Source: Candidatus Latescibacterota bacterium
GTDB taxonomy: Bacteria; Latescibacterota; UBA2968; UBA8231
Direction: 5' to 3'
Length of the DNA stretch: 64,000 nt
Assembly (NCBI GenBank): GCA_965261395.1
Contig: OZ253462.1
Coordinates: forward strand, 2,336,001-2,400,000
The notes beneath the pieces are model-generated. The model was not told where the DNA came from and ran no database searches. It saw only the letters and a program-made list of their open reading frames with translations. Numbering within the stretch: the first letter of the stretch is position 1; each line of letters opens with the position of its first letter. Both the position numbers and the translations under genes were made by a program. This document shows positions 1 to 64,000 of the stretch, piece by piece.

Positions 1-431
1 CGTCGGTGCAGCTTCTTGCGGATGCGCTTGCGGCGGCGGGCATTTTGGGCTTGGTCGGCCGCCGATTGCAGCTTTTGACGCAGCGTCTGGCACTTTACGC
101 GCACCCGCTCCACGTCGGCCCCTGAATACTGTTGACCGTCCGAGTCCGTCGCCAGATTCGCCACGCCCAAATCAACGCCAAGGAAGTCGTCCGGCTCACA
201 CGTCGTCGCGTCGTCGTATTCGACCGTAGCCATCAAGAACCACTTACCATCGCGCCGACGCACCAACTCGGCATACCGCTTGACGTGGCCGAACTGCTCG
301 GCTTGGTAGCGGCCCATCTTGCAAGGGATGTCCGTGCGGCCAGCCAGAGCCTTGAGGTTAATACACTCAAGCCCTTTGTAGCGGAGCAAGTGGCGATCAT
401 AGGGCATCGACGACAGCGGGCGAAACGACAT
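1..431 (-). CDS. tnpB: TnpB RNA-guided endonuclease, N-terminally shortened, 3' part outside the window (not in the ORF track)
   Basis: Manual translation from ATG 431: MSFRPLSSMPYDRHLLRYKGLECINLKALAGRTDIPCKMGRYQ...DGKWFLMATVEY...DDFLGVDLGVANLATDSDG...RRRKRIRKKLHR. RuvC-I motif GVDLG is followed by a basic bridge helix. Confidence 0.88.
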   Translation of the reverse strand, partial: MSFRPLSSMPYDRHLLRYKGLECINLKALAGRTDIPCKMGRYQAEQFGHVKRYAELVRRRDGKWFLMATVEYDDATTCEPDDFLGVDLGVANLATDSDGQQYSGADVERVRVKCQTLRQKLQSAADQAQNARRRKRIRKKLHR

Positions 432-540
432 AAAAACCAATACAGTCCGTGTGGAAAACTTTGTCAACCCGTAGTAACCAAAGGGAGAATCGGCGTTTCC
501 TCTGTCGCCTGAAGACGACAGGCTCCACGCCGAAATTTCT
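1..540 (-). mobile_element. IS200/IS605-family element (tnpB-only in view); left end at about 540, continues off the window start
   Basis: The minus strand reads TCAT|AGAAATTTCGGCGTGGAGCCTGTCGTCTTCAGGCGACAGAGGAAACGCCGA. This contains a subterminal hairpin CTGTCGTC-TTCA-GGCGACAG (502-521) inside an outer stem (490-496/527-533), directly upstream of a tnpB frame. Confidence 0.8.
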
Positions 541-3096
541 ATGAAACCTCTACATCGCCTCAATATCATTCCATCCCTGCCCGAGCAGTTGACGCCGCTG
601 TGGGAGCTGGGGTACAACCTCTGGTGGACTTGGAGCAAGGAGACCATCTGCACCCTCTACCAGATCGACCCGGAAACGTGGATCGAGAGCCAGCGCAATC
701 CCCTGCGCTTTTGGGCTTCCCTGCGGCCGGACCAGCTCGACGCCCTAATTGCCGACGAGCAACTGCGGGGTCGCATCGAGCGCATCGTCGAGCAATTCGA
801 GGGCTATTTGTCGCATACGGCGTGGTTTGGTCAGACGCACGGCGAGAGCCAGTTACAGGTTGCGTACTTCTCGGCGGAATTCGGCTTGACCGAGAGCCTA
901 CGCATTTATTCCGGCGGCTTGGGCGTGCTCGCCGGCGACCACCTCAAGGCCGCTAGCGACCTAGGCATTCCCCTCGTCGGGGTCGGCTTGCTCTACCGCG
1001 AGGGTTATTTCCGCCAAGCCCTCAACGCCGACGGCTGGCAGGCAGAGCGAAACCCGGAAAACGACTTCTACCAGATGCCCGTACAGCCGGTCTACACTCG
1101 CGACGGAGGGCACCTGACCATTGAGGTCCCCTTTGCCCACGGCTTGGTACAGGCGCGGATTTGGCGGGTGCAGGTGGGCCGGGTGCAGCTCTATTTGCTC
1201 GATACCAACCTCGACGAAAATACCCCTGCGGACCGCGATATTACCGCCCGCCTCTACGGCGGCGACGCAGCCATGCGCATCCGGCAGGAGATTCTCCTCG
1301 GCATCGGCGGTCTGCGTGCTCTCCAGGCCGTGGGCGTCGAACCTACCGTCTGCCACATGAACGAGGGGCACTCGGCCTTTTTGGCCCTAGAGCGGATTCG
1401 TCGGCTAATGGCCGAGCACGGCTATTCGTTTGCCACAGCCCGCGAGGCCAGCGTCATGGGCAATGTGTTCACTACACACACCCCGGTCGCGGCTGGCAAC
1501 GACTGGTTCCCCGCGCACCTAGTCGAGGCGCACTTGGGCTATTTCCGCGAGTGGCTCGGCCTGTCGCACGAGGAATTTATCGGCTTGGGCCGGGTTAATC
1601 CCCGCGACCCCCACGCCGACTTCTGCATGACGGTCTTGGCGCTCAGGCTTTCGGGCCGGGCCAATGGGGTCAGTCGCCTGCACGGCGCGGTTAGCCGCCG
1701 CATGTGGCAGGGCCTGTGGCCCGACTTCTCAGAGCACGAAATCCCCATCGGCCACGTCACCAACGGCGTTCATCTCCACACGTGGATTTCGCTGGAAATG
1801 GCCGAGCTGTTCGACCGCAAGCTCGGCGACGCCTGGCGCTTTGTCTCGACTGACGAGCGGGACTGGGACCCGGTCTATCACATCCCCGACCGCGAGCTGT
1901 GGGACACGCACCAGCACCGGCGCAAGCGGCTGATTGACGTAACCCGCCATCACCTGCGCCAGCAGATGCAGGGCCAAGGCGCGCCGGCGGCCAAAATTGA
2001 ACAGGCGCTAGCGCGGCTCGACCCCGAGGTGCTGACCATTGGCTTTGCCCGCCGCTTTGCCACCTACAAGCGCGGCAACCTGATTTTCCGCAATATCGAG
2101 CGGCTCAAGGCCCTGTTCTCCGACTCGCAGCGGCCCTTGCAGATTCTCTTCGCCGGCAAGGCCCACCCCCACGACGACGCTGGCAAGGAGCTGATCCGCC
2201 AGATCGTCCACCTCGCGCGACAAGCGCCCTTTAATGGCCGGATTTTCTTTTTGCAAGACTACGACATGAACCTCGCCCGCTACTTGGTGCAAGGGTGCGA
2301 TGTCTGGCTCAACAACCCTCGCCGCCCCTTGGAGGCGTCGGGCACGTCTGGCATGAAGGCTGCGGTCAACGGCGTGCTCAACGTCAGCGTATTCGATGGC
2401 TGGTGGGACGAAGCCTGCGACAACCACGCTGGTTGGACCATTGGCCGCGGCGAGGACTACGACGACGAACAGTACCAAGACGCGGTCGAGTCCAACTCGC
2501 TTTACGACCTGCTAGAAACCGAGGTGATCCCGCTCTTCTACCAGCGCGATGCGGACGGATTGCCCGGCGGTTGGGTTGCCCGTATGAAGGAGACCATCGC
2601 CCAGCTTGCGCCGCAGTACAACACGAACCGCATGGTGCGCGAGTACGTCGAGCGGTTCTATTTGCCTGGGCAAGCTCGCTTTGAGGAATTGGCGGCCGAC
2701 CGCGAGCGGGTCCAGCGGCTGACGCATTGGAAGTCGCACGTGCGCTCCAAGTGGGCCCAGGTCCAGATCGGCGCGGTGGATGCCGAATTTCCGCGGCTGC
2801 TCAAGGTGGGGATGCGGGTGCCGTTGCGCGCCGCAGTGGCCTTGGGCGAGCTAACGCCAGAGGATGTCCGCGTCGAGATCTACGCCGGCCGTCTCAATGC
2901 CCAGCGCGAGTTCTCGCAGACCGAGGTGTATCCGCTGGAATTGGCCGGTCCCAACGGCGACGGCACCTATCATTTCGTCGGCACCTTCACGTGCGCGGCG
3001 GCCGGCTCGTACGGCTACACCCTGCGCGTGGTGCCCTCGCACTCTGACTTGCAAAACTCCTTGGAGATGGGGTTGGTTCACTGGGCGAAGGGGTAA
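541..3096 (+). CDS. glgP: Alpha-glucan (glycogen/maltodextrin) phosphorylase, GT35
   Basis: 851 aa with YSGGLGVLAGD, HMNEGH, FTTHTP, GFARRFATYKR and the PLP-lysine motif EASGTSGMKA. Confidence 0.96.
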   Translation: MKPLHRLNIIPSLPEQLTPLWELGYNLWWTWSKETICTLYQIDPETWIESQRNPLRFWASLRPDQLDALIADEQLRGRIERIVEQFEGYLSHTAWFGQTHGESQLQVAYFSAEFGLTESLRIYSGGLGVLAGDHLKAASDLGIPLVGVGLLYREGYFRQALNADGWQAERNPENDFYQMPVQPVYTRDGGHLTIEVPFAHGLVQARIWRVQVGRVQLYLLDTNLDENTPADRDITARLYGGDAAMRIRQEILLGIGGLRALQAVGVEPTVCHMNEGHSAFLALERIRRLMAEHGYSFATAREASVMGNVFTTHTPVAAGNDWFPAHLVEAHLGYFREWLGLSHEEFIGLGRVNPRDPHADFCMTVLALRLSGRANGVSRLHGAVSRRMWQGLWPDFSEHEIPIGHVTNGVHLHTWISLEMAELFDRKLGDAWRFVSTDERDWDPVYHIPDRELWDTHQHRRKRLIDVTRHHLRQQMQGQGAPAAKIEQALARLDPEVLTIGFARRFATYKRGNLIFRNIERLKALFSDSQRPLQILFAGKAHPHDDAGKELIRQIVHLARQAPFNGRIFFLQDYDMNLARYLVQGCDVWLNNPRRPLEASGTSGMKAAVNGVLNVSVFDGWWDEACDNHAGWTIGRGEDYDDEQYQDAVESNSLYDLLETEVIPLFYQRDADGLPGGWVARMKETIAQLAPQYNTNRMVREYVERFYLPGQARFEELAADRERVQRLTHWKSHVRSKWAQVQIGAVDAEFPRLLKVGMRVPLRAAVALGELTPEDVRVEIYAGRLNAQREFSQTEVYPLELAGPNGDGTYHFVGTFTCAAAGSYGYTLRVVPSHSDLQNSLEMGLVHWAKG

Positions 3097-3266
3097 GGGA
3101 TGTGCGCTGTAGGTATAGACGCGCTTCAAGTTCGTCTTCGGGGATTGGTGGCTTCGCTATTTGTGGGAGTACCCAGCGAAGGCACCCCGTAGCAAAAAAT
3201 AAAGCCCCTGCCTCCAGCTTTTGCGGCATAGAGCGAGATTTTAAACTGAAACTGAGCCATGACCCT

Positions 3267-3611
3267 TTAAGGGTGTTGACTCGTCGTCAGTGAATCGGCG
3301 AGGGTGGTTACGATGGATTTCTCGTCCCGTTTCGATAGCGTACCGATTTTGCGTATCACCGATTTATTATCGAGCGTGAAAAGCTTTAGGCGGATTTTGC
3401 AAGGCACATTGAGGCCGGCTTCCTGCCAATTCTCAATGACTACATCGCTTGGCCATTTGTTTTTCGTGCTCGTAATCATGGCGAGGATCGTTTGCGTGTG
3501 GGCCTTATTGAAGCTCACTGAAGAGACGACTAGCGCCGGGCGGCGTTTCTTTTCATTGAGGTCTGCGAAGGGAAAGGGAACGACGACGACATCGAATGGA
3601 TCAAAGGTCAC
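3267..3611 (-). CDS. PemK/MazF-family type II toxin (endoribonuclease)
   Basis: FDVVVVPFPFAD..KKRRPALVVS..ILAMITS..AGL. Likely GTG start at 3611 overlaps the upstream stop by 11 nt, as in toxin-antitoxin operons. Confidence 0.9.
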   Translation of the reverse strand: MTFDPFDVVVVPFPFADLNEKKRRPALVVSSVSFNKAHTQTILAMITSTKNKWPSDVVIENWQEAGLNVPCKIRLKLFTLDNKSVIRKIGTLSKRDEKSIVTTLADSLTTSQHP

Positions 3612-4593
3612 GCCAAGCCTCCTCATCTTCTGGAGAAGTCCATTCTTCGCTCATCGTCTGATAAAGACCTCGCAGGTAATCTTCCTGAACTAGCGGCCAG
3701 CCACCGTAGGCTTCTATTGTTTCGTCAATGCTAGCCATGATGCGCGGCGTCTCGGCCAAGGCCGCACAGAGGCGACGGTAGTGGGCAATGCCGTCGTATG
3801 AGAGGGTGTGTTTTTTGCGGTCCTTGAGCCACTTCTCCGCCGGCTGGTAGCCACCAATAGTGAATTCCCACGTGTTTGGCTCAACGCCATCAAAATACTG
3901 CTCGCTGTTGATCCACACCCGCTTCTGCGGCGGCGCATAGCTCACCTTTTCTACGCGATTGTTGCCATCGACTGGAAAAACGGGGGCCTCGCCATCATCG
4001 GCTTCCATTAAGTGCAGGACTGTCAGTCGCTTCCCAAGCGCGGCGAGCGACTCAAACAGCGCACCGCAGTTGGTCACGGGAACGCGGGGAAAATCTGACT
4101 TGAGGAAGTCAGCGTAGCGGCGGCGGTATTCTGGGCTGTGGAGCACTGCGTAGAGGTAGTGGAAGACATCATCCGGGCCAAAGGTGGTGGTGAGATTGCC
4201 AGCACCGTCGGGGATGAAATCGAGGCTGACGGCTGATGCGAACTTCTTGATGAACCGGGAATCTAGGTTTGGAGCACGCGGGCTGGTGCCATCCGCTAGG
4301 GTCTCCGGCGGATAGATATACAGAGGGAACAGGTAGTTGACTTCTTTTAGAGATACTGTGTGGTGTTGAATGAGGTCCTTGGACGCGAAGACATGCTCCC
4401 AGCCCTTTGCGATTTCGGTCGATCTCGTAGTTGATAGCCCCAGATTCTCCCCGGCCAGTACATGCCGCATAACGTCATATACAGGCCATCCCAAAAACCC
4501 CTTTGACTTATCCGTGTAGTATGTCCACCTATAGTCAAAGGGCCTATATAGACAAAGCTTTATATATTCATCTTTGATTCGGCTTTGGTGCAT
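3601..4593 (-). pseudogene. C-terminal specificity region of a type ISP/IIG-like restriction-modification enzyme, 5'-truncated by the IS, ending in an antitoxin-like acidic tail
   Basis: YRPFD, LFPLY, DVFHYLYAVLHSPEYRRRYADFLKSDFPRVP and WEFTIGGYQPAEKWLKDRK are typical of the LlaBIII-type C-terminal domain. The ORF-track ATG lies inside the IS inverted repeat. Confidence 0.85.
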
Positions 4594-5765
4594 GAATTGG
4601 TGTTTTTTTCGGTTGATCGGTTGAATAAAAACAGGCTCCTCAGTAGATTGAGCACGACTTTCGCCAAAAAACCCATGCTTTCTCGTCCAAGGAACCTGTC
4701 ATGGCCAACCTATCGTCTTGCCCCTCTTCCGTCAAGCCTGGTCGCTCGCCTCGCCGTCGCTCCAACGTCGTGTACCGGGTACGTAATTGGGCCGACTATG
4801 AGGCCGGGCTGCAACAGCGCGGTAGTCTGACGGTGTGGTTCACGCCCCAGGCCGTCGAAGCTTGGTATTATCAAGGGCCGCCTCAGCGGGGGGCGCAATA
4901 TACCTTTTCGGAGGTCGCCATCCAAACGGCGTTGACGCTGCGTCTTTTGTATCACTTGCCCCTACGCCAAACCGAGGGGTTTGTCGCTTCGGTGTTGGCC
5001 CTGATGGGCTTGGATCTGCGGGTGCCCGATCACACGACCCTGTCGCGCCGTCAGGCGGGTTTAGCCGTGGCGTGGCCGCCCCAGCGGGGAGACCAACCGA
5101 TGCACTTGGTGGTGGATTCGACCGGGCTGAAAGTGTATGGCGAAGGCGAATGGAAGGTGCGTCAGCACGGCTGGAGCAAGCGGCGCACGTGGCGCAAATT
5201 GCACCTCGGGGTTAATGAAGCCACCGGCGAGATCGTCGCGCAGACCTTGACGACGAATAGCCACGATGATGCGGGGCAGGTGGAGCCGTTGCTGGCACAG
5301 ATCGAGGCCCCCGTGGAGGCGTTGGGCGGCGATGGGGCCTATGACAAACGCAAGGTGTTCAAGGCGTTGGCCGCGCCCGAGCAGGGGGCACCTATTCATC
5401 CGATCATTCCGCCGCGCAAGGACGCCAAAATCGAGCAACATGGCAACACCAACGCCGAGCCGTTGCCCCGCGATGAGACGATTCGAGCCATCCGCAAACG
5501 GGGCCGTCGAGGTTGGAAACACGAGAGCGGCTATCATCGACGCTCGGTAGCCGAAACGCAGATAGGCCGCTACAAACAGATACTTGGTGACACCTTGCGC
5601 ACCCGAACCCTAACCAACCAACAGACCGAAGCGCGGTTGGGCTGTGCCTTGCTCAACCGGATGCGGGCGTTGGCGAAACCTGAGTCCTATCCGCTAACCA
5701 AAAAAGCGTAAATCACACGCGAAAGAAGCCAACACGGCCCCGACCGGTTTTCATGCAACAAAGCC
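4581..5765 (+). mobile_element. IS5-family (IS903-group-like) insertion sequence, 1185 bp
   Basis: 16-bp terminal inverted repeats GGCTTTGGTGCATGAA (4581-4596) and TTCATGCAACAAAGCC (5750-5765), one mismatch. They resemble the IS903 end GGCTTTGTTGAATAA. No target duplication is visible. Confidence 0.92.
4701..5711 (+). CDS. IS5-family DDE transposase
   Basis: YRVRNWADY..RGSLTVW, VPDHTTLSRR, VDSTGLKVYGEGEW, WRKLHLG, DGAYD, YHRRSVAET. Confidence 0.95.
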   Translation: MANLSSCPSSVKPGRSPRRRSNVVYRVRNWADYEAGLQQRGSLTVWFTPQAVEAWYYQGPPQRGAQYTFSEVAIQTALTLRLLYHLPLRQTEGFVASVLALMGLDLRVPDHTTLSRRQAGLAVAWPPQRGDQPMHLVVDSTGLKVYGEGEWKVRQHGWSKRRTWRKLHLGVNEATGEIVAQTLTTNSHDDAGQVEPLLAQIEAPVEALGGDGAYDKRKVFKALAAPEQGAPIHPIIPPRKDAKIEQHGNTNAEPLPRDETIRAIRKRGRRGWKHESGYHRRSVAETQIGRYKQILGDTLRTRTLTNQQTEARLGCALLNRMRALAKPESYPLTKKA

Positions 5766-5766
5766 G

Positions 5767-6558
5767 TCCCCAGGCAAAAAAGGTGTTGCCATTCCGAAGC
5801 CCATCCAAAAGGGTATCGAATTCCGCGACGTATCGTTTTGCTATCCAGGGTCTAATGAGTACGTGCTGCGCAATATCTCCTACCATCTTCCCACCGGGCA
5901 TACGACGGCTATCGTCGGCCCTAATGGAGCTGGAAAGACGACACTAGTTAAGCTATTGATTCGACTATATGATCCAACCGAGGGGGCGATTTTAGTGGAT
6001 GGAATAGACCTGCGCGAGGTTGAACCCGAGTCGTGGTGGCGTCATATGAGTGTTATCTTCCAAGACTTCCAACGCTACAATCTATCGGCACGGGAAAACA
6101 TCGGCTTTGGCGAATTGGAGCACTTGCATGACGACGATAAACTCATGCAAGCAGCACGCCTTGCTGGAGCTGAGACGCTGATACAACAGTTCCCGAGAGG
6201 ACTTGACACCATGTTTGGTCGCATGTTCTCCGACGGGATCGAAATTTCCGGCGGGGAGTGGCAGCGCATTGCCCTTGGCAGAGCGTTTATTCGGGACGCA
6301 CAAGTAATTGTATTGGACGAGCCGACAGCATCGCTCGATGCTTTCACTGAGCAGGCAATATACGAAGGATTCGCGCGAGCGATTGTCGGCAAAACGGGGT
6401 TGCTGATCTCGCACCGATTTTCCACTGTTCGCATGGCGGACAGTATTCTCGTCCTGAAGGATGGGCAACTCGTTGAATATGGAACGCACGAGCACCTCAT
6501 TTCAACAAACGGCCTCTATGCCGAGATGTTCACAGCTCAAGCAAGTCAATACAGGTAG
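5767..6558 (+). pseudogene. ATPase half of a fused permease-ATPase ABC exporter, 5'-truncated at the IS
   Basis: The frame is open from the IS end (SPGKKG...GIEFRDVSFCYPG). Walker A GPNGAGKT, signature ISGGEWQR, Walker B LDEPT. The transmembrane domain is missing. Confidence 0.85.
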
Positions 6559-6636
6559 GGATTCATCGACCGTTTGCAAATGCGAACGGATTCGGGTCTG
6601 CGTATCCGCTTGAGACGTTACACGCCAGCGGCAGTC

Positions 6637-8934
6637 TCAGCGCTGCCAATAGTACGACACTTTGAGTTGCAGCGAGCGGCTGGCTTGCTGCAAACCTCCC
6701 TCCGTATCCCAGACCTGATTGTACACGAGGAACAGATCGCTGCCGGGCAGGTAGCGATAGTTAAATAGAAAATTGCCGCCCGCTAGCTCTTGGGCGCTGT
6801 TCCACTGTAAAAAGCCGCGCAAGAACATGTCGGGCGAGAAGGAATAGAGGAAGCGGTGCCCGAACAGGTGGGTGTTGAAGGTGCCGTTGGGCAGGTTGAT
6901 GTGGTTGAACTCGTAGGTGCCTTCCAGCTCTAGGCGGGCATTGTAGCGCCAGACGGCCTCGGTGGAAGTGCGGTGGCGGATGCCGTTGAAGAAATCGCCG
7001 TATTCGTACGAAGCGCGGCCCGAGAGGCGGCGACTCGAATTGGCGAAGAGATTGAACTGGTAGCTGCCAAATTCGTACGCGCCTGGGGGGATTTCCTGGT
7101 CGTCGCGTATTTCAAAAGCCTCGTCCAACAGCTCGTAGCGCTGGCGGTAGCGCCCCCCGAACCAGTCGCCTATTTCCAAATTGACAAAGGCGGAGAATTC
7201 AAAGTCGCGGCTCTGCAAGGTATTGTTCCGGTCCATCAAGTAGGTAAAGCGCGGCCCGAGCGAGAACATGCGGATCCAGTCGATGGCCGGTCGGGGCCGA
7301 TAGCGTCCGTTGCCTTTGAAGCGGCGGATGTCGGTGCGCGGCACAAAGCCCACTTCGGGCGCAAAATCTTCTTCCACGTCCAGATAGCTCAGGCCGGTCT
7401 CAAAGCGGCCTTGGCGGTAGTCCAGTTCCAGCAGGCCGGCTCGGTCGCGGCCTTCTATTTGGGAGGTCCAAGTCTTGGCGGCAAAGCCGCGCAGGTTGAG
7501 GGCGGCCTGCAATAGCGACAGGGTGAAGTCCACGCCGCCGGTGCGATTGTAATCACCCTCGGAGCCGGGTTGCTTGTCGATGGCGATAAAGCCGAGGTTG
7601 GAGCGGCCTAGCATATCGCGCTTGATGCGCAGGACCGTGAAGTCGGTCTGGGCCACGCGCAGGGTGTCGGGGATGTTTAGCTGCAAGGTATCGACGATGG
7701 TGTCCTCACTTAGCTCCGCTTGGTCCGCGTCGAGCAAGTCGCCGTCTGCGGTTACAAAGCGGTCCTCCTCCTCTTCATCGACAAAGGTCATGGCTTGGGT
7801 GGTCATGCGCAGAGTGCCGATTTGATAGGGGCCGGCCCGTCCAGTGAGTTTGCCTCCGGCCAATACGGGCAGGTTGTGGCCCTCTTCAATGCCAATGCGA
7901 CGGCTGTAGAATAGCAGGGTAGGTGGTGGCCCGCCGAAGCCCTGCCTTTCGACGCGTTCGCCAAATTCAAAAATGCCGGCTCCTTCGAGAAAAAAGTCGC
8001 GCTTTTCGGGGAAGAACAGGCTGAAGCGGGTGAGGTTGATCTGCTCTTGGTCGGCTTCCACTTGGGCAAAGTCGGTTTTGTAGGACAGGTCCAAGGTCAG
8101 CGCGGGCGTGAGGCCGTATTTGAAATCTAGGCCTAGGTCTAGGTCGTATTCAGTGGAGCCGCCGTCCGTGAAATCGCGTTGGGTGCCGCTGAGCAAGAAA
8201 GGGACGACCGCTAGGGGCGGGCGGCTCTGAAGCTGGCCCAAACCCGTCAGGGTCGCTAGAAGCGAGGTGCGGTAGCGGCCTCTAAAACCATAGGATTGGG
8301 GCGGAGGCACGAGGAAGACTTCCTCGTTTTTGCGGCGAATGGCGCGACCGATGTTAATGCCCCACACGGCTTGGTCGCTGTCGGGATAGCGCACCTGATC
8401 GAAGGGAATGGCCACTTCGGCGCTCCAGCCCAAGCTGTCGATCCGGGTGCGGCTCTGCCAGACGCTGTCCCAGGCTTGGTTGCGGGTGCGGCCCTCGTCG
8501 GTGAGCAGCAGATCTTGACGAGCACCTAGGGGATTGGTGCTAAAGTAAAAGCCGCCGCGACGGTCGTTATAGGGATCGAGGATAATCTGGATATTGTCGT
8601 TTTCGTCCAAGTCGGCATCGCGCCGCATTTGGTTGGCCACTAGGCGGTCGGCCTCGCTGTCGAAACAGCGCAGGGCAAAGTACAGATGGTCGTCGTCAAA
8701 GAGGATGCGGACTTGGGTCTGCTCGGTGGGCGGGGCGCCTTCGATGGGCTCGCGTTGGAAAAAGTCGGCTATGGTTGGGGCTTGGTGCCAGACTAAATCG
8801 TCGAGGCGACCGTCGATGCTAGGGGGTGTGGGTGTACGGGTGGCTTGGACGAAGGGGGTTTCCTGAGTTTGGCCTAGTGTGGCGAGTAGCGCTAGGACGA
8901 CGGCGCTTTTGGCAATGGACGATAGAAGGTTCAA
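6637..8934 (-). CDS. Secreted CBM9-like domain + DUF5916-type protein (putative outer-membrane carbohydrate-related protein)
   Basis: Signal peptide, then PSIDGRLDD..W, GWSAEVAIPF and DFAQVEAD...NLTRFSLFFPEKRDFFLE. C-terminal beta-strand LKVSYYWQR. Confidence 0.8.
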   Translation of the reverse strand: MNLLSSIAKSAVVLALLATLGQTQETPFVQATRTPTPPSIDGRLDDLVWHQAPTIADFFQREPIEGAPPTEQTQVRILFDDDHLYFALRCFDSEADRLVANQMRRDADLDENDNIQIILDPYNDRRGGFYFSTNPLGARQDLLLTDEGRTRNQAWDSVWQSRTRIDSLGWSAEVAIPFDQVRYPDSDQAVWGINIGRAIRRKNEEVFLVPPPQSYGFRGRYRTSLLATLTGLGQLQSRPPLAVVPFLLSGTQRDFTDGGSTEYDLDLGLDFKYGLTPALTLDLSYKTDFAQVEADQEQINLTRFSLFFPEKRDFFLEGAGIFEFGERVERQGFGGPPPTLLFYSRRIGIEEGHNLPVLAGGKLTGRAGPYQIGTLRMTTQAMTFVDEEEEDRFVTADGDLLDADQAELSEDTIVDTLQLNIPDTLRVAQTDFTVLRIKRDMLGRSNLGFIAIDKQPGSEGDYNRTGGVDFTLSLLQAALNLRGFAAKTWTSQIEGRDRAGLLELDYRQGRFETGLSYLDVEEDFAPEVGFVPRTDIRRFKGNGRYRPRPAIDWIRMFSLGPRFTYLMDRNNTLQSRDFEFSAFVNLEIGDWFGGRYRQRYELLDEAFEIRDDQEIPPGAYEFGSYQFNLFANSSRRLSGRASYEYGDFFNGIRHRTSTEAVWRYNARLELEGTYEFNHINLPNGTFNTHLFGHRFLYSFSPDMFLRGFLQWNSAQELAGGNFLFNYRYLPGSDLFLVYNQVWDTEGGLQQASRSLQLKVSYYWQR

Positions 8935-9027
8935 GATACAGGCTCAGATATTCTCGGTTGAGCAAGTGAAGCTCAATTTTTGCCGTTTCTCTGTCAAGGA
9001 AGATTCAGAGGCATGTTCGACTCTTCG

Positions 9028-9056
9028 TTGACATGCGATACCGGTCAATCTACCTT
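9028..9056 (+). promoter_or_regulatory. Putative sigma70 promoter for the 9098 gene
   Basis: TTGACA (9028-9033), 17-nt spacer, TACCTT (9051-9056). Confidence 0.5.
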
Positions 9057-9097
9057 CCTCGCCTTTTCGGTCGCAGCATTCCACAACGGAGATCGCG

Positions 9098-10723
9098 ATG
9101 ACTAAACTCCCGCGCCTGATTTTCAATACCGACGGCAACTGGATGCTATTCTACCTGCCGGACCGCAACCCCGACGATGTCACCCATCAGCTCGACGAAC
9201 TGGTCCCGGCCGGCGTTGGCGCCCTCGCCGGACTGATTGGCATTGACGACGACGTGGTCTGGCGCGGCAGTCCGCATTCGGCCATGTGGGGAGACGACAC
9301 CGAAGTCTGGGACCCCGACCCCGACGTGGATGCCGACGGCAATCCGATCCGCAAGATGACGGCCGGTGGCTTCGAACTCAGCCGCCTCGAACAGCTCTAC
9401 AACTGCATGGACGCGGTCATTACTGACGGCCGCGAGCTGATGCAGGTCTATATCCACGGCTGCCGGCGGCACGGCATCGCGGCGATCGCGTCGATGCGGA
9501 TGAACGACGCTCACACCTCCGACGAGGCGCGCGAGTGGCAGGTGCGCAGCCGTCACAAGAAGTCGCGGCCCGACCTGCTGATCGGTTCCCCGACCCCGAC
9601 GCGCTCGGGTGGTGCCGACCGCTGGAACTTCTGTTGGCAATGGGATTACGAGCAGGAGGAGGTGCGCAATCGCTTTCTCGGGCTCGTCGATGAGACGCTG
9701 GAGCGCTACGACTTCGACGGCATCGAACTCGACTGGATGCGCGGGCCACCCTACTTCAGGCCCGGGCGCTTGCTCGACAACCTCGACACCCTCACCGAGT
9801 TCATGCGCCAAGCTCATGCTATAGTGCGCCGCCACAGCGAGCAGAAGGGGAAGGAGATCTCGCTGCTCTCACGGGTACCCCCCTGCCTTGCTGAGGCGCG
9901 TGGCATCGGCATCGACGCATCGACTTGGATCCGCGAGCCGGTGGCGGATCTGTTCGTGCTTTCCTCGGCTTCGTACTGTCCGGCCCGTATCGACATCGCC
10001 GAGGCCGTCGCCTGCGCCGAGGAAAGCAAGGTGCCGATTTACGTGGGCTTCGACGGTGCCACGCATCTGACCTCGCCGCACGAAGGATACGACCGAGGCG
10101 TGCCCGCCGTCTTGCGGGGCGTGGCGTTAAATGGGTACGAACAGGGTGCTGCCGGCGTTTACATTTTCAACTACGACTACCGGCATCATCGCGCTTCGCC
10201 CTTTGAGGAGGAGGAGTACAATGAAGACCATCTCAATCTCCTCACCGATCTGAGCGATCCCGAGCGGCTGGCGCGGCGCGACCGCAGCTATTCAGTGTCT
10301 GATTCGGCCTTGGGGGGTGTCGTCCACCACACGCCTGGGGATCACTACCCGCAGGTGCCTCGCGCCTTGAGCATGCCGGCACGCGCGACTGGCGGTCTCG
10401 GGTACGAGATGACCCTCATCATCGAAGATGACATTGAGGCTGGCTTCGCCGACGGCCGCATCCTCGGCACCGAGCTACGCCTGCATCTCACGGATTACGA
10501 AGCCTGCTTGGATCGCATTTTCTGCCGAGTCAACGATCGCGCTGTCTCGCTCGCTGGTGCCGCGAAGCTGGAAAACCAACTCGGTACTTGGCTCGTCGTG
10601 AAAAATCCCCCCATCCAGCGCGGCAAAAACCTCGTCCTCCTAGGACTCGATGGCCTGCAAACACCCGATCCATGGCCGACGCTGCACCAGTGCGAGGTGA
10701 TGGTTCTGGGGTGTGATAGCTAG
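9098..10723 (+). CDS. Glycoside hydrolase-like TIM-barrel protein (GHL10/DUF187-like)
   Basis: RLIFNTDGN, ASMRMNDAH, YDFDGIELDWMR, GAAGVYIFNY. No signal peptide. Confidence 0.7.
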   Translation: MTKLPRLIFNTDGNWMLFYLPDRNPDDVTHQLDELVPAGVGALAGLIGIDDDVVWRGSPHSAMWGDDTEVWDPDPDVDADGNPIRKMTAGGFELSRLEQLYNCMDAVITDGRELMQVYIHGCRRHGIAAIASMRMNDAHTSDEAREWQVRSRHKKSRPDLLIGSPTPTRSGGADRWNFCWQWDYEQEEVRNRFLGLVDETLERYDFDGIELDWMRGPPYFRPGRLLDNLDTLTEFMRQAHAIVRRHSEQKGKEISLLSRVPPCLAEARGIGIDASTWIREPVADLFVLSSASYCPARIDIAEAVACAEESKVPIYVGFDGATHLTSPHEGYDRGVPAVLRGVALNGYEQGAAGVYIFNYDYRHHRASPFEEEEYNEDHLNLLTDLSDPERLARRDRSYSVSDSALGGVVHHTPGDHYPQVPRALSMPARATGGLGYEMTLIIEDDIEAGFADGRILGTELRLHLTDYEACLDRIFCRVNDRAVSLAGAAKLENQLGTWLVVKNPPIQRGKNLVLLGLDGLQTPDPWPTLHQCEVMVLGCDS

Positions 10724-10743
10724 GCGGGCTTGTGGAAACACAA

Positions 10744-10807
10744 CGGCCCCTCGGCAAGCAGGTCCTGAGCCTGCCGAGGGGCCGGGGGTCAACGGGCCAG
10801 AGGCCCG
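10744..10807. repeat. REP-like palindrome plus a second small hairpin between convergent genes
   Basis: Perfect 13-bp stem CGGCCCCTCGGCA (10744-10756) / TGCCGAGGGGCCG (10772-10784), then CGGGCC-AGA-GGCCCG (10793-10807). Confidence 0.65.
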
Positions 10808-10823
10808 GGGCTTCTCGGTGCCG

Positions 10824-11222
10824 CTATTCTTGGCCCTGTCTCGCTCCCCGGGTCAATCCATAGACTACGCCGATTATCGGTATTATGGCGAACATAAAAG
10901 CTAGGGATTTGTCCCCCTTTATCGCGCCTTGGCTAATGGCAGCGTAGACCGCAGCATCCCCGCCGATGTTCACCAACAGCAGCACAACAGCCACACGAGT
11001 GGCCCGCTTGGCGTCAGCTCGGGGGGTCAACACCATTACCAGCAGCGCGATGGCGGCAACCGGATGCACGACCATAATCAGCGCTCGTTCCCAAACGCTA
11101 CCCCCGTCGGCGAATCCGCCGACCAAGGCCGTAGATCCCGTCAGCATCAGTTGGACGATGGCAAGCGCGATCATGGCAATATGGATCGTTCTCACAGCGA
11201 ATCTCCTTTCTTGACCGCTCAC
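10824..11222 (-). CDS. Small integral membrane protein, about 4 TM helices, function unknown
   Basis: Four hydrophobic segments. GTG start overlaps the upstream TGA (GTGA 11219-11222); exact start uncertain. Confidence 0.6.
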   Translation of the reverse strand: MSGQERRFAVRTIHIAMIALAIVQLMLTGSTALVGGFADGGSVWERALIMVVHPVAAIALLVMVLTPRADAKRATRVAVVLLLVNIGGDAAVYAAISQGAIKGDKSLAFMFAIIPIIGVVYGLTRGARQGQE

Positions 11223-12460
11223 GGCGCGGACTGGTACTCTACCGGCAACTGCGCGGTGTCCGTGATGCTTGAATCTGCGTGGTAGTAGATGTTCACGCGT
11301 CCGGTGCCGCAGTCGCCGAAATCGTCGCAGGTGAGTGCGCCGATAATCCCCTGAAAGTCAGTCGTTGCCCCGATTTCTTCGCGCAGCGCGACGCGGTCTA
11401 GGTACAACTTCCCACCTTCCTCTACTCCAACGGATTCAATGGCGCTGAGCAGTAGCGTCGTGGCGTCGTAGGCGTGAAAAAAGAAATTCGCGTCGGTAGC
11501 CGCTTGGTACTCAGCCGACAGCGCACTCGCGTCCTTGCCGGTCACCTGATTGGCGTTGGTGCCGAAATGCGAGTCGTGCCCTGAGAGATAGACTCCTTCT
11601 GATTCCGGCTGCTCGAGAAATTCCTGTGTGCTTGTAGCGGAACCGGCGATGAGCGTTACCTCTGCCAACCCGTCAAACGCCTTTGCTTGGCTGACTAAAT
11701 GATACCCCTCGGCGGCAAAGAGCGGTAGAAAGATGCCGTCCGGTGCGGCAGCCGCAAAGTCCGCGAGCACGGCGCTCATGTCCGTGTCGCCCTTGCTGAC
11801 AGTGGCGATGGCAACGACTTCGCCGCCGATCGCGCTGAAAGAGTTAGCAAAGGAAGTGGCGAGACCGTGTGTGACCGAGTCGCCGTCGTGAATGGTCGCC
11901 ATCCGTCGCAAGCCCAACTCGATATAGGCGAAGTGGGCGACTGCTTGGGCTTGGTAGAGGCCGTTGCTGTACACGCGAAAGTAGCCGGGATGGTAATCCG
12001 GTCCTGGGTTGCCCGCGAGGTCCGACGTGAGATCGGGCGACGCGTTCGCCGGCGAGATCGTCACCAGCCCTGCAGCGCTGAGCACGGGCGAGGCACCCAC
12101 CGACGCCCCGGAACACGCCGGGCCGATGACGCCCACCACTTGCGGGTCGGCGACAATCTGCCGCGCGCCCTCGCTGCCGCCGTCGCTTGAACACATGGTA
12201 TCTATCGGCTGTCCGAGCGCAACTGTGCGACCATGGATGGGGCCATAGTCTGCGACGGCCAACTCGATAGCATCTTGGATCGATTCGGCAATATTCTGCT
12301 GGCCCGTGAGCGGCAGCATGGAGCGCACTTGCACTGCTTCGTCTGCGTCAATCTCGACCGCGCCGAGCGGTCCTGACTCAAAGCCGAGCGGTTCATCCTT
12401 TTCTCCGCACGCTGCCGCGAGCGCGGCAAGTAATGCGACGCGAAATACTCTGTTAGCCAT
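11219..12460 (-). CDS. Branched-chain amino acid ABC-type substrate-binding lipoprotein (LivK/PBP1), paralog 1
   Basis: ATG 12460 after AGGAG. Lipobox LAAAC, VVGVIGPACSGAS, GYFRV, HAYDATTLLL, CDDFGDCG. Confidence 0.88.
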   Translation of the reverse strand: MANRVFRVALLAALAAACGEKDEPLGFESGPLGAVEIDADEAVQVRSMLPLTGQQNIAESIQDAIELAVADYGPIHGRTVALGQPIDTMCSSDGGSEGARQIVADPQVVGVIGPACSGASVGASPVLSAAGLVTISPANASPDLTSDLAGNPGPDYHPGYFRVYSNGLYQAQAVAHFAYIELGLRRMATIHDGDSVTHGLATSFANSFSAIGGEVVAIATVSKGDTDMSAVLADFAAAAPDGIFLPLFAAEGYHLVSQAKAFDGLAEVTLIAGSATSTQEFLEQPESEGVYLSGHDSHFGTNANQVTGKDASALSAEYQAATDANFFFHAYDATTLLLSAIESVGVEEGGKLYLDRVALREEIGATTDFQGIIGALTCDDFGDCGTGRVNIYYHADSSITDTAQLPVEYQSAP

Positions 12461-12815
12461 TGGTGTACATCTCCTTATTGGGTTAGCCAGCGGTGTAAGG
12501 TGTGCCACGGTCTATTTCTAATGCTCCGGTGTCCGGCGTCGTAGCTTGGCTCCTATTGGTCATCGCCGCACTATTGATCTTGCCGATTGTGGTCCAAGTA
12601 GATGGAGTCACGTCAAGGAATTTGTCAGGAACGTAAGTTGCCTATGAACGTCTTGGGGGATAGAGGTCGCTTTGACGGAAAAGGACCCTTGTGATGCGGA
12701 TGACTTCATTGCTATCCAATCTGAACTTCAAAAGGTAGATAATGTGTCAGTATAAATAAAGAATACAAAAAGAGAAAACGGTGTGTTCTGATTCGGTCGA
12801 AAGTAATGGTGGGAG

Positions 12816-13760
12816 GTGACGACGATGAGACTCATTGGTCAGAGCACGGTGATGCACCAGTTCCAAGTCAAACTCATGGAAGTAGCATCCATTAATATGA
12901 TGGTGCTGATCTTGGGTGAAACAGGTGTTGGTAAGGGAGTAGCAGCACGGGTATTACACAAGCTGAGTCCTAATTGCGATGGACCTTTTATACAAGTCAA
13001 TTGTGGTGCTCTACCTGAATCGCTGATCGATAGTGAACTCTTTGGGCACGAGAAAGGATCCTTTACTAACGCCGTTTCCCGTCGGCTGGGCAAGGTGGAA
13101 CTGGCCGAAGGCGGCATGCTCTTTTTAGATGAAATCGGCGATATGTCTCTAGCGACACAGGTCCGGATGCTGCGGTTGCTGGAAGATCGCACTTTTGAAC
13201 GCATTGGAGGCAGTGAGACGCTGACAGTGCAGACGCGCATTGTGGCAGCGACTAATCGCAACTTAGAGGAGATGGTTCGCGCGGGTACATTTCGCGAGGA
13301 TCTCTATTATCGCTTCCGCGCCTTTCCAATCTATTTGCCACCGCTACGCGAACGCAAGGAGGATATACCACACTTAGCCGAGTTTTTCAAGGATGGCATG
13401 ACGGCGCATTTGGGTAAGCAAATCGGACCTTTGACGCCAGATATTATAGACGTGCTACAAGCCTATCATTGGCCGGGGAATGTACGGGAACTGGAGCAGA
13501 TCATACAGCGGGCTGTAATAGCGTGCAATGATTCTCTAATCCGAGTAGGAGATCTTGGACTGATGAGTATTATCTTGCCGGTTTTTCAAGGCCAAGAAAT
13601 CGTGCCTTTGGATGAATTTGAGCGCCGCTACATCATCGAAGTACTCAAATCGACCAACTGGCACGTAAAAGGAACAGAGGGGGCGGCAGCTTTGTTAGGC
13701 ATACCTCCTTCGACACTGTATAGCAAAATGAAGAAGTTAGGTATCAAACGCCCTGAATAA
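12816..13760 (+). CDS. Sigma54-interaction AAA+ activator with Fis-type HTH and no N-terminal sensory domain
   Basis: GETGVGKG, SELFGHEKGSFTNA, LFLDEIGD, FREDLYYR, WPGNVREL, AAALLGIPPSTLYSKMKKLGI. Confidence 0.9.
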   Translation: MTTMRLIGQSTVMHQFQVKLMEVASINMMVLILGETGVGKGVAARVLHKLSPNCDGPFIQVNCGALPESLIDSELFGHEKGSFTNAVSRRLGKVELAEGGMLFLDEIGDMSLATQVRMLRLLEDRTFERIGGSETLTVQTRIVAATNRNLEEMVRAGTFREDLYYRFRAFPIYLPPLRERKEDIPHLAEFFKDGMTAHLGKQIGPLTPDIIDVLQAYHWPGNVRELEQIIQRAVIACNDSLIRVGDLGLMSIILPVFQGQEIVPLDEFERRYIIEVLKSTNWHVKGTEGAAALLGIPPSTLYSKMKKLGIKRPE

Positions 13761-13882
13761 AAGATATAACATTCTATTATTAAATAGTATAAAAGCCAGC
13801 ATTCAGGGGCAGGCCGCTAGGGGTTCCAGGCAACTGCCAATTCTTTCTACCGGGCCACTTGCACGGCAACCCGACCCATAGA

Positions 13883-13919
13883 GCTACGAATGGAGGACAG
13901 CGCTCGTCCGGTTCGTAGC
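13883..13919. terminator. Hairpin between convergent genes, possible terminator
   Basis: GCTACGAA (13883-13890) / TTCGTAGC (13912-13919) with an imperfect inner stem. No clear U-tract. Confidence 0.3.
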
Positions 13920-13974
13920 GGATGTTTGCGTTTGCGCGGGCTGCTGTCAAAAGAGACTCAGCTTTCCGTCGGGA

Positions 13975-15234
13975 TCACGGCGCGAACTGGTACACCACCG
14001 GCAACTGCGCGGTGTCCGTTATGCTCGTGTCCGTATGGTGGTAGATGTTGATGCGCCCGGTGCCGCAGTCGCCGAAATCGTCGCAGGAGATCGCGCCGAT
14101 AATCCCCTGAAAGCCGTCCGTTGCGCCGACTCCCTCGCGCAGCGCGGCGCGGTCTATGTACAACTTGCCGCCCTCTTCCACGGCAACGGATTTGATGGCG
14201 CTGAGCAGCACTGTCGTGGCGTCGTACGCATGCGCCCAGTACGGAGAAGTAGGCGATCCGCCGTATGTGGCTTCATACGCGGTGAGCACATCGTCTGCGT
14301 TCTTGCCGGTCGCCGCATTGACGTTCGCGCCGTGGTCCGACTCCGGCCCGGCGAAGTACATGCCCTCTGACTGCGGCGTGCCGAGGAATTCGGACACGAG
14401 GAGAGCTGCACCCGTAATGAGCGTCGCGTTTTCTAGGCCGTCGAACGCCCGCGCCTGTTCGGCAAAGGGCGTGCCTTCGGCTTCGAAGAGCGGGAAGAAG
14501 ATGCCGTCTGGTTCGGCGGCGGCGAATTCCGCGAGGACCTCCGTCATGTCCGTGTCGCCCTTGTCGATGCGGGCAATGACCGCGACTTCGCCGCCGAGCG
14601 CGCCAAACGCATTGCCAAACGCACTGACGAGCGCTGTGGTGTATGGGTCGCCATCGTCAACGGCCACCATGCGCCGCAAACCCAATTCGCTGTAGGCGAA
14701 GTCGGCGACTGCGTTCGCCTGATAGAGGTCATTGTTAGAAGTGCGGAAATAGCCGGGGTGGTAGTTGGGATTGGCGTTGCCGGCGAGGTCGGACGTGAGC
14801 AACGGCGACGTGTTGGACGGCGAGATCATCACCAGCCCCGCCTCGCTGATCACCGGCGAGGCCTCTACAGCCGCGGCCGAGCACGACGTGCCAATGACGC
14901 CGAGCACCTGCGGGTCGGCACTGATCTGCTCGGCACCCGCGCGTCCGCCATCTGGCGAGCACATGCTGTCCATAGACTCGCCGAGTTCGACTGCGCGACC
15001 GTGGACATCGCCGAAATCCCGCACGGCTAACTCGACGCCGTTGCGCAACGCCCCGCCTAGCGACGCCGCGCCAGTGATCGAGAGCAACGAGCGGATCGGC
15101 ACGGCCTCGCCCGCGCCGATCTCGACGGAGCCGAGTGGTCCGGCTTCAAAGCCGAGCGGTTCATCGTCTCCGCCGCACGCTGCCATCAGAGCCGCCAGCA
15201 GCGCGATGTGGAATTTTCTAAACGCATTATTCAT
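13975..15234 (-). CDS. LivK/PBP1 substrate-binding lipoprotein, paralog 2
   Basis: True start ATG 15234 after AGGAGG; the ORF-track extension overlaps paralog 3. Lipobox LMAAC and the same motifs as paralog 1. Confidence 0.9.
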   Translation of the reverse strand: MNNAFRKFHIALLAALMAACGGDDEPLGFEAGPLGSVEIGAGEAVPIRSLLSITGAASLGGALRNGVELAVRDFGDVHGRAVELGESMDSMCSPDGGRAGAEQISADPQVLGVIGTSCSAAAVEASPVISEAGLVMISPSNTSPLLTSDLAGNANPNYHPGYFRTSNNDLYQANAVADFAYSELGLRRMVAVDDGDPYTTALVSAFGNAFGALGGEVAVIARIDKGDTDMTEVLAEFAAAEPDGIFFPLFEAEGTPFAEQARAFDGLENATLITGAALLVSEFLGTPQSEGMYFAGPESDHGANVNAATGKNADDVLTAYEATYGGSPTSPYWAHAYDATTVLLSAIKSVAVEEGGKLYIDRAALREGVGATDGFQGIIGAISCDDFGDCGTGRINIYHHTDTSITDTAQLPVVYQFAP

Positions 15235-15272
15235 GGGCTTCAACCTCCTGATTGCTTTACTCGTTAGCTGAC

Positions 15273-16607
15273 TCACGGCGAGGACTGATACACCACCGGC
15301 AACTGCGCGGGATCTGTAACGCCGGAGTCTGTGTGGTAATAGATGTTGGCGCGCCCGGTGCCGCAGTCGCCGAAATCGTCGCAAGAGAGTTCGCCGATGA
15401 TGCCCTGAAAGCCAGCCGTCGCCCCGATCTCCTCGCGCAGCGCGGCGCGGTCTATGTACAACTTCCCACCCCTCTCCACCGCAACGGAGTTGATGGCGCT
15501 GAGTAGCAGCGTTGTGGCGTCGTACGCGTGCGCCCAATACGGAGCGGGATGAGACTCTCCATACGTAGATTCGAGCGTGGCGAGAATCGCATCCCCGTTT
15601 TTGCCGGTCGCCACATTGACGTTTGCGCCGCGAACCAGCTCCGGCCCTGCAAAGTAGATGCCCTCAGACTGCGGTGTGCCGAGGAACTCCGACAGGAGGA
15701 GGGCCGCGTCCGTGATGAGCATCGCGCCTTCCAAGCCATCGAATGCCCGCGCCTGCTCGGCAAAGGGCGTGCCTGCCGATTCGAAGAGCGGGAAGAAGAT
15801 GCCGTCCGGCTCGGCGGCGGCGAATTCCGCGAGGACCTCCGTCATGTCCGTGTCGCCCTTCTCAATCCTAGCGGCGACCGCGACCTCGCCGCCGAGCGCG
15901 CGGAACGCATTGCCAAACGCGATGGTGAGGCCCATGGTGTACGGGTCGCCGTCGTCTATGGACACCATGCGCCGCAATCCCAATTCACTGTAGGCGAAGT
16001 CGGCGGCGGCTTGCCCCTGATAGAGGTCGTTGTTCGCCGTGCGGAAATAGCCGGGGTGGTAGTTGGGACTCGCGTTGCCGGCAAGGTCGGATGTGAGCGC
16101 AGGCGACGTGTTGGACGGCGAGACCATCACTAGCCCTGCCGCGCTGAGCAGCGGTGAGGCCTCCACCGCCGAGCCTGAGCACAATGTACCGATGATGCCC
16201 AGTACCTGCGGGTCGGCGATGACCTGCTCGGCGCTTGTGCGTCCGCCCTCTGGCGAACACATGGCGTCTATTGGCTCGCCGAGTTCAATCTCGTGGCCGT
16301 GGATGTTGCCGAAGTCTTGGATAGCTAACTCGGTGCTGTACCGCAACCATGTAGCAACCGACGGCACAACGGTGTGCGCGAGCAATGAACGGATCTGGAC
16401 GGGCTCGCCGGCACTGACCTCGACCACGCCGAGCGGGTGGACCCGCGACTCGGCTAGCCCTGCGACGGGGAAGCTGGTCCGAGTTATGCTGCTGATTCTG
16501 CGCTTGGCAGCCGCCTCGGTCGGCTGGTTGGCGGAAACGGGATCGCGATCAGAACATGCGCCTAGGGTCAAGGCGCAGGTGAGTAAGAAAAACAGAGCGG
16601 ATTTCAT
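15273..16607 (-). CDS. LivK/PBP1 substrate-binding lipoprotein, paralog 3
   Basis: AAGGAGG RBS, lipobox LGAC. Long stretches are near-identical to paralog 2 (GDTDMTEVLAEFAAAEPDGIFFPLFE). Confidence 0.9.
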   Translation of the reverse strand: MKSALFFLLTCALTLGACSDRDPVSANQPTEAAAKRRISSITRTSFPVAGLAESRVHPLGVVEVSAGEPVQIRSLLAHTVVPSVATWLRYSTELAIQDFGNIHGHEIELGEPIDAMCSPEGGRTSAEQVIADPQVLGIIGTLCSGSAVEASPLLSAAGLVMVSPSNTSPALTSDLAGNASPNYHPGYFRTANNDLYQGQAAADFAYSELGLRRMVSIDDGDPYTMGLTIAFGNAFRALGGEVAVAARIEKGDTDMTEVLAEFAAAEPDGIFFPLFESAGTPFAEQARAFDGLEGAMLITDAALLLSEFLGTPQSEGIYFAGPELVRGANVNVATGKNGDAILATLESTYGESHPAPYWAHAYDATTLLLSAINSVAVERGGKLYIDRAALREEIGATAGFQGIIGELSCDDFGDCGTGRANIYYHTDSGVTDPAQLPVVYQSSP

Positions 16608-16702
16608 TGGGCCTCCTTTATGGAGTTGGGCAAATGCTCTAAATGCTCTAGTTAATGGTAGCGAGGCTCACGGCGCAAACCGATACACCTCCGGCAATTA
16701 TC

Positions 16703-18046
16703 TCACTCTGGATAGATGCCCAAAAATTCGCGGGCCGGGTGGTGCGGCTCCGAGGGCGAGCGGGCATCGGGATCGTTGATTACCGCGGTAGCGGGCGGCA
16801 CTATGGGGCGTCCTTGGGCCAGGGGATCGTCGGTGTTTTGCATCCATTGGTCGAGGCGCTGGCGTAGCTCCGCTAGGCGATCTTGGCAATTGGGATCTGC
16901 AGCCAAGTTGTGAGTTTCGTGCGGATCGAAGACCAAGTCGTAGAGTCTTTCGCTCTCCAGCGCGCGTTGCCGCCAGCCTTGGTCGATGAAATAGTCTTTG
17001 GTCAGGCTGTCGTCGCAATTGGGCAAGACTGGGTATTGGCGCTGGTCAAAGCGGCGGATGTACTTGAAGCGCGACGTGCGGATGCAGCGCTGGGGTTCGT
17101 AGTAGGTGTGGTAGTTCACTTCGGCGAAAATTTCGCTGCGGATTTCCCTGGCTTGGCCACTTACCAGCGGTAGCAACGAGGTGCCCTGTACGTGATCGGG
17201 CAATGTGATTCCGGCTAGGGCGCAGACCGTTGGATAGATATCGACTTGGCTGACTAAGGAATCGAGTACTTGGCCGCCGCTAAAGCCGCCCGGGCCGCGC
17301 AGCACCAGCATGACGCCAAGCCCGTGGTCGGTGAGATTGCACTTCATGGTGGGGAAGGCAATGCCGTGATCGGTGGTGCAAATGACGAGGGTGTTGTCGG
17401 CTAAACCGTTGTCCCGCAGGGCGGCAAAGACGCGGCCCATTTTGGCGTCGAGGGTGCGGGCGGCGTCGATGTATGCAGCCATGTCGCGGCGTGTCTCGGG
17501 CGTATCGGGGAAGGGCGCGGGGGGCCGCACGTAGCGCGGATCGGTGGGATCCTCGCCGTGGGGCTGGGGCGCAAAACCGCGTCCTTGGCGGTGGGTTTCG
17601 CTAAAGCCCACGTCCAAGTAGAAGGGCGCGCGATGATCTTCGGCCAAAAAGGCGGCTGCCCGCTCTTCGGTTTTGGTATCTGGGGTATCTGGGGGCAACA
17701 GGCGAGTGAAGCCACCATCGTTGACGTCCGCTACCACGTGCTGGAAGCCGGCCATGGCCGTGGTGTAGCCGGCCTTTTGCAGGGTATGGGTCAGTAGCCG
17801 TTTGGGCTGGGGCAAGGTCCAGCCTCGGTTGACCAAGCCGGTCATGCCGCAGGAATGGGCCCACTGGCCGGTGAGCAGGCTGGCGCGGCTGGGCGAGCAG
17901 GTGGGGTTGGCGCAAAAAGCTTGGCGAAAGAGGACGCCTTCCTCGGCTAGCTGCTGGATATGAGGCGTGGGTATGGCGTGGCCGTAGGGTTGGACGTAGC
18001 GGCCGGTGTCGTGCGAGTGGATATAGACGATATTGGGGGCTGGCAT
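16703..18046 (-). CDS. Formylglycine-dependent sulfatase (N-sulfoglucosamine sulfohydrolase-like)
   Basis: PNIVYIHSHD, CxPxR motif CSPSRASLLTG, TTDHG, LYDLVFDPHE. Confidence 0.92.
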   Translation of the reverse strand: MPAPNIVYIHSHDTGRYVQPYGHAIPTPHIQQLAEEGVLFRQAFCANPTCSPSRASLLTGQWAHSCGMTGLVNRGWTLPQPKRLLTHTLQKAGYTTAMAGFQHVVADVNDGGFTRLLPPDTPDTKTEERAAAFLAEDHRAPFYLDVGFSETHRQGRGFAPQPHGEDPTDPRYVRPPAPFPDTPETRRDMAAYIDAARTLDAKMGRVFAALRDNGLADNTLVICTTDHGIAFPTMKCNLTDHGLGVMLVLRGPGGFSGGQVLDSLVSQVDIYPTVCALAGITLPDHVQGTSLLPLVSGQAREIRSEIFAEVNYHTYYEPQRCIRTSRFKYIRRFDQRQYPVLPNCDDSLTKDYFIDQGWRQRALESERLYDLVFDPHETHNLAADPNCQDRLAELRQRLDQWMQNTDDPLAQGRPIVPPATAVINDPDARSPSEPHHPAREFLGIYPE

Positions 18047-18271
18047 GGGAACCTACGGTTGTCGATGGTGCGGAGCGAAGGATAGCGCGAAAATGGACTC
18101 GGTTGGACTTATGGGTACCCGTCTGTGGGTATCAACTCACTCTCCTGAAAAAAATAGATACCGTCATCAACCGCAATGCGGCTTGTGTACAGGAGCCAAA
18201 TTTCGTATTTCGCTTCCGAGTGCCCGACAGGGTGCTCTAAGTGAATCGGAGATGGAATTTTTCGAGACTCT

Positions 18272-18294
18272 ATCAATGCTCCTCGGGCATTGAT
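18272..18294. promoter_or_regulatory. Operator-like palindrome upstream of the creatininase-family gene
   Basis: ATCAATGC-N7-GCATTGAT, ending 8 nt before the AAAGGAGG RBS. Confidence 0.45.
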
Positions 18295-18316
18295 CACTAA
18301 TTAAAGGAGGTCCACT

Positions 18317-19045
18317 GTGACTGATAACAGGGAAGTTATGCTGCAGAATTACACCAGGCGCGAATTTCGCCAAGGCCTTGAAGCAGGGAAATTCCAGGCC
18401 GCTATCATCCCCACCGGCAGCATCGAGCAGCACCTCGAACACCTGCCCTTTGAGCACGATATTGCCTCGTCAACTTGGGTGGCGCGACAAGCGGCCCTGC
18501 GCCTGTACCCAAAGGTGATCGTGGCCGTGCCCATGGCCGTCGGCATTTCCGAGCACCACATGAAGCACAAGGGCAGCCTCACGGCCAAGCCGGGCTCGTG
18601 GCTGGCCGTGCTCTTCGACGCGGTGGAATGTTTTGCCCGCCACGGCATTGAGAATATCCTGATCCTCAACGGTCATGGCGGCAATGTGCAACCCGTGAAT
18701 AGCATAATCCGTCAGTGGCGTCTCTTTTTTGAGTCCACTGCTCCGGGGGTGAATCTGCACTTCCACCCCTATTGGAACCTAATCCCTAGGGCGCTCATCG
18801 ACGAGCACATGGTCACCAAGAGCGCTCCGGGACACGCCCAGGAATTCGAGACCTCGCTGGCCATGCACATGTTCCCAGAGAAGATCCGGCGGGACGCCAT
18901 GCAGGACCAGGAGGACAGGACGCCCCTGGAGGCCGATGCGGAAAAAGGCAGGATTTTGTCCGAAGAAGCGGTCAATCGGGTAGTGGAATACCTCGAGGCA
19001 ATGATGGAAGGGAAAACCCTGCTGGACGTGGGGGAGCGGTACTAG
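18317..19045 (+). CDS. Creatininase-family amidohydrolase
   Basis: PTGSIEQHLEHLP..D, GISEHH, NGHGGN, HAQEFETS. Strong RBS before the GTG. Confidence 0.9.
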   Translation: MTDNREVMLQNYTRREFRQGLEAGKFQAAIIPTGSIEQHLEHLPFEHDIASSTWVARQAALRLYPKVIVAVPMAVGISEHHMKHKGSLTAKPGSWLAVLFDAVECFARHGIENILILNGHGGNVQPVNSIIRQWRLFFESTAPGVNLHFHPYWNLIPRALIDEHMVTKSAPGHAQEFETSLAMHMFPEKIRRDAMQDQEDRTPLEADAEKGRILSEEAVNRVVEYLEAMMEGKTLLDVGERY

Positions 19046-19064
19046 AAGCCCACAGAACCACAGT

Positions 19065-19658
19065 TCAAATGTGGGGCCCTCGCTCCCGGATGACGCGGAT
19101 CGCCAGATCGGGATCAACCTGTACAATCATCTCCGGTTCAATGGCTAAGTTGCTGATCTCAAATCCGCCCAAAGCACTGCGGCCGTGCCAGCCGGAGCGG
19201 CCGTCGGCTTGGCCCTCCTTGGCGCGACGCGACAGGGGGCCGCCGAATACATCGTGCCAGACTTCCGTGTATCCGTCCACCACCCGGGGAGCGTTGGTAA
19301 AGGACTCTTCGCGGTGGGCCGAATGCACCATGCCGATGCACTTGACGCAATACCAGACGTCGTTCAGCGTGCCAAAGGGGTGCAGACCCCAGTGCAGCAC
19401 GTAGATGTGCTTGTGCCCCACGTCCCTGCCGGCCCTGTATCCTTTCTCTACCGAGGACTCGTCGTTGGTGACCGGCCCCTCGCCAGCTCCCGACCCCGAG
19501 AAAAAGAGCAAGCCGGAAGGAGTGAAGATGAGTCTGGGAATGCGGTTGGTCTCGGGGGCGATGGCGTCTTCTCTGCGGCCCAAGTCGATGCCGAGTTCTT
19601 CGAGGCGTTCGTACACATCGTAGTCGCGTTGCCAGCGTCCGGGCAGTTCAAGTTGCAT
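19065..19658 (-). CDS. Divergent RidA/YjgF (Atu1372-like) family protein
   Basis: ATG 19658 after AAGGAGGT. RLEELGIDL, LFFSGSG, VKCIGMV.S..FT..PRVVDG....DVFG..HGRSALG. Confidence 0.65.
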   Translation of the reverse strand: MQLELPGRWQRDYDVYERLEELGIDLGRREDAIAPETNRIPRLIFTPSGLLFFSGSGAGEGPVTNDESSVEKGYRAGRDVGHKHIYVLHWGLHPFGTLNDVWYCVKCIGMVHSAHREESFTNAPRVVDGYTEVWHDVFGGPLSRRAKEGQADGRSGWHGRSALGGFEISNLAIEPEMIVQVDPDLAIRVIRERGPHI

Positions 19659-19687
19659 GAGAACCTCCTTTTGGTTTTCACATGGTA

Positions 19688-21118
19688 TTAATTTCTGGAA
19701 AGGCTGTCCAGCAGTGTTTCCGGCAGGGCTTTTGCCAATCGGTCTGGAAAGACTGTGACGCGGTCCCCATACCGCTGGCGCAGATCGGCGATCCACGCGT
19801 CAAAGCGCTCTTTTTCCAGCGCCTTCCTCAGGGCGACCTCCGCCCTCCTGCGGGCTAGCTCAAAGGGTTCCCGCCGAAACATCTTTCCGTTTTCCTCGTA
19901 GAACCTTCGGACATCCGCCTCGTCAATGGCGATCTGGTCGATCACTTCCCGCTGTCTTATACCCCAGACCAGCAACTCCCGTCTGGTTTTCTCGACCCAC
20001 TTTATCACCTCGGGATCTTCCGGGAGGCCGAGGCGCTCGGCGGCTGCCACAAAGAGAGCGGGCTGCTGCAAAAAGCGGCGTCCGAGCAAACCGATAAAGA
20101 CGCTGTCCAGCAAGGCCCGAGGCGCTCTGATCCTGTGCTGGCGCAATACCGCCATGTAGTCCGCCAGAGAAATGGCCCCACCCTCGTAAGTGAAGAGTGG
20201 CACGCGCTCTTCTTCATCGGTCAGCTGCAACTTTCCGCTCTCTCCCAAGGCCGAGCCTTTATCCCTCAGCAGAGTCGCCCCTGCAGAGACCAGTTGCCAG
20301 TTGAATTCGCGCGCCAGAACGCCTGCTTGCTCCTCTTCGAGGGCCCGTTGCTTCTCTTCCTGCAACTGCGTCTTTATGTCCTCTCGGTGAGTCTGCAGAT
20401 CCGTGGACCGGTCTTCTAAAAAGCGGATTAGGTGATAGTTGTGGCCCCGGCGAAGAGGGGGCGATATTCGGCCGGTGCTAAGCGTGTCGAATACTTCCGC
20501 GGGGATCCCCAAGAGCCGTTCGGCAGCAGCGCGGGTGACAAACCCCAACTCGCCTTCCCGCAGGGCCGACCAAGTGTCGAGCGAATGCTTTCTGGCCAAC
20601 TCGCCGAAATCGCTCCCGGCTTCGAACTGGGCGCGGATTCGCTGCGCTTGCTCCTGAGTCCGCACTAAAATGGCGGTGACCCGGCGTTCCCGCGCCATAT
20701 CCTGCCGGTTGAAGAACTGGCGGATCTCCTCCTCGGACACTTGTATCCGGGGCAGGATCTCCTGGTCGCGATAGAGGGAGAGGAGGTGTTCTCTTCTTTT
20801 CTGGTCGAGTGTTTTGAGCAAATCGGGGTCCTGATCCAAGCCTTTTTCATAGGCCTCGAGAAGCGCGATTTCCCGGTCGACCAAAGTCTGTAGATAATCC
20901 TCCCGGGCCCGCTGTCCTTCTTCATCGCTGACCAAGCTCGGCACGAGACGGCGCACGAAGTGGCGAAGTTCCTCGACGGTGATTTCCCTAGTCCCAACTA
21001 TGGCCACAGCCGTTTTCCCGTGGTTTTGGGCGCAGGCCGTCAGCAGAACCACTATCAGTACGAGTCGCGTCCGGGGCGAGATCCAGCGCTCCGGCGCAAC
21101 AGCCAGTCCCATTTTCAC
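19688..21118 (-). CDS. Parvulin-type peptidyl-prolyl isomerase lipoprotein (PrsA/SurA-like)
   Basis: Lipobox LTAC, SurA-N-like helices, rotamase segment GSDFGELARKHSLD...GELGF...GRISPP. Confidence 0.85.
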   Translation of the reverse strand: MKMGLAVAPERWISPRTRLVLIVVLLTACAQNHGKTAVAIVGTREITVEELRHFVRRLVPSLVSDEEGQRAREDYLQTLVDREIALLEAYEKGLDQDPDLLKTLDQKRREHLLSLYRDQEILPRIQVSEEEIRQFFNRQDMARERRVTAILVRTQEQAQRIRAQFEAGSDFGELARKHSLDTWSALREGELGFVTRAAAERLLGIPAEVFDTLSTGRISPPLRRGHNYHLIRFLEDRSTDLQTHREDIKTQLQEEKQRALEEEQAGVLAREFNWQLVSAGATLLRDKGSALGESGKLQLTDEEERVPLFTYEGGAISLADYMAVLRQHRIRAPRALLDSVFIGLLGRRFLQQPALFVAAAERLGLPEDPEVIKWVEKTRRELLVWGIRQREVIDQIAIDEADVRRFYEENGKMFRREPFELARRRAEVALRKALEKERFDAWIADLRQRYGDRVTVFPDRLAKALPETLLDSLSRN

Positions 21119-21469
21119 TTCCTCGATTCAAAGTGGGTAGACAGGTGTCGAAAGAAAAGTAGGATGGGCCAATAGGTGTATCAAGATATAAGATATTTCT
21201 AGCCGAGGGTAAGAATTTGGTTGAACCCTAGGCTGAAAGTAAATATATTGGGGAGAAATTCCGCAGCTATTAGGCGTACGGCCTTTGTAACGATCATCGT
21301 AAGTATGACCTAAGTACCAGAAAATAATCAATATATATTTCTCTAGGTCGATTTCCTAAGTCCCTTCCCTTGGGGCTATTCAGGGCCCTTTAGGGAAAGT
21401 CATCTGGTCTATTTGCACTGGTGTAGCGGATGGACCATTTACCCACTTCCTCAAAGGAGTCGAAACGAG

Positions 21470-22381
21470 ATGAGATTATTTTCTTCTATCCTAGTGCTGA
21501 GCCTGGCGGTCCTGTTAGGGGCAGCGCCAGCCACGGCCGATGCGCCGGATTACTTCGCCATCCACATTCCAGCCGGAGTTGCCCAACAAATGGAGATTGA
21601 TGGGGAACTCGGCGACTGGAGTTGGTTCCCTAGTTACGCCATCATTCCCCGGGACGCGCTGCTCAGCCGCGCCGGCCCGGACGGGCTCGACTTGAATGAT
21701 TTCGACGTCACCATCTGCGTGGCGTGGACTGGCGTCGACGAGGGCAATCAACTCTGGTTCGCGATCAACACGTTCGACGACTTCTACGATCGCGACTTGC
21801 TGCGCGGCAGCCGCACGGTCGGCGACGACGGCTGGACCTTTGCTTCGGATCCCGATCACAGTGGCGGCGGAATCGATCCGGACGGGGTGTACAGCAACGG
21901 CCAGGAGTGGACGTTTCAGGCGGCCGGAGATGCGGATGTGTTTGTCCTGCAGGGCTTCAGCGACAGCTACTCTCAGTTCTGGGCCAACCAGCCGCCCCAC
22001 CTCGTCTTCGCCACTGGCCCGGCCAGCGACAAGCCGTGGAGCCACGGCGATGAAAATGTGACCATTAACTACGAATGGCGCATGACCTTGTTCTCTTTCT
22101 TCGACGCGGCCGTCTCGACCGGTGAAGGCGGAGCCGAGACCAGCACGGTCATGGATCTGACTGAGAACGCGAAGACCCACCTCATATTCCAGGGAGACGA
22201 CTGGGACGGCGGCGACAGTTGGGACGGCGCTTGGGCCACATCGAACGAGAGCGGAGCGACCGGCAACGGGGATTCCATGAATAGCTTCACCCTCATCGTC
22301 GACCCCGATGTCGAGGCCGCTGCCCCCACCGCGGTCGAGTCGACTACCTGGGCTCGCATAAAGTCCAGTCTCGCAGACTAA
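21470..22381 (+). CDS. Secreted acidic CBM9/DOMON-like protein with C-terminal TAVESTTWARIK motif
   Basis: ATG 21470 after AAAGGAG. Signal peptide ending ATA-D, EIDGELGDW, DPDHSGG, YEWRMTLF. Confidence 0.75.
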   Translation: MRLFSSILVLSLAVLLGAAPATADAPDYFAIHIPAGVAQQMEIDGELGDWSWFPSYAIIPRDALLSRAGPDGLDLNDFDVTICVAWTGVDEGNQLWFAINTFDDFYDRDLLRGSRTVGDDGWTFASDPDHSGGGIDPDGVYSNGQEWTFQAAGDADVFVLQGFSDSYSQFWANQPPHLVFATGPASDKPWSHGDENVTINYEWRMTLFSFFDAAVSTGEGGAETSTVMDLTENAKTHLIFQGDDWDGGDSWDGAWATSNESGATGNGDSMNSFTLIVDPDVEAAAPTAVESTTWARIKSSLAD

Positions 22382-22399
22382 CGGCTCATCTGTACCTAT

Positions 22400-22478
22400 C
22401 CCGGGATTCCACCCAGCGTGGGGAGTGTCTCGGGGCTCGAGTACCAGCGGTTCGGCCGGGACACCGGCTGGACCGCTG
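22400..22478 (+). promoter_or_regulatory. Two intergenic RNA hairpins (stabiliser or partial terminator)
   Basis: 15-bp stem CAGCGGTTCGGCCGG-GACA-CCGGCTGGACCGCTG (22445-22478, two G-U pairs), preceded by an imperfect CCCGGGA...TCTCGGG stem. Confidence 0.55.
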
Positions 22479-22499
22479 TATTGTATGAAAGAGTGATCT

Positions 22500-22916
22500 A
22501 TGCTGAGGTGCGCGCATTTGCTCCTGCTCGGCACGGGCATCTTTCTGTCGAGTGGCTGCGAAAAAGAGATTGATCTGTCGACTCTACCAAAGGACACCGG
22601 GGAAGGTGAGCCCAGCCGCTTCATCAAGTTCGTCAATTCCTTCCGCGGCGAGGTAGAGGTGAGTATCGCCGCCTGCTTCCAGAGATTCCGCCTCTTGTCC
22701 GACCAAATCCAATCGATCGAGTGCCTGATCGAGGAGGATGTCAATGCCTTCGACGTCGTCGTCGTGTGGCTGGATCCACCCGTTGGACAAGGGTATGCCC
22801 CGCCTCCGCCCAAGACCGTCACCGTGTCGTACGGGCAGGTCGTCGAAATCAGGAACGTCCCGGGAGGGACGGGTAGTGGCTTCATTATCCTAATCGACGG
22901 TCGTCGCCAGAACTGA
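22500..22916 (+). CDS. Small lipoprotein of unknown function, paralog 1
   Basis: Lipobox LSSGC. Shares VNSFxxExExxIAACxQ and IECL with the next gene. Confidence 0.7.
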   Translation: MLRCAHLLLLGTGIFLSSGCEKEIDLSTLPKDTGEGEPSRFIKFVNSFRGEVEVSIAACFQRFRLLSDQIQSIECLIEEDVNAFDVVVVWLDPPVGQGYAPPPPKTVTVSYGQVVEIRNVPGGTGSGFIILIDGRRQN

Positions 22917-22927
22917 ACAGAGCCGGC

Positions 22928-23329
22928 ATGGGAATACTGCGCGTATTTCTCATCCTAGCACCAGCGGCCATGCTGGGCGGCTGTGAAGAGGAGATTCCGC
23001 TCTCTACCGAGACGACCCGCGCCGGAGAAGGAGCGGTCGAACTCCGGGTCGTCAATTCGTTTATCGACGAAATGGAGATCGCTATCGCCGCCTGCCAGCA
23101 GCGCGCCCGGATCGAGGCCAAGAGCACGGCGGTGATCGAATGCCTGCTCCGAGATACCTCGACGCCATTTGAAGTGGAGATAGCTTGGCCCGGTACCCCC
23201 CTGAACGCGCAAGGTGAGTCATCCTTTCCCCCGCAGACAGCCCTTGTGGTCCCCGGCCAGATCATCCGCATTGGCATCGCACCTGAAGGGGTCGAGGGTG
23301 GATTCACAATCAAGGTTGCCGCACAGTGA
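22928..23329 (+). CDS. Small lipoprotein of unknown function, paralog 2
   Basis: Lipobox LGGC, colinear similarity to the 22500 gene, stop overlaps the next start (GTGA). Confidence 0.7.
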   Translation: MGILRVFLILAPAAMLGGCEEEIPLSTETTRAGEGAVELRVVNSFIDEMEIAIAACQQRARIEAKSTAVIECLLRDTSTPFEVEIAWPGTPLNAQGESSFPPQTALVVPGQIIRIGIAPEGVEGGFTIKVAAQ

Positions 23330-25116
23330 GTCGCGCCCGGTACATGGCTATGCCGTCTAAATCCCTCTTGCTGATTGCCCTCTTGGTCGGAGAATCCGCG
23401 GGCGCCCGGGAAGTACTGGTTTTTGGCGGCAGTGAGCGTCCGTGGCAAGCGTGGGGTACTCTGCGCGCCATCGACTTGACGAGTCGTCCGGGTTGGCTAC
23501 AGCCCGAGCGCATATCGCCCGACGAAAATCTCAGCTTGAGAGCTCTAGCCGAAGGTGGCAATATCGATAGCCCGCAGCCTTCGGTCCAAGGTCTGGCCGA
23601 TCCCCAGACCGGCTTGGGGGCGCTGATCGACGGAGAAATCGCCACGATTTTTCCCATTGAGCACTCTAGACAGATAGGGGGGCGCATCATTCTGGATCTG
23701 GGCCGGGTTTTCAGTGGTGTCTATCAAATTTCGTTCTATCCTCGCATTGAGCAGGGAGACCGATTTCTGCGGGGATACGAACTGTACGTCAGCGACGAAA
23801 GCGACCCGTTGCGGGGCGATCCAGTCTGGGATTTGGCGGCCCGAACGACCCGCAACGAACGCGAAGTGGTCACAGTCGACATCGCGCCCCGCTATGTCCG
23901 GTGGGCCATGCTGATATTCACAAGTCCCCTGCCTTGGGAAATCGCCGAGTTAGAAGTCTATGGCCAGGGCTTTGCACCGCGGGCGGTGTACACGTCCAAC
24001 GTCATCGATTTAGGCGGCCTAGCCACCCTGGGAACGCTGACTTGGGCAGCCCAGACCAATACGGGGGGCGCTGTTCAAGTCAGCACCCGCAGTGGCTCCA
24101 CAGCCGATCCCTATCTCTACTACCGGCGTCGGGGGGCTACGCTCGAAGAAGTGGGGAAAGACCAGTACGACAACCTGAGGGAAAACCAACGGGTAAAACG
24201 GCCCGATCTGGCAAACTGGAGCCCCTGGTCGCCACTGCACACAACGAGTGGTTCGCGCATCCGCTCGCCAGCACCTCGGCGCTATTTCCAGTTTGCCGTC
24301 GAATTGGTCAGCGATCGCTTTGCAGCGGCAGCTCAGGTGGATTCGCTCGCCTTTGAAATTTCCTCTCCGCCACCAGCCCACGAAGTAGTGGCCGAAATCG
24401 AGCCGCAATTCGTCGTCGCCGGGGAGACAACGCCCTTTACCTACCATGTGCGACCGCGCATCCTAGATGACGATGCGGGCTTTGATGCCGTGGAATTGTC
24501 CACTCCGACCTTGGCTCGTTTGAGGGAGCTGACTATAGGCGGTACACCAATAGAAGACTTTACCTGGGAAGCGACGGATTCCCTACTGACGGTGCGCTTT
24601 CCGAATCATCCCGTCGTAAAAGACGGGGTACTGGTAGAATTGAAATTCGATGCAAAGGTGATCGAATTCGGTACCCTTTTTTCTTCCCGAGTGTTCGCCA
24701 GCCAGTCCACTGAACTAGCCCAAGATGTCCTGCCCGGCGATGCCAGCATCGAACTCAATACCAATCACTTTTCGGTCGAGTTGGAATTGGACAATACCAT
24801 TCTGGGCGACTTGGCCATTGTGCCCAACCCCTTTACACCCAACGGCGACTCGCTCAACGACCGGATGCGCATTCAGTACAGCATATTCAAACTCGTCCAA
24901 CCCGTATCCGTCGAGGCGGCTATATACGACCTTGCGGGGAGGCGAGTTCGGGCGCTTTTCAATGGCTTGCAAAGCAGCGGTTTTCACGCGGTGGAGTGGG
25001 ACGGTAGAGAGGGCCAGGGCTCCTTAGCCGCACCAGGGTTGTACATATGTCGCATAAGCGTAGATTCGGCCACGGGGGCCAACGAAAGGGCCGTACCTGT
25101 GGCTCTGGTCTACTGA
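23326..25116 (+). CDS. Secreted discoidin-like protein with C-terminal FTPNGD/FlgD-Ig domain (type A)
   Basis: Signal peptide, WEIAELEVYG, SNVIDLG, NWSPWS, SPAPRRYFQF, PNPFTPNGD..ND, IYDLAGRRV, WDGR, PGLY; ends LVY. Confidence 0.8.
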   Translation: MSRARYMAMPSKSLLLIALLVGESAGAREVLVFGGSERPWQAWGTLRAIDLTSRPGWLQPERISPDENLSLRALAEGGNIDSPQPSVQGLADPQTGLGALIDGEIATIFPIEHSRQIGGRIILDLGRVFSGVYQISFYPRIEQGDRFLRGYELYVSDESDPLRGDPVWDLAARTTRNEREVVTVDIAPRYVRWAMLIFTSPLPWEIAELEVYGQGFAPRAVYTSNVIDLGGLATLGTLTWAAQTNTGGAVQVSTRSGSTADPYLYYRRRGATLEEVGKDQYDNLRENQRVKRPDLANWSPWSPLHTTSGSRIRSPAPRRYFQFAVELVSDRFAAAAQVDSLAFEISSPPPAHEVVAEIEPQFVVAGETTPFTYHVRPRILDDDAGFDAVELSTPTLARLRELTIGGTPIEDFTWEATDSLLTVRFPNHPVVKDGVLVELKFDAKVIEFGTLFSSRVFASQSTELAQDVLPGDASIELNTNHFSVELELDNTILGDLAIVPNPFTPNGDSLNDRMRIQYSIFKLVQPVSVEAAIYDLAGRRVRALFNGLQSSGFHAVEWDGREGQGSLAAPGLYICRISVDSATGANERAVPVALVY

Positions 25117-25128
25117 GAGGACGAGAAC

Positions 25129-27525
25129 GTGGACATGGGCACGGGGCGCGCCAGCAGAAAAGCAACTTCAACTGTTTTGTACCGCACAGCGAAGATACTC
25201 GTCGTTTGCGCCGGCCTTTTCCTCCTCAGGCCTTGGAGTGCGCCGGCTGGTGAAATCCGCTTCAGCCGCTCGTCGCAGTGGCGCGAGTGGAGCGCACCCG
25301 AGGGGACCATCGCGATTTCGCCGGACGGCCGAGTCAGCCCGGTCTTCATCCGCAAATCGATCAACGCGGCGCTCAATGCCGGCCAGTTCGCAGTACTGGG
25401 CGACTTCGGGGACGAAGAAGAGCGCTTGGGCGGCATAAGTGGGGCTGGCACGAATCCCGGAATGGCCGGTCTCATTCTCGACGGCGACGAGGAGACGTTT
25501 TGGACCCCTGCCGTCGGCGCTGCTCTCGACGACTGGTGGGTGGAAGTGGATCTGGGTCGGGCAGTCTCCGCCACGGAGATCGCGGTAAAATTCGCTCGCT
25601 CGGGCAATCCTTTCAGCATGTTCCAAGTCTTCGTCTCTACGGGCGAGGAAGCAGTCTATTTCGGCTCCGGACTTAAGAAATACAGCCTATTGGCCGAGAC
25701 GACCCGTCCCAATACTAGGTACGAACTCACTTATCCGCTCTTGCCGCAGGACGTGAAATTGAGCGGTCGAGGCGAGCTGACCTTTAGGCAGTTCGTGCGC
25801 TTTGTTTTGTTCCGGGCCTTGCGCACAGCCGAGAATCCGCGCTTGGCCGAAATCGAGGTCAGAGCCTTGGGCGACAATATCGTCTTGGGCAGCGAGCAAC
25901 GGGGTGGCGGCGCTCTCATCGCACCGGCCGGAGGCGACGAAAGCGAGCCACCGACCTTTGCTTCGGATATCATAGACGGGAATTACAATACGGGCTGGAA
26001 TTCCCTGGGAAATTTCGTCGGCGACCCCAAGCGGTGGGGGTGGGTCAATATAGACCTGGGAACCCTATTCTGGGTAGACCATGTGCGCATCGTCACGTCT
26101 TTCGGGTTCACCGGTAAGCGCAATGTTCCGGTCTTCGGGTACAAACTCTTTGCCTCGGACGGGACGCGCAGCAGCGGCGCAGGCGCGGGCGAGTTTGTCG
26201 ATTTCGACGACCTAGTCTGGGAGGAGATTGCCGAACTCGAAGACAATCCCGCTCCCGAGCGCTTCATCTTTGAAGAGCACCTGACCCCGCGCAAGGTGCG
26301 CTACCTGTTCTGGTCGAATCGCAACCAGCGGGGCACGGGCGTTTCAACCGTGCGGGAGATCCAGGCTTTTGGGGAGGGTTTCATTCCGGGCGTCACCTTA
26401 ACCTCCGGCTTGATAGATCTGGGCGGTGCCAAAAATCTGACGGCCATCCACTGGAGCGGAGAAACGCCGCCGGCCACTAGACTGGCGGTGCGCACGCGCA
26501 CGGGCAATGAGCTAGGCGAGAAACGGCACTACTTCGACAAGGAGGGCAATGAATACACCGAAAAGGCTTGGGAGAAGCTGCCGCCCTTCAAACGCCAGAA
26601 AGAGCCCACCGTCGAACTCATCCCGGGCGCGGGATGGAGTCCGTGGAGTCTGCCCTACGAGTATTCGGGCGCTCGCTTTCAATCGCCCAGCCCCCGCAGC
26701 TATGCCCAGATACAAGTGGAGTTGATCAGCGATGATCCGCAGCGGGCTCCGGCCTTGTCCAGTGTGGCGCTCGAATTCACGGACCCAGCGGCCGAACAGA
26801 TCATCGCCGAAATCGTCCCCCGGATAGCTACACCGGGACAGACGGAAGAATTCTCCTATTTCATCCTCCCTAGTTTCGGGTCTGGGAATCGCGGTTTTGA
26901 CCAGATTTTGATTCGCGTTCCGACCGATCCTGTCTTTCGGGGCCTGAAACTAGACCACGAGGAAATAGATCCCGTTGCCGTGCGGGCCGCGGCGGACTCA
27001 CTGGTCGTCACCCTGCCGACTGCGGTGCAGTCGACGCAACTGATCGAGGTGAATTTCGCCACTCAAGTCTTCCTCAATGCCACCCTCTTTGAGGGTTTTG
27101 TACGGCGCTCGGCTGAGCCGGACTCTTGGCAACAGATTGATCCGGGCGATGCGAGCCCGGACGCTCTAGGCGACGATCTGAGAGTTTTCCTACCGGCCAG
27201 TAGCAGCGGTCTCCAAACCCCGACAATCAATCCATCGGTGATCACCCCGAACGGAGATGAGCGCAACGAACAGTTGACTGTGCGCTTTGCGCTGGTCGGC
27301 TTGGAGGCGTCCCGCCAACTCCGGGCCGCCGTGTACGATCTGGGTGGTCGACTGGTCGCCCGGCTGCGCGACCAGTCCGGGTCTAGCGGGGAGTACGCCC
27401 TTTTGTGGGATGGCCGCGATGGGGCGGGAAATATGGTGCCCCCTGGGGTGTACCTGTTCCGCCTGAGCATCGACAGCGATAAGCCGACGAGGGCGTTTAC
27501 GCGACTCGTCGGGGTAGCCTACTGA
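25129..27525 (+). CDS. Secreted discoidin-like protein with C-terminal FlgD-Ig domain (type B)
   Basis: WREWSAPEG, WWVEVDLGR, RLAEIEV, TRTGNEL, WSPWS.PY, SPSPR, ITPNGD, YDLGGRLV, WDGRD; ends VAY. Confidence 0.8.
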   Translation: MDMGTGRASRKATSTVLYRTAKILVVCAGLFLLRPWSAPAGEIRFSRSSQWREWSAPEGTIAISPDGRVSPVFIRKSINAALNAGQFAVLGDFGDEEERLGGISGAGTNPGMAGLILDGDEETFWTPAVGAALDDWWVEVDLGRAVSATEIAVKFARSGNPFSMFQVFVSTGEEAVYFGSGLKKYSLLAETTRPNTRYELTYPLLPQDVKLSGRGELTFRQFVRFVLFRALRTAENPRLAEIEVRALGDNIVLGSEQRGGGALIAPAGGDESEPPTFASDIIDGNYNTGWNSLGNFVGDPKRWGWVNIDLGTLFWVDHVRIVTSFGFTGKRNVPVFGYKLFASDGTRSSGAGAGEFVDFDDLVWEEIAELEDNPAPERFIFEEHLTPRKVRYLFWSNRNQRGTGVSTVREIQAFGEGFIPGVTLTSGLIDLGGAKNLTAIHWSGETPPATRLAVRTRTGNELGEKRHYFDKEGNEYTEKAWEKLPPFKRQKEPTVELIPGAGWSPWSLPYEYSGARFQSPSPRSYAQIQVELISDDPQRAPALSSVALEFTDPAAEQIIAEIVPRIATPGQTEEFSYFILPSFGSGNRGFDQILIRVPTDPVFRGLKLDHEEIDPVAVRAAADSLVVTLPTAVQSTQLIEVNFATQVFLNATLFEGFVRRSAEPDSWQQIDPGDASPDALGDDLRVFLPASSSGLQTPTINPSVITPNGDERNEQLTVRFALVGLEASRQLRAAVYDLGGRLVARLRDQSGSSGEYALLWDGRDGAGNMVPPGVYLFRLSIDSDKPTRAFTRLVGVAY

Positions 27526-27536
27526 GGCGATTTTCC

Positions 27537-30137
27537 GTGACCTACTGCAAATACATCGCAATCACAGTGGCCTTGCTCGCGGCCGTGCCGCCACCGAGCC
27601 AGGCGCAGGCCCTGAACCCGACGGGAGCCCAGACCTTTTTTGCGGCCATTGATCCCACCATCCAGAAGTGGTATCGCCCCCAGCAACTCTACGCCGAGTA
27701 CAAGTGGGACTGGTGGCAGTATTCCAATTATGCCAGAGTCCCCTACCAGCGCTACGTGGATACCGAACTGGAGGGCACCCGCTGGTACGATCTCTACGGG
27801 AACTACGTGACCGAGGGGTGGCAGATCTACCGCTGGACCCAGGAGCAGCCCACGACCTTTGGGAGCGACATCCTCAAGAGCCGCCGCTTCAATTCTTGGT
27901 TCAACAGGCTAGTCGTGACCCAGGTCCAAAGGGGCCAGTACTACTTTGCCGTGACGGTCGGCGATGAGATCCGCACGGCCCTGACCCCTTTTACTTTTTC
28001 CAAACCGGCCTTCAATGGGGTCCAGGTCGATCTCCAGTCGGACAAATACGCGGCGACCTTGCTCATGTCCCGGGTCAACCTGCCCATAGCGCTCGAAGGG
28101 GGGGAGGTAAACGAATCGAAGATCACCGACTTCAACAATCTGCTCGGCTTCAGGACGACGGTGCAGATAGGGGATTTCGTCCAAATGGGCGGCACGTATG
28201 TCAATGCCCATCTGGGGCGGACCTCGCCGGATTTGAGTCTGGCCGGGATCCGCGCGGGGAACTTGACGACCGAGCAGAATCGAGATGTCATCCGCCAAGT
28301 GCAAATTCGCATCAGCGACGATTCGCCGGAAGACGGCAAGGGTGGAGCCATCCTCTTTTCCGAGCGCGTTTTTGCCAATGCGGACACCGAACCCCTCGCT
28401 ATTGTCCCCCTAGTCGAAGGCGGTACTCCGCGCCGCGGGGCCTTGGTCGCCGACGGAGCCGAGCAGATCGTCCTGACCTACGCGTTCACCCAGCCCGAAT
28501 TGATCCGCAAGCTAGTCTTTGAACTGGTATTGGCCAATGACTACTTGGTGGAGGTGACTTCCAACCTACAGACCGATTTCTCGGACCAACCCGTGTACCT
28601 GCCCATGGCCAAGTCCGCGCGGAATGTTCAAGACGGCTCCAACCAGCGCCTCGTCCGCTTTGACTACGGCTTGCCGACGGCCAACGAAATCTATGGTATG
28701 ACGCTCGAAGTCCAAGATGTTGCCGGACTCGACATCTTGGCTGAGTGGAATAACAACAATCAGTGGCGCCGCCTGCCCAATGTGAATTTCGAAAGGCATG
28801 TGCGGGCCGCGAACACCGCCCAGGTCGGATACCTGACCGCGCGCACCACGAGTCGGTACTATCCGTGGTTCGCGTACGGCGAAATTTTCAGTGTGGACCA
28901 GGACTACTCCACGTCCATGTACATCCAGGATCAGCAGGGCAAGCTCGACTACACCAACAAACTGCGCGGCGTGTACGAATTTGTCGACGACAACGACGAC
29001 CAAGATCGCTTCCCCGACTGGCGCCGGGCCCAGCAACCCAACGAAAGTCAGCGCCGATCCATCTCCGGCGGACCTAGAGGCGGGATATTCCCCGGCCTGG
29101 ACGAGAACAACGATTTTATCTCGGATTTCAACCAAAACGATAACACCCGGCCCGATTACGACGAACCCTTCCTCCGCTATACCGTGGACCCGCCCGAATT
29201 CCTCTTTGGCATCGATATGGACAACAACACCCTAATCGATCGCTTTGAGGACGATAACGAGGCCGACTACCCGTTTCAACGGGACCACCGCGGGTACAAC
29301 GGATACTTGGGCCTCAATATTTTCCCCGAGGTCCAGCTGCTAGGGGGCTATTCAAACCAGTGGCTGCTGTCGGCCGACCGCCGTAGTCGCTCATCCTATC
29401 TGCTCTTCAAAATGCAGCAGGACCGGGTTGCGTTGGGCAAATTCCGCTTTTTCTACCAGCTCAAGTTCGTCGAGGACAACATCATCGACGACCAGTTGTT
29501 TTGGACGCAGCCGCCGGGTACGTTCGGCGTGAGCGAATTTCCCTTTGAAGATCCCATGCTGGCCCAAGACGCGGTCGTCAACTCGGTTTTTATCGGTTTC
29601 GACCAAGCTTGGGGCCGTTTCAATACGTCGGCCAAGGTCAAATACGAGGGCCTCGTTCAGCGCGGCGACAATGTCGCCCGGCTCACCCGGCCTGGGGAAG
29701 AACCGGAGATCATCGACGACTCTCATTTCCTCGGCCTAATCCACAAACTCGACTACTCTTTTCAGCTCACTGATGCGCTGGTATTCCACCCCAAATTGAA
29801 GAGCATGTACCGGCGCCAGACCGCCTATCTGGAAAGTGCGGGCAAAAAAAACAACCTGTCCGAGATCCTCTTTCTAACGCTGGCGGTGCAGTTGATGCCC
29901 AATCTCGAGCTGGAAGGTGGTACGGAATTGACCAAATTCTGGGATTTGGCCGACCAACCTGGGGCGCGGCTCGATTTTTGGGGTTGGGTCGGCGCGCTGC
30001 AGCTATCCGTCACCCAGGCGTATCTTGGATATCAGGTGACGATAAACCTGGGGACGCAAGTGCAGCAGCAGCGTTTTGAGGACCGGGAACAGAACCGCGT
30101 CGAATCGTTCCTCGTCATATTTGCCGGACTGGATTGA
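27537..30137 (+). CDS. 866-aa secreted, putative outer-membrane protein with acidic Ca-binding-like repeats
   Basis: Signal peptide ending AQA. DDNDDQDRFPD, DENNDFISDFNQNDN, DMDNNTLIDRFEDD. C-terminal third is made of amphipathic beta-strands. Confidence 0.7.
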   Translation: MTYCKYIAITVALLAAVPPPSQAQALNPTGAQTFFAAIDPTIQKWYRPQQLYAEYKWDWWQYSNYARVPYQRYVDTELEGTRWYDLYGNYVTEGWQIYRWTQEQPTTFGSDILKSRRFNSWFNRLVVTQVQRGQYYFAVTVGDEIRTALTPFTFSKPAFNGVQVDLQSDKYAATLLMSRVNLPIALEGGEVNESKITDFNNLLGFRTTVQIGDFVQMGGTYVNAHLGRTSPDLSLAGIRAGNLTTEQNRDVIRQVQIRISDDSPEDGKGGAILFSERVFANADTEPLAIVPLVEGGTPRRGALVADGAEQIVLTYAFTQPELIRKLVFELVLANDYLVEVTSNLQTDFSDQPVYLPMAKSARNVQDGSNQRLVRFDYGLPTANEIYGMTLEVQDVAGLDILAEWNNNNQWRRLPNVNFERHVRAANTAQVGYLTARTTSRYYPWFAYGEIFSVDQDYSTSMYIQDQQGKLDYTNKLRGVYEFVDDNDDQDRFPDWRRAQQPNESQRRSISGGPRGGIFPGLDENNDFISDFNQNDNTRPDYDEPFLRYTVDPPEFLFGIDMDNNTLIDRFEDDNEADYPFQRDHRGYNGYLGLNIFPEVQLLGGYSNQWLLSADRRSRSSYLLFKMQQDRVALGKFRFFYQLKFVEDNIIDDQLFWTQPPGTFGVSEFPFEDPMLAQDAVVNSVFIGFDQAWGRFNTSAKVKYEGLVQRGDNVARLTRPGEEPEIIDDSHFLGLIHKLDYSFQLTDALVFHPKLKSMYRRQTAYLESAGKKNNLSEILFLTLAVQLMPNLELEGGTELTKFWDLADQPGARLDFWGWVGALQLSVTQAYLGYQVTINLGTQVQQQRFEDREQNRVESFLVIFAGLD

Positions 30138-32005
30138 TGGCCAGAAGACGTAATGTTGCCCCGTCCCTTGGCGCTTTGCACGGGACAGTTTTACTCCTCG
30201 TCCTAGTCTGCTGGGCACGGGCCGTAGCCGTGGAGCACTGGACCGTCGGCGGACAGGCACACCCCTGGAATACTGTCGGCACCCTAGCGCTGTTGAGCGA
30301 CGCGCAGAGTTCCGGCTGGCTAGAGCCGCTCGAAGTGTCGGGCGAGAACCTCGCCCTCAACCTGCGACAGTTGGACTCGGCGCGGGTGCTGACCAATTAC
30401 ACTTGGCGAAAATTCGAGAGCCTGAAAAATGTAGTGGACGGGGATCGCTTGAGCGGCTGGCCTCCCATCGAACTCGATATCGTCAATACGCGCGAGAACA
30501 ACCCCTTTTTCGCCGTCGTCCTAGTCGTCGATTTGGGGGCACCCTTCGGTGTGGACCGCATTGGTTTCTCAGCGGTAGAGGGACTTGAGTTCCGCTTTAT
30601 CGAAGGGTTCCAGGTTTTTATCCAAGACGGCAAAGAGCCTGTCGCCTTTCCCCAAAGTCAGAGGAACTGGCACTGGTTTGTGCGCGATTGGGAGCTGGTT
30701 GCTGAGGTGGAGCAGACCGAGGGAAGCACAGCGCATATCGAAATACCGCCGCGCTTGGTGCGCTATGTGGCTCTCTCCGATACGATCAGCTTGCCTAGTG
30801 CCCGTCTCTGGCAACTCGGCGAGGTGGAGGTCTGGGGCAGGGGGTATGCCTCCTCAGCCACCTTTACATCCGACATCATCGACTTTGGCGAGCCGGTCGT
30901 TTTGGGGGCTATGACCTGGGATGCGGTGGACGATCCCGGCAGTACCCTGCAGATTCGCACGCGGAGCGGCTCGACGCCCGATCCGAATGTCTACCTCAGC
31001 TTTACGGGCATAGGACAAAACGGCCAACAGGCCGTATCGCGCAGCGCATACGAGGCTCTGCACCCCAAGGCGAGGGGGCCTATTGTGGCCGATACGAAAA
31101 ATTGGACTCCGTGGTCCGCGCCCTATCCGTCCACCGGGAGGGAATCCTTGGTTGCCCCCAAACCTGCGCGCTATTTCCAGTTTGAGATCGACTTTGCAAG
31201 CGCTCTGCCGCTGTCGCGCTCCCGCATCGATTCTCTCTCGGTCGAGTTTTCTCCGCCCTTGGTCGAGCAGGTCGAAGGCGAGATTTGGCCTGCGCTCGTC
31301 TCCCCGGGCGAACTCGTGCGCTTCACCTATGCGCTGAGGCCGCGCGTGGCTCCCGGAGATCCCGGTTTCGACGGGGTGGAGATTGCCACACCTACCGCTG
31401 CGGTGGTGCAAGAGGTGAGGATCGCTGGCATAGGCTTGGACGATTTTGTGGCCGAGGTGGAGGAAAACCGTCTGCGCGTCTCTTTTTCCGGGCGATTGAT
31501 CGACCGGGATGCTATCCTAGTCGAAGTCGATTTCGACTGCCGCGTCTTTGTTGCGGGCACGCGTTTTGCGGGCCGAGTTTTCAACAGCAAACGCGACGAG
31601 ATGCCCCAGCCAATTGTTCCCGGCGATGTGCACATTGACCTCAATTCAGAGGATCTGCTTGTCGGGTTTGCCCCGGAAGAGCAGGGCAAGTTGCTGGCTG
31701 AGGTGGAGATCCACCCCAGTCCCTTTACGCCCAACGGGGATGGCGTGAATGATTGGGCGGAGTTCACCTATAACCTGTTTCAGGCCACGGTACCCGTTCC
31801 CGTTGAAATCGCCGTCCACGACCTCTCCGGTCGCCTCGTCTGGCACCAGGCAATGTCCCAGTCCAGCGGTTTCGGTCGCGTATTCTGGGATGGTAGGGAT
31901 GGGTCTGGGCAACTAGTAGCGCCGGGGGTGTACATCTACCGGGTTTCAATGGACGCCGCCGTCGGCGCGCAGGTCCGCGTCGGTGCGGTGGCAGTAGCAT
32001 ACTAG
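30137..32005 (+). CDS. Secreted discoidin-like protein with C-terminal FlgD-Ig domain (type A)
   Basis: ATG overlaps the previous TGA. WQLGEVEVWG, SDIIDFG, NWTPWSAPY, PSPFTPNGDGVND, WDGRD; ends VAY. Confidence 0.8.
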   Translation: MARRRNVAPSLGALHGTVLLLVLVCWARAVAVEHWTVGGQAHPWNTVGTLALLSDAQSSGWLEPLEVSGENLALNLRQLDSARVLTNYTWRKFESLKNVVDGDRLSGWPPIELDIVNTRENNPFFAVVLVVDLGAPFGVDRIGFSAVEGLEFRFIEGFQVFIQDGKEPVAFPQSQRNWHWFVRDWELVAEVEQTEGSTAHIEIPPRLVRYVALSDTISLPSARLWQLGEVEVWGRGYASSATFTSDIIDFGEPVVLGAMTWDAVDDPGSTLQIRTRSGSTPDPNVYLSFTGIGQNGQQAVSRSAYEALHPKARGPIVADTKNWTPWSAPYPSTGRESLVAPKPARYFQFEIDFASALPLSRSRIDSLSVEFSPPLVEQVEGEIWPALVSPGELVRFTYALRPRVAPGDPGFDGVEIATPTAAVVQEVRIAGIGLDDFVAEVEENRLRVSFSGRLIDRDAILVEVDFDCRVFVAGTRFAGRVFNSKRDEMPQPIVPGDVHIDLNSEDLLVGFAPEEQGKLLAEVEIHPSPFTPNGDGVNDWAEFTYNLFQATVPVPVEIAVHDLSGRLVWHQAMSQSSGFGRVFWDGRDGSGQLVAPGVYIYRVSMDAAVGAQVRVGAVAVAY

Positions 32006-32014
32006 GAGAAGGTA

Positions 32015-32782
32015 TTGCCGATGTGCGCTTCAGTTCCTTTTGGCTACAGACGGGGAGTGTGTATTCTCGTTCTAACTCTCGGTCTCTCTAGCTGCAAGTA
32101 CGGCTATCAATATTACGCCGATCCACTGCGACCTCTCGATGAAGAGGGCCAAGCTGCCGGTATGATCGTCAGCGACGATGGGACGGTCACCTATGTGGCC
32201 GATCGGCTGGAGATAGCTGTGCGACCGTTTTCCGACCGCGAACTGAACAGGCTGTTTCCGGCTCAATCCCTCCAGGGCACGGAATCGACCAACCCCTATA
32301 CCTTTGGCAATTGGCGCGATCCCTCCACGGGCACGACGCCCCGGCGCTTTACCGTCTTCCAGCTCAAAGTCAAGAACTATCAGTACCCGAAACTCCTGAT
32401 TGATCCGGCAAAGAGTGCCATCATCAGCGATAACGGTCGCCGCTACCCAGCTTTGAGCCAGACCGATATGGAAGAATACTACCGCAAGTACATCACCGGT
32501 TATGTCGGCCAACTCTACACCACTTTCCAGGGCCGGAAGGATCTGCTGAGCAGAACGCTGTACCCCGGCGGTGTGGTCTTCAGCGGGCAGGAGACCGAAG
32601 GCTTCATCACCTTTGCCGACCTCCACCCAGAGGTCCGCAGGGTGCGCCTGCGCCTCGGCGATATCGCCCTGCGTTTTAACTTTCGCGATGAGCCGATCGA
32701 AACGATCGATATTGAGTACTCCTTTGACCGCGAGATTGGCTATTACTACCCCCGCAGAGAGCGGGAGCCCATTAAAAACTGA
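32015..32782 (+). CDS. Lipoprotein of unknown function
   Basis: AGGAG RBS, lipobox LSSC, STNPYTFGNW, FTVFQLKVKNYQYPK. Start may be ATG 32021. Confidence 0.75.
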   Translation: MPMCASVPFGYRRGVCILVLTLGLSSCKYGYQYYADPLRPLDEEGQAAGMIVSDDGTVTYVADRLEIAVRPFSDRELNRLFPAQSLQGTESTNPYTFGNWRDPSTGTTPRRFTVFQLKVKNYQYPKLLIDPAKSAIISDNGRRYPALSQTDMEEYYRKYITGYVGQLYTTFQGRKDLLSRTLYPGGVVFSGQETEGFITFADLHPEVRRVRLRLGDIALRFNFRDEPIETIDIEYSFDREIGYYYPRREREPIKN

Positions 32783-32792
32783 GGTCCATGCG

Positions 32793-34754
32793 ATGAGCCA
32801 GCAGCCGGTGCCTCGGGATTCCGAACCGCCAACTGCATCCTCCGGTCTGAGTTACAAGGCATTTTTTTGGGGCTGCGTCCTCTCCCTATGCGCCGCGATT
32901 GGCGCGCTGCACTCGACCTTTATCAACGCCTCGTGGATGGCCCTCAATATCAGCGTGCCCATCGCCTTCTTCGTCTTTGCGCTCTTCGCGGGGCTGGTCA
33001 ATCCCCTCCTCGGTCTGGTCCACCGACGGCTGATGCTGCGACGTGCCGAGTTGGGAAGCGTCTTCATCATGGCGATGATGGCGGCCACCGTGCCGACGGA
33101 GGGCTATGTTGAGCACATGGTGCCCAAAATCGCCAGTGTGTTCTACTACGCCACGCCCGAGAACGACTGGGTGGACCTGATCCACCCGTATATGAAGGGG
33201 TGGTTCGCGCCGCTGGATGGTGAGGCCGTGCAGCACTTTTTCGAGGGGTCGCCAGCCGGGGTGCCCATTCCGTGGGGGGCGTGGATACAACCGCTGTGCG
33301 GCTGGGCGCTGTTCTTTTTGACCTTGTGCTTCGTGATGGTGTGTACGATGGTCATTCTGCGGCGGCAGTGGATCGACCACGAGCGCTTGGTGTATCCGCT
33401 GGTGAAGCTGCCCCTGGAGATGATTGAGGAGGACGGCTCGCTGATGCGGCCGTTTTTCCGCAATCCCGTCATGTGGCTGGGGTTCTCTATCCCGTTCGCG
33501 TTGCTGAGTCTCGACGCCCTGCACAGCTATTACAATTTCATCCCCGCGATAGTCCTCGACACCAGTATTCCCGTATTCCGCGACCTAGTGAGCCTGCGCC
33601 TCGCCCTCAGCTTTATGACCTTGGGGTTTGCCTATTTCGTCAACCTACAAGTGCTCCTGAGCATCTGGGTTTTTTTTCTGCTGACCACCGCCCAACAGGG
33701 CCTCTTCAGCGTCTTGGGCATCGCCATGAGAGAGCGACTGACCGGGTACGCCACTTCGGAAGCGATTGCAGCCCACGAGGGCATGGGTGCCCTGATTGCC
33801 TTTGTGCTCTTCAGTCTGTGGGTGGGACGGGATCATTTGCGGGCCGTGTGCCGCAAAGCTTTTCTGGGGGACGCAGCAGTGGACGACTCTGGAGAGATGC
33901 TCTCCTATCGCACCGCGGTGTTCGGGACGATTATCGGCTTGGCTATCCTGGGCGCGTGGCTGATCTTGTCGGGGCTGCCGGGTTGGTTGGTGCCCTGGTT
34001 TCTGTTCGTGGTCTTCGTTCTATTCGTGGGGTTGAGCCGCTTTGTGGCCGAGGCGGGCTTGGCGACCATCCGGGCACCGATTTACCCACAGGCCTTTATG
34101 ACCTCCACGGTGGGAACCACGGCCATCGGCGCGGAGGGCTTGGCAGCGCTGGGCATGACGTACGCGTGGATTTTGAAGGTGCGCATCTTCGCCATGGCCG
34201 CGTGCGCCAACGCGCTAAAACTCGACGGGGAACTCCACGCGCGAGGGGGCGGACCGCGGCTGTTCTGGGCGATTGTATGGGCGGTGGTCATCAGTCTGGT
34301 TGGCTCGACCTGGTACCTCCTCCACCAAGCCTATACCTACGGCGGCATCAACCTGAACCAGTACTTTTTCGTGGGGTCGCAAACGCCCTTCGAGGATATA
34401 GCGGGGTGGATCGCCAACCCGATGGCGGTGAACTGGGAGGGATGGTTTTACGTGGCATTGGGCGGTGGGGTCATGGTGTTGCTGATGCTGGCGCGGCACT
34501 ACTTTTTGTGGTGGCCGCTGCATCCGGTCGGCTTGCCCATTGCCACGACTTGGGTTACGAACCAGATCTGGGTGAGCGTCTTCCTGGTGTGGCTCTTCAA
34601 GAGCGTGGTGTTGAAATACGGGGGGCCTAGATTGTACAGGCGGATTCAGCCATTTTTTTTGGGATTGGTTTTGGGTAATGTGGCTGCGGGCGGCGCGTGG
34701 TTTCTAATTGATAGTTCGACGGGCATGCAGGGAAATATCCTGGTCTATTTCTGA
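32793..34754 (+). CDS. Polytopic membrane protein (DUF6785/DUF6784-like putative transporter), paralog 1
   Basis: Likely ATG 32793, 653 aa, many TM segments. RRQWxxHERLVYPL, RFVAEAGL, WWPLHPVG, KYGGxxLY..PFFLGL. Family name is recalled, not searched. Confidence 0.8.
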   Translation: MSQQPVPRDSEPPTASSGLSYKAFFWGCVLSLCAAIGALHSTFINASWMALNISVPIAFFVFALFAGLVNPLLGLVHRRLMLRRAELGSVFIMAMMAATVPTEGYVEHMVPKIASVFYYATPENDWVDLIHPYMKGWFAPLDGEAVQHFFEGSPAGVPIPWGAWIQPLCGWALFFLTLCFVMVCTMVILRRQWIDHERLVYPLVKLPLEMIEEDGSLMRPFFRNPVMWLGFSIPFALLSLDALHSYYNFIPAIVLDTSIPVFRDLVSLRLALSFMTLGFAYFVNLQVLLSIWVFFLLTTAQQGLFSVLGIAMRERLTGYATSEAIAAHEGMGALIAFVLFSLWVGRDHLRAVCRKAFLGDAAVDDSGEMLSYRTAVFGTIIGLAILGAWLILSGLPGWLVPWFLFVVFVLFVGLSRFVAEAGLATIRAPIYPQAFMTSTVGTTAIGAEGLAALGMTYAWILKVRIFAMAACANALKLDGELHARGGGPRLFWAIVWAVVISLVGSTWYLLHQAYTYGGINLNQYFFVGSQTPFEDIAGWIANPMAVNWEGWFYVALGGGVMVLLMLARHYFLWWPLHPVGLPIATTWVTNQIWVSVFLVWLFKSVVLKYGGPRLYRRIQPFFLGLVLGNVAAGGAWFLIDSSTGMQGNILVYF

Positions 34755-34759
34755 GCGAG

Positions 34760-35692
34760 GTGAATATGCACTACCGAAAATTGGGCAGGACTGAACTAAG
34801 GGTCTCCGAAATCGGCTATGGCACCAATATGCTGGGCCGGCGGGAACTGACCGAATCCGAGCACATCGCCATGGTGCATCGGGCCATGGAACTGGGCATC
34901 AATTGCGTCGATACAGCGGACGTGTACCAGGAAGGGAGGAGCGAGATCATGCTGGGGAAAGCGCTGAAGGGACGCCGCGACCAGATGATTCTGGCCACCA
35001 AGGTCGGCAGTGTTATCCCCAGAGAGGGACGGGATATTTCTCCGGGGCATATTGAAAAGGCTGTAGAGGCGAGTTTGCGCCGGTTGCAGACGGATTATAT
35101 CGATGTGTACCAACTGCACAGTCCACAGCTTCATCATCTGCAGGAGAACAATTGGCTGGAGGCCATGCAGAGCCTGAAGGAACAGGGCAAGATTCGCTAC
35201 TGGGGGGCTAGTGTCAACCACATCGACGCTGGTGTCTGGCTGCTGGAACAGGACCTAATCGACTCGCTGCAGCCCACCTTCCACATGCTCTACCACGATA
35301 TGGCGGACGCTATGTTCGGGCTGGCGACCGAGCGGGATGTGGGCGTCGTGGTCAAACAGGGTCTGGCCCGGGGCTTGGTGAGCGGCAAGTATGCGGCCGA
35401 CCACGCCTTCACGGGAAGTGGCTGGCACGAACAAGGGGCGGTGGTGGACGCCCAGGTCATTTTGCGGAAAGTGGAAGAACTCCGGTTTCTCGAGCGGGCG
35501 GGGCGCAGCCAAGCTCAGGCCGCCCTCCAGTACCTCCTGAGTTATCCAGTGGTGTCGACCATCATCGCCGGGGCCAAGCGCGTAGAGCAGTTGGAAATGA
35601 ACGCCGGAGCGTCCAATGGAATGGGACTGGCGGGGGAGGAACTGGAACGGGTGAAGGCCATTTTAGGACGGGACGGCGATCAGACTTGGTGA
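34760..35692 (+). CDS. Aldo/keto reductase
   Basis: YRKLGRTELRVSEIGYG, DTADVY, ATKVG, SLRRLQTDYIDVYQLH. Confidence 0.93.
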   Translation: MNMHYRKLGRTELRVSEIGYGTNMLGRRELTESEHIAMVHRAMELGINCVDTADVYQEGRSEIMLGKALKGRRDQMILATKVGSVIPREGRDISPGHIEKAVEASLRRLQTDYIDVYQLHSPQLHHLQENNWLEAMQSLKEQGKIRYWGASVNHIDAGVWLLEQDLIDSLQPTFHMLYHDMADAMFGLATERDVGVVVKQGLARGLVSGKYAADHAFTGSGWHEQGAVVDAQVILRKVEELRFLERAGRSQAQAALQYLLSYPVVSTIIAGAKRVEQLEMNAGASNGMGLAGEELERVKAILGRDGDQTW

Positions 35693-36759
35693 CGCTCGAC
35701 AAACTCCCAATCTAGTTCCAAGCCCAGGCCGGGCTGTTCGCGCATGGCGATGTGCCCGTTCTCGACTTTGAGAGGGGGATTGTACATACGGGACCAGATC
35801 TGGTAGCTCTCGCTTTCGGGACAGGCGGACATGATCAAACTGTTGGGCACGGCCGCCATCAGGTGGCAGTTGATGTCCGGGTACTGCGCCCCGTGCGGGG
35901 ATATGGGGACATCAAAAGCCTGGGCCAGAGCGGCTATCCGCTTGAGTCCGGTATAGCCGCCGCCGGCCAGGATATCGGTCTGCACCACCTCGAGGGCTTC
36001 TTCTTCGAGCAAGCGCCTGATACCGTGGAGGGTGCCCTCGCCCTCGCCGCCGACCACCAAGGCCGTGGTGACCTCCTGGACTTTGCGCATATAGTACAGC
36101 TCATCGTCTTGGCGCACTGGTTCCTCAATCCAGTAGAGCTGGTAGTCTTCGAGCTGACGGGCGGTCGCCACGGCCTCGTCTCCGTCCCAGGCGTGGTGCA
36201 CGTCGATCATCAGTTTCTTGCGCGGACCAATCAACTCGCGTGAACGCTGCACTCGCTCTACTACTTCCGCGGGATTGGCAGCCTGGTACATGTGGATTTT
36301 GACGGCGTCATAGCCCAGGTCGACGAATTTTTTGACCTGTGTTGCTATGCCCTGTGGGGACTGATCCGGCGCATTTCGATATCCGGCTCCGTCCGCGTAC
36401 ACCGGGATCTTGTCCCGGTAGCCGCCCAAGAGCCGCCACACTGGCTGTCCGCAGATCTTGCCGCACAGATCCCACAAGGCCACGTCTAGGGCCCCAATGG
36501 AGGACATCGCCGACCGGCCCGGTCCACGCCACACGGCTTCGTACATCTGTTCCCAGAGCTGGGCAATACTGAGCGGATCTCGCCCTATGAGCAGGGGCCC
36601 CAGATCGCGGGCGATCACCCGTGGATCGCCGCCACGGCCAAGGCCCTGCAGACCCTGATCGGTGTGGATGAGGACGATGGACCACTCCCCGATTCCTCCT
36701 TTTCCCGTCGGGTCCACGGGTAGCCTTACGACTAGGGTTTCGACACGGGTAATGCGCAT
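35680..36759 (-). CDS. Mandelate racemase/muconate lactonising enzyme family (probable acid-sugar dehydratase)
   Basis: ALDVALWDL.GK..GQPVWRLLGG, KxH (VKIH), LMIDVH, WIEEP, GGE, PGLGLELD. Confidence 0.92.
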   Translation of the reverse strand: MRITRVETLVVRLPVDPTGKGGIGEWSIVLIHTDQGLQGLGRGGDPRVIARDLGPLLIGRDPLSIAQLWEQMYEAVWRGPGRSAMSSIGALDVALWDLCGKICGQPVWRLLGGYRDKIPVYADGAGYRNAPDQSPQGIATQVKKFVDLGYDAVKIHMYQAANPAEVVERVQRSRELIGPRKKLMIDVHHAWDGDEAVATARQLEDYQLYWIEEPVRQDDELYYMRKVQEVTTALVVGGEGEGTLHGIRRLLEEEALEVVQTDILAGGGYTGLKRIAALAQAFDVPISPHGAQYPDINCHLMAAVPNSLIMSACPESESYQIWSRMYNPPLKVENGHIAMREQPGLGLELDWEFVERHQV

Positions 36760-36779
36760 GAGAATATCCGTCCTCCTCT

Positions 36780-39002
36780 TTAAGGATGGTGATCGCGCCC
36801 GGTTCGGCCAGGGGGCGACAAGTCAAAGGCTTGCAGTTCGACGGGAGTTGGAACCGGATCCCCTTCGCGGATTTTATAGGCCCGATCCATGGCTAGGTCG
36901 GTGAAAAGTTGCGTCTCACCAGAAGCCGGCCAGGTGATTGCGACTGACTCGATGGCCGTCGCTTGGCCCAGACCAATTTCCTGCTGTAGGCTCGAACCGC
37001 CAAAACTGGCCCCGGCCGTCACCGCAGCATAGATGTCGCGACGGCCGCTTTTGGTGTGCAGGCCGACTCGAATGCGGGCCCCAATGGCGGCGCGGTTGGA
37101 ATGCACACCTTGTAACTGGAGGGTGAGCCAGTGGTTGCCGTGTCCGGGATTCTCAAAGAGGACATTGTGGGACAGATCCCCAGTATAGGAGCCCCCTATG
37201 ACCGCGTAGATGTCTTGGTCGCCGTCGTTGTCGAGATCGCCAAAGGCCACGCCGTGGCCTTTTTGCAGATGCCCGAACCCGCCCGAGGTGGTAACCTCCT
37301 GGAACAGTTGCCCCCCGGCGTTGCGGAACATGCGATTGGGCATGACCGAGCGGAACGAAGGCGAACCCGTACCCGCATAAAAGTCGGGCCAGCCGTCGTT
37401 GTCGAGGTCGCCGAAATTGCACCCCATAGTGTAGAGCACCTTGTCGAGCCCGACTTGGAAGGTCACATCGGCGAAAGTGCCGTCGCCTTGGTTGCGGTAC
37501 AGGCGGGGGAACTCGGCATCGTGGGGCAGACCGAGGTATTCGGCTGCTAGATCACCGGCATTGGCGTGATACCCGGAGACGAATAGGTCGAGCCAGCCAT
37601 CGTTGTCGTAGTCCCAGAACCAGGCCGGAAAGCTCCAGACGGGTTCGGCTACTCCGGCCTGGGCGGTGGCGTCGGCAAAGGTCCACTGGCCGGATGTATT
37701 TTCGCCCTCGTTCCTGAAGAGGAGATTGGGAGCGGTGAGCCGCGAAATGTACAGATCGAGCCGGCCGTCGTTGTCGTAGTCGCCCCAGACGACGCCCTTG
37801 ACGTAGCCCGAGACAGCGACGCCCGCTTCTTCCGCCACATCGGCGAACGTGCCGTCGCCCTGGTTGTGAAAGAGCTGGCAGGGGTGGATGTTATGGCGGA
37901 AAGATTCGTTGCCAATGTACAGATCGATCCAGCCGTCGTTGTCGTAGTCGCCCCAGGCAGCCGTCTGGGTGGGATAAAAGGCGAGCAAGCCGGCCTCTGC
38001 GGTGACATCGTCAAAAAAGCTGTCGCCGTAGTTGTGCAGCAGCGAATTGGGATGCCGACCGTCTTCTTCCCACCAAGCCCCGCGCAGGACGAGCACATCG
38101 GCAAAGCCGTTGTTGTCATAGTCGGCGTGGACGATTTGCAGCCCGCCGACTACACCGTTCAAGCCGGCCTCTGCGGTGACATCGTCAAAGGTGCCATCGC
38201 CCCGGTTGCGAAAGTAGCGGAGCTGATCGCGGAGACCCCAGGATGAGGCCATGATATCCAGATCGCCGTCGCTGTCAAAGTCCTCGGCAATACTGCCTCC
38301 CGCCAGAGACACCGCGTCTAATCCTAGGTGCGGGGCGACATCGCCAAAGCGCCCGATGTCGCCATCGGAGACAAAGGCCGTTGGCGGAATGAGCCATTGC
38401 GACGGCACGGAGTCGGGATATTCACCGAGGAGCATGTACGCGATGTTGAGGAGCCAGCGGGCTGTCATTTCGCCGGGATCGTCCCGTAGGATGGCGGTGA
38501 ATTCTCCAAGCGCGGCCCGGGCTCCCCTCTGATTGTCGTGTACTCCGGCTTGGCTGATGGGAAAGAGACACGATTCGCTGGTGTGCTGTTGGAGGCAGTT
38601 GTCCTGTTCACCTAAACGGAGATAGGCCAGGGCAAGGAGTTTGTGTACGCTGGGTTTGGTCTTGGTCGCACCGAGTTGTTGTTTTAGGCTCAGGAAGCGG
38701 TCGATGGCTTCTTGGCTTTGGCCGGCGCGCAGGAATTCGCGCGCCAGATGCACCTGTAGGCGCAGTCTGTCAACCGGGTCGGAGGGCAGGTCGAGTTGGC
38801 GCAAGTACTCGACTCTTGCATCATTGATGTAGGTGTTTGTAGCGGGATTGAGATTGCGGGCGATTTCTTTGAGGCGGGCGGCCATGCGCTTTGTGCCGGG
38901 CCCCTGCTGCGGAGGGGAGGACGAGATATTGCAGGCCGCTAGGACTATAGAGATAGAGGCAGCGACAGTGCCGAGGCGTACTTTCACTGGGTGTACATTC
39001 AT
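36780..39002 (-). CDS. CRTAC1-family lipoprotein (FG-GAP repeats + ASPIC/UnbV)
   Basis: Lipobox LAAC, helical N-terminal region, repeated DYDNDGxxDL and NxGDGTFxDV, SNRAAIGAR..GLG..V.I.WP. Confidence 0.9.
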   Translation of the reverse strand: MNVHPVKVRLGTVAASISIVLAACNISSSPPQQGPGTKRMAARLKEIARNLNPATNTYINDARVEYLRQLDLPSDPVDRLRLQVHLAREFLRAGQSQEAIDRFLSLKQQLGATKTKPSVHKLLALAYLRLGEQDNCLQQHTSESCLFPISQAGVHDNQRGARAALGEFTAILRDDPGEMTARWLLNIAYMLLGEYPDSVPSQWLIPPTAFVSDGDIGRFGDVAPHLGLDAVSLAGGSIAEDFDSDGDLDIMASSWGLRDQLRYFRNRGDGTFDDVTAEAGLNGVVGGLQIVHADYDNNGFADVLVLRGAWWEEDGRHPNSLLHNYGDSFFDDVTAEAGLLAFYPTQTAAWGDYDNDGWIDLYIGNESFRHNIHPCQLFHNQGDGTFADVAEEAGVAVSGYVKGVVWGDYDNDGRLDLYISRLTAPNLLFRNEGENTSGQWTFADATAQAGVAEPVWSFPAWFWDYDNDGWLDLFVSGYHANAGDLAAEYLGLPHDAEFPRLYRNQGDGTFADVTFQVGLDKVLYTMGCNFGDLDNDGWPDFYAGTGSPSFRSVMPNRMFRNAGGQLFQEVTTSGGFGHLQKGHGVAFGDLDNDGDQDIYAVIGGSYTGDLSHNVLFENPGHGNHWLTLQLQGVHSNRAAIGARIRVGLHTKSGRRDIYAAVTAGASFGGSSLQQEIGLGQATAIESVAITWPASGETQLFTDLAMDRAYKIREGDPVPTPVELQAFDLSPPGRTGRDHHP

Positions 39003-39015
39003 TTACGAGATATAG

Positions 39016-39888
39016 ATGCTCGCTTTTCGCCTGTCAAGAAGAGTGATTGGCCTCTTGGTCCTGTCGATTTTGGGCGCACTGGCTGGAGCGTTATATTTTT
39101 TTTCGCCCAAAGTGATCGGATACCTCAAAGAGGTGAGGAGGCCCACGGGCCAGGCCATCGCCGTGGAACTACCCGGTGGTGCGACCATGGATATGGTGTG
39201 GATCGGCCGGGGTAGTTTCCTCATGGGCTCCCCCGCCGACGAACCCGGACGAGATCAGAACGAAGGACCGCAGCACCGAGTTACCATCAGCCGGGGCTTC
39301 TACATCGGGAAATACGAGATCACGCAGGCCCAGTGGACCAGCGTCATGCACTCGCGACCGTGGGTGGGAAAGAGCCATGTCGAGGATAATCCGCACCATC
39401 CGGCCGTGTACATCTCATGGGAAGATGTGCGGGAATTCACGCGTCGTCTCAACCGGATGGCCGGGGCGGAAGTGTACCGCCTCCCCACGGCCGCGGAGTG
39501 GGAGTACGCCTGCCGCGCCGGCACTGCGACGCCGTGGTCCTTTGGGGAGGACGATAGCGCCTTGCAAAAGCACGCTTGGTACGCGGACAATACTTGGGCA
39601 GCGGGCGAGCGCTACGGCCATGCGGTGGGCACCAAGCTTTCCAACCCATGGGGCCTGCACGACATGCACGGGAATGTGTGGGAGTGGGTCCAGGACTGGT
39701 ATTCGAGCGAGCCCTACAGCAACGTGCCCGAGGTCGATCCCAAGGGGCCGGCAAAGGGTTTTTTGCGCGTCGGTCGCGGCGGGGCCTTTGGCAATTACGG
39801 GCACGTTTTGCGGTCGGCCAATCGCTCGGGAGGTGACCCGACCAGCCGCAATGCCGGCACCGGAGCCCGATTGGTGCGCCAAGAGTAG
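39016..39888 (+). CDS. Membrane-anchored FGE-sulfatase (SUMF1-like) domain protein
   Basis: N-terminal TM helix, GSFLMGS, GKYEITQAQW, YRLPT.AEWEYACRAG, NPWGLHDMHGNVWEW. The catalytic cysteines of true FGE are absent. Confidence 0.88.
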   Translation: MLAFRLSRRVIGLLVLSILGALAGALYFFSPKVIGYLKEVRRPTGQAIAVELPGGATMDMVWIGRGSFLMGSPADEPGRDQNEGPQHRVTISRGFYIGKYEITQAQWTSVMHSRPWVGKSHVEDNPHHPAVYISWEDVREFTRRLNRMAGAEVYRLPTAAEWEYACRAGTATPWSFGEDDSALQKHAWYADNTWAAGERYGHAVGTKLSNPWGLHDMHGNVWEWVQDWYSSEPYSNVPEVDPKGPAKGFLRVGRGGAFGNYGHVLRSANRSGGDPTSRNAGTGARLVRQE

Positions 39889-39969
39889 CCCTAGTCTATA
39901 TATAGGGGAGGACAAGCCGCTTTTCGCTCCCTTGCGGGTCACAGAGCGAATTTCCTCATAGAGTCCAAG

Positions 39970-41289
39970 GTGAATCCGATGGACAAATCACCCTCTGCTG
40001 AAACCAGTGGCGCACCGGCCCCACAGGTGCCCCGGACTTTTTTTCAGTACCTGCGCTCTTTTGGGCCGGGCATAGTCATCGCAATGACTTGGATGGGTGC
40101 CGGCGACGTGGTCGAGTCGGCCGTGGCCGGTGGCAACTACGGGTACGCGCTGATGTGGGTACTGGCGCTGGCACTGGTAGTGCGCTTTCTGTTCGTATCC
40201 CTGATCGCCAAGTACCAATTGTGCAACCAGCGGGGAGAGGGAGTCTTGGATGGGCTGGGCCGTCTGCATCCTTGGTATCCTCCCTTCCTGGCGCTGATGG
40301 GCTTCGTCATAGGACACATCCAGGGCGCGTACCTCATTGTGGGAATCGGCGAAATTTCGGTCAATGTGACGGGCATCGGGTACGTCTGGCTGTGGGGCCT
40401 GTTCTGGAATTTGGTGACGCTGGCCATTGTTTTCCGCCCGGAGTACGGCCGCCTCGAGTTGCTCTTCAAGATCCTGCTGGGCTTGCTCTCGGTCTCCTTC
40501 CTCGGCGCGGCCCTGTGGGTCGGACCCTCCCCGACCAAAATTTTGCAGGGCGTCTTTGCTTTCGACCTGCCCGAACAGGTGGGTTCCTTTGGCTCGCTCC
40601 TAGTGGCCATTGGGTTGATCGGGACCATCGGCGGATCGCTGGCCAATCTGGTCTATCCCTACTTCTTAGAACAAAAGGGTTGGATCGGGCCTGCGTTCCG
40701 CCGCGTACAGTTCTACGATCTCCTGCTGGGGATCGTCGTCCTAATCGTCCTCGACTTGGCGATTTGGACCCTAGGTGCCGAAGTGCTCCACCCGCGCGGT
40801 TTGACCATCGCAGAGATGGACGATCTGCCCCGACTGCTGAGCACGATCCTCGGAGAGGGTGGCCGTTTATTGTTCTATCTGGGACTCTTTGCCGTCCTGT
40901 ACACGGGCCTAGTGGGGCAGGCCCTTGGTTTTGGTGCCCTGTGCTCCCACGGGTACCAGCGCTGGCGGGCTGGCCCAGAAGTCCAGTTGCAGGCGTACCA
41001 AGCGCATCCGAGCTACCGGTGGGTCGTAGTCTGGTGCCTGATTTCTCCGGTCGTCTGGACTGCGCCCGGTATGCCGGGCTTTGTCGTCATGACCGTCTTC
41101 GCCGCCACCGCCTCAGTGGTATTGATCCCCCTGCTTGTAGGCGGCTTGTGGTGGATTACTGCCAAGGCGGAGTACATCGGCACAGAATACAAGAATCGCC
41201 TGTGGGAGAACGTCCTCATGGGCGCGTTGTTCGCCTTGGGACTGTGGGGGGCCTACGGTTCGGTAAAGTCGATCGCGGAGTCGTTTTGA
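39970..41289 (+). CDS. Nramp-like (APC superfamily) membrane transporter
   Basis: GPGIVIAMTWMGAGD...AGGNYGYALMW, about 11 TM segments. Confidence 0.8.
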   Translation: MNPMDKSPSAETSGAPAPQVPRTFFQYLRSFGPGIVIAMTWMGAGDVVESAVAGGNYGYALMWVLALALVVRFLFVSLIAKYQLCNQRGEGVLDGLGRLHPWYPPFLALMGFVIGHIQGAYLIVGIGEISVNVTGIGYVWLWGLFWNLVTLAIVFRPEYGRLELLFKILLGLLSVSFLGAALWVGPSPTKILQGVFAFDLPEQVGSFGSLLVAIGLIGTIGGSLANLVYPYFLEQKGWIGPAFRRVQFYDLLLGIVVLIVLDLAIWTLGAEVLHPRGLTIAEMDDLPRLLSTILGEGGRLLFYLGLFAVLYTGLVGQALGFGALCSHGYQRWRAGPEVQLQAYQAHPSYRWVVVWCLISPVVWTAPGMPGFVVMTVFAATASVVLIPLLVGGLWWITAKAEYIGTEYKNRLWENVLMGALFALGLWGAYGSVKSIAESF

Positions 41290-41299
41290 TGCCCGGGCG

Positions 41300-43126
41300 A
41301 TGAGCGGAAACGCGGCGACCACAAAGCCTATTATGAAACCGCTTTTAGTTGGTCTTTGCCTGTACCTAGGGTGCGATACAGCCCCGCCGCCCGTGCGCTT
41401 TAGGGATGTCACGGCCCAGGCCGGGATCGACTTTGTCCACGTTGATGGTGCCTCAGGGGCGTATTTCTTGATAGAGACGTACGGCGCTGGCGGAGGATTC
41501 TTCGACAGCGATGGCGACGGCGATTTGGATATCTACCTCGTCAATGGCTTTGATCTGGGCGATATCCAAACTACGCCCGTCAATCTCGACCACCGGCGGG
41601 GAGGGACCTATTGGGTTGAGCGGCCGGACCAAGTGAGGTCTGCAGAGCCGGGAGCCGTCGACATCGACTTCTCAATCCTAGCCGAGGCCAGCGGCCGGCG
41701 CGCTGCCAACGTATTGTACCGCAACAATGGCGACGGCTCGTTCTCCGACATCAGCCGGGAATCCGGGGTTGACGATACGGGCTATGGCATGGGCTGCGCG
41801 GCAGCCGACTACGACAACGACGGCGATCAGGATCTATACGTGACTAACTACGGTCCCAATGTCCTGTACCGCAACGAGGGGGACGGCACCTTCACCAATG
41901 TGACGGATCGGGCCGGGGTAGCGGCCCCGCAGTGGAGTTCGAGCGCGGCCTTTTTCGACTACGACGGCGACGGACACCTCGACCTGTACGTGGTCAACAA
42001 CGTCGATTTCACGTTCGCCACCAACAAAGTGTGCGGCGGCTTTGTGGGCACTACTCCTTTGGGGCTGCTGGCCATTACCGAGCGCACCCGATCTTATTGT
42101 GCGCCTTCCGACTATGGAGGCGTACCCGACGCGCTGTATCGCAACGACGGCGACGGCACCTTTACCGACATATCCGCCAAAACCGGCATTGCGGATTTGG
42201 CCGGCAAGGGTCTGGGCGTGGTGGCTTGGGACTTTGATGGCGACGGCGACCAGGACGTATTTGTCGCCAACGACGGCATGGAGAACTATCTGTATCGCAA
42301 CGATGGCGACGGCACCTTTACCGACGTCGCGCTGCAGGTAGGCGCGGCCTTTAACGCCGACGGCGACGACGAAGCCTGCATGGGGGTGGACTTTGGCGAC
42401 TACGACAACGACGGCGACTTCGATCTCTTTGTCACCAACTTCTCCCACGAGACCAACACGCTCTACCGCAACGAGGGCGGGCGCTTCAAAGATGTGACAG
42501 ACGCCGTTGGCTTGGGGCGGCCGAGTTGGCGCTTTTTGGGCTTTGGCACAAATTTCCTCGACTACGACAACGATGGCGACCTCGACCTGTACGTGGCCAA
42601 TGGCCATGTCCTCGACAAGATCGCCCTGTTCCAGTCCGGCGTGGAATACGCCCAAGAGCACCAGCTCTTTTGCAACGACGGAACGGGCCGCTTCGCCTTG
42701 GCGGACACCAACTCGGGCGCTTGGTTCGCCGTCGCACAGGTCGGTCGGGGCACGGCCTTTGGCGACTACGACGGGGATGGGGATATCGATATCTTGGCTA
42801 CCAATGGCGGCGGTGCGGCCAAACTGGTCCGCAATGAGGGAGGCAACGTGCACAACTGGTTGATGGTGCGGACCGAGGGCACCCACAGCAATCGGGACGG
42901 CGTGGGTGCCGAGGTGAAAGTGGTCGCCGGCGATCTGGTCCAGGTGCGGCAGGTGCGCAGCGGCTCCAGCTATCTGTCGATCAGCGATCCGCGACTGCAC
43001 TTCGGGCTGGGCACCAAGAAGCGCGTCGATTTGGTCGAAGTGCACTGGACCAGTGGAATGATCCAGCGAATCGAGGATATCCCCGTCAATCAAGTTCTGT
43101 CGATCAAAGAGAGGCGGGGGCTTTGA
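41300..43126 (+). CDS. CRTAC1-family lipoprotein (FG-GAP repeats + ASPIC/UnbV)
   Basis: Lipobox LGC (start may be ATG 41333), FRDVTAQAGIDF, repeated DYDNDGDxDL, SNRDGVGA, GSSYLS..LHFGLG. Confidence 0.9.
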   Translation: MSGNAATTKPIMKPLLVGLCLYLGCDTAPPPVRFRDVTAQAGIDFVHVDGASGAYFLIETYGAGGGFFDSDGDGDLDIYLVNGFDLGDIQTTPVNLDHRRGGTYWVERPDQVRSAEPGAVDIDFSILAEASGRRAANVLYRNNGDGSFSDISRESGVDDTGYGMGCAAADYDNDGDQDLYVTNYGPNVLYRNEGDGTFTNVTDRAGVAAPQWSSSAAFFDYDGDGHLDLYVVNNVDFTFATNKVCGGFVGTTPLGLLAITERTRSYCAPSDYGGVPDALYRNDGDGTFTDISAKTGIADLAGKGLGVVAWDFDGDGDQDVFVANDGMENYLYRNDGDGTFTDVALQVGAAFNADGDDEACMGVDFGDYDNDGDFDLFVTNFSHETNTLYRNEGGRFKDVTDAVGLGRPSWRFLGFGTNFLDYDNDGDLDLYVANGHVLDKIALFQSGVEYAQEHQLFCNDGTGRFALADTNSGAWFAVAQVGRGTAFGDYDGDGDIDILATNGGGAAKLVRNEGGNVHNWLMVRTEGTHSNRDGVGAEVKVVAGDLVQVRQVRSGSSYLSISDPRLHFGLGTKKRVDLVEVHWTSGMIQRIEDIPVNQVLSIKERRGL

Positions 43127-45090
43127 ATACAGCGGCCCAGGGACGAATGCAGACACAACCTCAATCCTCGGGTTTGACGGTGAAGGCTGTGATTTGGGGG
43201 TGCGCATTGTCGCTGGCCACCAGCGTGGGGGCCTTGTACAGTACCTTCATCAACGCCTCGTGGATGGCTCTTAACATCAGTGCGCCCATTGCCTTGTTCG
43301 TCTTTTTCCTCTTTGCAGCCTTCCTCCACCCCTTGCTCTCCCGACTTTACCACCGGCTGGGTTTAAGCCGAGCAGAGCTAGGGGTGGTATTCATCATGAC
43401 GATGATGGCGGCCACCGTGCCGACGGAAGGGTACGTCGAGCACATGGTCCCCAAGATCGCCAGCGTGTTGTACTACGCCACGCCAGAAAACGAGTGGGCC
43501 GAGCTGATCCATCCGCACCTCAAAGAGTGGATCGCGCCCCAGGACGAGGAGGCCGTGCGCCATTTTTTTGAGGGCCTGCCGCTGGGCGAGCCCATTCCCT
43601 GGGGGGTATGGATACAACCGCTGGGTTATTGGGGGTTTTTCTTTTTGGTGCTGTGTTTCGTGATGCTGTGCATGATGGTGGTGTTGCGCCGGCAGTGGGT
43701 CGAGCACGAACGCTTGGTCTATCCGCTGGTGAAACTGCCGTTGGAGATGCTTGCGGAGGGGGAGGATAAAAGATTTTTTGGGCCTTTTTTTCGGCGTCCG
43801 CTGATGTGGCTGGGTTTTTCGCTGCCGTTCGTCGTTTTGAGCCTGAACGCCCTACATAGCTACTACAATTACATTCCCTCAATCGCCTTGGAGACCAGTC
43901 TGCCTCTCTTTCGCAATACCTTAGTCTTACCCATCGGCCTCAGTTTTATGAGCCTGGGCTTCGCCTATTTCGTCAATTTACAGGTACTCCTCGGAATCTG
44001 GTTTTTCTTTTTGCTGCTGACGGTGCAGCAGGGCGTTTTTGGGATTCTGGGAATTGCTATGACCGAGCGGCTGACCGGCTATAGCACGTCGAGCGCGATC
44101 CCGGCGCACGAGGGCATGGGGGCACTGATCGCCTTTGTGCTCTTCAGCCTGTGGGTGGCCCGAGACCATTTGCAGGCCGTGTGTCGCAAGGCCTTTCGGG
44201 GCGATCCAACCGTGGACGACTCCGCGGAGATGCTCTCGTATCGCACGGCCGTGTTCGGCATTCTGTTCGGTATGGCAGTGCTGGGCGTGTGGCTCGAGCA
44301 ATCCGGGCTGCCGGGCTGGCTGGTATTTTGGTTTTTATTTGTGGCCTTCGTGCTCTTTGTGGGATTAACTCGCTTTGTCGCCGAAGCCGGTTTAGCGACC
44401 ATTCGCGCCCCCATTTATCCCCAGCCGCTCATGACTTCAACTGTGGGGACCACGGCGATTGGGTCGGAGGGTTTAGTCGCCTTGGGAATGACGTACGGCT
44501 GGATTTTGAAGGTGCGCATATTCGCCATGGCTGCGTGCGCCAATGTGCTGAAGATCGACGGAGAAATCCACGGTGGGGGACTGGATCGGCGTCGGCTATT
44601 TTGGGCTTTGGCTCTGGCGTTGGTGGTCAGTCTACTGGCATCGAACTGGTTTTTATTGCACCAAGCCTACACCTACGGCGGCATCAACCTCAATCAGTAC
44701 TTTTTTGTGCGGGCCCAAAATCCCTTCGGGGACGTGGCCGGCTGGATCGACAATCCGACGGCCGTGAACTGGGAAGGGTGGTTTTACATACTGGTGGGCG
44801 CGATAGTCATGGTGGCGCTAATGGTGGCGCGGCACTTCTTGTTGTGGTGGCCGCTGCACCCGGTCGGCTTGCCCATTGCCACGACGGCCGTGGCCAGCCA
44901 GATCTGGTTGAGTATTTTCTTGGTGTGGGCACTCAAGAATTTGGTGTTGAAGTACGGGGGGCCGAGTCTGTACCAGCGGCTCCAGCCGTTTTTCCTAGGG
45001 TTGATCTTGGGCAATGTAACTGCGGGTGGGCTCTGGTTTGCGATTGATGGCATCACCGGCATGCAGGGCAATATTCTGGTCTATTATTGA
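43123..45090 (+). CDS. DUF6785/DUF6784-like putative transporter, paralog 2
   Basis: Colinear with 32793-34754, with long identical blocks (MMAATVPTEGYVEHMVPKIASV; HQAYTYGGINLNQYFFV). Start may be ATG 43147. Confidence 0.8.
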   Translation: MNTAAQGRMQTQPQSSGLTVKAVIWGCALSLATSVGALYSTFINASWMALNISAPIALFVFFLFAAFLHPLLSRLYHRLGLSRAELGVVFIMTMMAATVPTEGYVEHMVPKIASVLYYATPENEWAELIHPHLKEWIAPQDEEAVRHFFEGLPLGEPIPWGVWIQPLGYWGFFFLVLCFVMLCMMVVLRRQWVEHERLVYPLVKLPLEMLAEGEDKRFFGPFFRRPLMWLGFSLPFVVLSLNALHSYYNYIPSIALETSLPLFRNTLVLPIGLSFMSLGFAYFVNLQVLLGIWFFFLLLTVQQGVFGILGIAMTERLTGYSTSSAIPAHEGMGALIAFVLFSLWVARDHLQAVCRKAFRGDPTVDDSAEMLSYRTAVFGILFGMAVLGVWLEQSGLPGWLVFWFLFVAFVLFVGLTRFVAEAGLATIRAPIYPQPLMTSTVGTTAIGSEGLVALGMTYGWILKVRIFAMAACANVLKIDGEIHGGGLDRRRLFWALALALVVSLLASNWFLLHQAYTYGGINLNQYFFVRAQNPFGDVAGWIDNPTAVNWEGWFYILVGAIVMVALMVARHFLLWWPLHPVGLPIATTAVASQIWLSIFLVWALKNLVLKYGGPSLYQRLQPFFLGLILGNVTAGGLWFAIDGITGMQGNILVYY

Positions 45091-45130
45091 ATGCCGTTTA
45101 GGGAGTCCGGGGCGCGCTACCACAAATGTT

Positions 45131-45182
45131 CGGGGGCCATCCGCAGGCTGTTGCAAGCCTTACCGGATGGCCCCCGTTTCTT
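45131..45182 (+). terminator. Rho-independent terminator candidate
   Basis: Perfect 13-bp stem CGGGGGCCATCCG / CGGATGGCCCCCG followed by TTTCTT, between convergent genes. Confidence 0.7.
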
Positions 45183-45224
45183 ATCGCTCTGTGTCGTTAA
45201 GTGCGTTTGGTGCCGCGATCGCGT

Positions 45225-45794
45225 TTAAAAACGATTTTTGAGCTGTCCCCAGGATTGTCCTGCAACTGCTGTAGAAGCGGGTTCCGGATAGAAGCCAGAT
45301 CCCAAGAGGAAATCTTGGCCGAGAGCGCTATAGGGAATGGCGTAGCTCACTTTAGGCGAGCCAGTTTCTTCGTCCCTTTCTACCGCTGGATTGTCCCAAA
45401 GATACTCGACGTAGCCGCCTCCTTCGGCCGCCGCTGCGATGAGCCCCTGTGTGATTTTGACTCCGTTAGAGTCTTCGAGATCAATCAAGTTTTGGCCCTC
45501 GAGGGCTGGATTAGCCGCGTGAAAGACTACGATACCATCAATGGCAATAACAAAGAGGTAGATGGATCCCTGCTTCCAAGTACCTTCGGCTCTGAATTCC
45601 CCCAAGAGAGCTATGTACTGGGGAAGGGTCGTAGCTTTATTCGCGTAGTCCTTTGCCGCGAGTACAAAGGCCTTCAGGGTTTCCCGGTCCACCACATCAG
45701 CGGCTGTTACCTCGGGGTCTTGGGCGACGGCGGGATGCACGGCGGGCAAGAGGGTGGCCAGCGCCAGCATGAGTACTGCTGTTAGACGCTTCAT
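45225..45794 (-). CDS. Secreted stand-alone single Cache-domain protein with C-terminal TAVAGQSWGQLK motif, copy 1
   Basis: Signal peptide ending AVA-Q, IYLFV..DG.V.FH..NP.LEGQNL.DLED.NG...GGGYVEYLW..P...K.SY. Confidence 0.85.
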   Translation of the reverse strand: MKRLTAVLMLALATLLPAVHPAVAQDPEVTAADVVDRETLKAFVLAAKDYANKATTLPQYIALLGEFRAEGTWKQGSIYLFVIAIDGIVVFHAANPALEGQNLIDLEDSNGVKITQGLIAAAAEGGGYVEYLWDNPAVERDEETGSPKVSYAIPYSALGQDFLLGSGFYPEPASTAVAGQSWGQLKNRF

Positions 45795-45834
45795 GATGAT
45801 CTCCTTTCTTATTTAAGTATGAATGACATGGGAT

Positions 45835-45863
45835 AAGATACGCCCGACTCTGCAAAAAATCTA
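45835..45863 (-). promoter_or_regulatory. Putative sigma70-type promoter of Cache copy 1
   Basis: Minus strand TAGATT-17nt-TATCTT. The same boxes and spacing occur upstream of copy 2. Confidence 0.45.
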
Positions 45864-45907
45864 TCAGCCAAGCCCACCTGCAAAAGCGCGTGTTCCCCCC
45901 AATGCGG

Positions 45908-47440
45908 CTACCCCTTGATAATTATCCCCGATTGTCTGCTTTTCGACGACGGCACCTTCCCAGACGCTACCTCCTCAATGCGGGCGATCACGCCCTCGAC
46001 ATCAAAGACATGGTTAACGCGGCCGTCCATCCGGCCGTCTGGACCCACCAAGAAATAGGAGGGTATGCCCCGGACCTGGTACAACTGAGCCACCGCCGCC
46101 TGCCAGCCGCCTGGGGAGCGGACGTGGACGCCGGTCAGGCCGTGCTCATCGACCGCTTGGTGCCACTCGTCGGCGGGGTCCAAAGAAATGTTCAAAAAGA
46201 CCACCTTCTGATCTCGGGTCCGCTGTTTGATTTTTTCCAGAAAGGGTAATGCCTCGATGCACGGGCCGCACCAACTCGCCCAAAAGTCTAGGAAAACCGC
46301 CTGACCTTTGAAATCGCTCAAGGAGATGCTTTGGCCCTCGAGATCGTCGAGGGTGAAGTCGGGGGCGGGCTGGCCGGGTTTGAACTTGGATGTTTCTCGT
46401 ACTACTTCTTCGACGACCTCGGTGTATTCGGGATAGGGGTTGTCCTGGAGGAATTCGGCTAGGCGTTGTTCACCTTGGTCAAAACGGCCCTGTTGGAAGT
46501 CGTCGATGATTTCACCAGCGAGAAAAAAGTACAGGACTTTGCCGTGCAAGAGCCGCTTGGCCAAGTGGTAGACAATGTTGTGGGGTTGGATTAAGTCTCC
46601 TCGGCGTTGCTCTTCGTCCAACCGTACAATGAAGTCTGGCAGGTAGGTGATGGTGTGAGGTTGGATAAAGGCTCGGCGTTGCTCCTCGGATAGTTGCTCC
46701 CGGAAGGCTCTCGTCTCGGCTTCCTCTTCTATACGCCAGAAATTGCGTTCCAGAAATCTGCGGTAATGGGTGGTGCCGATAGCCGCTTCGTCAACCAATT
46801 CGACTTGATCGAGGGCATCGTGATAGTCCGCGGGGAGGTCCTCGTTTCTGCTTCCATTGGCGAACATGTAGTCAGTGGGATAGGAGACTATGAAATTGGC
46901 CCATTCATAGGCGATTTCAGCGCGATAGTAATCGACGAAAGCCGGCGTGAGTTGGTACTGGCTGCAGCCTTCGTCCAAAAAGGACTCCAATTCCAAACGC
47001 CGTTGATCGATCATTTTGAGAAAGGTATCGACCTCTAGGTCTTTGTAGTCGATGCGCAGGTAATCGGAGAAGCGAGATCGCAGAGTAGCTAGGAACTGGT
47101 TGTTGGCTGCCCCCTGGCCGGAGAAGCGGAGGGACTGAGGGAGGTCGAGCAAGTCCGCGTCAAGGTGCAACTGATCGCCCGGTTCCAAGAAGAGCTTGAC
47201 CTCATCGTCGAGATCGACCGAAACCATTTGCGCTTCAGTAAACGGCAGTTCCACCGCGAGGCCGCCCTTTTCGTCAAGCGGAGCTTCGATGGTAACGGGC
47301 TTATGGTAAATGGGCGTTTGCTGGTACTCGAAGGTGATGCTGCGCCGTTCCAACGCATTGGCTAGCGTGGCGGTGACGCGGGTGGAAAGCGGTGACATGC
47401 TTTTCAGCGAAGCTTCTCGTTGTTCCTCTGATTGTCCCAT
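45908..47440 (-). CDS. TlpA-family thiol-disulfide oxidoreductase with long N-terminal region
   Basis: GQPAPDFTL.D..G..SLSDFKG..V.LDFWASWCGPC, YQVRGIP. No signal peptide is visible. Confidence 0.88.
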   Translation of the reverse strand: MGQSEEQREASLKSMSPLSTRVTATLANALERRSITFEYQQTPIYHKPVTIEAPLDEKGGLAVELPFTEAQMVSVDLDDEVKLFLEPGDQLHLDADLLDLPQSLRFSGQGAANNQFLATLRSRFSDYLRIDYKDLEVDTFLKMIDQRRLELESFLDEGCSQYQLTPAFVDYYRAEIAYEWANFIVSYPTDYMFANGSRNEDLPADYHDALDQVELVDEAAIGTTHYRRFLERNFWRIEEEAETRAFREQLSEEQRRAFIQPHTITYLPDFIVRLDEEQRRGDLIQPHNIVYHLAKRLLHGKVLYFFLAGEIIDDFQQGRFDQGEQRLAEFLQDNPYPEYTEVVEEVVRETSKFKPGQPAPDFTLDDLEGQSISLSDFKGQAVFLDFWASWCGPCIEALPFLEKIKQRTRDQKVVFLNISLDPADEWHQAVDEHGLTGVHVRSPGGWQAAVAQLYQVRGIPSYFLVGPDGRMDGRVNHVFDVEGVIARIEEVASGKVPSSKSRQSGIIIKG

Positions 47441-47500
47441 CCCACCTTTCTATTCGTCGGGCCTCATAAACAGTGCTGCGATTGCCTGTGTCCCTGCTGT

Positions 47501-48061
47501 CTAAAAGCGACTTTTGAGCTGTCCCCAGGACTGTCCTGCAACCGCCGTAGAAGCGGATCCCGGATAAAAGCCAGAGCCCAAGACGAAATTCTGGCCGAGG
47601 GCGGTATATGGGATGGCGTAGCTCACCTTAAGCGAGCCGGCGTCTTCGTCCCCTTCTACCGCTGGATCGTCCCAAAGATACTCGACGTAGCCTCCTCCCG
47701 CGGCCGCCGTAGCGAGGATCTCCTGTGTAATTTTGACTCCATTGGAGTCTTCGAGATCAATCAAGTTTTGGCCCTCGAGGTCTGGATTAGCCGCGTGAAA
47801 GACTACGATACCATCAGTGGTTCCGACAAAGAGGTAGATGGATCCCTGCTTCCAATCCCCGTCGGCCCTGAAGCTTTCCAAGGCACCTAAGTAATCGGGA
47901 AGGCTTTCAAAGCGATCCAAGTACTCTTTCGCCTCTAGTACAAAGGCTTTCAGGGATTCCCGATCCACCACGTCGCCGGCCGTTACTTTCACGTCGTCCT
48001 GAGCAACGGCGGGAAAGAGGCTGGCCAGCACTAGAATGAGTACTGCTGTCAGACGCTTCAC
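47501..48061 (-). CDS. Secreted stand-alone Cache-domain protein, copy 2
   Basis: Closely similar to 45225-45794; ends STAVAGQSWGQLKSRF. Confidence 0.85.
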   Translation of the reverse strand: MKRLTAVLILVLASLFPAVAQDDVKVTAGDVVDRESLKAFVLEAKEYLDRFESLPDYLGALESFRADGDWKQGSIYLFVGTTDGIVVFHAANPDLEGQNLIDLEDSNGVKITQEILATAAAGGGYVEYLWDDPAVEGDEDAGSLKVSYAIPYTALGQNFVLGSGFYPGSASTAVAGQSWGQLKSRF

Positions 48062-48102
48062 GATGGTCTCCTCTATCGTTGAGGATGTGAATCATATCGG
48101 AT

Positions 48103-48131
48103 AAAATATGCCCAATCCCCCAAAAAATCTA
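48103..48131 (-). promoter_or_regulatory. Putative sigma70-type promoter of Cache copy 2
   Basis: Minus strand TAGATT-17nt-TATTTT. Confidence 0.45.
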
Positions 48132-48194
48132 TTAGACAAGCCCGCCTTGTCCGCCGCTTCACCGCCCCCAAACCACCGCTGGTGCCAGCGCGTA

Positions 48195-49640
48195 TCACGG
48201 CCGATCCTGACTGGCCACGTATTGAGATAGGAGGGTGAGATTGCGGTTGAAGGTGCGGCAGGAGATGACTTGGGCGACGATGGGCGCATGGCGGTCTGCG
48301 GGGTTGCGCAGGCGGCCTTCTTCTAGCCAGCGGCCCTCTGAGTCGAGGGCGTCGATAACGGCTTTGATCCGTTCTGCAGCGACCGGGCGCACTTGGGCGC
48401 GTTCGGCTAGGATGGCTTCGCGGCCTTCGGCGCGGATGCGTTGGTGCAGGCTTTCAATGCGATCAGTGGGGTTGCCCACTTTAAAGGCATAGTGCGTCGG
48501 CAGGTCCGCATCGCTGTAGGTGAGCACGTATTCGCTGGTAAAGTAGAGCGGCCGGTTGGTCCTCAGTTCGTAGAACCGGGCCATGCGTCCATCGGGCAAT
48601 TGCGCTGCTTTAGCCCAGGCCAAGGCGCGGGGAATAGGTTCGAGAAAGCGCGGCTCGCCGTATGCGAGATAGAGTTCCAACAGGATTTGCATCACGCCAA
48701 AACTCTCGCCGCCGGTGATGGCGGGCGGTTCAAATTTGCGCGCCCAAGCCGGCTCCATCGCCAAATTGTATTGCTGCGCCCAAGCCGGTTGCGGGTCGGG
48801 CATCTGGGCTAGGATAATGAAGTCGCCGCCTCGTTCGGCCGCGCGGCGCCAGCGCTCGTCGCCATAGATTTGGTGCGCTTCGATCATGGTTTCAATGACG
48901 TCGGCGATGGTGTTGTCGTTAAAGGTGTAGTACGCGAGGTAGCGCTCTTTGGGGTACTGGCGAGACCAACTCGCCGGATAGCGCGCCTTTTTGACGGGGA
49001 ATTGGTTGGGATCGGCCCATTCGCTGTAGCGCTGGGGCCAAGCACCGTTGGGGTATTGGGCTTTGAGCAAGGACTCCAGTCCGTAGAGGACGGCGCGGTG
49101 GAGGTCCGCGTCGGCAAAATCGAGGTGCTGATCGACCTGCATGAGCAAGCGCAGGGCGCTTTGCGTATTGTCGTCGTCCAAGGTGGTGCGGTTGCGGCGT
49201 TCACCGGTTGTTCGGTCGCCCTGTTCGACATCGCGTCGGTAATGCCAGTTTTTGCTCTCCTCTGGGTCAAAGTCGATCCGGTAATCCCAACCGCCCGAAG
49301 CCAGTTGCCCCCAGACCAAGGCTTGTGCCGCCTCGACCGCGCCGTTGAGGAAGAGGGTGTCGCCGGTGGCTTCGTAGGCTTGGAGGAACGCCATGCCTAC
49401 CGACGGGGTGCCCGGGGGCTGTACCCAGATGGTGGTCGGCGACGCAATCCCTTCCCCTTCGCGCCGGGTAAAATCGCTTTGGTAGAGCCAGAGATACCCG
49501 CCGTTGGTGGCCACTTGGCCGCGAAAGTAGCGCGTCGCTTTGACCATGGTCTCCACGGCTGCTTGGTGCAAAGCCTCGTCGCTGTGGAGCGGCGTGCTGT
49601 ATAGCACTAGGAGAAATAGAGAGACGATTTTGTGCATCAT
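48195..49640 (-). CDS. Secreted pectate lyase family (PL10/PelA-like) protein
   Basis: Signal peptide, TLDDDNT, AQYPNGAWPQ, TFNDN, AWAQQY...PAWARKFEP, ARFYE. Confidence 0.82.
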   Translation of the reverse strand: MMHKIVSLFLLVLYSTPLHSDEALHQAAVETMVKATRYFRGQVATNGGYLWLYQSDFTRREGEGIASPTTIWVQPPGTPSVGMAFLQAYEATGDTLFLNGAVEAAQALVWGQLASGGWDYRIDFDPEESKNWHYRRDVEQGDRTTGERRNRTTLDDDNTQSALRLLMQVDQHLDFADADLHRAVLYGLESLLKAQYPNGAWPQRYSEWADPNQFPVKKARYPASWSRQYPKERYLAYYTFNDNTIADVIETMIEAHQIYGDERWRRAAERGGDFIILAQMPDPQPAWAQQYNLAMEPAWARKFEPPAITGGESFGVMQILLELYLAYGEPRFLEPIPRALAWAKAAQLPDGRMARFYELRTNRPLYFTSEYVLTYSDADLPTHYAFKVGNPTDRIESLHQRIRAEGREAILAERAQVRPVAAERIKAVIDALDSEGRWLEEGRLRNPADRHAPIVAQVISCRTFNRNLTLLSQYVASQDRP

Positions 49641-49723
49641 ATTGCCTTTGCGGTTTGTCAATCTGATATATCTACGTTAGCGAAATGGTCCGCCTCTGCA
49701 AAATTTCTAGGAGTTAAAATTCG

Positions 49724-49753
49724 TTGACAATCTAATAAGGCCAAACGTAGCTT
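49724..49753 (+). promoter_or_regulatory. Putative sigma70 promoter for the 49805 gene
   Basis: TTGACA (49724-49729), 18-nt spacer, TAGCTT. Confidence 0.45.
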
Positions 49754-49804
49754 AACCCCGACAACAGGGCTAACCTTCCCATCCGCCGAAAGAGGGGGTG
49801 CAAA

Positions 49805-50983
49805 ATGACTACCGATCAATCTCCGGCTCAGGAGACCTACCGCGCCACAGCTTTTGCCGACTCCAAGCCCGAACTCGCCGCTCCCGGGGCCACGCCCGAG
49901 CGATTGGCCCACTTGCGAGAGCATGGTTTTGTCATCATCACCGACTTTGTCGATAACCCGTGGATACCCGTGCTCCGCGAGGCTGGCCGCCGCGTCACCG
50001 AAGCGTGCGCGCCCGAGCATGGCTACAGCAAGATCGACTGCTCAAAGGGCTACGTGCATCGCGCCGGCGGCAATGAGCCGTGGGCGATTCGGGGCCTCGT
50101 CCATCCCGCCTTTGAGGAGCCTTGCTTTGCCGAGTTCCACAGCTCGGATGATTTCCTGAATTTCGTCGCCTCGTGGTGCGATGGGCTTGGGCCTGAAGAT
50201 ATGTCGCTGAGTGGTCTGCTGCTGTGGTGCAATCCCCGGCAGCACGAGAATGGCCCCAGTTGGCACCGCGACGTGACGTGGTGGGGGACGGGCAAGCCCT
50301 ATTTTTCGCAGCGGGACGACCGAGGGGAAGGCACGGAGGATTATTCCGAGGAGGTCGAAAAAGTCCGCTGGGAAGAAATCCGCGCCAGTAACGCCAAGGC
50401 GCTCACCGAGCGAAACGGCGTGAGCATGTTCCTAGCGCTGGTTGACGACGAGTGCCACGAACTCATCCCCGGCACCCACCATCGCTGGCGCACGCCGTTT
50501 GAGCACGACGTGCTCCTGCCGCAAGCGATGAAGGATCAAGGGGTGCCGTACACGCCTAGTTGGAACAGGAAGGACCCGCTGCCGAACCAAGTGTCGATCC
50601 GGCTCAAGCCCGGGGAAGCGCTCATCCGCAATGGGACCACGATCCACACCGGGCACACCGTCCCCGAGCGCGAGCGCAACACCTTGTCCATTGGCTGGTC
50701 GAAGTGGTCGGGTCCGTTCACCGGGGATCCGGCGGTGGCGGACGCGCGCAGTGCGTGGCAACTCGATCCCGCGGTGCGAGAGGCGTTGCCGCACGAGTGG
50801 ATGAAGACCGCGTGGGACCGTTGGGCCGAGACCCAGAAGTTAGGGGATACGCTTGAGGATCGGTACGCGGGGTTTGATGTCCAGCGCATCAAGGCGGGGG
50901 AGGTCGTGGGTTGGCGCAGCGAACTGGAGCGCCAAGCGGCTACCGCCGGCGAAGCGTGGGAGCGGTTTCAAACGGTGGTGTGA
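49805..50983 (+). CDS. Phytanoyl-CoA dioxygenase-like (2OG-Fe(II)) protein
   Basis: HGFVII, WHRD (HxD), LIPGTH, LKPGEALI....IHTG. Confidence 0.78.
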   Translation: MTTDQSPAQETYRATAFADSKPELAAPGATPERLAHLREHGFVIITDFVDNPWIPVLREAGRRVTEACAPEHGYSKIDCSKGYVHRAGGNEPWAIRGLVHPAFEEPCFAEFHSSDDFLNFVASWCDGLGPEDMSLSGLLLWCNPRQHENGPSWHRDVTWWGTGKPYFSQRDDRGEGTEDYSEEVEKVRWEEIRASNAKALTERNGVSMFLALVDDECHELIPGTHHRWRTPFEHDVLLPQAMKDQGVPYTPSWNRKDPLPNQVSIRLKPGEALIRNGTTIHTGHTVPERERNTLSIGWSKWSGPFTGDPAVADARSAWQLDPAVREALPHEWMKTAWDRWAETQKLGDTLEDRYAGFDVQRIKAGEVVGWRSELERQAATAGEAWERFQTVV

Positions 50984-51005
50984 AGTGCGATCCGACGCGT
51001 CTAGA

Positions 51006-51827
51006 TCACTGCGAAGTTTTAGCTAGCTCCGCCCTGCGCTCGACAAACGCCTGCGGTGGGGGCGTCAGGATCGCGCGTTTGCGCTCGTCCACCCCTTGCC
51101 ATGGGTCGGCGTCCGTTGGGCTGAAAAAATTATTCGGGCCGGAATAGGTCTCTTCGCGCGCCATGTATTTGTAAAAGAGCGTAGTCCGCGTGCTCGGTGC
51201 CGTCCACGGCAGGGTGACGTGACACAGGGCCTCGGTGAAGATAATGGCAGTGCCAGCGCGGGCCGGCACGCGGGTGACCATTGGATGCACGCCTTTGGAC
51301 AAATCGACCCACGCTTCCGGGACGGGATAATGCCCCTTGTGCGAGCCAGCCAAGCAGCCGAATCCTCCCCCATTACAAACGGTATCCTCTAGTTCGTACG
51401 CCACGGTGACCAGACCGTTGGAGAAAGTCCCGGTTGCGGGGTCGCGAGCGAAGTAATGAGTGACTAGCTCATGCGGCCGATTGGGATTTAGCAAGCGTCC
51501 GTTGCTGCCGTGGATAGTGCCCCCGGCGAGATCTTTGTTGAAGGTACCGTGCGTGTGCACGTTGATGTGGTCGATGCGGAAAGGGGGGAGCCCCCCGGCC
51601 CGTTGGCCGCCGTAGATCTCTGCTAGGATTTCCGCAATTACCGGAACGTCCAGCAAATCGACGAAAGCCTGAGACCAGAAACCGCCTCGGTCCGCGTGCT
51701 GCGAATGGAGTTCTGGCCCCCTTGCATCGACGGTGGCCTTGAGATCTGCAACCTGCTCAGGGGTAATTGCATCCTCTACCGTGAGGAAGCCCCACGTGTC
51801 AAAAGCGAAGCGCTGTTCTTCATTCAT
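51006..51827 (-). CDS. Phytanoyl-CoA dioxygenase-like protein (HG variant)
   Basis: FDTWGFL, GGFGCLAGSHK, AGTAIIFTEALCH.TLPW....R..LFYKY. Confidence 0.78.
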   Translation of the reverse strand: MNEEQRFAFDTWGFLTVEDAITPEQVADLKATVDARGPELHSQHADRGGFWSQAFVDLLDVPVIAEILAEIYGGQRAGGLPPFRIDHINVHTHGTFNKDLAGGTIHGSNGRLLNPNRPHELVTHYFARDPATGTFSNGLVTVAYELEDTVCNGGGFGCLAGSHKGHYPVPEAWVDLSKGVHPMVTRVPARAGTAIIFTEALCHVTLPWTAPSTRTTLFYKYMAREETYSGPNNFFSPTDADPWQGVDERKRAILTPPPQAFVERRAELAKTSQ

Positions 51828-51842
51828 TTTTAATCGAATCCC

Positions 51843-54470
51843 TCAGTACGCGACGGCAATGGTTTTTAGAACCTGTTCGTCCTCGATGCCAGCACCCTCG
51901 GTGTCCGTGTCGATCCGCAAGCGAGCGTAATACACCCCAGGCGACACCAAGACCCCCGCATCGTCTCTGCCGTCCCAGACGATGGCGTAGGAGCCTGTGC
52001 TCAAATCCCGTTGCTCCACCAACCGGCGCACCCGACGGCCTGCCAGATCGAAAACTTCCACTTCCGCCGGGCTATCGTCGCCTACCCGCACTACCTTGAA
52101 GGCGAACAGAGCTTGGTCGTTGACGCCGTCGCCATTGGGCGTAAAGGCGCGGGGGATCACCTCCACCTCTGTCAGCAGCGAGGCACTCTGCACCGTACCG
52201 ACCAGCGTTGTAGTGTTGCTCTCGATGCCGGCTAGCGCGTCGCCGGCATCGACTCGCTGCCAACTGCCCGCGCCCGCGTCGCTATTCTTTAAAAGTGCCC
52301 GCATCACTGCGCCCGTCGAAAACAATGCAGTCGCGAAATCTAGCCGCACCACTTCCGCGCCTGAACGCGGCCCCACCGGTGGGAAGGCCAGTTGCAGGCT
52401 ATCCGCGTGCGTCTGCATCACCTCCACATCGGCCACGGCCAGACTGGACAAGTCGGCGCTGGGACCGAAGGCATCCTCGGCACCGGCATACAGTTTCACG
52501 AAGCGCAGCGGCATATCGGACGGTGCCACCAGCAGCAACTGGTCGAAACCTGGATCCTGCGCCGCGAAATCTGGACGTACATAGAACGAAAATACTTGCT
52601 CCTGACCCAGTTGGTGCACCTGAAACGGCGAGATCTCACCGGTGATGCCCTGTGCCACGGGATTGCTAAAGTTGAGCCGGATCGAGCGCAAGGTCGGACT
52701 GACCTCCAGATCGTCCGATAGCAAGGTTGCCCGCAAAGTCAGAAACTCGCGCGGGCTGGGCGAAGTCACCGGCGAACCGGTCGGGTCTTCGTACGGCTGG
52801 CTCCACGGCTCCCAATCGGAACCAGCGGTTTCTTCGGCGACGATTTCGCCACGGAAAATCGACAGCAGCTTGTCGTAGTCTGCCTTGGATACTTCAGTGC
52901 CGTCTTTTTTAAAGTAATGCAGGGTTTCACTCAACTCGTTGCCAGTACGGGTCTGGATCAGCACGCTCGTGCCGGGCGGCGTGTCGGCATCCCACTCGAC
53001 GGAGAGCAGGTTGCGGCTGCTGCCCAAACGGATCAGATCAGAGGTCAGGGTCACTTCGGGCTGGAACCCCCGTCCGTATAGCTGTAGCTCCGCCGGCTGC
53101 CCAGTAGCTCCGCCCTTGCCCGTGGAACTGGTGCTTTCGAACTGCTTCCAGACGAAGCGAAAAAAACGGGCTTTGAGCCGCTCGAAATCGTTGCCTTCGT
53201 AAAATCCGAACCCTAGGGCCGAAACTCCGCCGCCGCCGAGTTGCTCGCGATCAACGGCGGTATTCCACTTGATGCTGCCGTCGGCGGCCAGCGTACCGTC
53301 TGAAAAATCCAGCCGGTAATTGGAGAACCTGGACCCACCGTAGGCCATCCTGAAGGCGTCGATCCAGTAAAAGGCACCTAAATCGAAAAGCACCTCCCCT
53401 TCGGGCGATTTGAGCGAGCCCCTGCCGTAGGTGTAGATGAACTGTACTTTGCTTTCGATCTGGCCATCGATCAAACTGTTAATTGACGCCGTCTGGGAAG
53501 CCGTGCCAAAACCGCCCCTGTCCAACGCCCCGGTGAGGATCTCGTCGCCTTCTGCCCACACTTCCAACTCGGCCAGCCGTGGACGCTCGATCCGGTAATA
53601 GCGCACCGAGCCTTGTTGCTCGGGCTCAAGTTGGCGGTGTACCTCTTGAGGCACTAGGGTCTCGCGCCCGTCTGCATGGAGCTTAAAATAATCGACTTCG
53701 CCCCGCTCGTCGGCCGCGAGCTGATCGTATTCGGCCTGAGTGACTTCTCGACCGCGGCCGAAATTACTGCCAGTCACCACCACCTGTACGAAACGAATGC
53801 CGACCCCCTCGAAATCGCGTTCTAGGTCCATGTCGATCTCGAAAAGCCGCTGTTCCTTGTTGGGCTTGATGGTCCGCAACATGGTGGTGTATTCGAGAGC
53901 AGGGCCACGACTGCCCGTGGGCTTGTTGCCCTGGGACACCAGCAGGTCGAACTGCAGGAAGGGATCGCCCAATTCCTCGTCGACGAATTTCAGCACGATT
54001 GTCTTGGCGATCACTAGCCGCCCCAGATCGACGGTAAACCACCACTGGCCGGCCAGCTCGCCCTCATCTGTGGGCGCGGCGGGCTGCCAGTACGTTGCTA
54101 GGTTGCCGTCGAAAAGGTTGACCACGTCCGCCTGGTTGCCAGCGGTTCCGGCCTGGATGCCGTCTAGGACGGTGATTTCTTCTGGAGCCTTTTTCACTCC
54201 ATCGGGTGGGCGGGCTTGCAGATAAGCGGCGATGTCCTGTACCGCGTTGATGTCGCGGTGCAACTGGTGCGGCGTCAAGGCACCACTGGGCGAAATTTCC
54301 ACTACCCCTTGGGGAAAGGTCCAATTGCGCCAGTGCGATGCGCCGTTGACCACTACCTGGTTGGCAGTCACTTGGTGGCCCGCCCCCTGACCGTACGCCG
54401 CCGTACCTAGAACCGCCGACAAGACCGCCCAGCCCATGCACTTCAGAATCCGTTCCATATCTCTTACCAC
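51843..54470 (-). CDS. Secreted discoidin-like protein with C-terminal FlgD-Ig domain (type B)
   Basis: HWRNWTFPQG, WWFTVDLGR, RLAELEV, TRTGNEL, WEPWSQPY, SPSPR, FTPNGDGVND, WDGRD; ends VAY. Start may be ATG 54458. Confidence 0.8.
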   Translation of the reverse strand: MVRDMERILKCMGWAVLSAVLGTAAYGQGAGHQVTANQVVVNGASHWRNWTFPQGVVEISPSGALTPHQLHRDINAVQDIAAYLQARPPDGVKKAPEEITVLDGIQAGTAGNQADVVNLFDGNLATYWQPAAPTDEGELAGQWWFTVDLGRLVIAKTIVLKFVDEELGDPFLQFDLLVSQGNKPTGSRGPALEYTTMLRTIKPNKEQRLFEIDMDLERDFEGVGIRFVQVVVTGSNFGRGREVTQAEYDQLAADERGEVDYFKLHADGRETLVPQEVHRQLEPEQQGSVRYYRIERPRLAELEVWAEGDEILTGALDRGGFGTASQTASINSLIDGQIESKVQFIYTYGRGSLKSPEGEVLFDLGAFYWIDAFRMAYGGSRFSNYRLDFSDGTLAADGSIKWNTAVDREQLGGGGVSALGFGFYEGNDFERLKARFFRFVWKQFESTSSTGKGGATGQPAELQLYGRGFQPEVTLTSDLIRLGSSRNLLSVEWDADTPPGTSVLIQTRTGNELSETLHYFKKDGTEVSKADYDKLLSIFRGEIVAEETAGSDWEPWSQPYEDPTGSPVTSPSPREFLTLRATLLSDDLEVSPTLRSIRLNFSNPVAQGITGEISPFQVHQLGQEQVFSFYVRPDFAAQDPGFDQLLLVAPSDMPLRFVKLYAGAEDAFGPSADLSSLAVADVEVMQTHADSLQLAFPPVGPRSGAEVVRLDFATALFSTGAVMRALLKNSDAGAGSWQRVDAGDALAGIESNTTTLVGTVQSASLLTEVEVIPRAFTPNGDGVNDQALFAFKVVRVGDDSPAEVEVFDLAGRRVRRLVEQRDLSTGSYAIVWDGRDDAGVLVSPGVYYARLRIDTDTEGAGIEDEQVLKTIAVAY

Positions 54471-54486
54471 CCGCTGAGTATTCAGG

Positions 54487-56424
54487 TCAATAAACCAGCG
54501 AAACCACTCGTTCCTCAGATTCCACCCCCCCGTCGCTGTCCACTTCTAGGCGCAGGATATAGAGGCCCGGCGGCACCAAGTTAGCCTGGGCGTCGCGACC
54601 GTCCCAGGTCACTTCAAAACTGCCGCTAGCTGCGGTGCCGCGGTATATCTCGCCGATGCGCCGTCCCGAAAGATCATACAGATCAATAGCCACCGGTACG
54701 GCACCCAGATTGAGCAATTCGTACTGAATTCGCAGCAGATCGTTGGCACCGTCCCCATTCGGGGTAAATGCCCGCGTGGGCAGGCGTAGGACGTTGACCG
54801 CCTTTTTGTCGATATCTATCAGACTAACACTTAAAGTGTTGCTGTCGGCCAGTTGATCGGCATCTCCTGCGGTTACCTCTTGATGCACTTCGTGGGGTTG
54901 CTCGCTATCGAAAATCCGTGCCGCGAACACGGTGCCGAACTGGAAGACTGCGGCCTGGAAATCCACTTCCAGCAATTCGTTGGTGCGCTGCAGGTTCATG
55001 CGAGGAATTCGCAATTCGAATTCGTCTTCTTCCACTCGAACCTCGGTGAAATCCACCGGCACCCCTTCTAGCCGGACTTGGTCGATGCTGGCCACCCGCG
55101 CTGGCGTCTCGATCTCAATGCTGTCGAAACCTAGATCAGTGCCGGTCAATCGCGGCAGGATCTTATAGGTAAACTGCGTCACCGCGCCCGCCGCTACCTG
55201 CACCGGGACGATCTCAGCCAGCGCTTGGGACGCCACCGGCGGATCGGATACTTCAAATTGCAGGTAATGCAGCCACCCGCCCGCTTCCGCAGTAGAAGAG
55301 AAATGGACGGCGAATTGGATGAATTGCCGCGGCTTGTTGCCAGCGAGGGCACCGTTGCCGAGGGACAGATCGTACGGAGGGCTCCAAGCTTGCCAGTTTT
55401 CGGTGTCCGGCGTGATTCCGGCTCGCTCCCCCTTGTCCATTTTGTTGTATGTGGACAACACCAAGGCTTTGCCATCGCTATAGCGCGTAGTCTCGTCGCC
55501 GCGAAAGGTTTTGCGCCAGTACGTGTTGGGATCGGAATCGTCGCCGCTGCGCATAATCAGATTAATCGACGCGCCTTCGTCTTTTTCTACTGACCAGTTG
55601 AGTCGGCCCAAGCTGACCGCCTGTCCTAGGTCGATCACATTGGAGACATAGGTGGACTGCGGCGCAAAACCGGAACCGTAAATTTCAAATTCGGCAATTT
55701 CCCAAGCGCCGCGGATATTGGCCGGCGCTTCGAACAGGATGTTGCGGACGGGCCGATCGGGCATTTCGATGATGATATCGGAGCGGGTGTTTTCGGTGGC
55801 GTTGAGGACGATTTCAAAATCTCTCTGGCCGCCAGGCGGTCGCCTGGCCCACCTCTCGCCCACTAGGTATTCCCGGGTCCCGTCCTTGAGTGGGTCGCCG
55901 TCGTTGATGCCGACTATAAAGGTCTCGATAAAGCGATCTACAAGGTGCTTTTCGCGGGGATAGAAGCGAACCCGGTCGATGTTGAATAGCCCGCCCAGAT
56001 CGAATACCAGCACTTTGTTCTCTATCGCGCCATAGTCTCCACCCCAATCGCCGTCGCCCAGAAAATGGGTGGTGGGATCGCCGTCGAACATTGGCGCATC
56101 GCGGGCGGGAAAATCGGCCCAGCCCACGATCGAACGCAGCGTTTCGATCTTCCCGCCTCGTTCATCCAGCAACGGTGTCAGGTTGACCGTGGGGGCTAGC
56201 TGCTGCGGCGCAAGGGCCGTGCCGATCTCTGTCAGCAGGGTGCTGCCGTGCTGCTTGGCATCGATATCAGCCCATTCTAGCTGGACGAAATTGAAAGGCG
56301 CGTCTCGCTCGGGCGGCGGCAGATCGGAGCCGCCGATGCGGTAGAGGGTCAGCGCTTGGCTCACGTCGGTCAGCATGGCGCAAAATACCAAGGTTACGAG
56401 CGGCAATACCAGACATCGGCTCAT
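54487..56424 (-). CDS. Secreted discoidin-like protein with C-terminal FlgD-Ig domain (type A)
   Basis: Likely ATG 56424, signal peptide ending SQA. WEIAEFEIYG, SNVIDLG, ENWQAWSPPY, FTPNGDGAND, WDGRD; ends LVY. Confidence 0.8.
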   Translation of the reverse strand: MSRCLVLPLVTLVFCAMLTDVSQALTLYRIGGSDLPPPERDAPFNFVQLEWADIDAKQHGSTLLTEIGTALAPQQLAPTVNLTPLLDERGGKIETLRSIVGWADFPARDAPMFDGDPTTHFLGDGDWGGDYGAIENKVLVFDLGGLFNIDRVRFYPREKHLVDRFIETFIVGINDGDPLKDGTREYLVGERWARRPPGGQRDFEIVLNATENTRSDIIIEMPDRPVRNILFEAPANIRGAWEIAEFEIYGSGFAPQSTYVSNVIDLGQAVSLGRLNWSVEKDEGASINLIMRSGDDSDPNTYWRKTFRGDETTRYSDGKALVLSTYNKMDKGERAGITPDTENWQAWSPPYDLSLGNGALAGNKPRQFIQFAVHFSSTAEAGGWLHYLQFEVSDPPVASQALAEIVPVQVAAGAVTQFTYKILPRLTGTDLGFDSIEIETPARVASIDQVRLEGVPVDFTEVRVEEDEFELRIPRMNLQRTNELLEVDFQAAVFQFGTVFAARIFDSEQPHEVHQEVTAGDADQLADSNTLSVSLIDIDKKAVNVLRLPTRAFTPNGDGANDLLRIQYELLNLGAVPVAIDLYDLSGRRIGEIYRGTAASGSFEVTWDGRDAQANLVPPGLYILRLEVDSDGGVESEERVVSLVY

Positions 56425-56572
56425 CTGAACGACCCTCTTCGGGCGGAGTGATCTTTGATAGGCTACTTGGCTACTTAAGGGATATATAGAAAAAGGGGGG
56501 GAAGAGCAACTGCGAACCGCATGTCCGCACGTCGAGTGCGGGCGACTGCCACGCAGCTTGATTGAGGTACCA

Positions 56573-57883
56573 TTAGCTGCCTTGCCCCACGGGCAAGATA
56601 CCATACTGACGCAGCGTATCCTCCAAGGTCGGCCGACGGAGGCGAATGCGATCGTCGCTCAACAAATAAGAAAATACATATCCAAGCCCAAGCATCAGAA
56701 TCCCAATCAGGAAGCAATAGATGAACGCCCGGTCGGGATATTGATCCTTGAGGTACCCCACGTACAGCGGCCCGCAAATCCCCGCTGCCGCCCAAGCCGT
56801 CAAAATGGTCCCGTAGATCGTCGACATCTTTTGCGGGCCAAAAACATCGAGTACGAAAGAGGGCATGGTGGCAAAGCCCCCGCCAAAGCATAAAAGGACA
56901 TAACAAACGAGCGCCGAAAAAACATAGGGATTGCGTTCGGTCATTAGGATGCCAAAGACGACCATCTGACTGGCGAGCAGAATTCTGAAGACCCTGACGC
57001 GGCCCAGGCGATCCGAAAGCAACCCCCAAAACAGCCGGCCTACGCCATTGCACAGCGAACTGACGGCGATCAGCGTCGCCCCATATTCGGCCAGCGTCGC
57101 TGGCTCCACCGACGGATCGGCCAGCCCCCAAACTTCCTGTAGCAGTTCCGACTGAAAGCTGATGATGGAGATGCCGGCGGCGATGTTGCAAAAGAAGACG
57201 ATCCACATGAGAACGAATTCGGAGGACCGCAGATAAGGCGCAACCGAGTCAGACTCGTCGTTGCGCGGCTGTTCGGCAACCGCTCCAACGGCGACCGGGG
57301 GATTGCTCAACACCAAGCTGCAGGGGATCAGTACACAGGCGAATATCACCCCGAGCCCCAAGAAGACAAGCGACAGATCGCCTTCCATGTGCACTATGAG
57401 CAGGGGTGCCAAGCCCTTGCTCAACAGCAGTGCGCCCACCCCAAACCCCATCACGACGATCCCGGTTGCCAACCCCTTTTTGTCCGGGAACCACTTGGCC
57501 ACCGTCGCCACGGGCGTGACGTAGCCCATCCCGATGCCCGCCCCCCCGATGACGCCGTACCCCACGTAGAACAGCGCGAGCATGTCCCACTTCAGCGCCA
57601 GACTCGCCAGCATATAGCCGCCTGCAAACATGACGCTGCCGGTCACGGCCAAGCGTCGCGGTCCGACCCTCGGCAGCAGCGCGCCGGCCCAAGCCGCCGA
57701 GGTGCCCAGCGAAAGGATCGTCAGGCTGAAAGCCCAAGCCGTTTCCGTGAACGACCAACCCAATTGCCGCACTAAGATCGTTTGGAAGAAACTCCACGCA
57801 TACACCGTCCCAAAGCAGACCTGCAGGACCGTGCAGAACAGCGCCATGATCGAGCGCGGAATCAGTAGCCTTTGTTGCGCCAT
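56573..57883 (-). CDS. OFA-family (oxalate/formate antiporter-like) MFS transporter
   Basis: GTVYAWS, GPRR, G.GMGY.TPV....KWFPDKKGLATG..VMGFG.G, NG.GR.FWG.LSDRLGR. Likely ATG 57883. Confidence 0.9.
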   Translation of the reverse strand: MAQQRLLIPRSIMALFCTVLQVCFGTVYAWSFFQTILVRQLGWSFTETAWAFSLTILSLGTSAAWAGALLPRVGPRRLAVTGSVMFAGGYMLASLALKWDMLALFYVGYGVIGGAGIGMGYVTPVATVAKWFPDKKGLATGIVVMGFGVGALLLSKGLAPLLIVHMEGDLSLVFLGLGVIFACVLIPCSLVLSNPPVAVGAVAEQPRNDESDSVAPYLRSSEFVLMWIVFFCNIAAGISIISFQSELLQEVWGLADPSVEPATLAEYGATLIAVSSLCNGVGRLFWGLLSDRLGRVRVFRILLASQMVVFGILMTERNPYVFSALVCYVLLCFGGGFATMPSFVLDVFGPQKMSTIYGTILTAWAAAGICGPLYVGYLKDQYPDRAFIYCFLIGILMLGLGYVFSYLLSDDRIRLRRPTLEDTLRQYGILPVGQGS

Positions 57884-57943
57884 TTTCCTAGACCTCAATC
57901 GCCAAGCACTCGCATCGAGCGACCTCACTCCACCGCTGCGCTA

Positions 57944-57963
57944 ATCTGCGTTCATCTGCGGAT
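57944..57963. repeat. Short REP-like intergenic motif
   Basis: ATCTGCG-TTC-ATCTGCG direct repeat. Only one copy was noticed in this window. Confidence 0.35.
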
Positions 57964-57986
57964 ACACTACCGCCGGGGAGTCGAAT

Positions 57987-58716
57987 CTATTCCACGTTTT
58001 CAGGCGAGCGCTGGCCTCTGTCGGCAACATAGAGGAAGAGTCGAGCTAAGTGTCCAACTTCGTCGTCGCGCGCCAACAGGTTGTCGTCGTCGGGTTTCTT
58101 ATCGTTCCCATCGCTCGCCATGCCCACGGCATAGCCCAAAAGTGCGCCCAGCGGCTTGGCCGCCAGATTGACCAACCAAACGGCGGCAAAGACGACGACG
58201 ACGAGGATGATAGAAAAAAGGTACACCTGCTGGCCGATTGCGCGTTGAATTTTTAGCGCAATCAGACCGGTGTCCATGCCCACGTGAACCGTCCCGGCAA
58301 CGCCAGCGAGAATCGGACTGCCTACTTCGACGAAATCGCCCATTCCAGGCAGGCTGCGCTCCACCGTGTCCATATTAAACGGATCGCTGGCGCGAATTTC
58401 TGCGGGAATGCCCGGCACAAAAGGTGTGGGCGAGAAACTCGCCGGCCTCGTTGGTGATGTAGATATACTTGATGCCCTGAATCTCGACGAACTGATCGAT
58501 GAGCGATTGCAAGGCCGACAAGTCGCGATTCAGGAGAATGTCCACGCTGGAATCGGCGATGGTCTTGGCAATGTCGCGGCTATTGCTCTCGTATTCGGCC
58601 GACAGGTGCGTATCGACTGTATAGACGCACAGAATGGAGGTCGAGAGGCCGATCAAGCCAAACAGCGCAAAGACGCCGAATAGCGTTTTCTTAAATAGCT
58701 TTTGAATTTTTATCAT
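57987..58716 (-). pseudogene. Two-TM periplasmic sensor/HAMP-like protein with a +1 frameshift
   Basis: ORFs 58375-58716 and 57987-58418 join as FLAHTF-VPGIPAEI if one A of the run 58419-58422 is removed, giving about 242 aa. The tail DDEVGHLARLF is HAMP-like. Confidence 0.75.
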
Positions 58717-60005
58717 CAGGCAAACCTAGCGCGCCAATCGTCCAGTGGGACAAAGCGGCCTTCATCGACCACCGTGTAGTACACTCGCTGGAGACCCTGG
58801 CGGCGGTCGGGACCAAAGGAGACCTGTTCGCCAATACCCAGATCGAAATCTGCGACGGAGAACACCGCATCTTCGAGTTGGTTGCGCTGCGGCTCGGCCC
58901 CGAGGCGGTGCAAAATTTCAACCATCAACTTGGCGTTGAGAAAGCCTTCGAGACTGACGAAGCTGTAGTCAAAGGGTGTGTAGGAGTCTTACAACAGGTC
59001 CGCGGGCGGCTGCGGGGCATAGCGGTTCATCAAGTTGCGGTACTCTTGCACCGCGGGTATGGATGTGTCTTCGTAACTGGGCACCACTTGGGAGTTTACC
59101 AGCCATTGCGTATAGCGCTGGCTGTCGTCGCGCCCCTCGGTGAGCAGCTTGAGGAGATTTTCGCTGCCGACAAACGACAGGTTGGCAAAGGGCACCTGTA
59201 GGCCGAGATCGACGGCATCGCGAGCAAAGGCCGCGCAGGCCGCATAGGCCCCGATGCAGATTACCACTTCGGGCTTGGCAGCCTTGAGGATCTCGACCTG
59301 CTTGCGCATCGTGCCGGTGAACCGTTCGCCGCGCCGGTAGGTGGCCTCGCCGACGATTTGTTCGCCGTGTTTTTTTAGGGCACTTCTCACGCCGGCCCAG
59401 CCGCTGCGACCGTACGCATCGGCCTGATAGAACACGGCAATGCGCCGGCGGTTAATGCGCATGAAATTATCGACTAAGCCAGCCGTTTCCTGGCGATAGG
59501 AGGCTCGCAGATTAAAGGCGAAGGCACCATACGGCGGTTCGCGCTGGGGTTGCGCGCCGGTGAAGGGGAAGAACAGCAGGATGTTCTGGTCTTGGAATTT
59601 CTTGAGGATAGGCAACACGCGCGTCACCGTTGGCGTGCCAACGTAGCCGAACAGCAAAAACACCTGATCGTCGAGCATCAGCTTCATGGTGTTTTTGACT
59701 GAAGGGCCGGGTTGGTAGCCATCGTCATAGGCTTTGACCCGCAAGGTGCGGCTAGCCACGCCCCCCTGCTGATTTACGTGGGTAAAATACGCGCCAGCAC
59801 CTCGATAGAGTTCGATGCCCAACCCCCGGGAGGAGCCGGAGAAAGCGGCGGACATGCCGAGGATTATCTCGGTGTCGGTTACGCCAGATGCTGTCGGCGG
59901 CTCAACGGGGCGAGCGGCAAAGGCCCGCAGCGCGTGCCACCAGGGGGCGACCAAGCAACCGGTAAGGCCGGCACGGAGCAGCGAGCGCCGCGTCATTGAT
60001 CGCAT
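58716..60005 (-). pseudogene. Tat-exported PBP1/LivK-like substrate-binding protein with a premature stop
   Basis: TRRSLL Tat motif, YDDGYQP, GYVGTPT, FNLRASY. An in-frame TAA at 58989-58991 is followed by DSYTPFDYSFVSLEGFLNAKLMVE.. up to TGA 58716. Confidence 0.85.
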
Positions 60006-60178
60006 ACAGTTACCGCTAGCTTCTTTCTGCTGGGGAGGGCCAGCATGTGGTCGGAATGTAAGGCAAATAAAGGGATTTTGTTGGTCGTGGGTCAAGCTAT
60101 TTAGGGGTGGACTTGCGGCGGCTTTTGGCAGTTTTTTGGGGACTAATCCTACCACCCGCCACAACCACAGGAGCCTCT

Positions 60179-62185
60179 ATGCAAACTCTCACTTCCCGCG
60201 CTCCCACCTTACCGCCGGCCCCGCGTCCTCGCGTTGCCTACTACGACTTGGGCATCCCCTTTGTCGGTGCTGTGTGGAACGGCTTCTCCATCACCTACGA
60301 CCCCGCCAATGGGCACACCCTGGCCTGGGGGGCCGAATTCTCTCAGGACGGGGCCCATTACTTTTGCAACGACCTCGACACCGGCCGCTTGGAAGTCTTT
60401 CCCATGCCCTGCCGCGAGCACGGCCCGGTCTTCCAGGCCCGAGACGGCACCATTTACGCCCGGATCATGTCCGGTCTGTCGGCCGACCACGGCCACCATC
60501 TCATGGTCTTTGACGCCCAGGCTCGCACCTTCAGCAGTCTGGGGCGTCCCGCCCCCGGCGATCAGCGCCTTCTGTGCATGGAGGAGCGCGATGGCCTGTT
60601 GTACATGGGCGGCCACGAACTGGCCGAACTGTTTTGCTACGACCCGCAAAAGCGGTGCTTTGACAAACTCTGCCGTCCGTTTGCTCCTCCCACCGATCGC
60701 CTAGTGCGCATCCAATTGCTGCCCGACGGCCGGCTGCTACTCAGCGGCTACCCGGCCGTCCCGGCCAAAATCTACGATGTGGAAAGCGGTCAATTGAGCG
60801 ATGTGCCGCCCGCAGCCGAGGGGATTGCCGGCGCTATATCCGAAGGGGATCGCCTGTTTTTGGCGGCTGGCGATCAAGTGCGCGTACTCAACGCCGATTT
60901 TACTGAAGTGGCCCGCCTCGACAGCCCCGTTGCTGGCGCGGCGCTCGCGCCTTTAGCCTTGGGCCGCAACAGTCGCGCCAGTGATCGCGGGGTGGTGTAC
61001 GCTTGGGCTGGGGAGCAATTGGTGGCCATTGACGCCCATACCTTGGACATCCGCTCCATTTGCCAAGGTCCTTTCGCCGGCATAGCGGGGCTGAGCAAAG
61101 ACGGCCATTTGGTCTTCGCCCAAGTAGAGGAGGGCCGCGCCACTATGGTAGATCCTGATACCGGCGACAGGGAAGAGCGCAGTTTTGAAGTTTATCAAGG
61201 TAGCCGTGGCAGCGCGGTCTGCGCCCTAGGTAGAGGGCCGGAGGGCAAAATCTACGGCACCAATATTTACGGTATGCACCTGTGCGCCATAGATCCCGCT
61301 ACCGATGCCATAGAGGATTTGGGTTACACTTGGTCCGGCGGCGAACTGTACCACGTCCACACCCACCAAGACAAGCTCTATGTCGGCAGCTACGGCGGCT
61401 CCAACATAGGGGTGTACGACCCGAGTTTGCCGTGGAACCCCGGCTCTGAGCACGACAGCAATCCGCGCAACTGGGGCCAGTTGGGCCAGAACCAGAACCG
61501 ACCTTTTGAAGCGGTGACCGGACCCGACGGCCGCATTTATGTGGCCAACCGCAGCAATTACGGTATTCTAGGCGGCTCCCTGGCCTCGTACGATCCCGCA
61601 ACCGGCCTCGATGATAGGGAGATCTACCTCGACCCCGAACAAAGCGTGCAATGCGTGGCCGCAGACCAGCGCTATGTGTACGGGGGCACCAGCATTTACG
61701 GGGGCCGCGGCGCGGAAATCACCACCCGCGACGGCCTGTTATTCGTCTTTGACCCCCAGACTAAACAGCGCGTTTGCCAACTGCGTCCGGTGGAAGGGGC
61801 CAACACGGTCACCAGCTTGGCCGTCCACCCCTCGGGGCTGGTTTTTGGCACCACGGACAACCGCCGCTTGTTCGTCTTTGACCCGGAGCGATTGGTCGTA
61901 GAAGAAGTGATGGGACCTCTGCGCTCGGAGGGTACTCGATTGATGGGTGTGCCCGAAGGGGTGGAGATGTTCCCGCTAATCTGCGCTTCCGACGGCTTTA
62001 TCTACGGCCTGACGCGCTTTGACCTGTTCCGCATCGACGGCTCATCCGGCGTCCTCACCTATCTCAATGATCCGCCCCTGCCCGAACTCTACGCCCTGAC
62101 CGAAGGGGATCCCGGCGTGCTCTACATGAGCGCCGGCACCCACGTCATCAAGTGCCTGCTGAGGCCGCCGCCCTTTTACCGCTGA
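60179..62185 (+). CDS. Double beta-propeller (PQQ/WD40-like) protein of unknown function
   Basis: ATG 60179 after AGGAG. Repeated blades DGxIY/GKIYG and xYDP/FDP. No signal peptide. Confidence 0.72.
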   Translation: MQTLTSRAPTLPPAPRPRVAYYDLGIPFVGAVWNGFSITYDPANGHTLAWGAEFSQDGAHYFCNDLDTGRLEVFPMPCREHGPVFQARDGTIYARIMSGLSADHGHHLMVFDAQARTFSSLGRPAPGDQRLLCMEERDGLLYMGGHELAELFCYDPQKRCFDKLCRPFAPPTDRLVRIQLLPDGRLLLSGYPAVPAKIYDVESGQLSDVPPAAEGIAGAISEGDRLFLAAGDQVRVLNADFTEVARLDSPVAGAALAPLALGRNSRASDRGVVYAWAGEQLVAIDAHTLDIRSICQGPFAGIAGLSKDGHLVFAQVEEGRATMVDPDTGDREERSFEVYQGSRGSAVCALGRGPEGKIYGTNIYGMHLCAIDPATDAIEDLGYTWSGGELYHVHTHQDKLYVGSYGGSNIGVYDPSLPWNPGSEHDSNPRNWGQLGQNQNRPFEAVTGPDGRIYVANRSNYGILGGSLASYDPATGLDDREIYLDPEQSVQCVAADQRYVYGGTSIYGGRGAEITTRDGLLFVFDPQTKQRVCQLRPVEGANTVTSLAVHPSGLVFGTTDNRRLFVFDPERLVVEEVMGPLRSEGTRLMGVPEGVEMFPLICASDGFIYGLTRFDLFRIDGSSGVLTYLNDPPLPELYALTEGDPGVLYMSAGTHVIKCLLRPPPFYR

Positions 62186-62208
62186 GATTGTTTGGGGAAA
62201 CGGGTTCG

Positions 62209-63000
62209 TTATGCGAGGGCTTCCCGCACCACTTGTCCGGCCCAATCCCGCGCCGGTGCCACTTTTAGCAAAGCGGCAATAGTCGTCGGGTTGTCGATGA
62301 TACTCACCGGCTCCTGCAAGCGCCGCCCGGAGGACACCGCAGGACCGGCGATCACCCACGGAATGGTCATGTCCTCGTCCATTTCCGTGCCGTGGGTGTG
62401 CTCGTGTCCCCCGTGGTCGCTAGTGACGATGACCACGGTCTCTTCTTGGTTGACCGCCTCCAACACCGCGCCAATGGCTGCATCGGCCCGCCCAATAGCG
62501 GTTAGATATTCGGCCGACATCCAGCCGTGGTTGTGACCGGCTATATCGGTACAGCCTAGATAGACAAAGGCGAAATCGGGCGTCCATTCCCGCAGCGTCG
62601 CCGCGGCCAAGCTGGCCAATTCCCAATCGCCGTCCGGCTCGTGGCAATTGTTCAGATAGTACGAGCGGTCCAGCGAGCCGGGGTCGGCCAGGTCGCGCAA
62701 TTGTTCCCAGTTATAGAAGAAGGCCGTGCGCTTGCCAGCTTGGTGCAGCACGTCGACTAGGCTGGGCACGGGTCTGACTTGGGGCACCCAGGTGTTGGTG
62801 GTAATGCCGTGCCGTTGTGGGGTCACGCCGCGAAACATGGAGGTGTGGCAGGGCAAGGTGGACGAAGGCATCACGGTGCGGGCTGTATAGGTGCTGGCAC
62901 CCTCGCTGATCAAGCGGTCTATGCAGGGGGTGGAGGCCTGTTGCAAACCGTCGGGCCGCAGCCCGTCGAGGACAAAGAGGATGACGCGTTGTGGGGACAT
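62209..63000 (-). CDS. Alkaline phosphatase superfamily (nucleotide pyrophosphatase/phosphodiesterase-like) protein
   Basis: LDGLRPD, PSSTLPCHTSM.RG..P..HG, D.AGH.HGW, VTSDHGG...HG. ATG 63000 after AAAGGA. Confidence 0.9.
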   Translation of the reverse strand: MSPQRVILFVLDGLRPDGLQQASTPCIDRLISEGASTYTARTVMPSSTLPCHTSMFRGVTPQRHGITTNTWVPQVRPVPSLVDVLHQAGKRTAFFYNWEQLRDLADPGSLDRSYYLNNCHEPDGDWELASLAAATLREWTPDFAFVYLGCTDIAGHNHGWMSAEYLTAIGRADAAIGAVLEAVNQEETVVIVTSDHGGHEHTHGTEMDEDMTIPWVIAGPAVSSGRRLQEPVSIIDNPTTIAALLKVAPARDWAGQVVREALA

Positions 63001-63031
63001 GGGATTCCTTTCTTTGGGGGCACTGATGCGA

Positions 63032-64000
63032 TCACGCGCTTGCGTACAGTTCCGCATCGTGCGGTTTCAGCGGATACCTCGGCACTACCCCTCGGTTGAC
63101 GATGTTTTCCGGCGCTGGCCAGTGGCCCTTGAGGACGGATGCCAGATTGCAGACGCCAGTGTGCGCCACGTCTTCGCCGGACTGTACCGAATGGGCGGAG
63201 ACGTGGGATGTCAGCAGGACGTTGTCCAGCTCCATGAGGGGATGCTGCGGGGTTTGATCCTCGTCCGTGAAAACGTTGAGCCACTCATAGGTGTCCAGCG
63301 CCGCGCCGGCTAGTGGTCCTTCTCGCAGGACCCGTGCCAGCGCATCTTCATCTACCAAGGCACCGCGCGAGGTGTTGATCAGGTAGGAGCCCGGCTTCAT
63401 CTTGCGCAGCAGCTCCTCGTCGAACATGTGGTAGGTGTCCGCGTTCAGGGGCACCTGTAAGGAGATGAAGTCGGACTCGGCCAGTAGTGTTTCCAGATCC
63501 ACCATCTCGACGTCCAAGTCCGCCGGTAGGGGTGCTTGCAGGTTTCTGCGCGTGGCCAAGACCCGAAGGCCAAAGGCCCTAGCGCGGCGGGCGACCATCT
63601 CACCAGTAGCTCCGAAACCGACGATGCCCAGCGCACAGGTGGAGAGCCGCTGCAACTGGGTGGACTCGGTGCGGGCTTGGCGGAAGCGGCCGGCGCGCAT
63701 GAACTGTTCCATCCTCGGCAGTTGGCGGGCTAGGGACAATAGCATGGCCATGATGTGATCGGTCATTTCCTCGGCGCAGAAGAAAGGGGCATTGGAGACG
63801 ACGATACCGTTTTCCGTGGCCGTTGCCACGGCGATTTTATCGGTGCCGTTGCCGAGGCGCGAAATCAGGCGACAGCGGTCCAGCGATGCGATCACGGCCG
63901 CGGGCAAGCCGGTCGAGACGACGGCGACTGCGTCGCAGCCAGCTAGCCGGCGAATGAGTTCCTGCGGATCTTCTTCTTCGACGTATTCAGGTTCGATGCC
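63032..64000 (-). CDS. D-2-hydroxyacid dehydrogenase (CtBP/SerA-like), 5' end outside the window
   Basis: The frame is open to the window edge. LGIVGFGATG, MKPGSYLINTSRG.LVD, GAALD.YE, LTSH.S. Confidence 0.92.
   Translation of the reverse strand, partial: GIEPEYVEEEDPQELIRRLAGCDAVAVVSTGLPAAVIASLDRCRLISRLGNGTDKIAVATATENGIVVSNAPFFCAEEMTDHIMAMLLSLARQLPRMEQFMRAGRFRQARTESTQLQRLSTCALGIVGFGATGEMVARRARAFGLRVLATRRNLQAPLPADLDVEMVDLETLLAESDFISLQVPLNADTYHMFDEELLRKMKPGSYLINTSRGALVDEDALARVLREGPLAGAALDTYEWLNVFTDEDQTPQHPLMELDNVLLTSHVSAHSVQSGEDVAHTGVCNLASVLKGHWPAPENIVNRGVVPRYPLKPHDAELYASA

Follow-up and report, generated by a model that had tools for sequence, protein, structure and literature searches.

Two kinds of addictive defence element that usually occur apart are toxin-antitoxin (TA) modules and restriction-modification (RM) systems. 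A toxin tied to a restriction system is PrrC, for which the phage peptide Stp is the trigger. As far as the account in PMC12707154 goes, PrrC is an RNA-cutting toxin thought to be silenced by the RM protein of the Type IC system EcoprrI, its gene lying within or beside the RM genes. The locus described here is similarly arranged, but its toxin is from an unrelated family, PrrC is bound by its enzyme non-covalently and carries no grafted antitoxin module, and the link described here survives the loss of the enzyme's catalytic domains, unlike that of PrrC with EcoprrI.

The MazE-MazF and PemI-PemK pairs have in common with this locus a MazF-fold toxin, an acidic C-terminal tail and an antitoxin frame that overlaps the toxin start. 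The disordered C-terminal part of MazE binds MazF and its N-terminal AbrB domain binds DNA, as summarized in PMC4803016, and the title of PDB entry 7du5 indicates that a complex of a MazF with an antitoxin fragment has been solved. In contrast, no AbrB DNA-binding and dimerization domain accompanies the tail here, which sits on a 1088-aa enzyme or on a 330-aa remnant; as the fusion lacks the AbrB domain, it would not regulate its own expression through that domain. Other antitoxins have exchanged or extra modules (those of toxin-antitoxin-chaperone systems, which bear a C-terminal extension, and fused proteins such as CapRel and EzeT); as far as outlined, they suggest that antitoxin parts are portable on other polypeptides. 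The partner of the antitoxin part in those cases is its own toxin or a chaperone-binding segment, whereas here it is an unrelated defence enzyme.

Among RM enzymes, the size and domain order of DrdV match those of the full-length relatives described below, as far as given in 10.1101/2021.01.06.425610. Here, unlike in DrdV and the MmeI-type IIL (IIG) enzymes, a foreign tail of 28 residues follows the native C-terminus, and the copy in the window (the whole stretch of 64,000 nt that was analysed) is a fragment. Type ISP enzymes such as LlaGI and LlaBIII have an Mrr-like nuclease and an SF2 helicase-like ATPase motor before the methyltransferase (MTase), an arrangement that the 1088-aa relatives lack. 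In the accessible parts of open-access papers and preprints, no RM enzyme with an antitoxin tail is described. As judged from sequence, the RM polypeptide at this locus probably carries the antitoxin of a MazF-like toxin, and the locus would act like an addiction module welded to an RM gene.

The toxin gene, the RM remnant and its tail

The features of the locus in the window are the following:

3267..3626, minus strand: PemK/MazF-family toxin gene (119 aa from the ATG at 3626; 114 aa from the GTG at 3611)
3601-4593, minus strand: RM remnant ORF of 330 aa, with the C-terminus ...IEAYGGWPLV followed by QEDYLRGLYQTMSEEWTSPEDEEAWRDL
3601..3687, minus strand: antitoxin-derived tail, 28 codons (QEDYL...AWRDL) and stop codon
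3618..3624, minus strand: SD-like GAGGAGG for the toxin GTG, within the tail codons D-E-E-A, 6 nt upstream of the GTG
3685..3687, minus strand: junction codon CAG (Gln), at the site of the stop codon in unfused homologues
3688..4580, minus strand: RM-derived part of the remnant; its counterpart in the relatives of 1088 aa is residues about 769-1060
4581..4593, minus strand: ATG and first four codons (MHQS) of the remnant, derived from the IS element, whose end reads outward here
4581..5765, no strand assigned: IS5-family element of 1185 bp, with its transposase gene at 4701-5711 on the plus strand

The toxin matched the Pfam family PF02452 with an E-value of 3e-16 (60 bits; cut-off 23.1), and its 20.8 bits against the NCBIfam MazF equivalog, below the cut-off of 120, mean that it is not an equivalog of E. 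coli MazF. When its AF2 model (pLDDT 85) was used in Foldseek, 132 PDB chains were retrieved at E <= 0.001, the top matches being MazF of S. aureus and B. subtilis (E 2e-8, TM 0.72-0.76); a sequence-only PDB search gave 0 matches at E <= 0.01. Residues R29 and T52, which we take to be the catalytic Arg and Thr/Ser pair of MazF RNases, do not vary among the 14 homologues aligned. By family profile and predicted model the toxin is a MazF-fold protein, presumably active as an RNase. PADLOC had no match for it or for the canonical antitoxin described below.

The true start of the toxin is likely the GTG at 3611, since only the equivalent start is open in the paralogue L021 and in L008. From this GTG the toxin gene overlaps the upstream ORF by 11 nt, an overlap already noticed in the original prediction, and from the ATG by 26 nt. 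The charge of the toxin is +6.7 versus -7 for the tail, which is acidic (pI 4.05, computed from the sequence).

The remnant ORF is the 3' part, 330 codons long, of a Type IIG/IIL RM gene whose other 774 codons lie 176 kb away. It matched the C-terminal specificity domain Type_ISP_C of Pfam (PF18135; E 8.5e-75, positions 71-340 of 342 covered) and PADLOC REase_MTase_IIG (PDLC03610; E 6.2e-67), and is 70% identical to residues 769-1088 of the relative L004; it has neither a nuclease nor a methyltransferase domain in Pfam, and no NCBIfam family. The continuation of the frame for 28 residues beyond ..IEAYGGWPLV at 3601-3687, on which the original prediction was built, was confirmed, the Pfam and PADLOC models stopping at residues 286 and 294, respectively, before the tail. 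The ORF list contains no separate antitoxin gene at the locus, as had been claimed, though a paralogous pair exists elsewhere in the genome.

Around the locus (3000-4900), a scan found 0 promoter-like sites versus 1.3 expected and 3 terminator-like sites versus 2.6 expected. By eye, no SD-like motif was seen before the IS-derived ATG of the remnant, and neither tRNA genes nor Rfam families were found in the window. Metatranscriptome contigs from two runs of one study, covering 3333-3760 and 3503-3828, were considered as evidence of transcription; with 96-97% identity they run through the toxin, the tail and the 3' end of the RM gene, and their allele is that of a relative. This reading was dropped, as the contigs also cover the intergenic region 3121-3250 and DNA carry-over is possible.

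The transposase of the IS element matched NCBIfam transpos_IS5_2 with an E-value of 2.5e-93. The genome holds 20 copies of the element, 99.8-100% identical, the comparison of which sets its boundary at 4581. At each end its terminal repeat has an ATG that reads outward, and the one at 4593, from which the remnant ORF starts, is part of the IS. The N-terminal part of the RM gene was located together with folD and an IS copy at G000:C1:2162199-2165703, and two 9-bp target duplications are divided between the two IS copies. Read from these sequences, the element and its second copy have broken the RM gene in two and caused an inversion of about 176 kb, so one uninterrupted RM gene is not found in this genome; a contig from another study spans 3009-4606. 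Since the IS copies are identical, the insertion is a recent one, which makes the open frame in the window weak evidence of selection; the chance of in-frame entry from the IS ATG was 1 in 3. An RM enzyme fused to a tail, as originally proposed, is found at full length in sister species, whereas the ORF of the window is an IS-cut remnant.

Full-length enzymes and distribution of the fusion

In relatives, the fused ORFs are full length (1083-1095 aa) and contain N6_Mtase (PF02384) and Type_ISP_C (PF18135) domains, the latter matched by L001 with an E-value of 3.8e-79. The full-length enzyme matched PADLOC REase_MTase_IIG (1096 positions) in two stretches with an E-value of 5.8e-275, and residues 304-953, with the MTase and specificity domains, matched PDB 7lo5 (E 2.9e-43), which we take to be DrdV, with whose chain length of 1029 the entry agrees. 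The NPPY motif and the SAM motif DPAAGTGTF, as in a gamma-class N6-adenine MTase, are invariant in 20 of 20 sequences. The nuclease and MTase parts have a dN/dS of 0.17-0.19. The N-terminal part has an invariant motif, ...PD(F)IVE...GHVECKD, which by eye only is PD...E-x-K-like; the AF2 model of residues 1-300 (7 sequences) has a low pLDDT of 36, and a PDB profile search with this part gave chance matches only (E > 1).

The original class assignment, type ISP-like, did not hold: Pfam finds no helicase domain in the 1088-aa protein, LlaBIII and LlaGI align with it over the MTase and specificity part only, and the Pfam name Type_ISP_C had been misleading. On domain content and homology, the enzyme of the relatives is a DrdV-like Type IIG/IIL RM enzyme. 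Its gene is uninterrupted in 5 sister genomes with the toxin and in 2 without it.

Full-length enzymes with the tail before pemK, for which a search had been suggested, do exist: within one Latescibacterota genus, 10 of 31 genomes carry the fusion, against 0 of the 45 genomes from 17 other genera of the family, and five carriers have both an intact enzyme of about 1090 aa and an intact toxin. It is no assembly quirk. All 24 large tail-bearing candidate clusters (798-1096 aa) and 5 of the 6 mid-size ones belong to this RM family. Uniqueness of the fusion to this assembly, and relatives with a separate antitoxin, had been named as arguments against the idea; the fusion is not unique, but distant relatives do have a separate antitoxin.

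The tail begins exactly at the stop position of unfused homologues, as the native stop lies 0-1 residue after GG[FW]P[LFI] in 12 of the 14 distant homologues examined. The junction codon is CAG in 9 of the 10 fusion genomes and TAG in G049. This TAG was considered as the ancestral state, with fusion by stop loss, and rejected: judged by the allele nearest to it, L007 (89.8% over 600 nt), which carries CAG, the TAG of G049 is more likely derived. The homologues in G007 and G016 end without tail or TA pair, all 27 metagenome loci are unfused, and an RM gene followed by a whole antitoxin, the expected ancestral state, was not found in this family.

Homology, selection and decay of the tail

The tail aligns with the last 27 residues of separate AbrB/MazE antitoxins of 74-86 aa (Pfam PF04014), which precede toxin homologues in Pseudomonadales, Polarisedimenticolaceae, Blastocatellia and the window's own genome. 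With a 30-position profile of it, 455 of 1.84 billion cluster representatives were retrieved at E <= 0.001. The canonical antitoxin-toxin paralogue elsewhere in the same genome has a tail 71-74% identical, a toxin 63% identical and the same 11-nt GTG...TGA overlap. The AbrB swapped-hairpin DNA-binding domain is absent from the fused ORFs, in which Pfam finds only Type_ISP_C and N6_Mtase. The antitoxin-like character originally read into the tail was therefore borne out by these alignments, by which it is a homologue of the toxin-binding C-terminal tail of AbrB/MazE-type antitoxins and not a chance resemblance. In 5 of 5 full-length carriers no substitute antitoxin of the tail type was found, the fusion being the only match, and G041 has no other match to this antitoxin at E <= 0.1.

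With a dN/dS of 0.077 at a dS of 0.40 over its 19 non-overlapping codons, the tail has the lowest value in the gene, and its 9 codons overlapping the toxin show no synonymous changes across 10 gene pairs. For the toxin, dN/dS is 0.24, and its ORF is intact in 8 of the 10 fusion genomes. In 8 of these 8 toxin-intact genomes a start codon leads an uninterrupted frame through the tail: the ORF is full length in five, two (G042 and G048) have in common an in-frame deletion of 2004 nt that keeps the native start, removes nuclease and MTase and leaves a form of 418 aa, and one, the window, has the IS-supplied ATG. Both genomes that lost the toxin have an altered tail, G049 with the TAG at the junction plus 4 substitutions and G026 with 2 substitutions; all carriers are from one genus and one fusion event, so the 10 genomes are kin and this 8-versus-2 pattern is small. 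As the tail of G026 is in frame without the toxin, its presence does not strictly need the toxin. The deletion remnants L005 and L006 differ by 45 synonymous and 22 non-synonymous changes (dN/dS 0.13), an argument that recombination may blur because each is closer to the full-length L001 than to the other. Taken as codon-level evidence, the substitution pattern indicates that the tail is at present under selection as a protein. The accidental fusion offered as an alternative in the original prediction would then probably describe its origin but not its present state.

Possible roles of the fused tail

In the reading that we favour, a MazEF-type module behind a DrdV-like Type IIG/IIL RM gene would have lost the AbrB domain of its antitoxin in one Latescibacterota genus. 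The leftover acidic tail of 28 residues would have become a C-terminal extension of the enzyme, from the former stop codon on, while the toxin gene would have retained its own ribosome-binding site, inside the tail codons, and its GTG start, with 11 nt shared between the toxin gene and the 3' end of the fused ORF. The RM polypeptide would be an antitoxin in cis, with the tail binding and blocking the basic MazF-like RNase dimer by analogy with MazE tails. The tail is made only if the RM frame is read to its end, so that frame-breaking RM mutations would be penalized as long as the toxin is alive. In the window, the IS cut and the inversion would have removed the 5' part, leaving a 330-codon ORF that starts at the IS ATG and keeps the tail before an intact toxin. 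We infer that this remnant is expressed, and its tail probably restrains the RNA-cutting toxin encoded next to it. Against this reading, the canonical paralogue of the same genome might protect in trans. The proposal that the RM enzyme itself is the antitoxin thus fits the sister species, with their antitoxin-derived tail, full-length enzyme before an intact toxin and no other such antitoxin, but not the window, where the enzyme is dead.

A further step would make the TA pair a seal on the defence gene: anything that stops the full-length enzyme (mutation, transposon or phage) would also stop the antitoxin and free the MazF RNase, enforcing the integrity of the RM frame and adding a second, abortive line of defence. 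We hold this extension to be possible but doubtful.

A guard, or backup abortive infection, was the role originally proposed: the toxin would be released when a phage inhibits or degrades the RM enzyme or stops its synthesis, and translation would be shut down, as with PrrC and EcoprrI, an established precedent according to the account in PMC12707154. By inference, the toxin is tied to an RM enzyme under purifying selection in 5 genomes. The specificity domain of this enzyme differs among alleles in a mosaic fashion, the pattern that an actively used defence gene should show, and the locus occupies a variable cassette site, adjoining another HTH-type module. However, we know of no phage trigger for the fused-tail toxin, and no structural coupling of the state of the enzyme to the terminal tail is visible. 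Moreover, the pair of tail and toxin is unchanged after the deletion of nuclease and MTase in G042 and G048 or the IS cut in the window, so it does not need a working enzyme; in the window the enzyme, split by the IS, is dead and cannot guard RM function. In Vicinamibacterales, which belong to another phylum, a deletion has joined the same tail to a MutS-like gene unrelated to the RM gene (L042, L035), and the choice of partner may therefore be incidental. Release upon host shut-off would also be explained by the ordinary labile-antitoxin mechanism, with no sensing by the enzyme. On balance, a guard role appears unlikely.

The Vicinamibacterales fusion is accompanied by a dead toxin and by loss of the conserved Trp, so fusions of exactly this kind can be mere scars, that is, decay products. 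The fusion could likewise be an inert product of neutral deletion, its toxin inactive or held in trans by another antitoxin and its tail without present function. A short ABC-ATPase fragment with the tail (P0096) and the paralogous canonical pair in the window's genome are in line with this idea; a search of longer proteins with the canonical antitoxin missed the RM fusions and is thus incomplete, so that its silence on other fusions is weak. The low dN/dS of the tail, the constraint on the toxin and its intact ORF in most carriers, and the lack of another tail-type antitoxin in all full-length carriers argue against an inert scar, as does the persistence of the fusion across species differing by a dS of about 0.4, and we consider it very improbable.

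Least probable of all is that a small antitoxin of 17-52 aa is made by internal initiation within the RM 3' end, the enzyme itself not being the antitoxin: in-frame starts do exist (TTG at -52 and ATG at -45 in 8 of 8 toxin-intact alleles, and a third at -17 that is ATG in 7 alleles and TTG in L007), and metagenomes contain tail-only ORFs of 31-50 aa, many of which may be cut genes, but no SD-like motif lies 4-16 nt upstream of these starts in 8 of 8 alleles, whereas the toxin GTG has one, and every truncation seen leaves the long ORF readable from a start codon, something that a self-starting peptide would not need.

If the favoured reading, with the antitoxin carried by the RM polypeptide, is true, a single polypeptide would serve as enzyme and as antitoxin, and its 28 residues on a foreign carrier would be a natural test of a minimal antitoxin. 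The natural series from full enzyme through in-frame deletion and IS-truncated remnant to toxin loss with tail loss would provide ready-made constructs, and the locus would illustrate how a gene can be shielded against decay by an addiction module beside it.

The truncated RM gene and its toxin

Features of the window
3-653, minus strand: ORF running off the window start, matching OrfB_IS605 (TnpB-like transposase, E 1.1e-7)
3267-3626, minus strand: 119-aa ORF, PemK/MazF toxin (Pfam PF02452, E 3e-16)
3601-4593, minus strand: 330-aa ORF overlapping the toxin ORF; Type_ISP_C specificity domain at residues 5-286 (only model positions 71-340 of 342, E 8.5e-75)
4581-5765: IS5-family element (NCBIfam transpos_IS5_2, E 2.5e-93)

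The 330-aa ORF ends in ...IEAYGGWPLV followed by QEDYLRGLYQTMSEEWTSPEDEEAWRDL, and these last 28 residues (the tail) lie outside both the Type_ISP_C model and the PADLOC Type IIG model, which stops at residue 294. The original prediction, in which an RM enzyme fused to an antitoxin-like tail precedes the toxin, described the sequence accurately but was wrong to speak of an enzyme: the window gene is a fragment, because it holds a partial specificity domain and, by domain search, neither a methyltransferase nor a nuclease.

The AF2 model of the toxin (pLDDT 85) was matched by 132 chains of solved structures at E <= 0.001, the best being solved MazF (E 2e-8, TM 0.72-0.76). Translation of the toxin probably begins at the GTG of position 3611; a GAGGAGG lies 6 nt upstream of it and is encoded by the tail codons D-E-E-A. 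The resulting overlap of the two frames, 11 nt, recurs in a canonical paralogue of the same genome (G000), in which the antitoxin is a separate gene.

The fused enzyme and the source of its tail

Toxins 87-92% identical to that of the window are carried by seven Latescibacterota MAGs, and in five of them an ORF of 1083-1095 aa ends in the same tail, overlapping the toxin start. The full-length protein contains N6_Mtase and Type_ISP_C domains, matches the PADLOC Type IIG enzyme model (E 5.8e-275) and also PDB 7lo5 (1029 aa, E 2.9e-43), which we take to be DrdV and which ranked above the Type ISP enzymes LlaBIII and LlaGI. The preprint on DrdV (10.1101/2021.01.06.425610) classes it as Type IIL, gives its length as 1029 residues and divides it into nuclease, connector, MTase and specificity domains, the last two of which resemble Type ISP enzymes. 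A Type ISP identity was rejected for the fused enzyme: as no helicase motor was found in the full-length protein, it is of Type IIG/IIL. An N-terminal PD...E-x-K-like motif is invariant; an AF2 model of this part and a PDB profile search gave no structural support for a nuclease fold.

A search of the family's 76 genomes gave RM-plus-tail matches in 10 of 31 within the window's genus and in none of 45 from 17 other genera. Tail-carrying candidates in the protein collection belonged to the RM family in 24/24 large (798-1096 aa) and 5/6 mid-size (278-528 aa) cases. All RM-tail fusions represent one fusion event in one genus.

None of 27 distant unfused metagenome homologues aligned past residue 302 of the window ORF. 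Among the 14 that reached the C-terminus (the 13 others were dropped), the stop codon lay 0-1 residue after GG[FW]P[LFI] in 12 and 13 residues further on in two. In the fused proteins, GGWPLV is followed by Q (CAG). Therefore, the tail begins at the native stop position and the whole enzyme is preserved.

Toxin homologues of 44-61% identity in Pseudomonadales, Polarisedimenticolaceae and Blastocatellia MAGs each have a separate small antitoxin upstream, with an AbrB/MazE domain (PF04014), and the fused tail aligns with the last 27 residues of these antitoxins. In the canonical pair of G000, 3.3 Mb from the window, the antitoxin has 74 aa; identity to the window's pair is 71-74% in the tail and 63% in the toxin. 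As described in PMC4803016, the disordered C-terminal part of MazE binds MazF and its N-terminal AbrB domain binds DNA. The computed charges are -7.2 for the strongly acidic tail and +6.7 for the basic toxin. A 30-position tail profile matched 455 representatives among 1.84 billion at E <= 0.001; of the best 150, 149 were of 30-161 aa and one, of 528 aa, represents the fused RM family. The tail was also seen in proteins with a different small N-terminal domain that has no Pfam match (117-119 aa), in an ABC-ATPase fragment (161 aa) and in short ORFs (31-50 aa) that are close to the tail alone (among P0148, P0161, P0041, P0081, P0039 and P0096); some of these small proteins may be cut gene calls.

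The closest RM paralogue in G000 (L014/L019, 43-44% identity, G000:C1:2794213-2797253, minus strand) consists of overlapping ORFs of 735 and 338 aa, perhaps because it is a pseudogene with a frameshift, perhaps as a two-part form; at least four further RM-enzyme paralogues have 1088-1255 aa. The middle of the specificity domain (window 3688-4450) is a mosaic, the window, P0001 and P0028 sharing one variant (STTRSTEIAKGWEH... / KSKGFLGWPVY...) and L004, a full-length sister enzyme, and most others having another, which suggests that recognition modules may be exchanged between alleles. The RM-toxin cassette follows folD immediately. Some genomes have direct repeats of the folD 3' end on either side of it (86 nt, 93% identical; L003:638-723 and 4459-4544), and at locus L023 the third of three such copies (857-1007, 4300-4363 and 5227-5377) bounds a further small cassette; the site has the look of a hot spot at which defence or TA cassettes insert. 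At the sister locus L001, an HTH_3 (HigA-like) ORF adjoins the cassette.

Insertion, inversion and decay of the RM gene

The IS5-family element is very active, with 20 copies in the genome at >= 99.8% identity, and 7 copies of a relative at about 82%. An outward-reading ATG is present at both IS ends, 11-13 nt from the terminus, so a gene that is hit in the right phase is left as an N-terminally truncated ORF whose start codon the IS provides. The ATG of the remnant, at 4593, lies inside the IS end, and an ORF at 5753-5947 on the plus strand begins likewise.

The 5' part that the window's RM gene lacks was located 176 kb away on the opposite strand, at G000:C1:2162199-2164388, with folD before it and another IS copy (G000:C1:2164519-2165703) after it; it encodes residues 1 to about 774 and is 81% identical to the enzyme of a sister genome. 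A second split gene encodes an ABC-transporter ATPase (ABC_tran, E 4.9e-31) and has its halves at window 5766-6558 and beyond G000:C1:2165703. The 9-bp target duplications of both genes are divided between the same two IS copies, which means that two insertions were followed by a 176-kb inversion between the copies. The joint between remnant and IS is not peculiar to the assembly, since it recurs in a run of another study, where a 1598-nt contig spans 3009-4606 with a single mismatch. Contigs in two other runs show no mismatch up to 4580 and then pass into non-IS sequence, one of them continuing the RM frame (translation by eye); therefore, an uninterrupted allele exists in other samples. The insertion in the window's RM gene is recent.

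The toxin is intact in 8 of the 10 fusion genomes, and in all eight the tail belongs to an open frame that has a start codon: five genes are full length, two share an in-frame deletion and one, that of the window, has the IS-supplied start. The deletion (2004 nt, loci L005 and L006) leaves the native start with the first 8 codons, after which the frame resumes at about codon 679; the same form is seen in P0026, a cluster of 10 member sequences. The two remnants differ by 45 synonymous and 22 non-synonymous changes (dN/dS 0.13); since each is nearer a full-length allele than the other, recombination may be involved. The remaining toxins are reduced to about 25 codons in G049, with TAG at the RM junction codon and four other substitutions in the untranslated tail, and to 12 codons in G026, with the tail still in frame and two substitutions. 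The TAG is probably derived, as the nearest allele has CAG. A live toxin with an untranslatable tail was found in none of the 10 genomes.

According to the guard mechanism of the original prediction, phage inhibition or loss of the RM enzyme would release the toxin. The linkage of toxin and RM gene is the one argument in its favour, but the tail-toxin pair persists without the enzyme's catalytic domains, and such a guard is unlikely.

Selection and the predicted antitoxin function

dN/dS of the fused genes and the toxin (Nei-Gojobori counts pooled over 10 pairs of five full-length genes; pairs not independent)
Nuclease part: 0.19
MTase: 0.17
Specificity domain: 0.33
19 tail codons outside the toxin overlap: 0.077 (dS 0.40)
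Toxin: 0.24

By these estimates, the enzyme itself is under purifying selection, and the tail, having the lowest ratio, is constrained as protein beyond any other part of the gene. The 9 tail codons that overlap the toxin gene showed no synonymous change in the 10 pooled pairs. An inert scar, that is, a fusion without present function, is at odds with these data and very improbable. About as improbable is a small peptide made by internal initiation inside the RM gene: no SD-like motif precedes any of three in-frame starts in 8/8 alleles.

A long-protein search with the canonical tail yielded two 666-aa MutS-like proteins (MutS_V, MutS_III) that end in it, with the conserved Trp replaced. Among 26 Acidobacteriota loci around the MutS-like gene (L028-L043 being Vicinamibacterales MAGs, in which this ATPase is membrane-associated), seven have the gene followed by a separate AbrB antitoxin and an intact toxin (MazEF-type, same tail family), one (L042) has the tail fused and the toxin cut after about 25 residues, one (L035) has part of the tail fused and lacks the toxin, one has a broken toxin and 16 have no module. 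These MutS-tail fusions are what a dying module has left behind. Fusion of the tail to an upstream gene by deletion thus recurs, so that the identity of the partner counts for less and the guard idea loses weight. By contrast, the Latescibacterota fusion, with live toxin and constrained tail, is probably a working arrangement.

The open-access literature and preprints searched (PMC12707154, PMC2701414 and PMC10865869 among the texts) yielded, in the portions available, RM-repressor and C-protein fusions and the PrrC-EcoprrI case, and no RM enzyme with an antitoxin tail.

The tail part of the canonical antitoxin, searched in the five full-length carriers, matched only the fusion itself; in one of them (G041) the canonical antitoxin gave no other match at E <= 0.1. 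In the window genome, the paralogous canonical antitoxin may help in trans; the remnant there is a predicted antitoxin carrier only, its expression being putative.

Taken from sequence, the RM polypeptide, or its remainder, probably carries the antitoxin of a MazF-like RNase, both binding and toxicity being predicted. The tail would be made only when the long frame is read to its end, so that frame-breaking mutations would be penalised while the toxin lives, and the decay states observed fit such a penalty.

Follow-up and report, generated by a model that had tools for sequence, protein, structure and literature searches.

What kind of envelope machinery is encoded by a run of ten tightly packed genes that brings together surface proteins, lipoproteins, a large beta-rich protein and a permease, and where does such a locus belong among known systems? 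The run lies on a chromosome of the Latescibacterota, a widespread, uncultured phylum in the FCB group whose way of feeding is known from gene lists alone, within the window analysed here (the whole stretch of 64,000 nucleotides, to which all coordinates refer). An earlier note on this DNA had likened the locus to the polysaccharide utilization loci (PULs) of Bacteroidota, which comprise SusC (TonB-dependent, with a plug and a 22-strand barrel), SusD and surface glycan-binding proteins, and had called it a candidate undescribed system. Literature searches found no published description of the cassette defined below.

Layout of the locus

The co-directional genes run from 21470 to 35692 with spacings of 11, -4, 12, 11, -4, 9, 10 and 5 bp, the sole larger gap being the 118 bp between the gene for the CBM9-like protein (cbm) and lip1. 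Gene calls and order agree with those given previously. The features are as follows.

19688-21118, minus strand: PPIase lipoprotein, divergent to the ten-gene run
21119-21469, no strand: divergent intergenic region, AT-rich, 351 bp
21470-22381, plus strand: CBM9-like secreted protein with a C-terminal tag
22445-22478, plus strand: GC-rich hairpin between cbm and lip1
22500-22916, plus strand: lip1, small lipoprotein
22928-23329, plus strand: lip2, small lipoprotein
23326-25116, plus strand: A1 surface protein, with a C-terminal domain resembling the type B signal of type IX secretion (T9SS)
25129-27525, plus strand: B surface protein, discoidin (F5/8 type C) domain and type-B-like tail
27537-30137, plus strand: predicted giant outer-membrane beta-barrel, 866 aa
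30134-32005, plus strand: A2 surface protein, T9SS type-B-like tail
32015-32782, plus strand: lip3 lipoprotein
32793-34754, plus strand: permease with DUF6785 and DUF6784, inner membrane, predicted OPT/Yellow-Stripe fold
34760-35692, plus strand: aldo/keto reductase (AKR), last co-directional gene
35680-36759, minus strand: enolase-superfamily sugar-acid dehydratase, convergent

Two genes have likely starts inside longer open frames: the CBM9-like frame is open from 21413, its likely ATG at 21470 being preceded by AAAGGAG at 21454-21460, and the permease frame is open from 32571, with a likely start at 32793 that yields 653 aa. The region that separates the PPIase gene from the run, earlier put at about 350 bp and AT-rich, measures 351 bp at 43% GC (about 57-60% in the adjoining 2-kb windows) and probably serves as the promoter region of the operon. 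Starts of RNA-library contigs lie at 21279-21331 (4 runs, 2 studies), a weak hint at a promoter, and a promoter-like TTGAAC-17-TATATT occurs at 21221-21249, although shuffled sequence gives such matches at least as often. The hairpin between cbm and lip1 (15-bp stem, 11 of 15 pairs G-C, no T-run 3' of the stem) could be an attenuator or stabiliser. Contigs from RNA libraries of two studies span cbm-lip1-lip2-A1, A1/B, B/barrel, barrel/A2 and A2/lip3; such libraries may contain DNA, and a contig over two genes is not proof of a single transcript.

Gene order is retained in all four related Latescibacterota MAG chromosomes at protein identities of 88-99%, the barrel being 96-98% identical among these orthologous loci and A2, lip2 and the PPIase more variable (88-92%). 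Pfam and NCBIfam searches of the 12 proteins return no TonB-dependent receptor, ABC ATPase or secretion-core family, in keeping with what the earlier note had failed to recognise. Plug and TonB_dep_Rec match none of the 12 (the 20 TonB-receptor matches of the genome lie elsewhere), and no locus protein matches a SusD-type family. The CBM9-like protein, lip1, lip2, the 866-aa protein and lip3 match nothing in either database. Neither a carbohydrate-active enzyme nor a hybrid two-component or ECF-type regulator was seen at the present locus.

Recurrence and linkage of the cassette

The locus is one of many copies of a Latescibacterota envelope cassette, conserved as a unit. Counting copies per genome gives 46 barrel genes in 32 loci on this chromosome of 6.55 Mb, and every one of the 46 has an A or B gene no more than three genes away. 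The gene immediately upstream on the same strand is an A gene in 16 cases, a B gene in 15 and another barrel gene in 9 (40 of 46 together). Within eight genes of the 32 loci, A is present at 29, B at 30, a PPIase paralogue at 24 (random mean 3.3), a permease at 16 (random mean 5.2), cbm at 15 and lip3 at 11 (random mean 1.7); none of 2000 random placements gives linkage as high for A, B, PPIase, cbm, lip3 or permease. The PPIase, the CBM9-like protein, lip3 and the permease are thus statistically linked accessories, enriched near barrels and absent from some loci, around a core that consists of the barrel, some 870-1000 residues long, and one to three paralogous secreted A/B proteins with discoidin-type binding domains. 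The A, B, barrel and PPIase genes together occupy 509 kb, or 7.8% of the chromosome.

The association extends beyond this genome. In metagenome loci of at least 12 kb (n = 49), with barrel identities of only 39-47%, A or B is found at 46, PPIase at 26, lip3 at 22, cbm at 16 and permease at 12. A comparison of 121 genomes from the phylum places barrel and B family together in 61, the barrel by itself in 10 (71 in all), B by itself in 1 (62 in all) and neither in 49. Failure of the components to co-occur had been named in advance as what would count against a single system; they do co-occur, both in the source genome and across genomes.

The two enzymes at the end of the locus behave differently. 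The AKR (Aldo_ket_red, 1.9e-55) has counterparts close to 4 of the 32 barrel loci (random mean 3.2) and in 1 of the 49 long metagenome loci. Enolase-family genes, of which the genome has 71, lie near 2 of 32 against a random mean of 6.5 (the present one matches MR_MLE and MR_MLE_C, the latter at 1.2e-52, its best NCBIfam match being galactonate dehydratase at 1.2e-48, below cut-off). Both are chance neighbours and not conserved members of the cassette, and the proposal that the transporter feeds them is not supported, neither being enriched near barrels or permeases. Enzymes are few in general: a survey of the 10 kb on either side of the 32 barrel loci, taking calls of 100 codons or more and leaving aside the cassette and recurrent families, covered 117 genes, among which a GH2-like gene, a PL4-like lyase and a GDSL esterase were each seen once. 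This scarcity of degradative enzymes tells against an uptake role. Surface and structural proteins (FG-GAP/ASPIC, TPR, LRR, Recep_L) dominate instead, GT-C-like PMT_2-TPR membrane proteins adjoin barrels (11 within eight genes of one), and no polysaccharide synthase or Wza/Wzc-type gene was seen at barrel loci.

The predicted barrel, the A and B proteins and linked genes

The 866-aa protein carries a signal peptide, is beta-rich and is acidic (pI 4.76; 112 D+E versus 80 K+R). Its AlphaFold2 model, a confident one, is a barrel of about 24 strands (pLDDT 83.7, pTM 0.83). Foldseek relates this model to generic barrels only (TM <=0.35, rmsd >17), among them the large translocating barrels LptD, MtrB and the FimD/PapC ushers, and TonB-dependent transporters at an equally generic TM of 0.14-0.30; a VIA structure search gives rmsd values of 5.8-12.7 and nothing specific. 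In Pfam and NCBIfam the protein matches neither PorP_SprF, PorV nor PorQ, and no plug or TonB-receptor domain was found. Short strand connections (2-7 residues) alternate with long ones, a topology that is our own reading of the DSSP string, and two large insertions, 229-370 and 454-583, both fall within long connections. Family members range from 866 to 1060 residues. Judged from the model, the protein represents a new outer-membrane barrel family with no match among solved structures, and forms the core of the cassette; the novel barrel proposed in the earlier note is borne out to that extent. That it conducts a substrate is something we infer.

The A and B proteins point to type IX secretion. 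A1 matches FlgD_ig at 35.5 bits (above cut-off) and CHU_C at 22.7 bits (below cut-off) and has TPNGD in its tail, its residues 1-475 matching no Pfam family; B matches F5_F8_type_C (2.4e-10), FlgD_ig (33.3 bits) and CHU_C (26 bits); A2 matches CHU_C at 29 bits, exceeding the cut-off of 27, and FlgD_ig at 25.5 bits, and has the motif TPNGDG. Within the B family (n = 31), CHU_C is found in 30 members (E <=0.01), F5_F8_type_C in 28 and FlgD_ig in 25. The tail motif [ST]PN[GN]D occurs in 131 proteins of the genome, every one an A or B, and is absent from 50 other proteins with such a C-terminal domain (CTD) and from the 4,732 gene calls outside the A/B and CTD-only sets. TIGR04131 has 89 matches in the genome, 8 of them above its cut-off. 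By sequence, then, the A/B tail appears related to the T9SS type B signal yet diverged from it, in a class confined to A/B. The genome has the machinery to match, with a PorU model hit at 618 bits (above cut-off) and a SprA model hit at 474 bits; of the 121 genomes from the phylum, 116 contain SprA. Since the private tail coexists with SprA and PorU, the nearest known logic is that of T9SS cargo encoded together with a partner in the outer membrane, no less than that of a PUL; the earlier reading as an envelope system had the conserved unit right and missed this link.

Two observations tell against a capture complex built on the giant barrel. A six-frame search of the source genome with PF11751 gave no match; Blast finds about eight small PorV/PorP-like barrels elsewhere in that genome, and the cassette itself includes PorV/PorP-family barrels in three further genomes and at 3 of 80 metagenome loci, so that ordinary shuttles may handle the cargo and the part played by the giant barrel is less certain. 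In addition, A/B genes total 147 in the genome, and 57 of the 147 lie more than five genes from any barrel.

The permease matches Pfam DUF6785 and DUF6784 (7.8e-119 and 5.8e-30), and these only, with no match to Pfam OPT (PF03169); among the 120 permease homologues listed, one has a precomputed PF03169 hit. Its model (pLDDT 88.6) nevertheless has a single clear match in Foldseek, barley Yellow Stripe 1 (7wst; E 8.2e-9, TM 0.66/0.71). The overall fold is the same as in that protein and its OPT family (PDB 7wst/7wsr; TC 2.A.67), whereas identity is only 11-12% and the permease belongs to the unstudied DUF6785/DUF6784 family. On this structural evidence it is predicted to have the OPT/Yellow-Stripe importer fold, which, with its presence at half of the loci, fits the inner-membrane transporter that had been proposed for the system. 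The other 16 of 32 loci lack a permease within eight genes, which tells against uptake, and 41 of the 57 DUF6785 permeases in the genome are away from barrel loci.

The PPIase matches Rotamase_2 (7.3e-11, 43.4 bits) and Rotamase (1.5e-10, 42.3 bits) above cut-off; SurA_N_3 (19.9 bits) and the best match, an EpsD-type model (8.4e-20), are below cut-off. With its lipobox LLTAC, it reads as a parvulin-type lipoprotein, SurA/PrsA/EpsD-like, and its linkage to barrels agrees with the view that it belongs to the system. The genome encodes 30 proteins of the CBM9-like family, and the nearest Atlas clusters have CBM9_1 in 13%, 37% and 94% of their members. Its C-terminal tag, TAVE-x3-(S/T)W(G/A)xIK, is found in 53 proteins, with 53 of 57 occurrences in the final 15 residues. 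Of the lipoproteins, lip1 (lipobox LSSGC) has as its only relative in the genome its paralogue lip2 (MLGGC) and is specific to the present locus; lip3 has the lipobox LSSC.

Capture, anchoring or export

The explanation we favour, tentatively and at somewhat short of an even chance, is a complex at the cell surface in which binders delivered by the T9SS sit on the giant barrel and serve capture and uptake. The A and B proteins would leave through SprA and stay at the surface on or beside the co-encoded barrel, whose two big insertions, read as extracellular loops, could be their dock; the PPIase would assist periplasmic folding of barrel or cargo. A captured ligand or fragment (candidates are a glycan, a glycopeptide or a small sulfated compound) would cross the barrel without TonB, as the lack of a detected plug or TonB-receptor domain suggests, and at about half of the loci the permease, proton-driven, would then import it. 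A bolder form of the proposal is doubtful. It would make the cassette a new type of TonB-independent uptake machine in the outer membrane, equivalent in function to the SusC/SusD utilisome but made of unrelated components, with T9SS-delivered lectin-like proteins docked through the private tail on the ~24-strand barrel, extracellular loops of calcium-binding type gating captured oligomers to the OPT-fold importer, some 30 specificities per genome, and the role of main feeding apparatus of the Latescibacterota.

The strongest competitor, unlikely in our judgement but to be taken seriously, dispenses with transport: the barrel would be no more than the cognate anchor, or end point, in the outer membrane for the T9SS cargo encoded beside it, in the way SprF serves SprB, and its many diverged copies would supply an adhesive coat of varied composition, for instance to attach to host matrix or particles. 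Every barrel has cargo with a private type-B-like tail close by, the loci hold mostly surface and structural proteins and few enzymes, and a barrel better conserved than A2, lip2 and the PPIase is what exposed binders on a fixed base should show. There is precedent in Bacteroidota, where type B cargo genes are linked to PorP/SprF partners that bind them, as described for SprB-SprF of Flavobacterium johnsoniae and PG1035-PorP of Porphyromonas gingivalis in two reports (PMC9143113, PMC12618676). Against anchoring alone, however, stand a threefold enrichment of an OPT-fold importer near barrels (16 of 32 versus 5.2) and a partner of 866 residues and ~24 strands, far larger than the ~300-residue PorP/SprF anchors; and where small PorV/PorP barrels co-occur in the cassette the anchor or shuttle job may be taken.

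An export or assembly device, with the barrel as pore or usher for A/B or a polymer, the PPIase as chaperone and the tail as a targeting tag only, is improbable. It could draw on the LptD, MtrB and usher neighbours in Foldseek, on the fit of the PPIase to the EpsD-type model of exopolysaccharide/exosortase loci and on the PMT_2-TPR proteins beside barrels, but those structural matches are all generic, that model match is below cut-off, the fold of the permease linked to the barrels is that of an importer, no Wza/Wzc-type or polysaccharide synthase gene was seen at the loci, and the genome already has a full T9SS translocon and sortase, SprA being present in nearly all of the 121 genomes from the phylum. 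That no functional unit exists, expanded families having become adjacent by chance in a gene-dense genome, we regard as very improbable indeed. The families are very large (147 A/B, 57 permeases, 71 enolase-type), and chance does account for the AKR and enolase genes here; it does not account for linkage that no random placement equals, for recurrence of the gene set in 46 of 49 long metagenome loci with distant barrels, for the matching phyletic patterns of barrel and B family, or for spacings of -4 to 12 bp.

Capture and uptake by a barrel-bound complex, our preferred reading, shares features with two known designs. With T9SS type B/PorP-SprF systems it has in common secreted proteins with a tail that appears related to the type B signal, though diverged (CHU_C in 30 of 31 B-family members; TPNGD), a cargo gene adjoining the barrel gene with one tail class per barrel family, and a SprA translocon and PorU in the genome. 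It differs in its host, which is not a member of the Bacteroidota; in a partner of 866-1060 residues, about 3x the size of PorP and with no family match; in scale, F. johnsoniae having 12 type B substrates where this single genome has 147 cargo genes and 46 barrels; and in the linked OPT-fold importer and PPIase, small PorV/PorP barrels being additional in some cassettes. Like PULs, the cassette occurs as many paralogous loci per genome and combines a barrel, surface binders with carbohydrate-binding-type domains and (at half of the loci) an inner-membrane importer; unlike PULs, it has no TonB-dependent SusC, plug or SusD, its binders are putative T9SS cargo and not lipoproteins, and glycoside hydrolases and lyases are very few. 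The term PUL-like therefore holds for copy number and logic and fails for content, the loci being poor in CAZymes.

Under either reading, the barrel, A/B, lip3 and the tagged CBM9-like proteins gain a context where they had none, and DUF6785 importers gain one more. If the barrel is an anchor, the cargo-sorting logic of type IX secretion would reach beyond the Bacteroidota and take in a partner family that is new and much larger. If it is a channel, it would provide a marker of substrate use in metagenomes, and the Latescibacterota would have a second, independent answer to the problem that Bacteroidota solve by SusC/SusD.

The operon and its giant barrel

The gene list and gene order of the earlier note are borne out by the ORF list, the translations and the family scans:

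19688-21118, minus strand: parvulin-type peptidyl-prolyl isomerase (PPIase) with a lipobox, transcribed divergently (ORF and family scans)
21470-35692, plus strand: ten co-directional genes, in order a CBM9-like protein (cbm), lipoproteins lip1 and lip2, the secreted discoidin-type proteins A1 and B, the giant barrel, a second A-type protein (A2), lipoprotein lip3, a permease and an aldo/keto reductase (AKR)
27537-30137, plus strand: the giant barrel, 866 aa
32793-34754, plus strand: the permease
34760-35692, plus strand: the AKR
Convergent to the operon: enolase-superfamily gene (family scans)

Spacings between the ten genes run from -4 to 12 bp except for one gap of 118 bp, inside which lies a strong hairpin, and 351 bp of intergenic sequence (43% GC) separate the operon from the PPIase gene. 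Family scans of all 12 proteins give no match to a TonB-dependent receptor, an ABC ATPase or a known secretion core, as had been claimed from sequence alone. The genome is a single contig of 6.55 Mb, on which the window spans G000:C1:2336001-2400000. Near-identical loci (96-98% for the 866-aa protein) are found in four chromosomes labelled Candidatus Latescibacterota or Latescibacteria MAGs; gene order is the same in these relatives and protein identity is 88-99%, with conservation highest for the barrel (96-98%) and permease (95-99%).

RNA libraries make up 14 of 19 among the runs listed as holding part of the stretch, and contigs from four metatranscriptomic runs in two studies were aligned to it. 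Contigs at 95% identity or more cover 21279-32276, bridging the cbm/lip1/lip2 junctions in three runs, A1/B and barrel/A2 in two, and lip2/A1, B/barrel and A2/lip3 in one each; RNA libraries may hold DNA, such contigs show neither strand nor level, and a two-gene contig is not proof of one transcript. The first contig starts at 21279-21331 in all four runs; this lies within the AT-rich region, a short way downstream of a promoter-like site (21221-21249), and is a weak hint of a transcription start. Word depth of the contig over cbm to lip2 is 5 to 50 times that of its neighbours, and contig depth cannot rank genes. Some RNA runs are labelled sponge metagenomes, with only 12-17% of sampled words present; no habitat claim is drawn from them.

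The 866-aa protein carries a signal peptide; neither Pfam nor NCBIfam matches it, whole or in parts. Pfam searches at E up to 5 with three barrel sub-segments, lip3, lip1 and the N-terminal part of A1 return nothing usable. HMMER finds 650 relatives of the barrel at E of 0.001 or below (161 at 1e-30 or below) among 1.84 billion cluster representatives. Among the matches listed by a word-index search, none carries a precomputed Pfam domain, and the names given by the sources are "hypothetical protein" throughout; the relatives listed are mostly from Latescibacteria, and a few isolated records have Gemmatimonadetes, Handelsmanbacteria or Firmicutes as their label. Full-text literature searches (subscription-only papers being outside their scope) find no description of the family or its cassette, which agrees with the earlier suggestion that the system may be undescribed.

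The AlphaFold2 model of the barrel is confident (pLDDT 83.7, pTM 0.83, from a 64-sequence alignment). Its DSSP string has about 24 long strands, with short connections of 2-7 residues alternating with long ones. Two large insertions, a beta-rich domain (229-370) and an Asp/Asn-rich stretch (454-583), both fall in long connections, and the best-conserved columns of the family lie in the Asp/Asn-rich stretch. In outer-membrane barrels the long connections are usually the extracellular ones; the DSSP string, read by this rule, would place the long connections here outside the cell. Foldseek and a VIA wide search return only generic large barrels with poor superposition (SlpA, MtrB, LptD, ushers, TonB-dependent transporters, Omp85), the VIA hits having Z up to 14.2 and rmsd 5.8-12.7. 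Neither a plug domain nor a TonB-receptor domain was found when sought in the barrel, and a TonB-dependent system is rejected on that ground; an ABC-driven system is rejected because the locus has no ATPase. An Atlas lead to DUF6029 scored 0.89, below the level that counts. A DUF5916 protein of the same window (6637-8934, minus strand, 765 aa) is probably another outer-membrane barrel; a profile comparison between the two is negative (probability 0.06%). The N-terminus of the DUF5916 protein has an IDGxLDD..W stretch resembling that of the CBM9-like protein, a similarity that is not significant (E 0.068).

Linkage of the cassette genes

The barrel has 46 paralogues in 32 loci of its own genome. 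Genes were called by a simple codon-score method (4,929 calls) and families labelled by BLAST against the locus proteins, which gives 85 A-type and 62 B-type proteins, 30 PPIases, 57 permeases, 15 lip3 proteins and 17 CBM9-like proteins (30 by clustering). All 46 barrels have an A or B gene no more than three genes away, and for 40 of them the immediate upstream same-strand gene is an A, a B or another barrel. Within eight genes of the 32 loci, A is found at 29, B at 30, PPIase at 24, the permease at 16, cbm at 15 and lip3 at 11; for each of these families, none of 2000 random placements matches the observed linkage. The linkage data settle that the cassette is a functional unit, with a core and accessories. 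Genes for A, B, barrel and PPIase proteins total 509 kb, or 7.8% of the chromosome.

The same components co-occur around barrel homologs elsewhere, so the earlier note is not refuted on this count. A metagenome scan with the barrel alignment yields 80 loci at 39-47% identity. Of the 49 that are at least 12 kb long, 46 have A or B (B in 40), 26 PPIase, 22 lip3, 16 cbm and 12 the permease; AKR is present at one and an enolase-type gene at two. The AKR and the enolase-family dehydratase, which in the earlier note are nearby enzymes fed by the transporter, are rejected as members of the system: near the 32 barrel loci, enolase-type genes (2, against a random mean of 6.5) and AKR (4, against 3.2) are not enriched, nor are other proteins with the C-terminal domain (CTD; 1, against 4.0), and around the 57 permeases both enzyme types are again at chance level.

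Other recurrent neighbours of the barrels are FG-GAP/ASPIC (CRTAC1-type) proteins, TPR proteins and PMT_2-TPR membrane proteins. The last of these (PMT_2 being GT-C-like) lie directly 3' of the barrel gene at several loci, e.g. at G000:C1:539506-541797, and 11 of their genes are within eight genes of a barrel; they could serve periplasmic glycosylation of cassette proteins. An enzyme scan extended 10 kb either side of the 32 loci and covered the 117 gene calls there that have 100 codons or more and belong to neither the cassette nor the recurrent families. Only three are CAZyme-type (one GH2-like gene, one PL4-like lyase, one GDSL esterase), the remainder being scattered sugar-acid enzymes, parts of ABC and SSF transporters, LRR and Recep_L proteins and mobile elements. 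At three loci (L163, G000:C1:5299992-5319991; L154; L158) the giant-barrel paralogues are divergent (26-36% identity) and have another context, with TPR/YfiO-like proteins of 1040-1095 aa and DUF4159 proteins; L163 additionally has ExbB-ExbD-ExbD genes and a small PorV/PorP-like barrel.

The permease matches DUF6785 and DUF6784 and is modelled confidently (pLDDT 88.6, pTM 0.90, 51-sequence alignment). Its sole clear structural match is barley Yellow Stripe 1 (E 8.2e-9, TM 0.66/0.71), the next hits having TM near 0.1, so the permease's fold is that of the OPT family, whose members are proton-coupled and import oligopeptides and metal chelates. A majority of the 57 paralogues are away from barrels, and the families that recur around them are PhyH oxygenases, sulfatases, GFO/IDH/MocA oxidoreductases, FG-GAP/ASPIC proteins, CBM9-like proteins and a giant M28-like/FtsX protein. 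Giants of this last type (1468-2124 aa, M28-like domain plus FtsX/MacB-type modules, e.g. G000:C1:1806295-1811304) adjoin DUF6785 permeases, seven being within four genes of one and mostly just downstream. The window itself has a second DUF6785/DUF6784 permease (43123-45090, within 39016-45090), 74% identical to the first, with an FGE-sulfatase-type gene, an NRAMP-type transporter and an FG-GAP/ASPIC protein on its 5' side; another FG-GAP/ASPIC gene is at 36780-39002, minus strand. A full-text search (subscription-only papers outside its scope) found no paper on DUF6785.

Secreted A and B proteins and type IX secretion

The C-terminal domain of A1, B and A2 matches both FlgD_ig and CHU_C, the latter being the Pfam model of the type B signal of the T9SS (type IX secretion system). 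Among 31 B-family proteins, CHU_C is found in 30, F5_F8_type_C in 28 and FlgD_ig in 25. PDB sequence searches with B, the permease and cbm bring up nothing but the FlgD Ig domain, for B. Within their last 120 residues, 131 proteins have the motif [ST]PN[GN]D, and each of these is an A (75 of the 85) or a B (56 of the 62); the motif is in none of the 50 other CTD-bearing proteins and in none of the 4,732 gene calls outside the A/B and CTD-only groups. The A/B family therefore has its own tail class. The genome encodes PorU (618 bits) and SprA (474 bits). Complex prediction for barrel residues 25-866 with the B tail (680-798), run with alignments, scored 0.00, a "no answer" that speaks neither for nor against binding. 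A/B genes lie more than five genes from any barrel in 57 of 147 cases. One such barrel-less pair, B-type (875 aa) and A-type (705 aa), is in the window at 51843-57928 (minus strand), adjoining an MFS transporter and two proteins without a family match (49805-50983, 51006-51827). A full-text search of the same scope found no paper on Latescibacterota and T9SS.

In this genome 53 proteins end in a different C-terminal tag, TAVE-x3-(S/T)W(G/A)xIK plus 3-15 further residues; of its 57 occurrences, 53 fall in the last 15 residues. The CBM9-like family is marked by it, as are several families with lengths of 140-190 and about 300 residues, and it appears in the window at 21470-22381, 45225-45794 (minus strand) and 47501-48061 (minus strand). 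No transmembrane helix lies behind it, and no NCBIfam model matches it. It is perhaps a sorting or docking signal not yet recognised. Elsewhere in the window, a lone Type ISP restriction-enzyme C-terminal specificity domain (330 aa) beside a DDE transposase (3601-5711) looks like a disrupted defence gene, and four Peripla_BP_6 binding-protein genes (11219-16607 and 58989-60164), three of them clustered, are accompanied by a sigma-54 activator without a receiver domain (12816-13760).

Possible role and place in the phylum

The reading we favour, held at a little short of an even chance, is a surface capture complex feeding uptake, because the importer-fold permease is enriched threefold, the barrel is large, the domains are of carbohydrate-binding type (discoidin, CBM9-like) and the loci are multiplied as in polysaccharide-utilization loci (PULs). 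Against uptake stand the absence of a nearby permease at half of the loci, the scarcity of enzymes and a barrel pore that is only putative. Anchoring or adhesion without transport would account just as well for the private tail and for the strict pairing of cargo with barrel, and we consider it a rather unlikely but serious contender. A dedicated export or assembly pore seems improbable, and a chance neighbourhood, given the linkage, verges on negligible. For outer-membrane passage, non-specific porins are predicted in an excerpt of PMC4454575, and the excerpted text of PMC8163846 makes no mention of such loci.

The closest known logic to the cassette is that of type B cargo with PorP/SprF. 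According to two papers on Bacteroidota, genes encoding type B cargo frequently show linkage to those of cognate outer-membrane proteins of the PorP/SprF type, which bind or shuttle the cargo (PMC9143113, PMC12618676); the giant barrel, in contrast, is not a PorP/SprF protein. A six-frame search of the genome with PF11751 (PorP_SprF) has no match, a result uninformative alone since no control genome answered. Across the phylum the PorP_SprF model is matched in 29 of 121 sampled genomes, with 25 of 29 in family f2 and 0 of 40 in family f1. In three cassette-bearing genomes of other families the cassette includes a small barrel gene, at a distance of 90 bp to 1.1 kb from a giant barrel gene. The small barrels score 48-91 bits as PorV/PorQ family (cut-off 90) and above the PorP_SprF Pfam cut-off. 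Used as BLAST queries, these proteins bring up about eight small barrels in the genome studied here, one adjoining PorU and one between two divergent giant barrels; a small barrel is present in 3 of the 80 metagenome loci. Small barrels within cassettes mean that the giant barrel is not simply a PorP stand-in. Where both occur, we speculate that shuttling may fall to the small barrel, with the giant barrel as the destination.

The giant barrel is found in 71 of the 121 genomes (E up to 1e-10) and the B family in 62 (E up to 1e-40): both in 61, B only in one (75% complete), the barrel only in 10 and neither in 49. Barrel and B family alike are present in 40 of 40 genomes of f1 and absent from all 29 of f2 and all 13 of a third family, f3, a pattern and not a test, as related genomes are not independent. 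SprA is found in 116 of the 121, including all of the cassette-free f2 and f3. Type IX secretion is therefore general in the phylum, with the cassette as an add-on in part of it.
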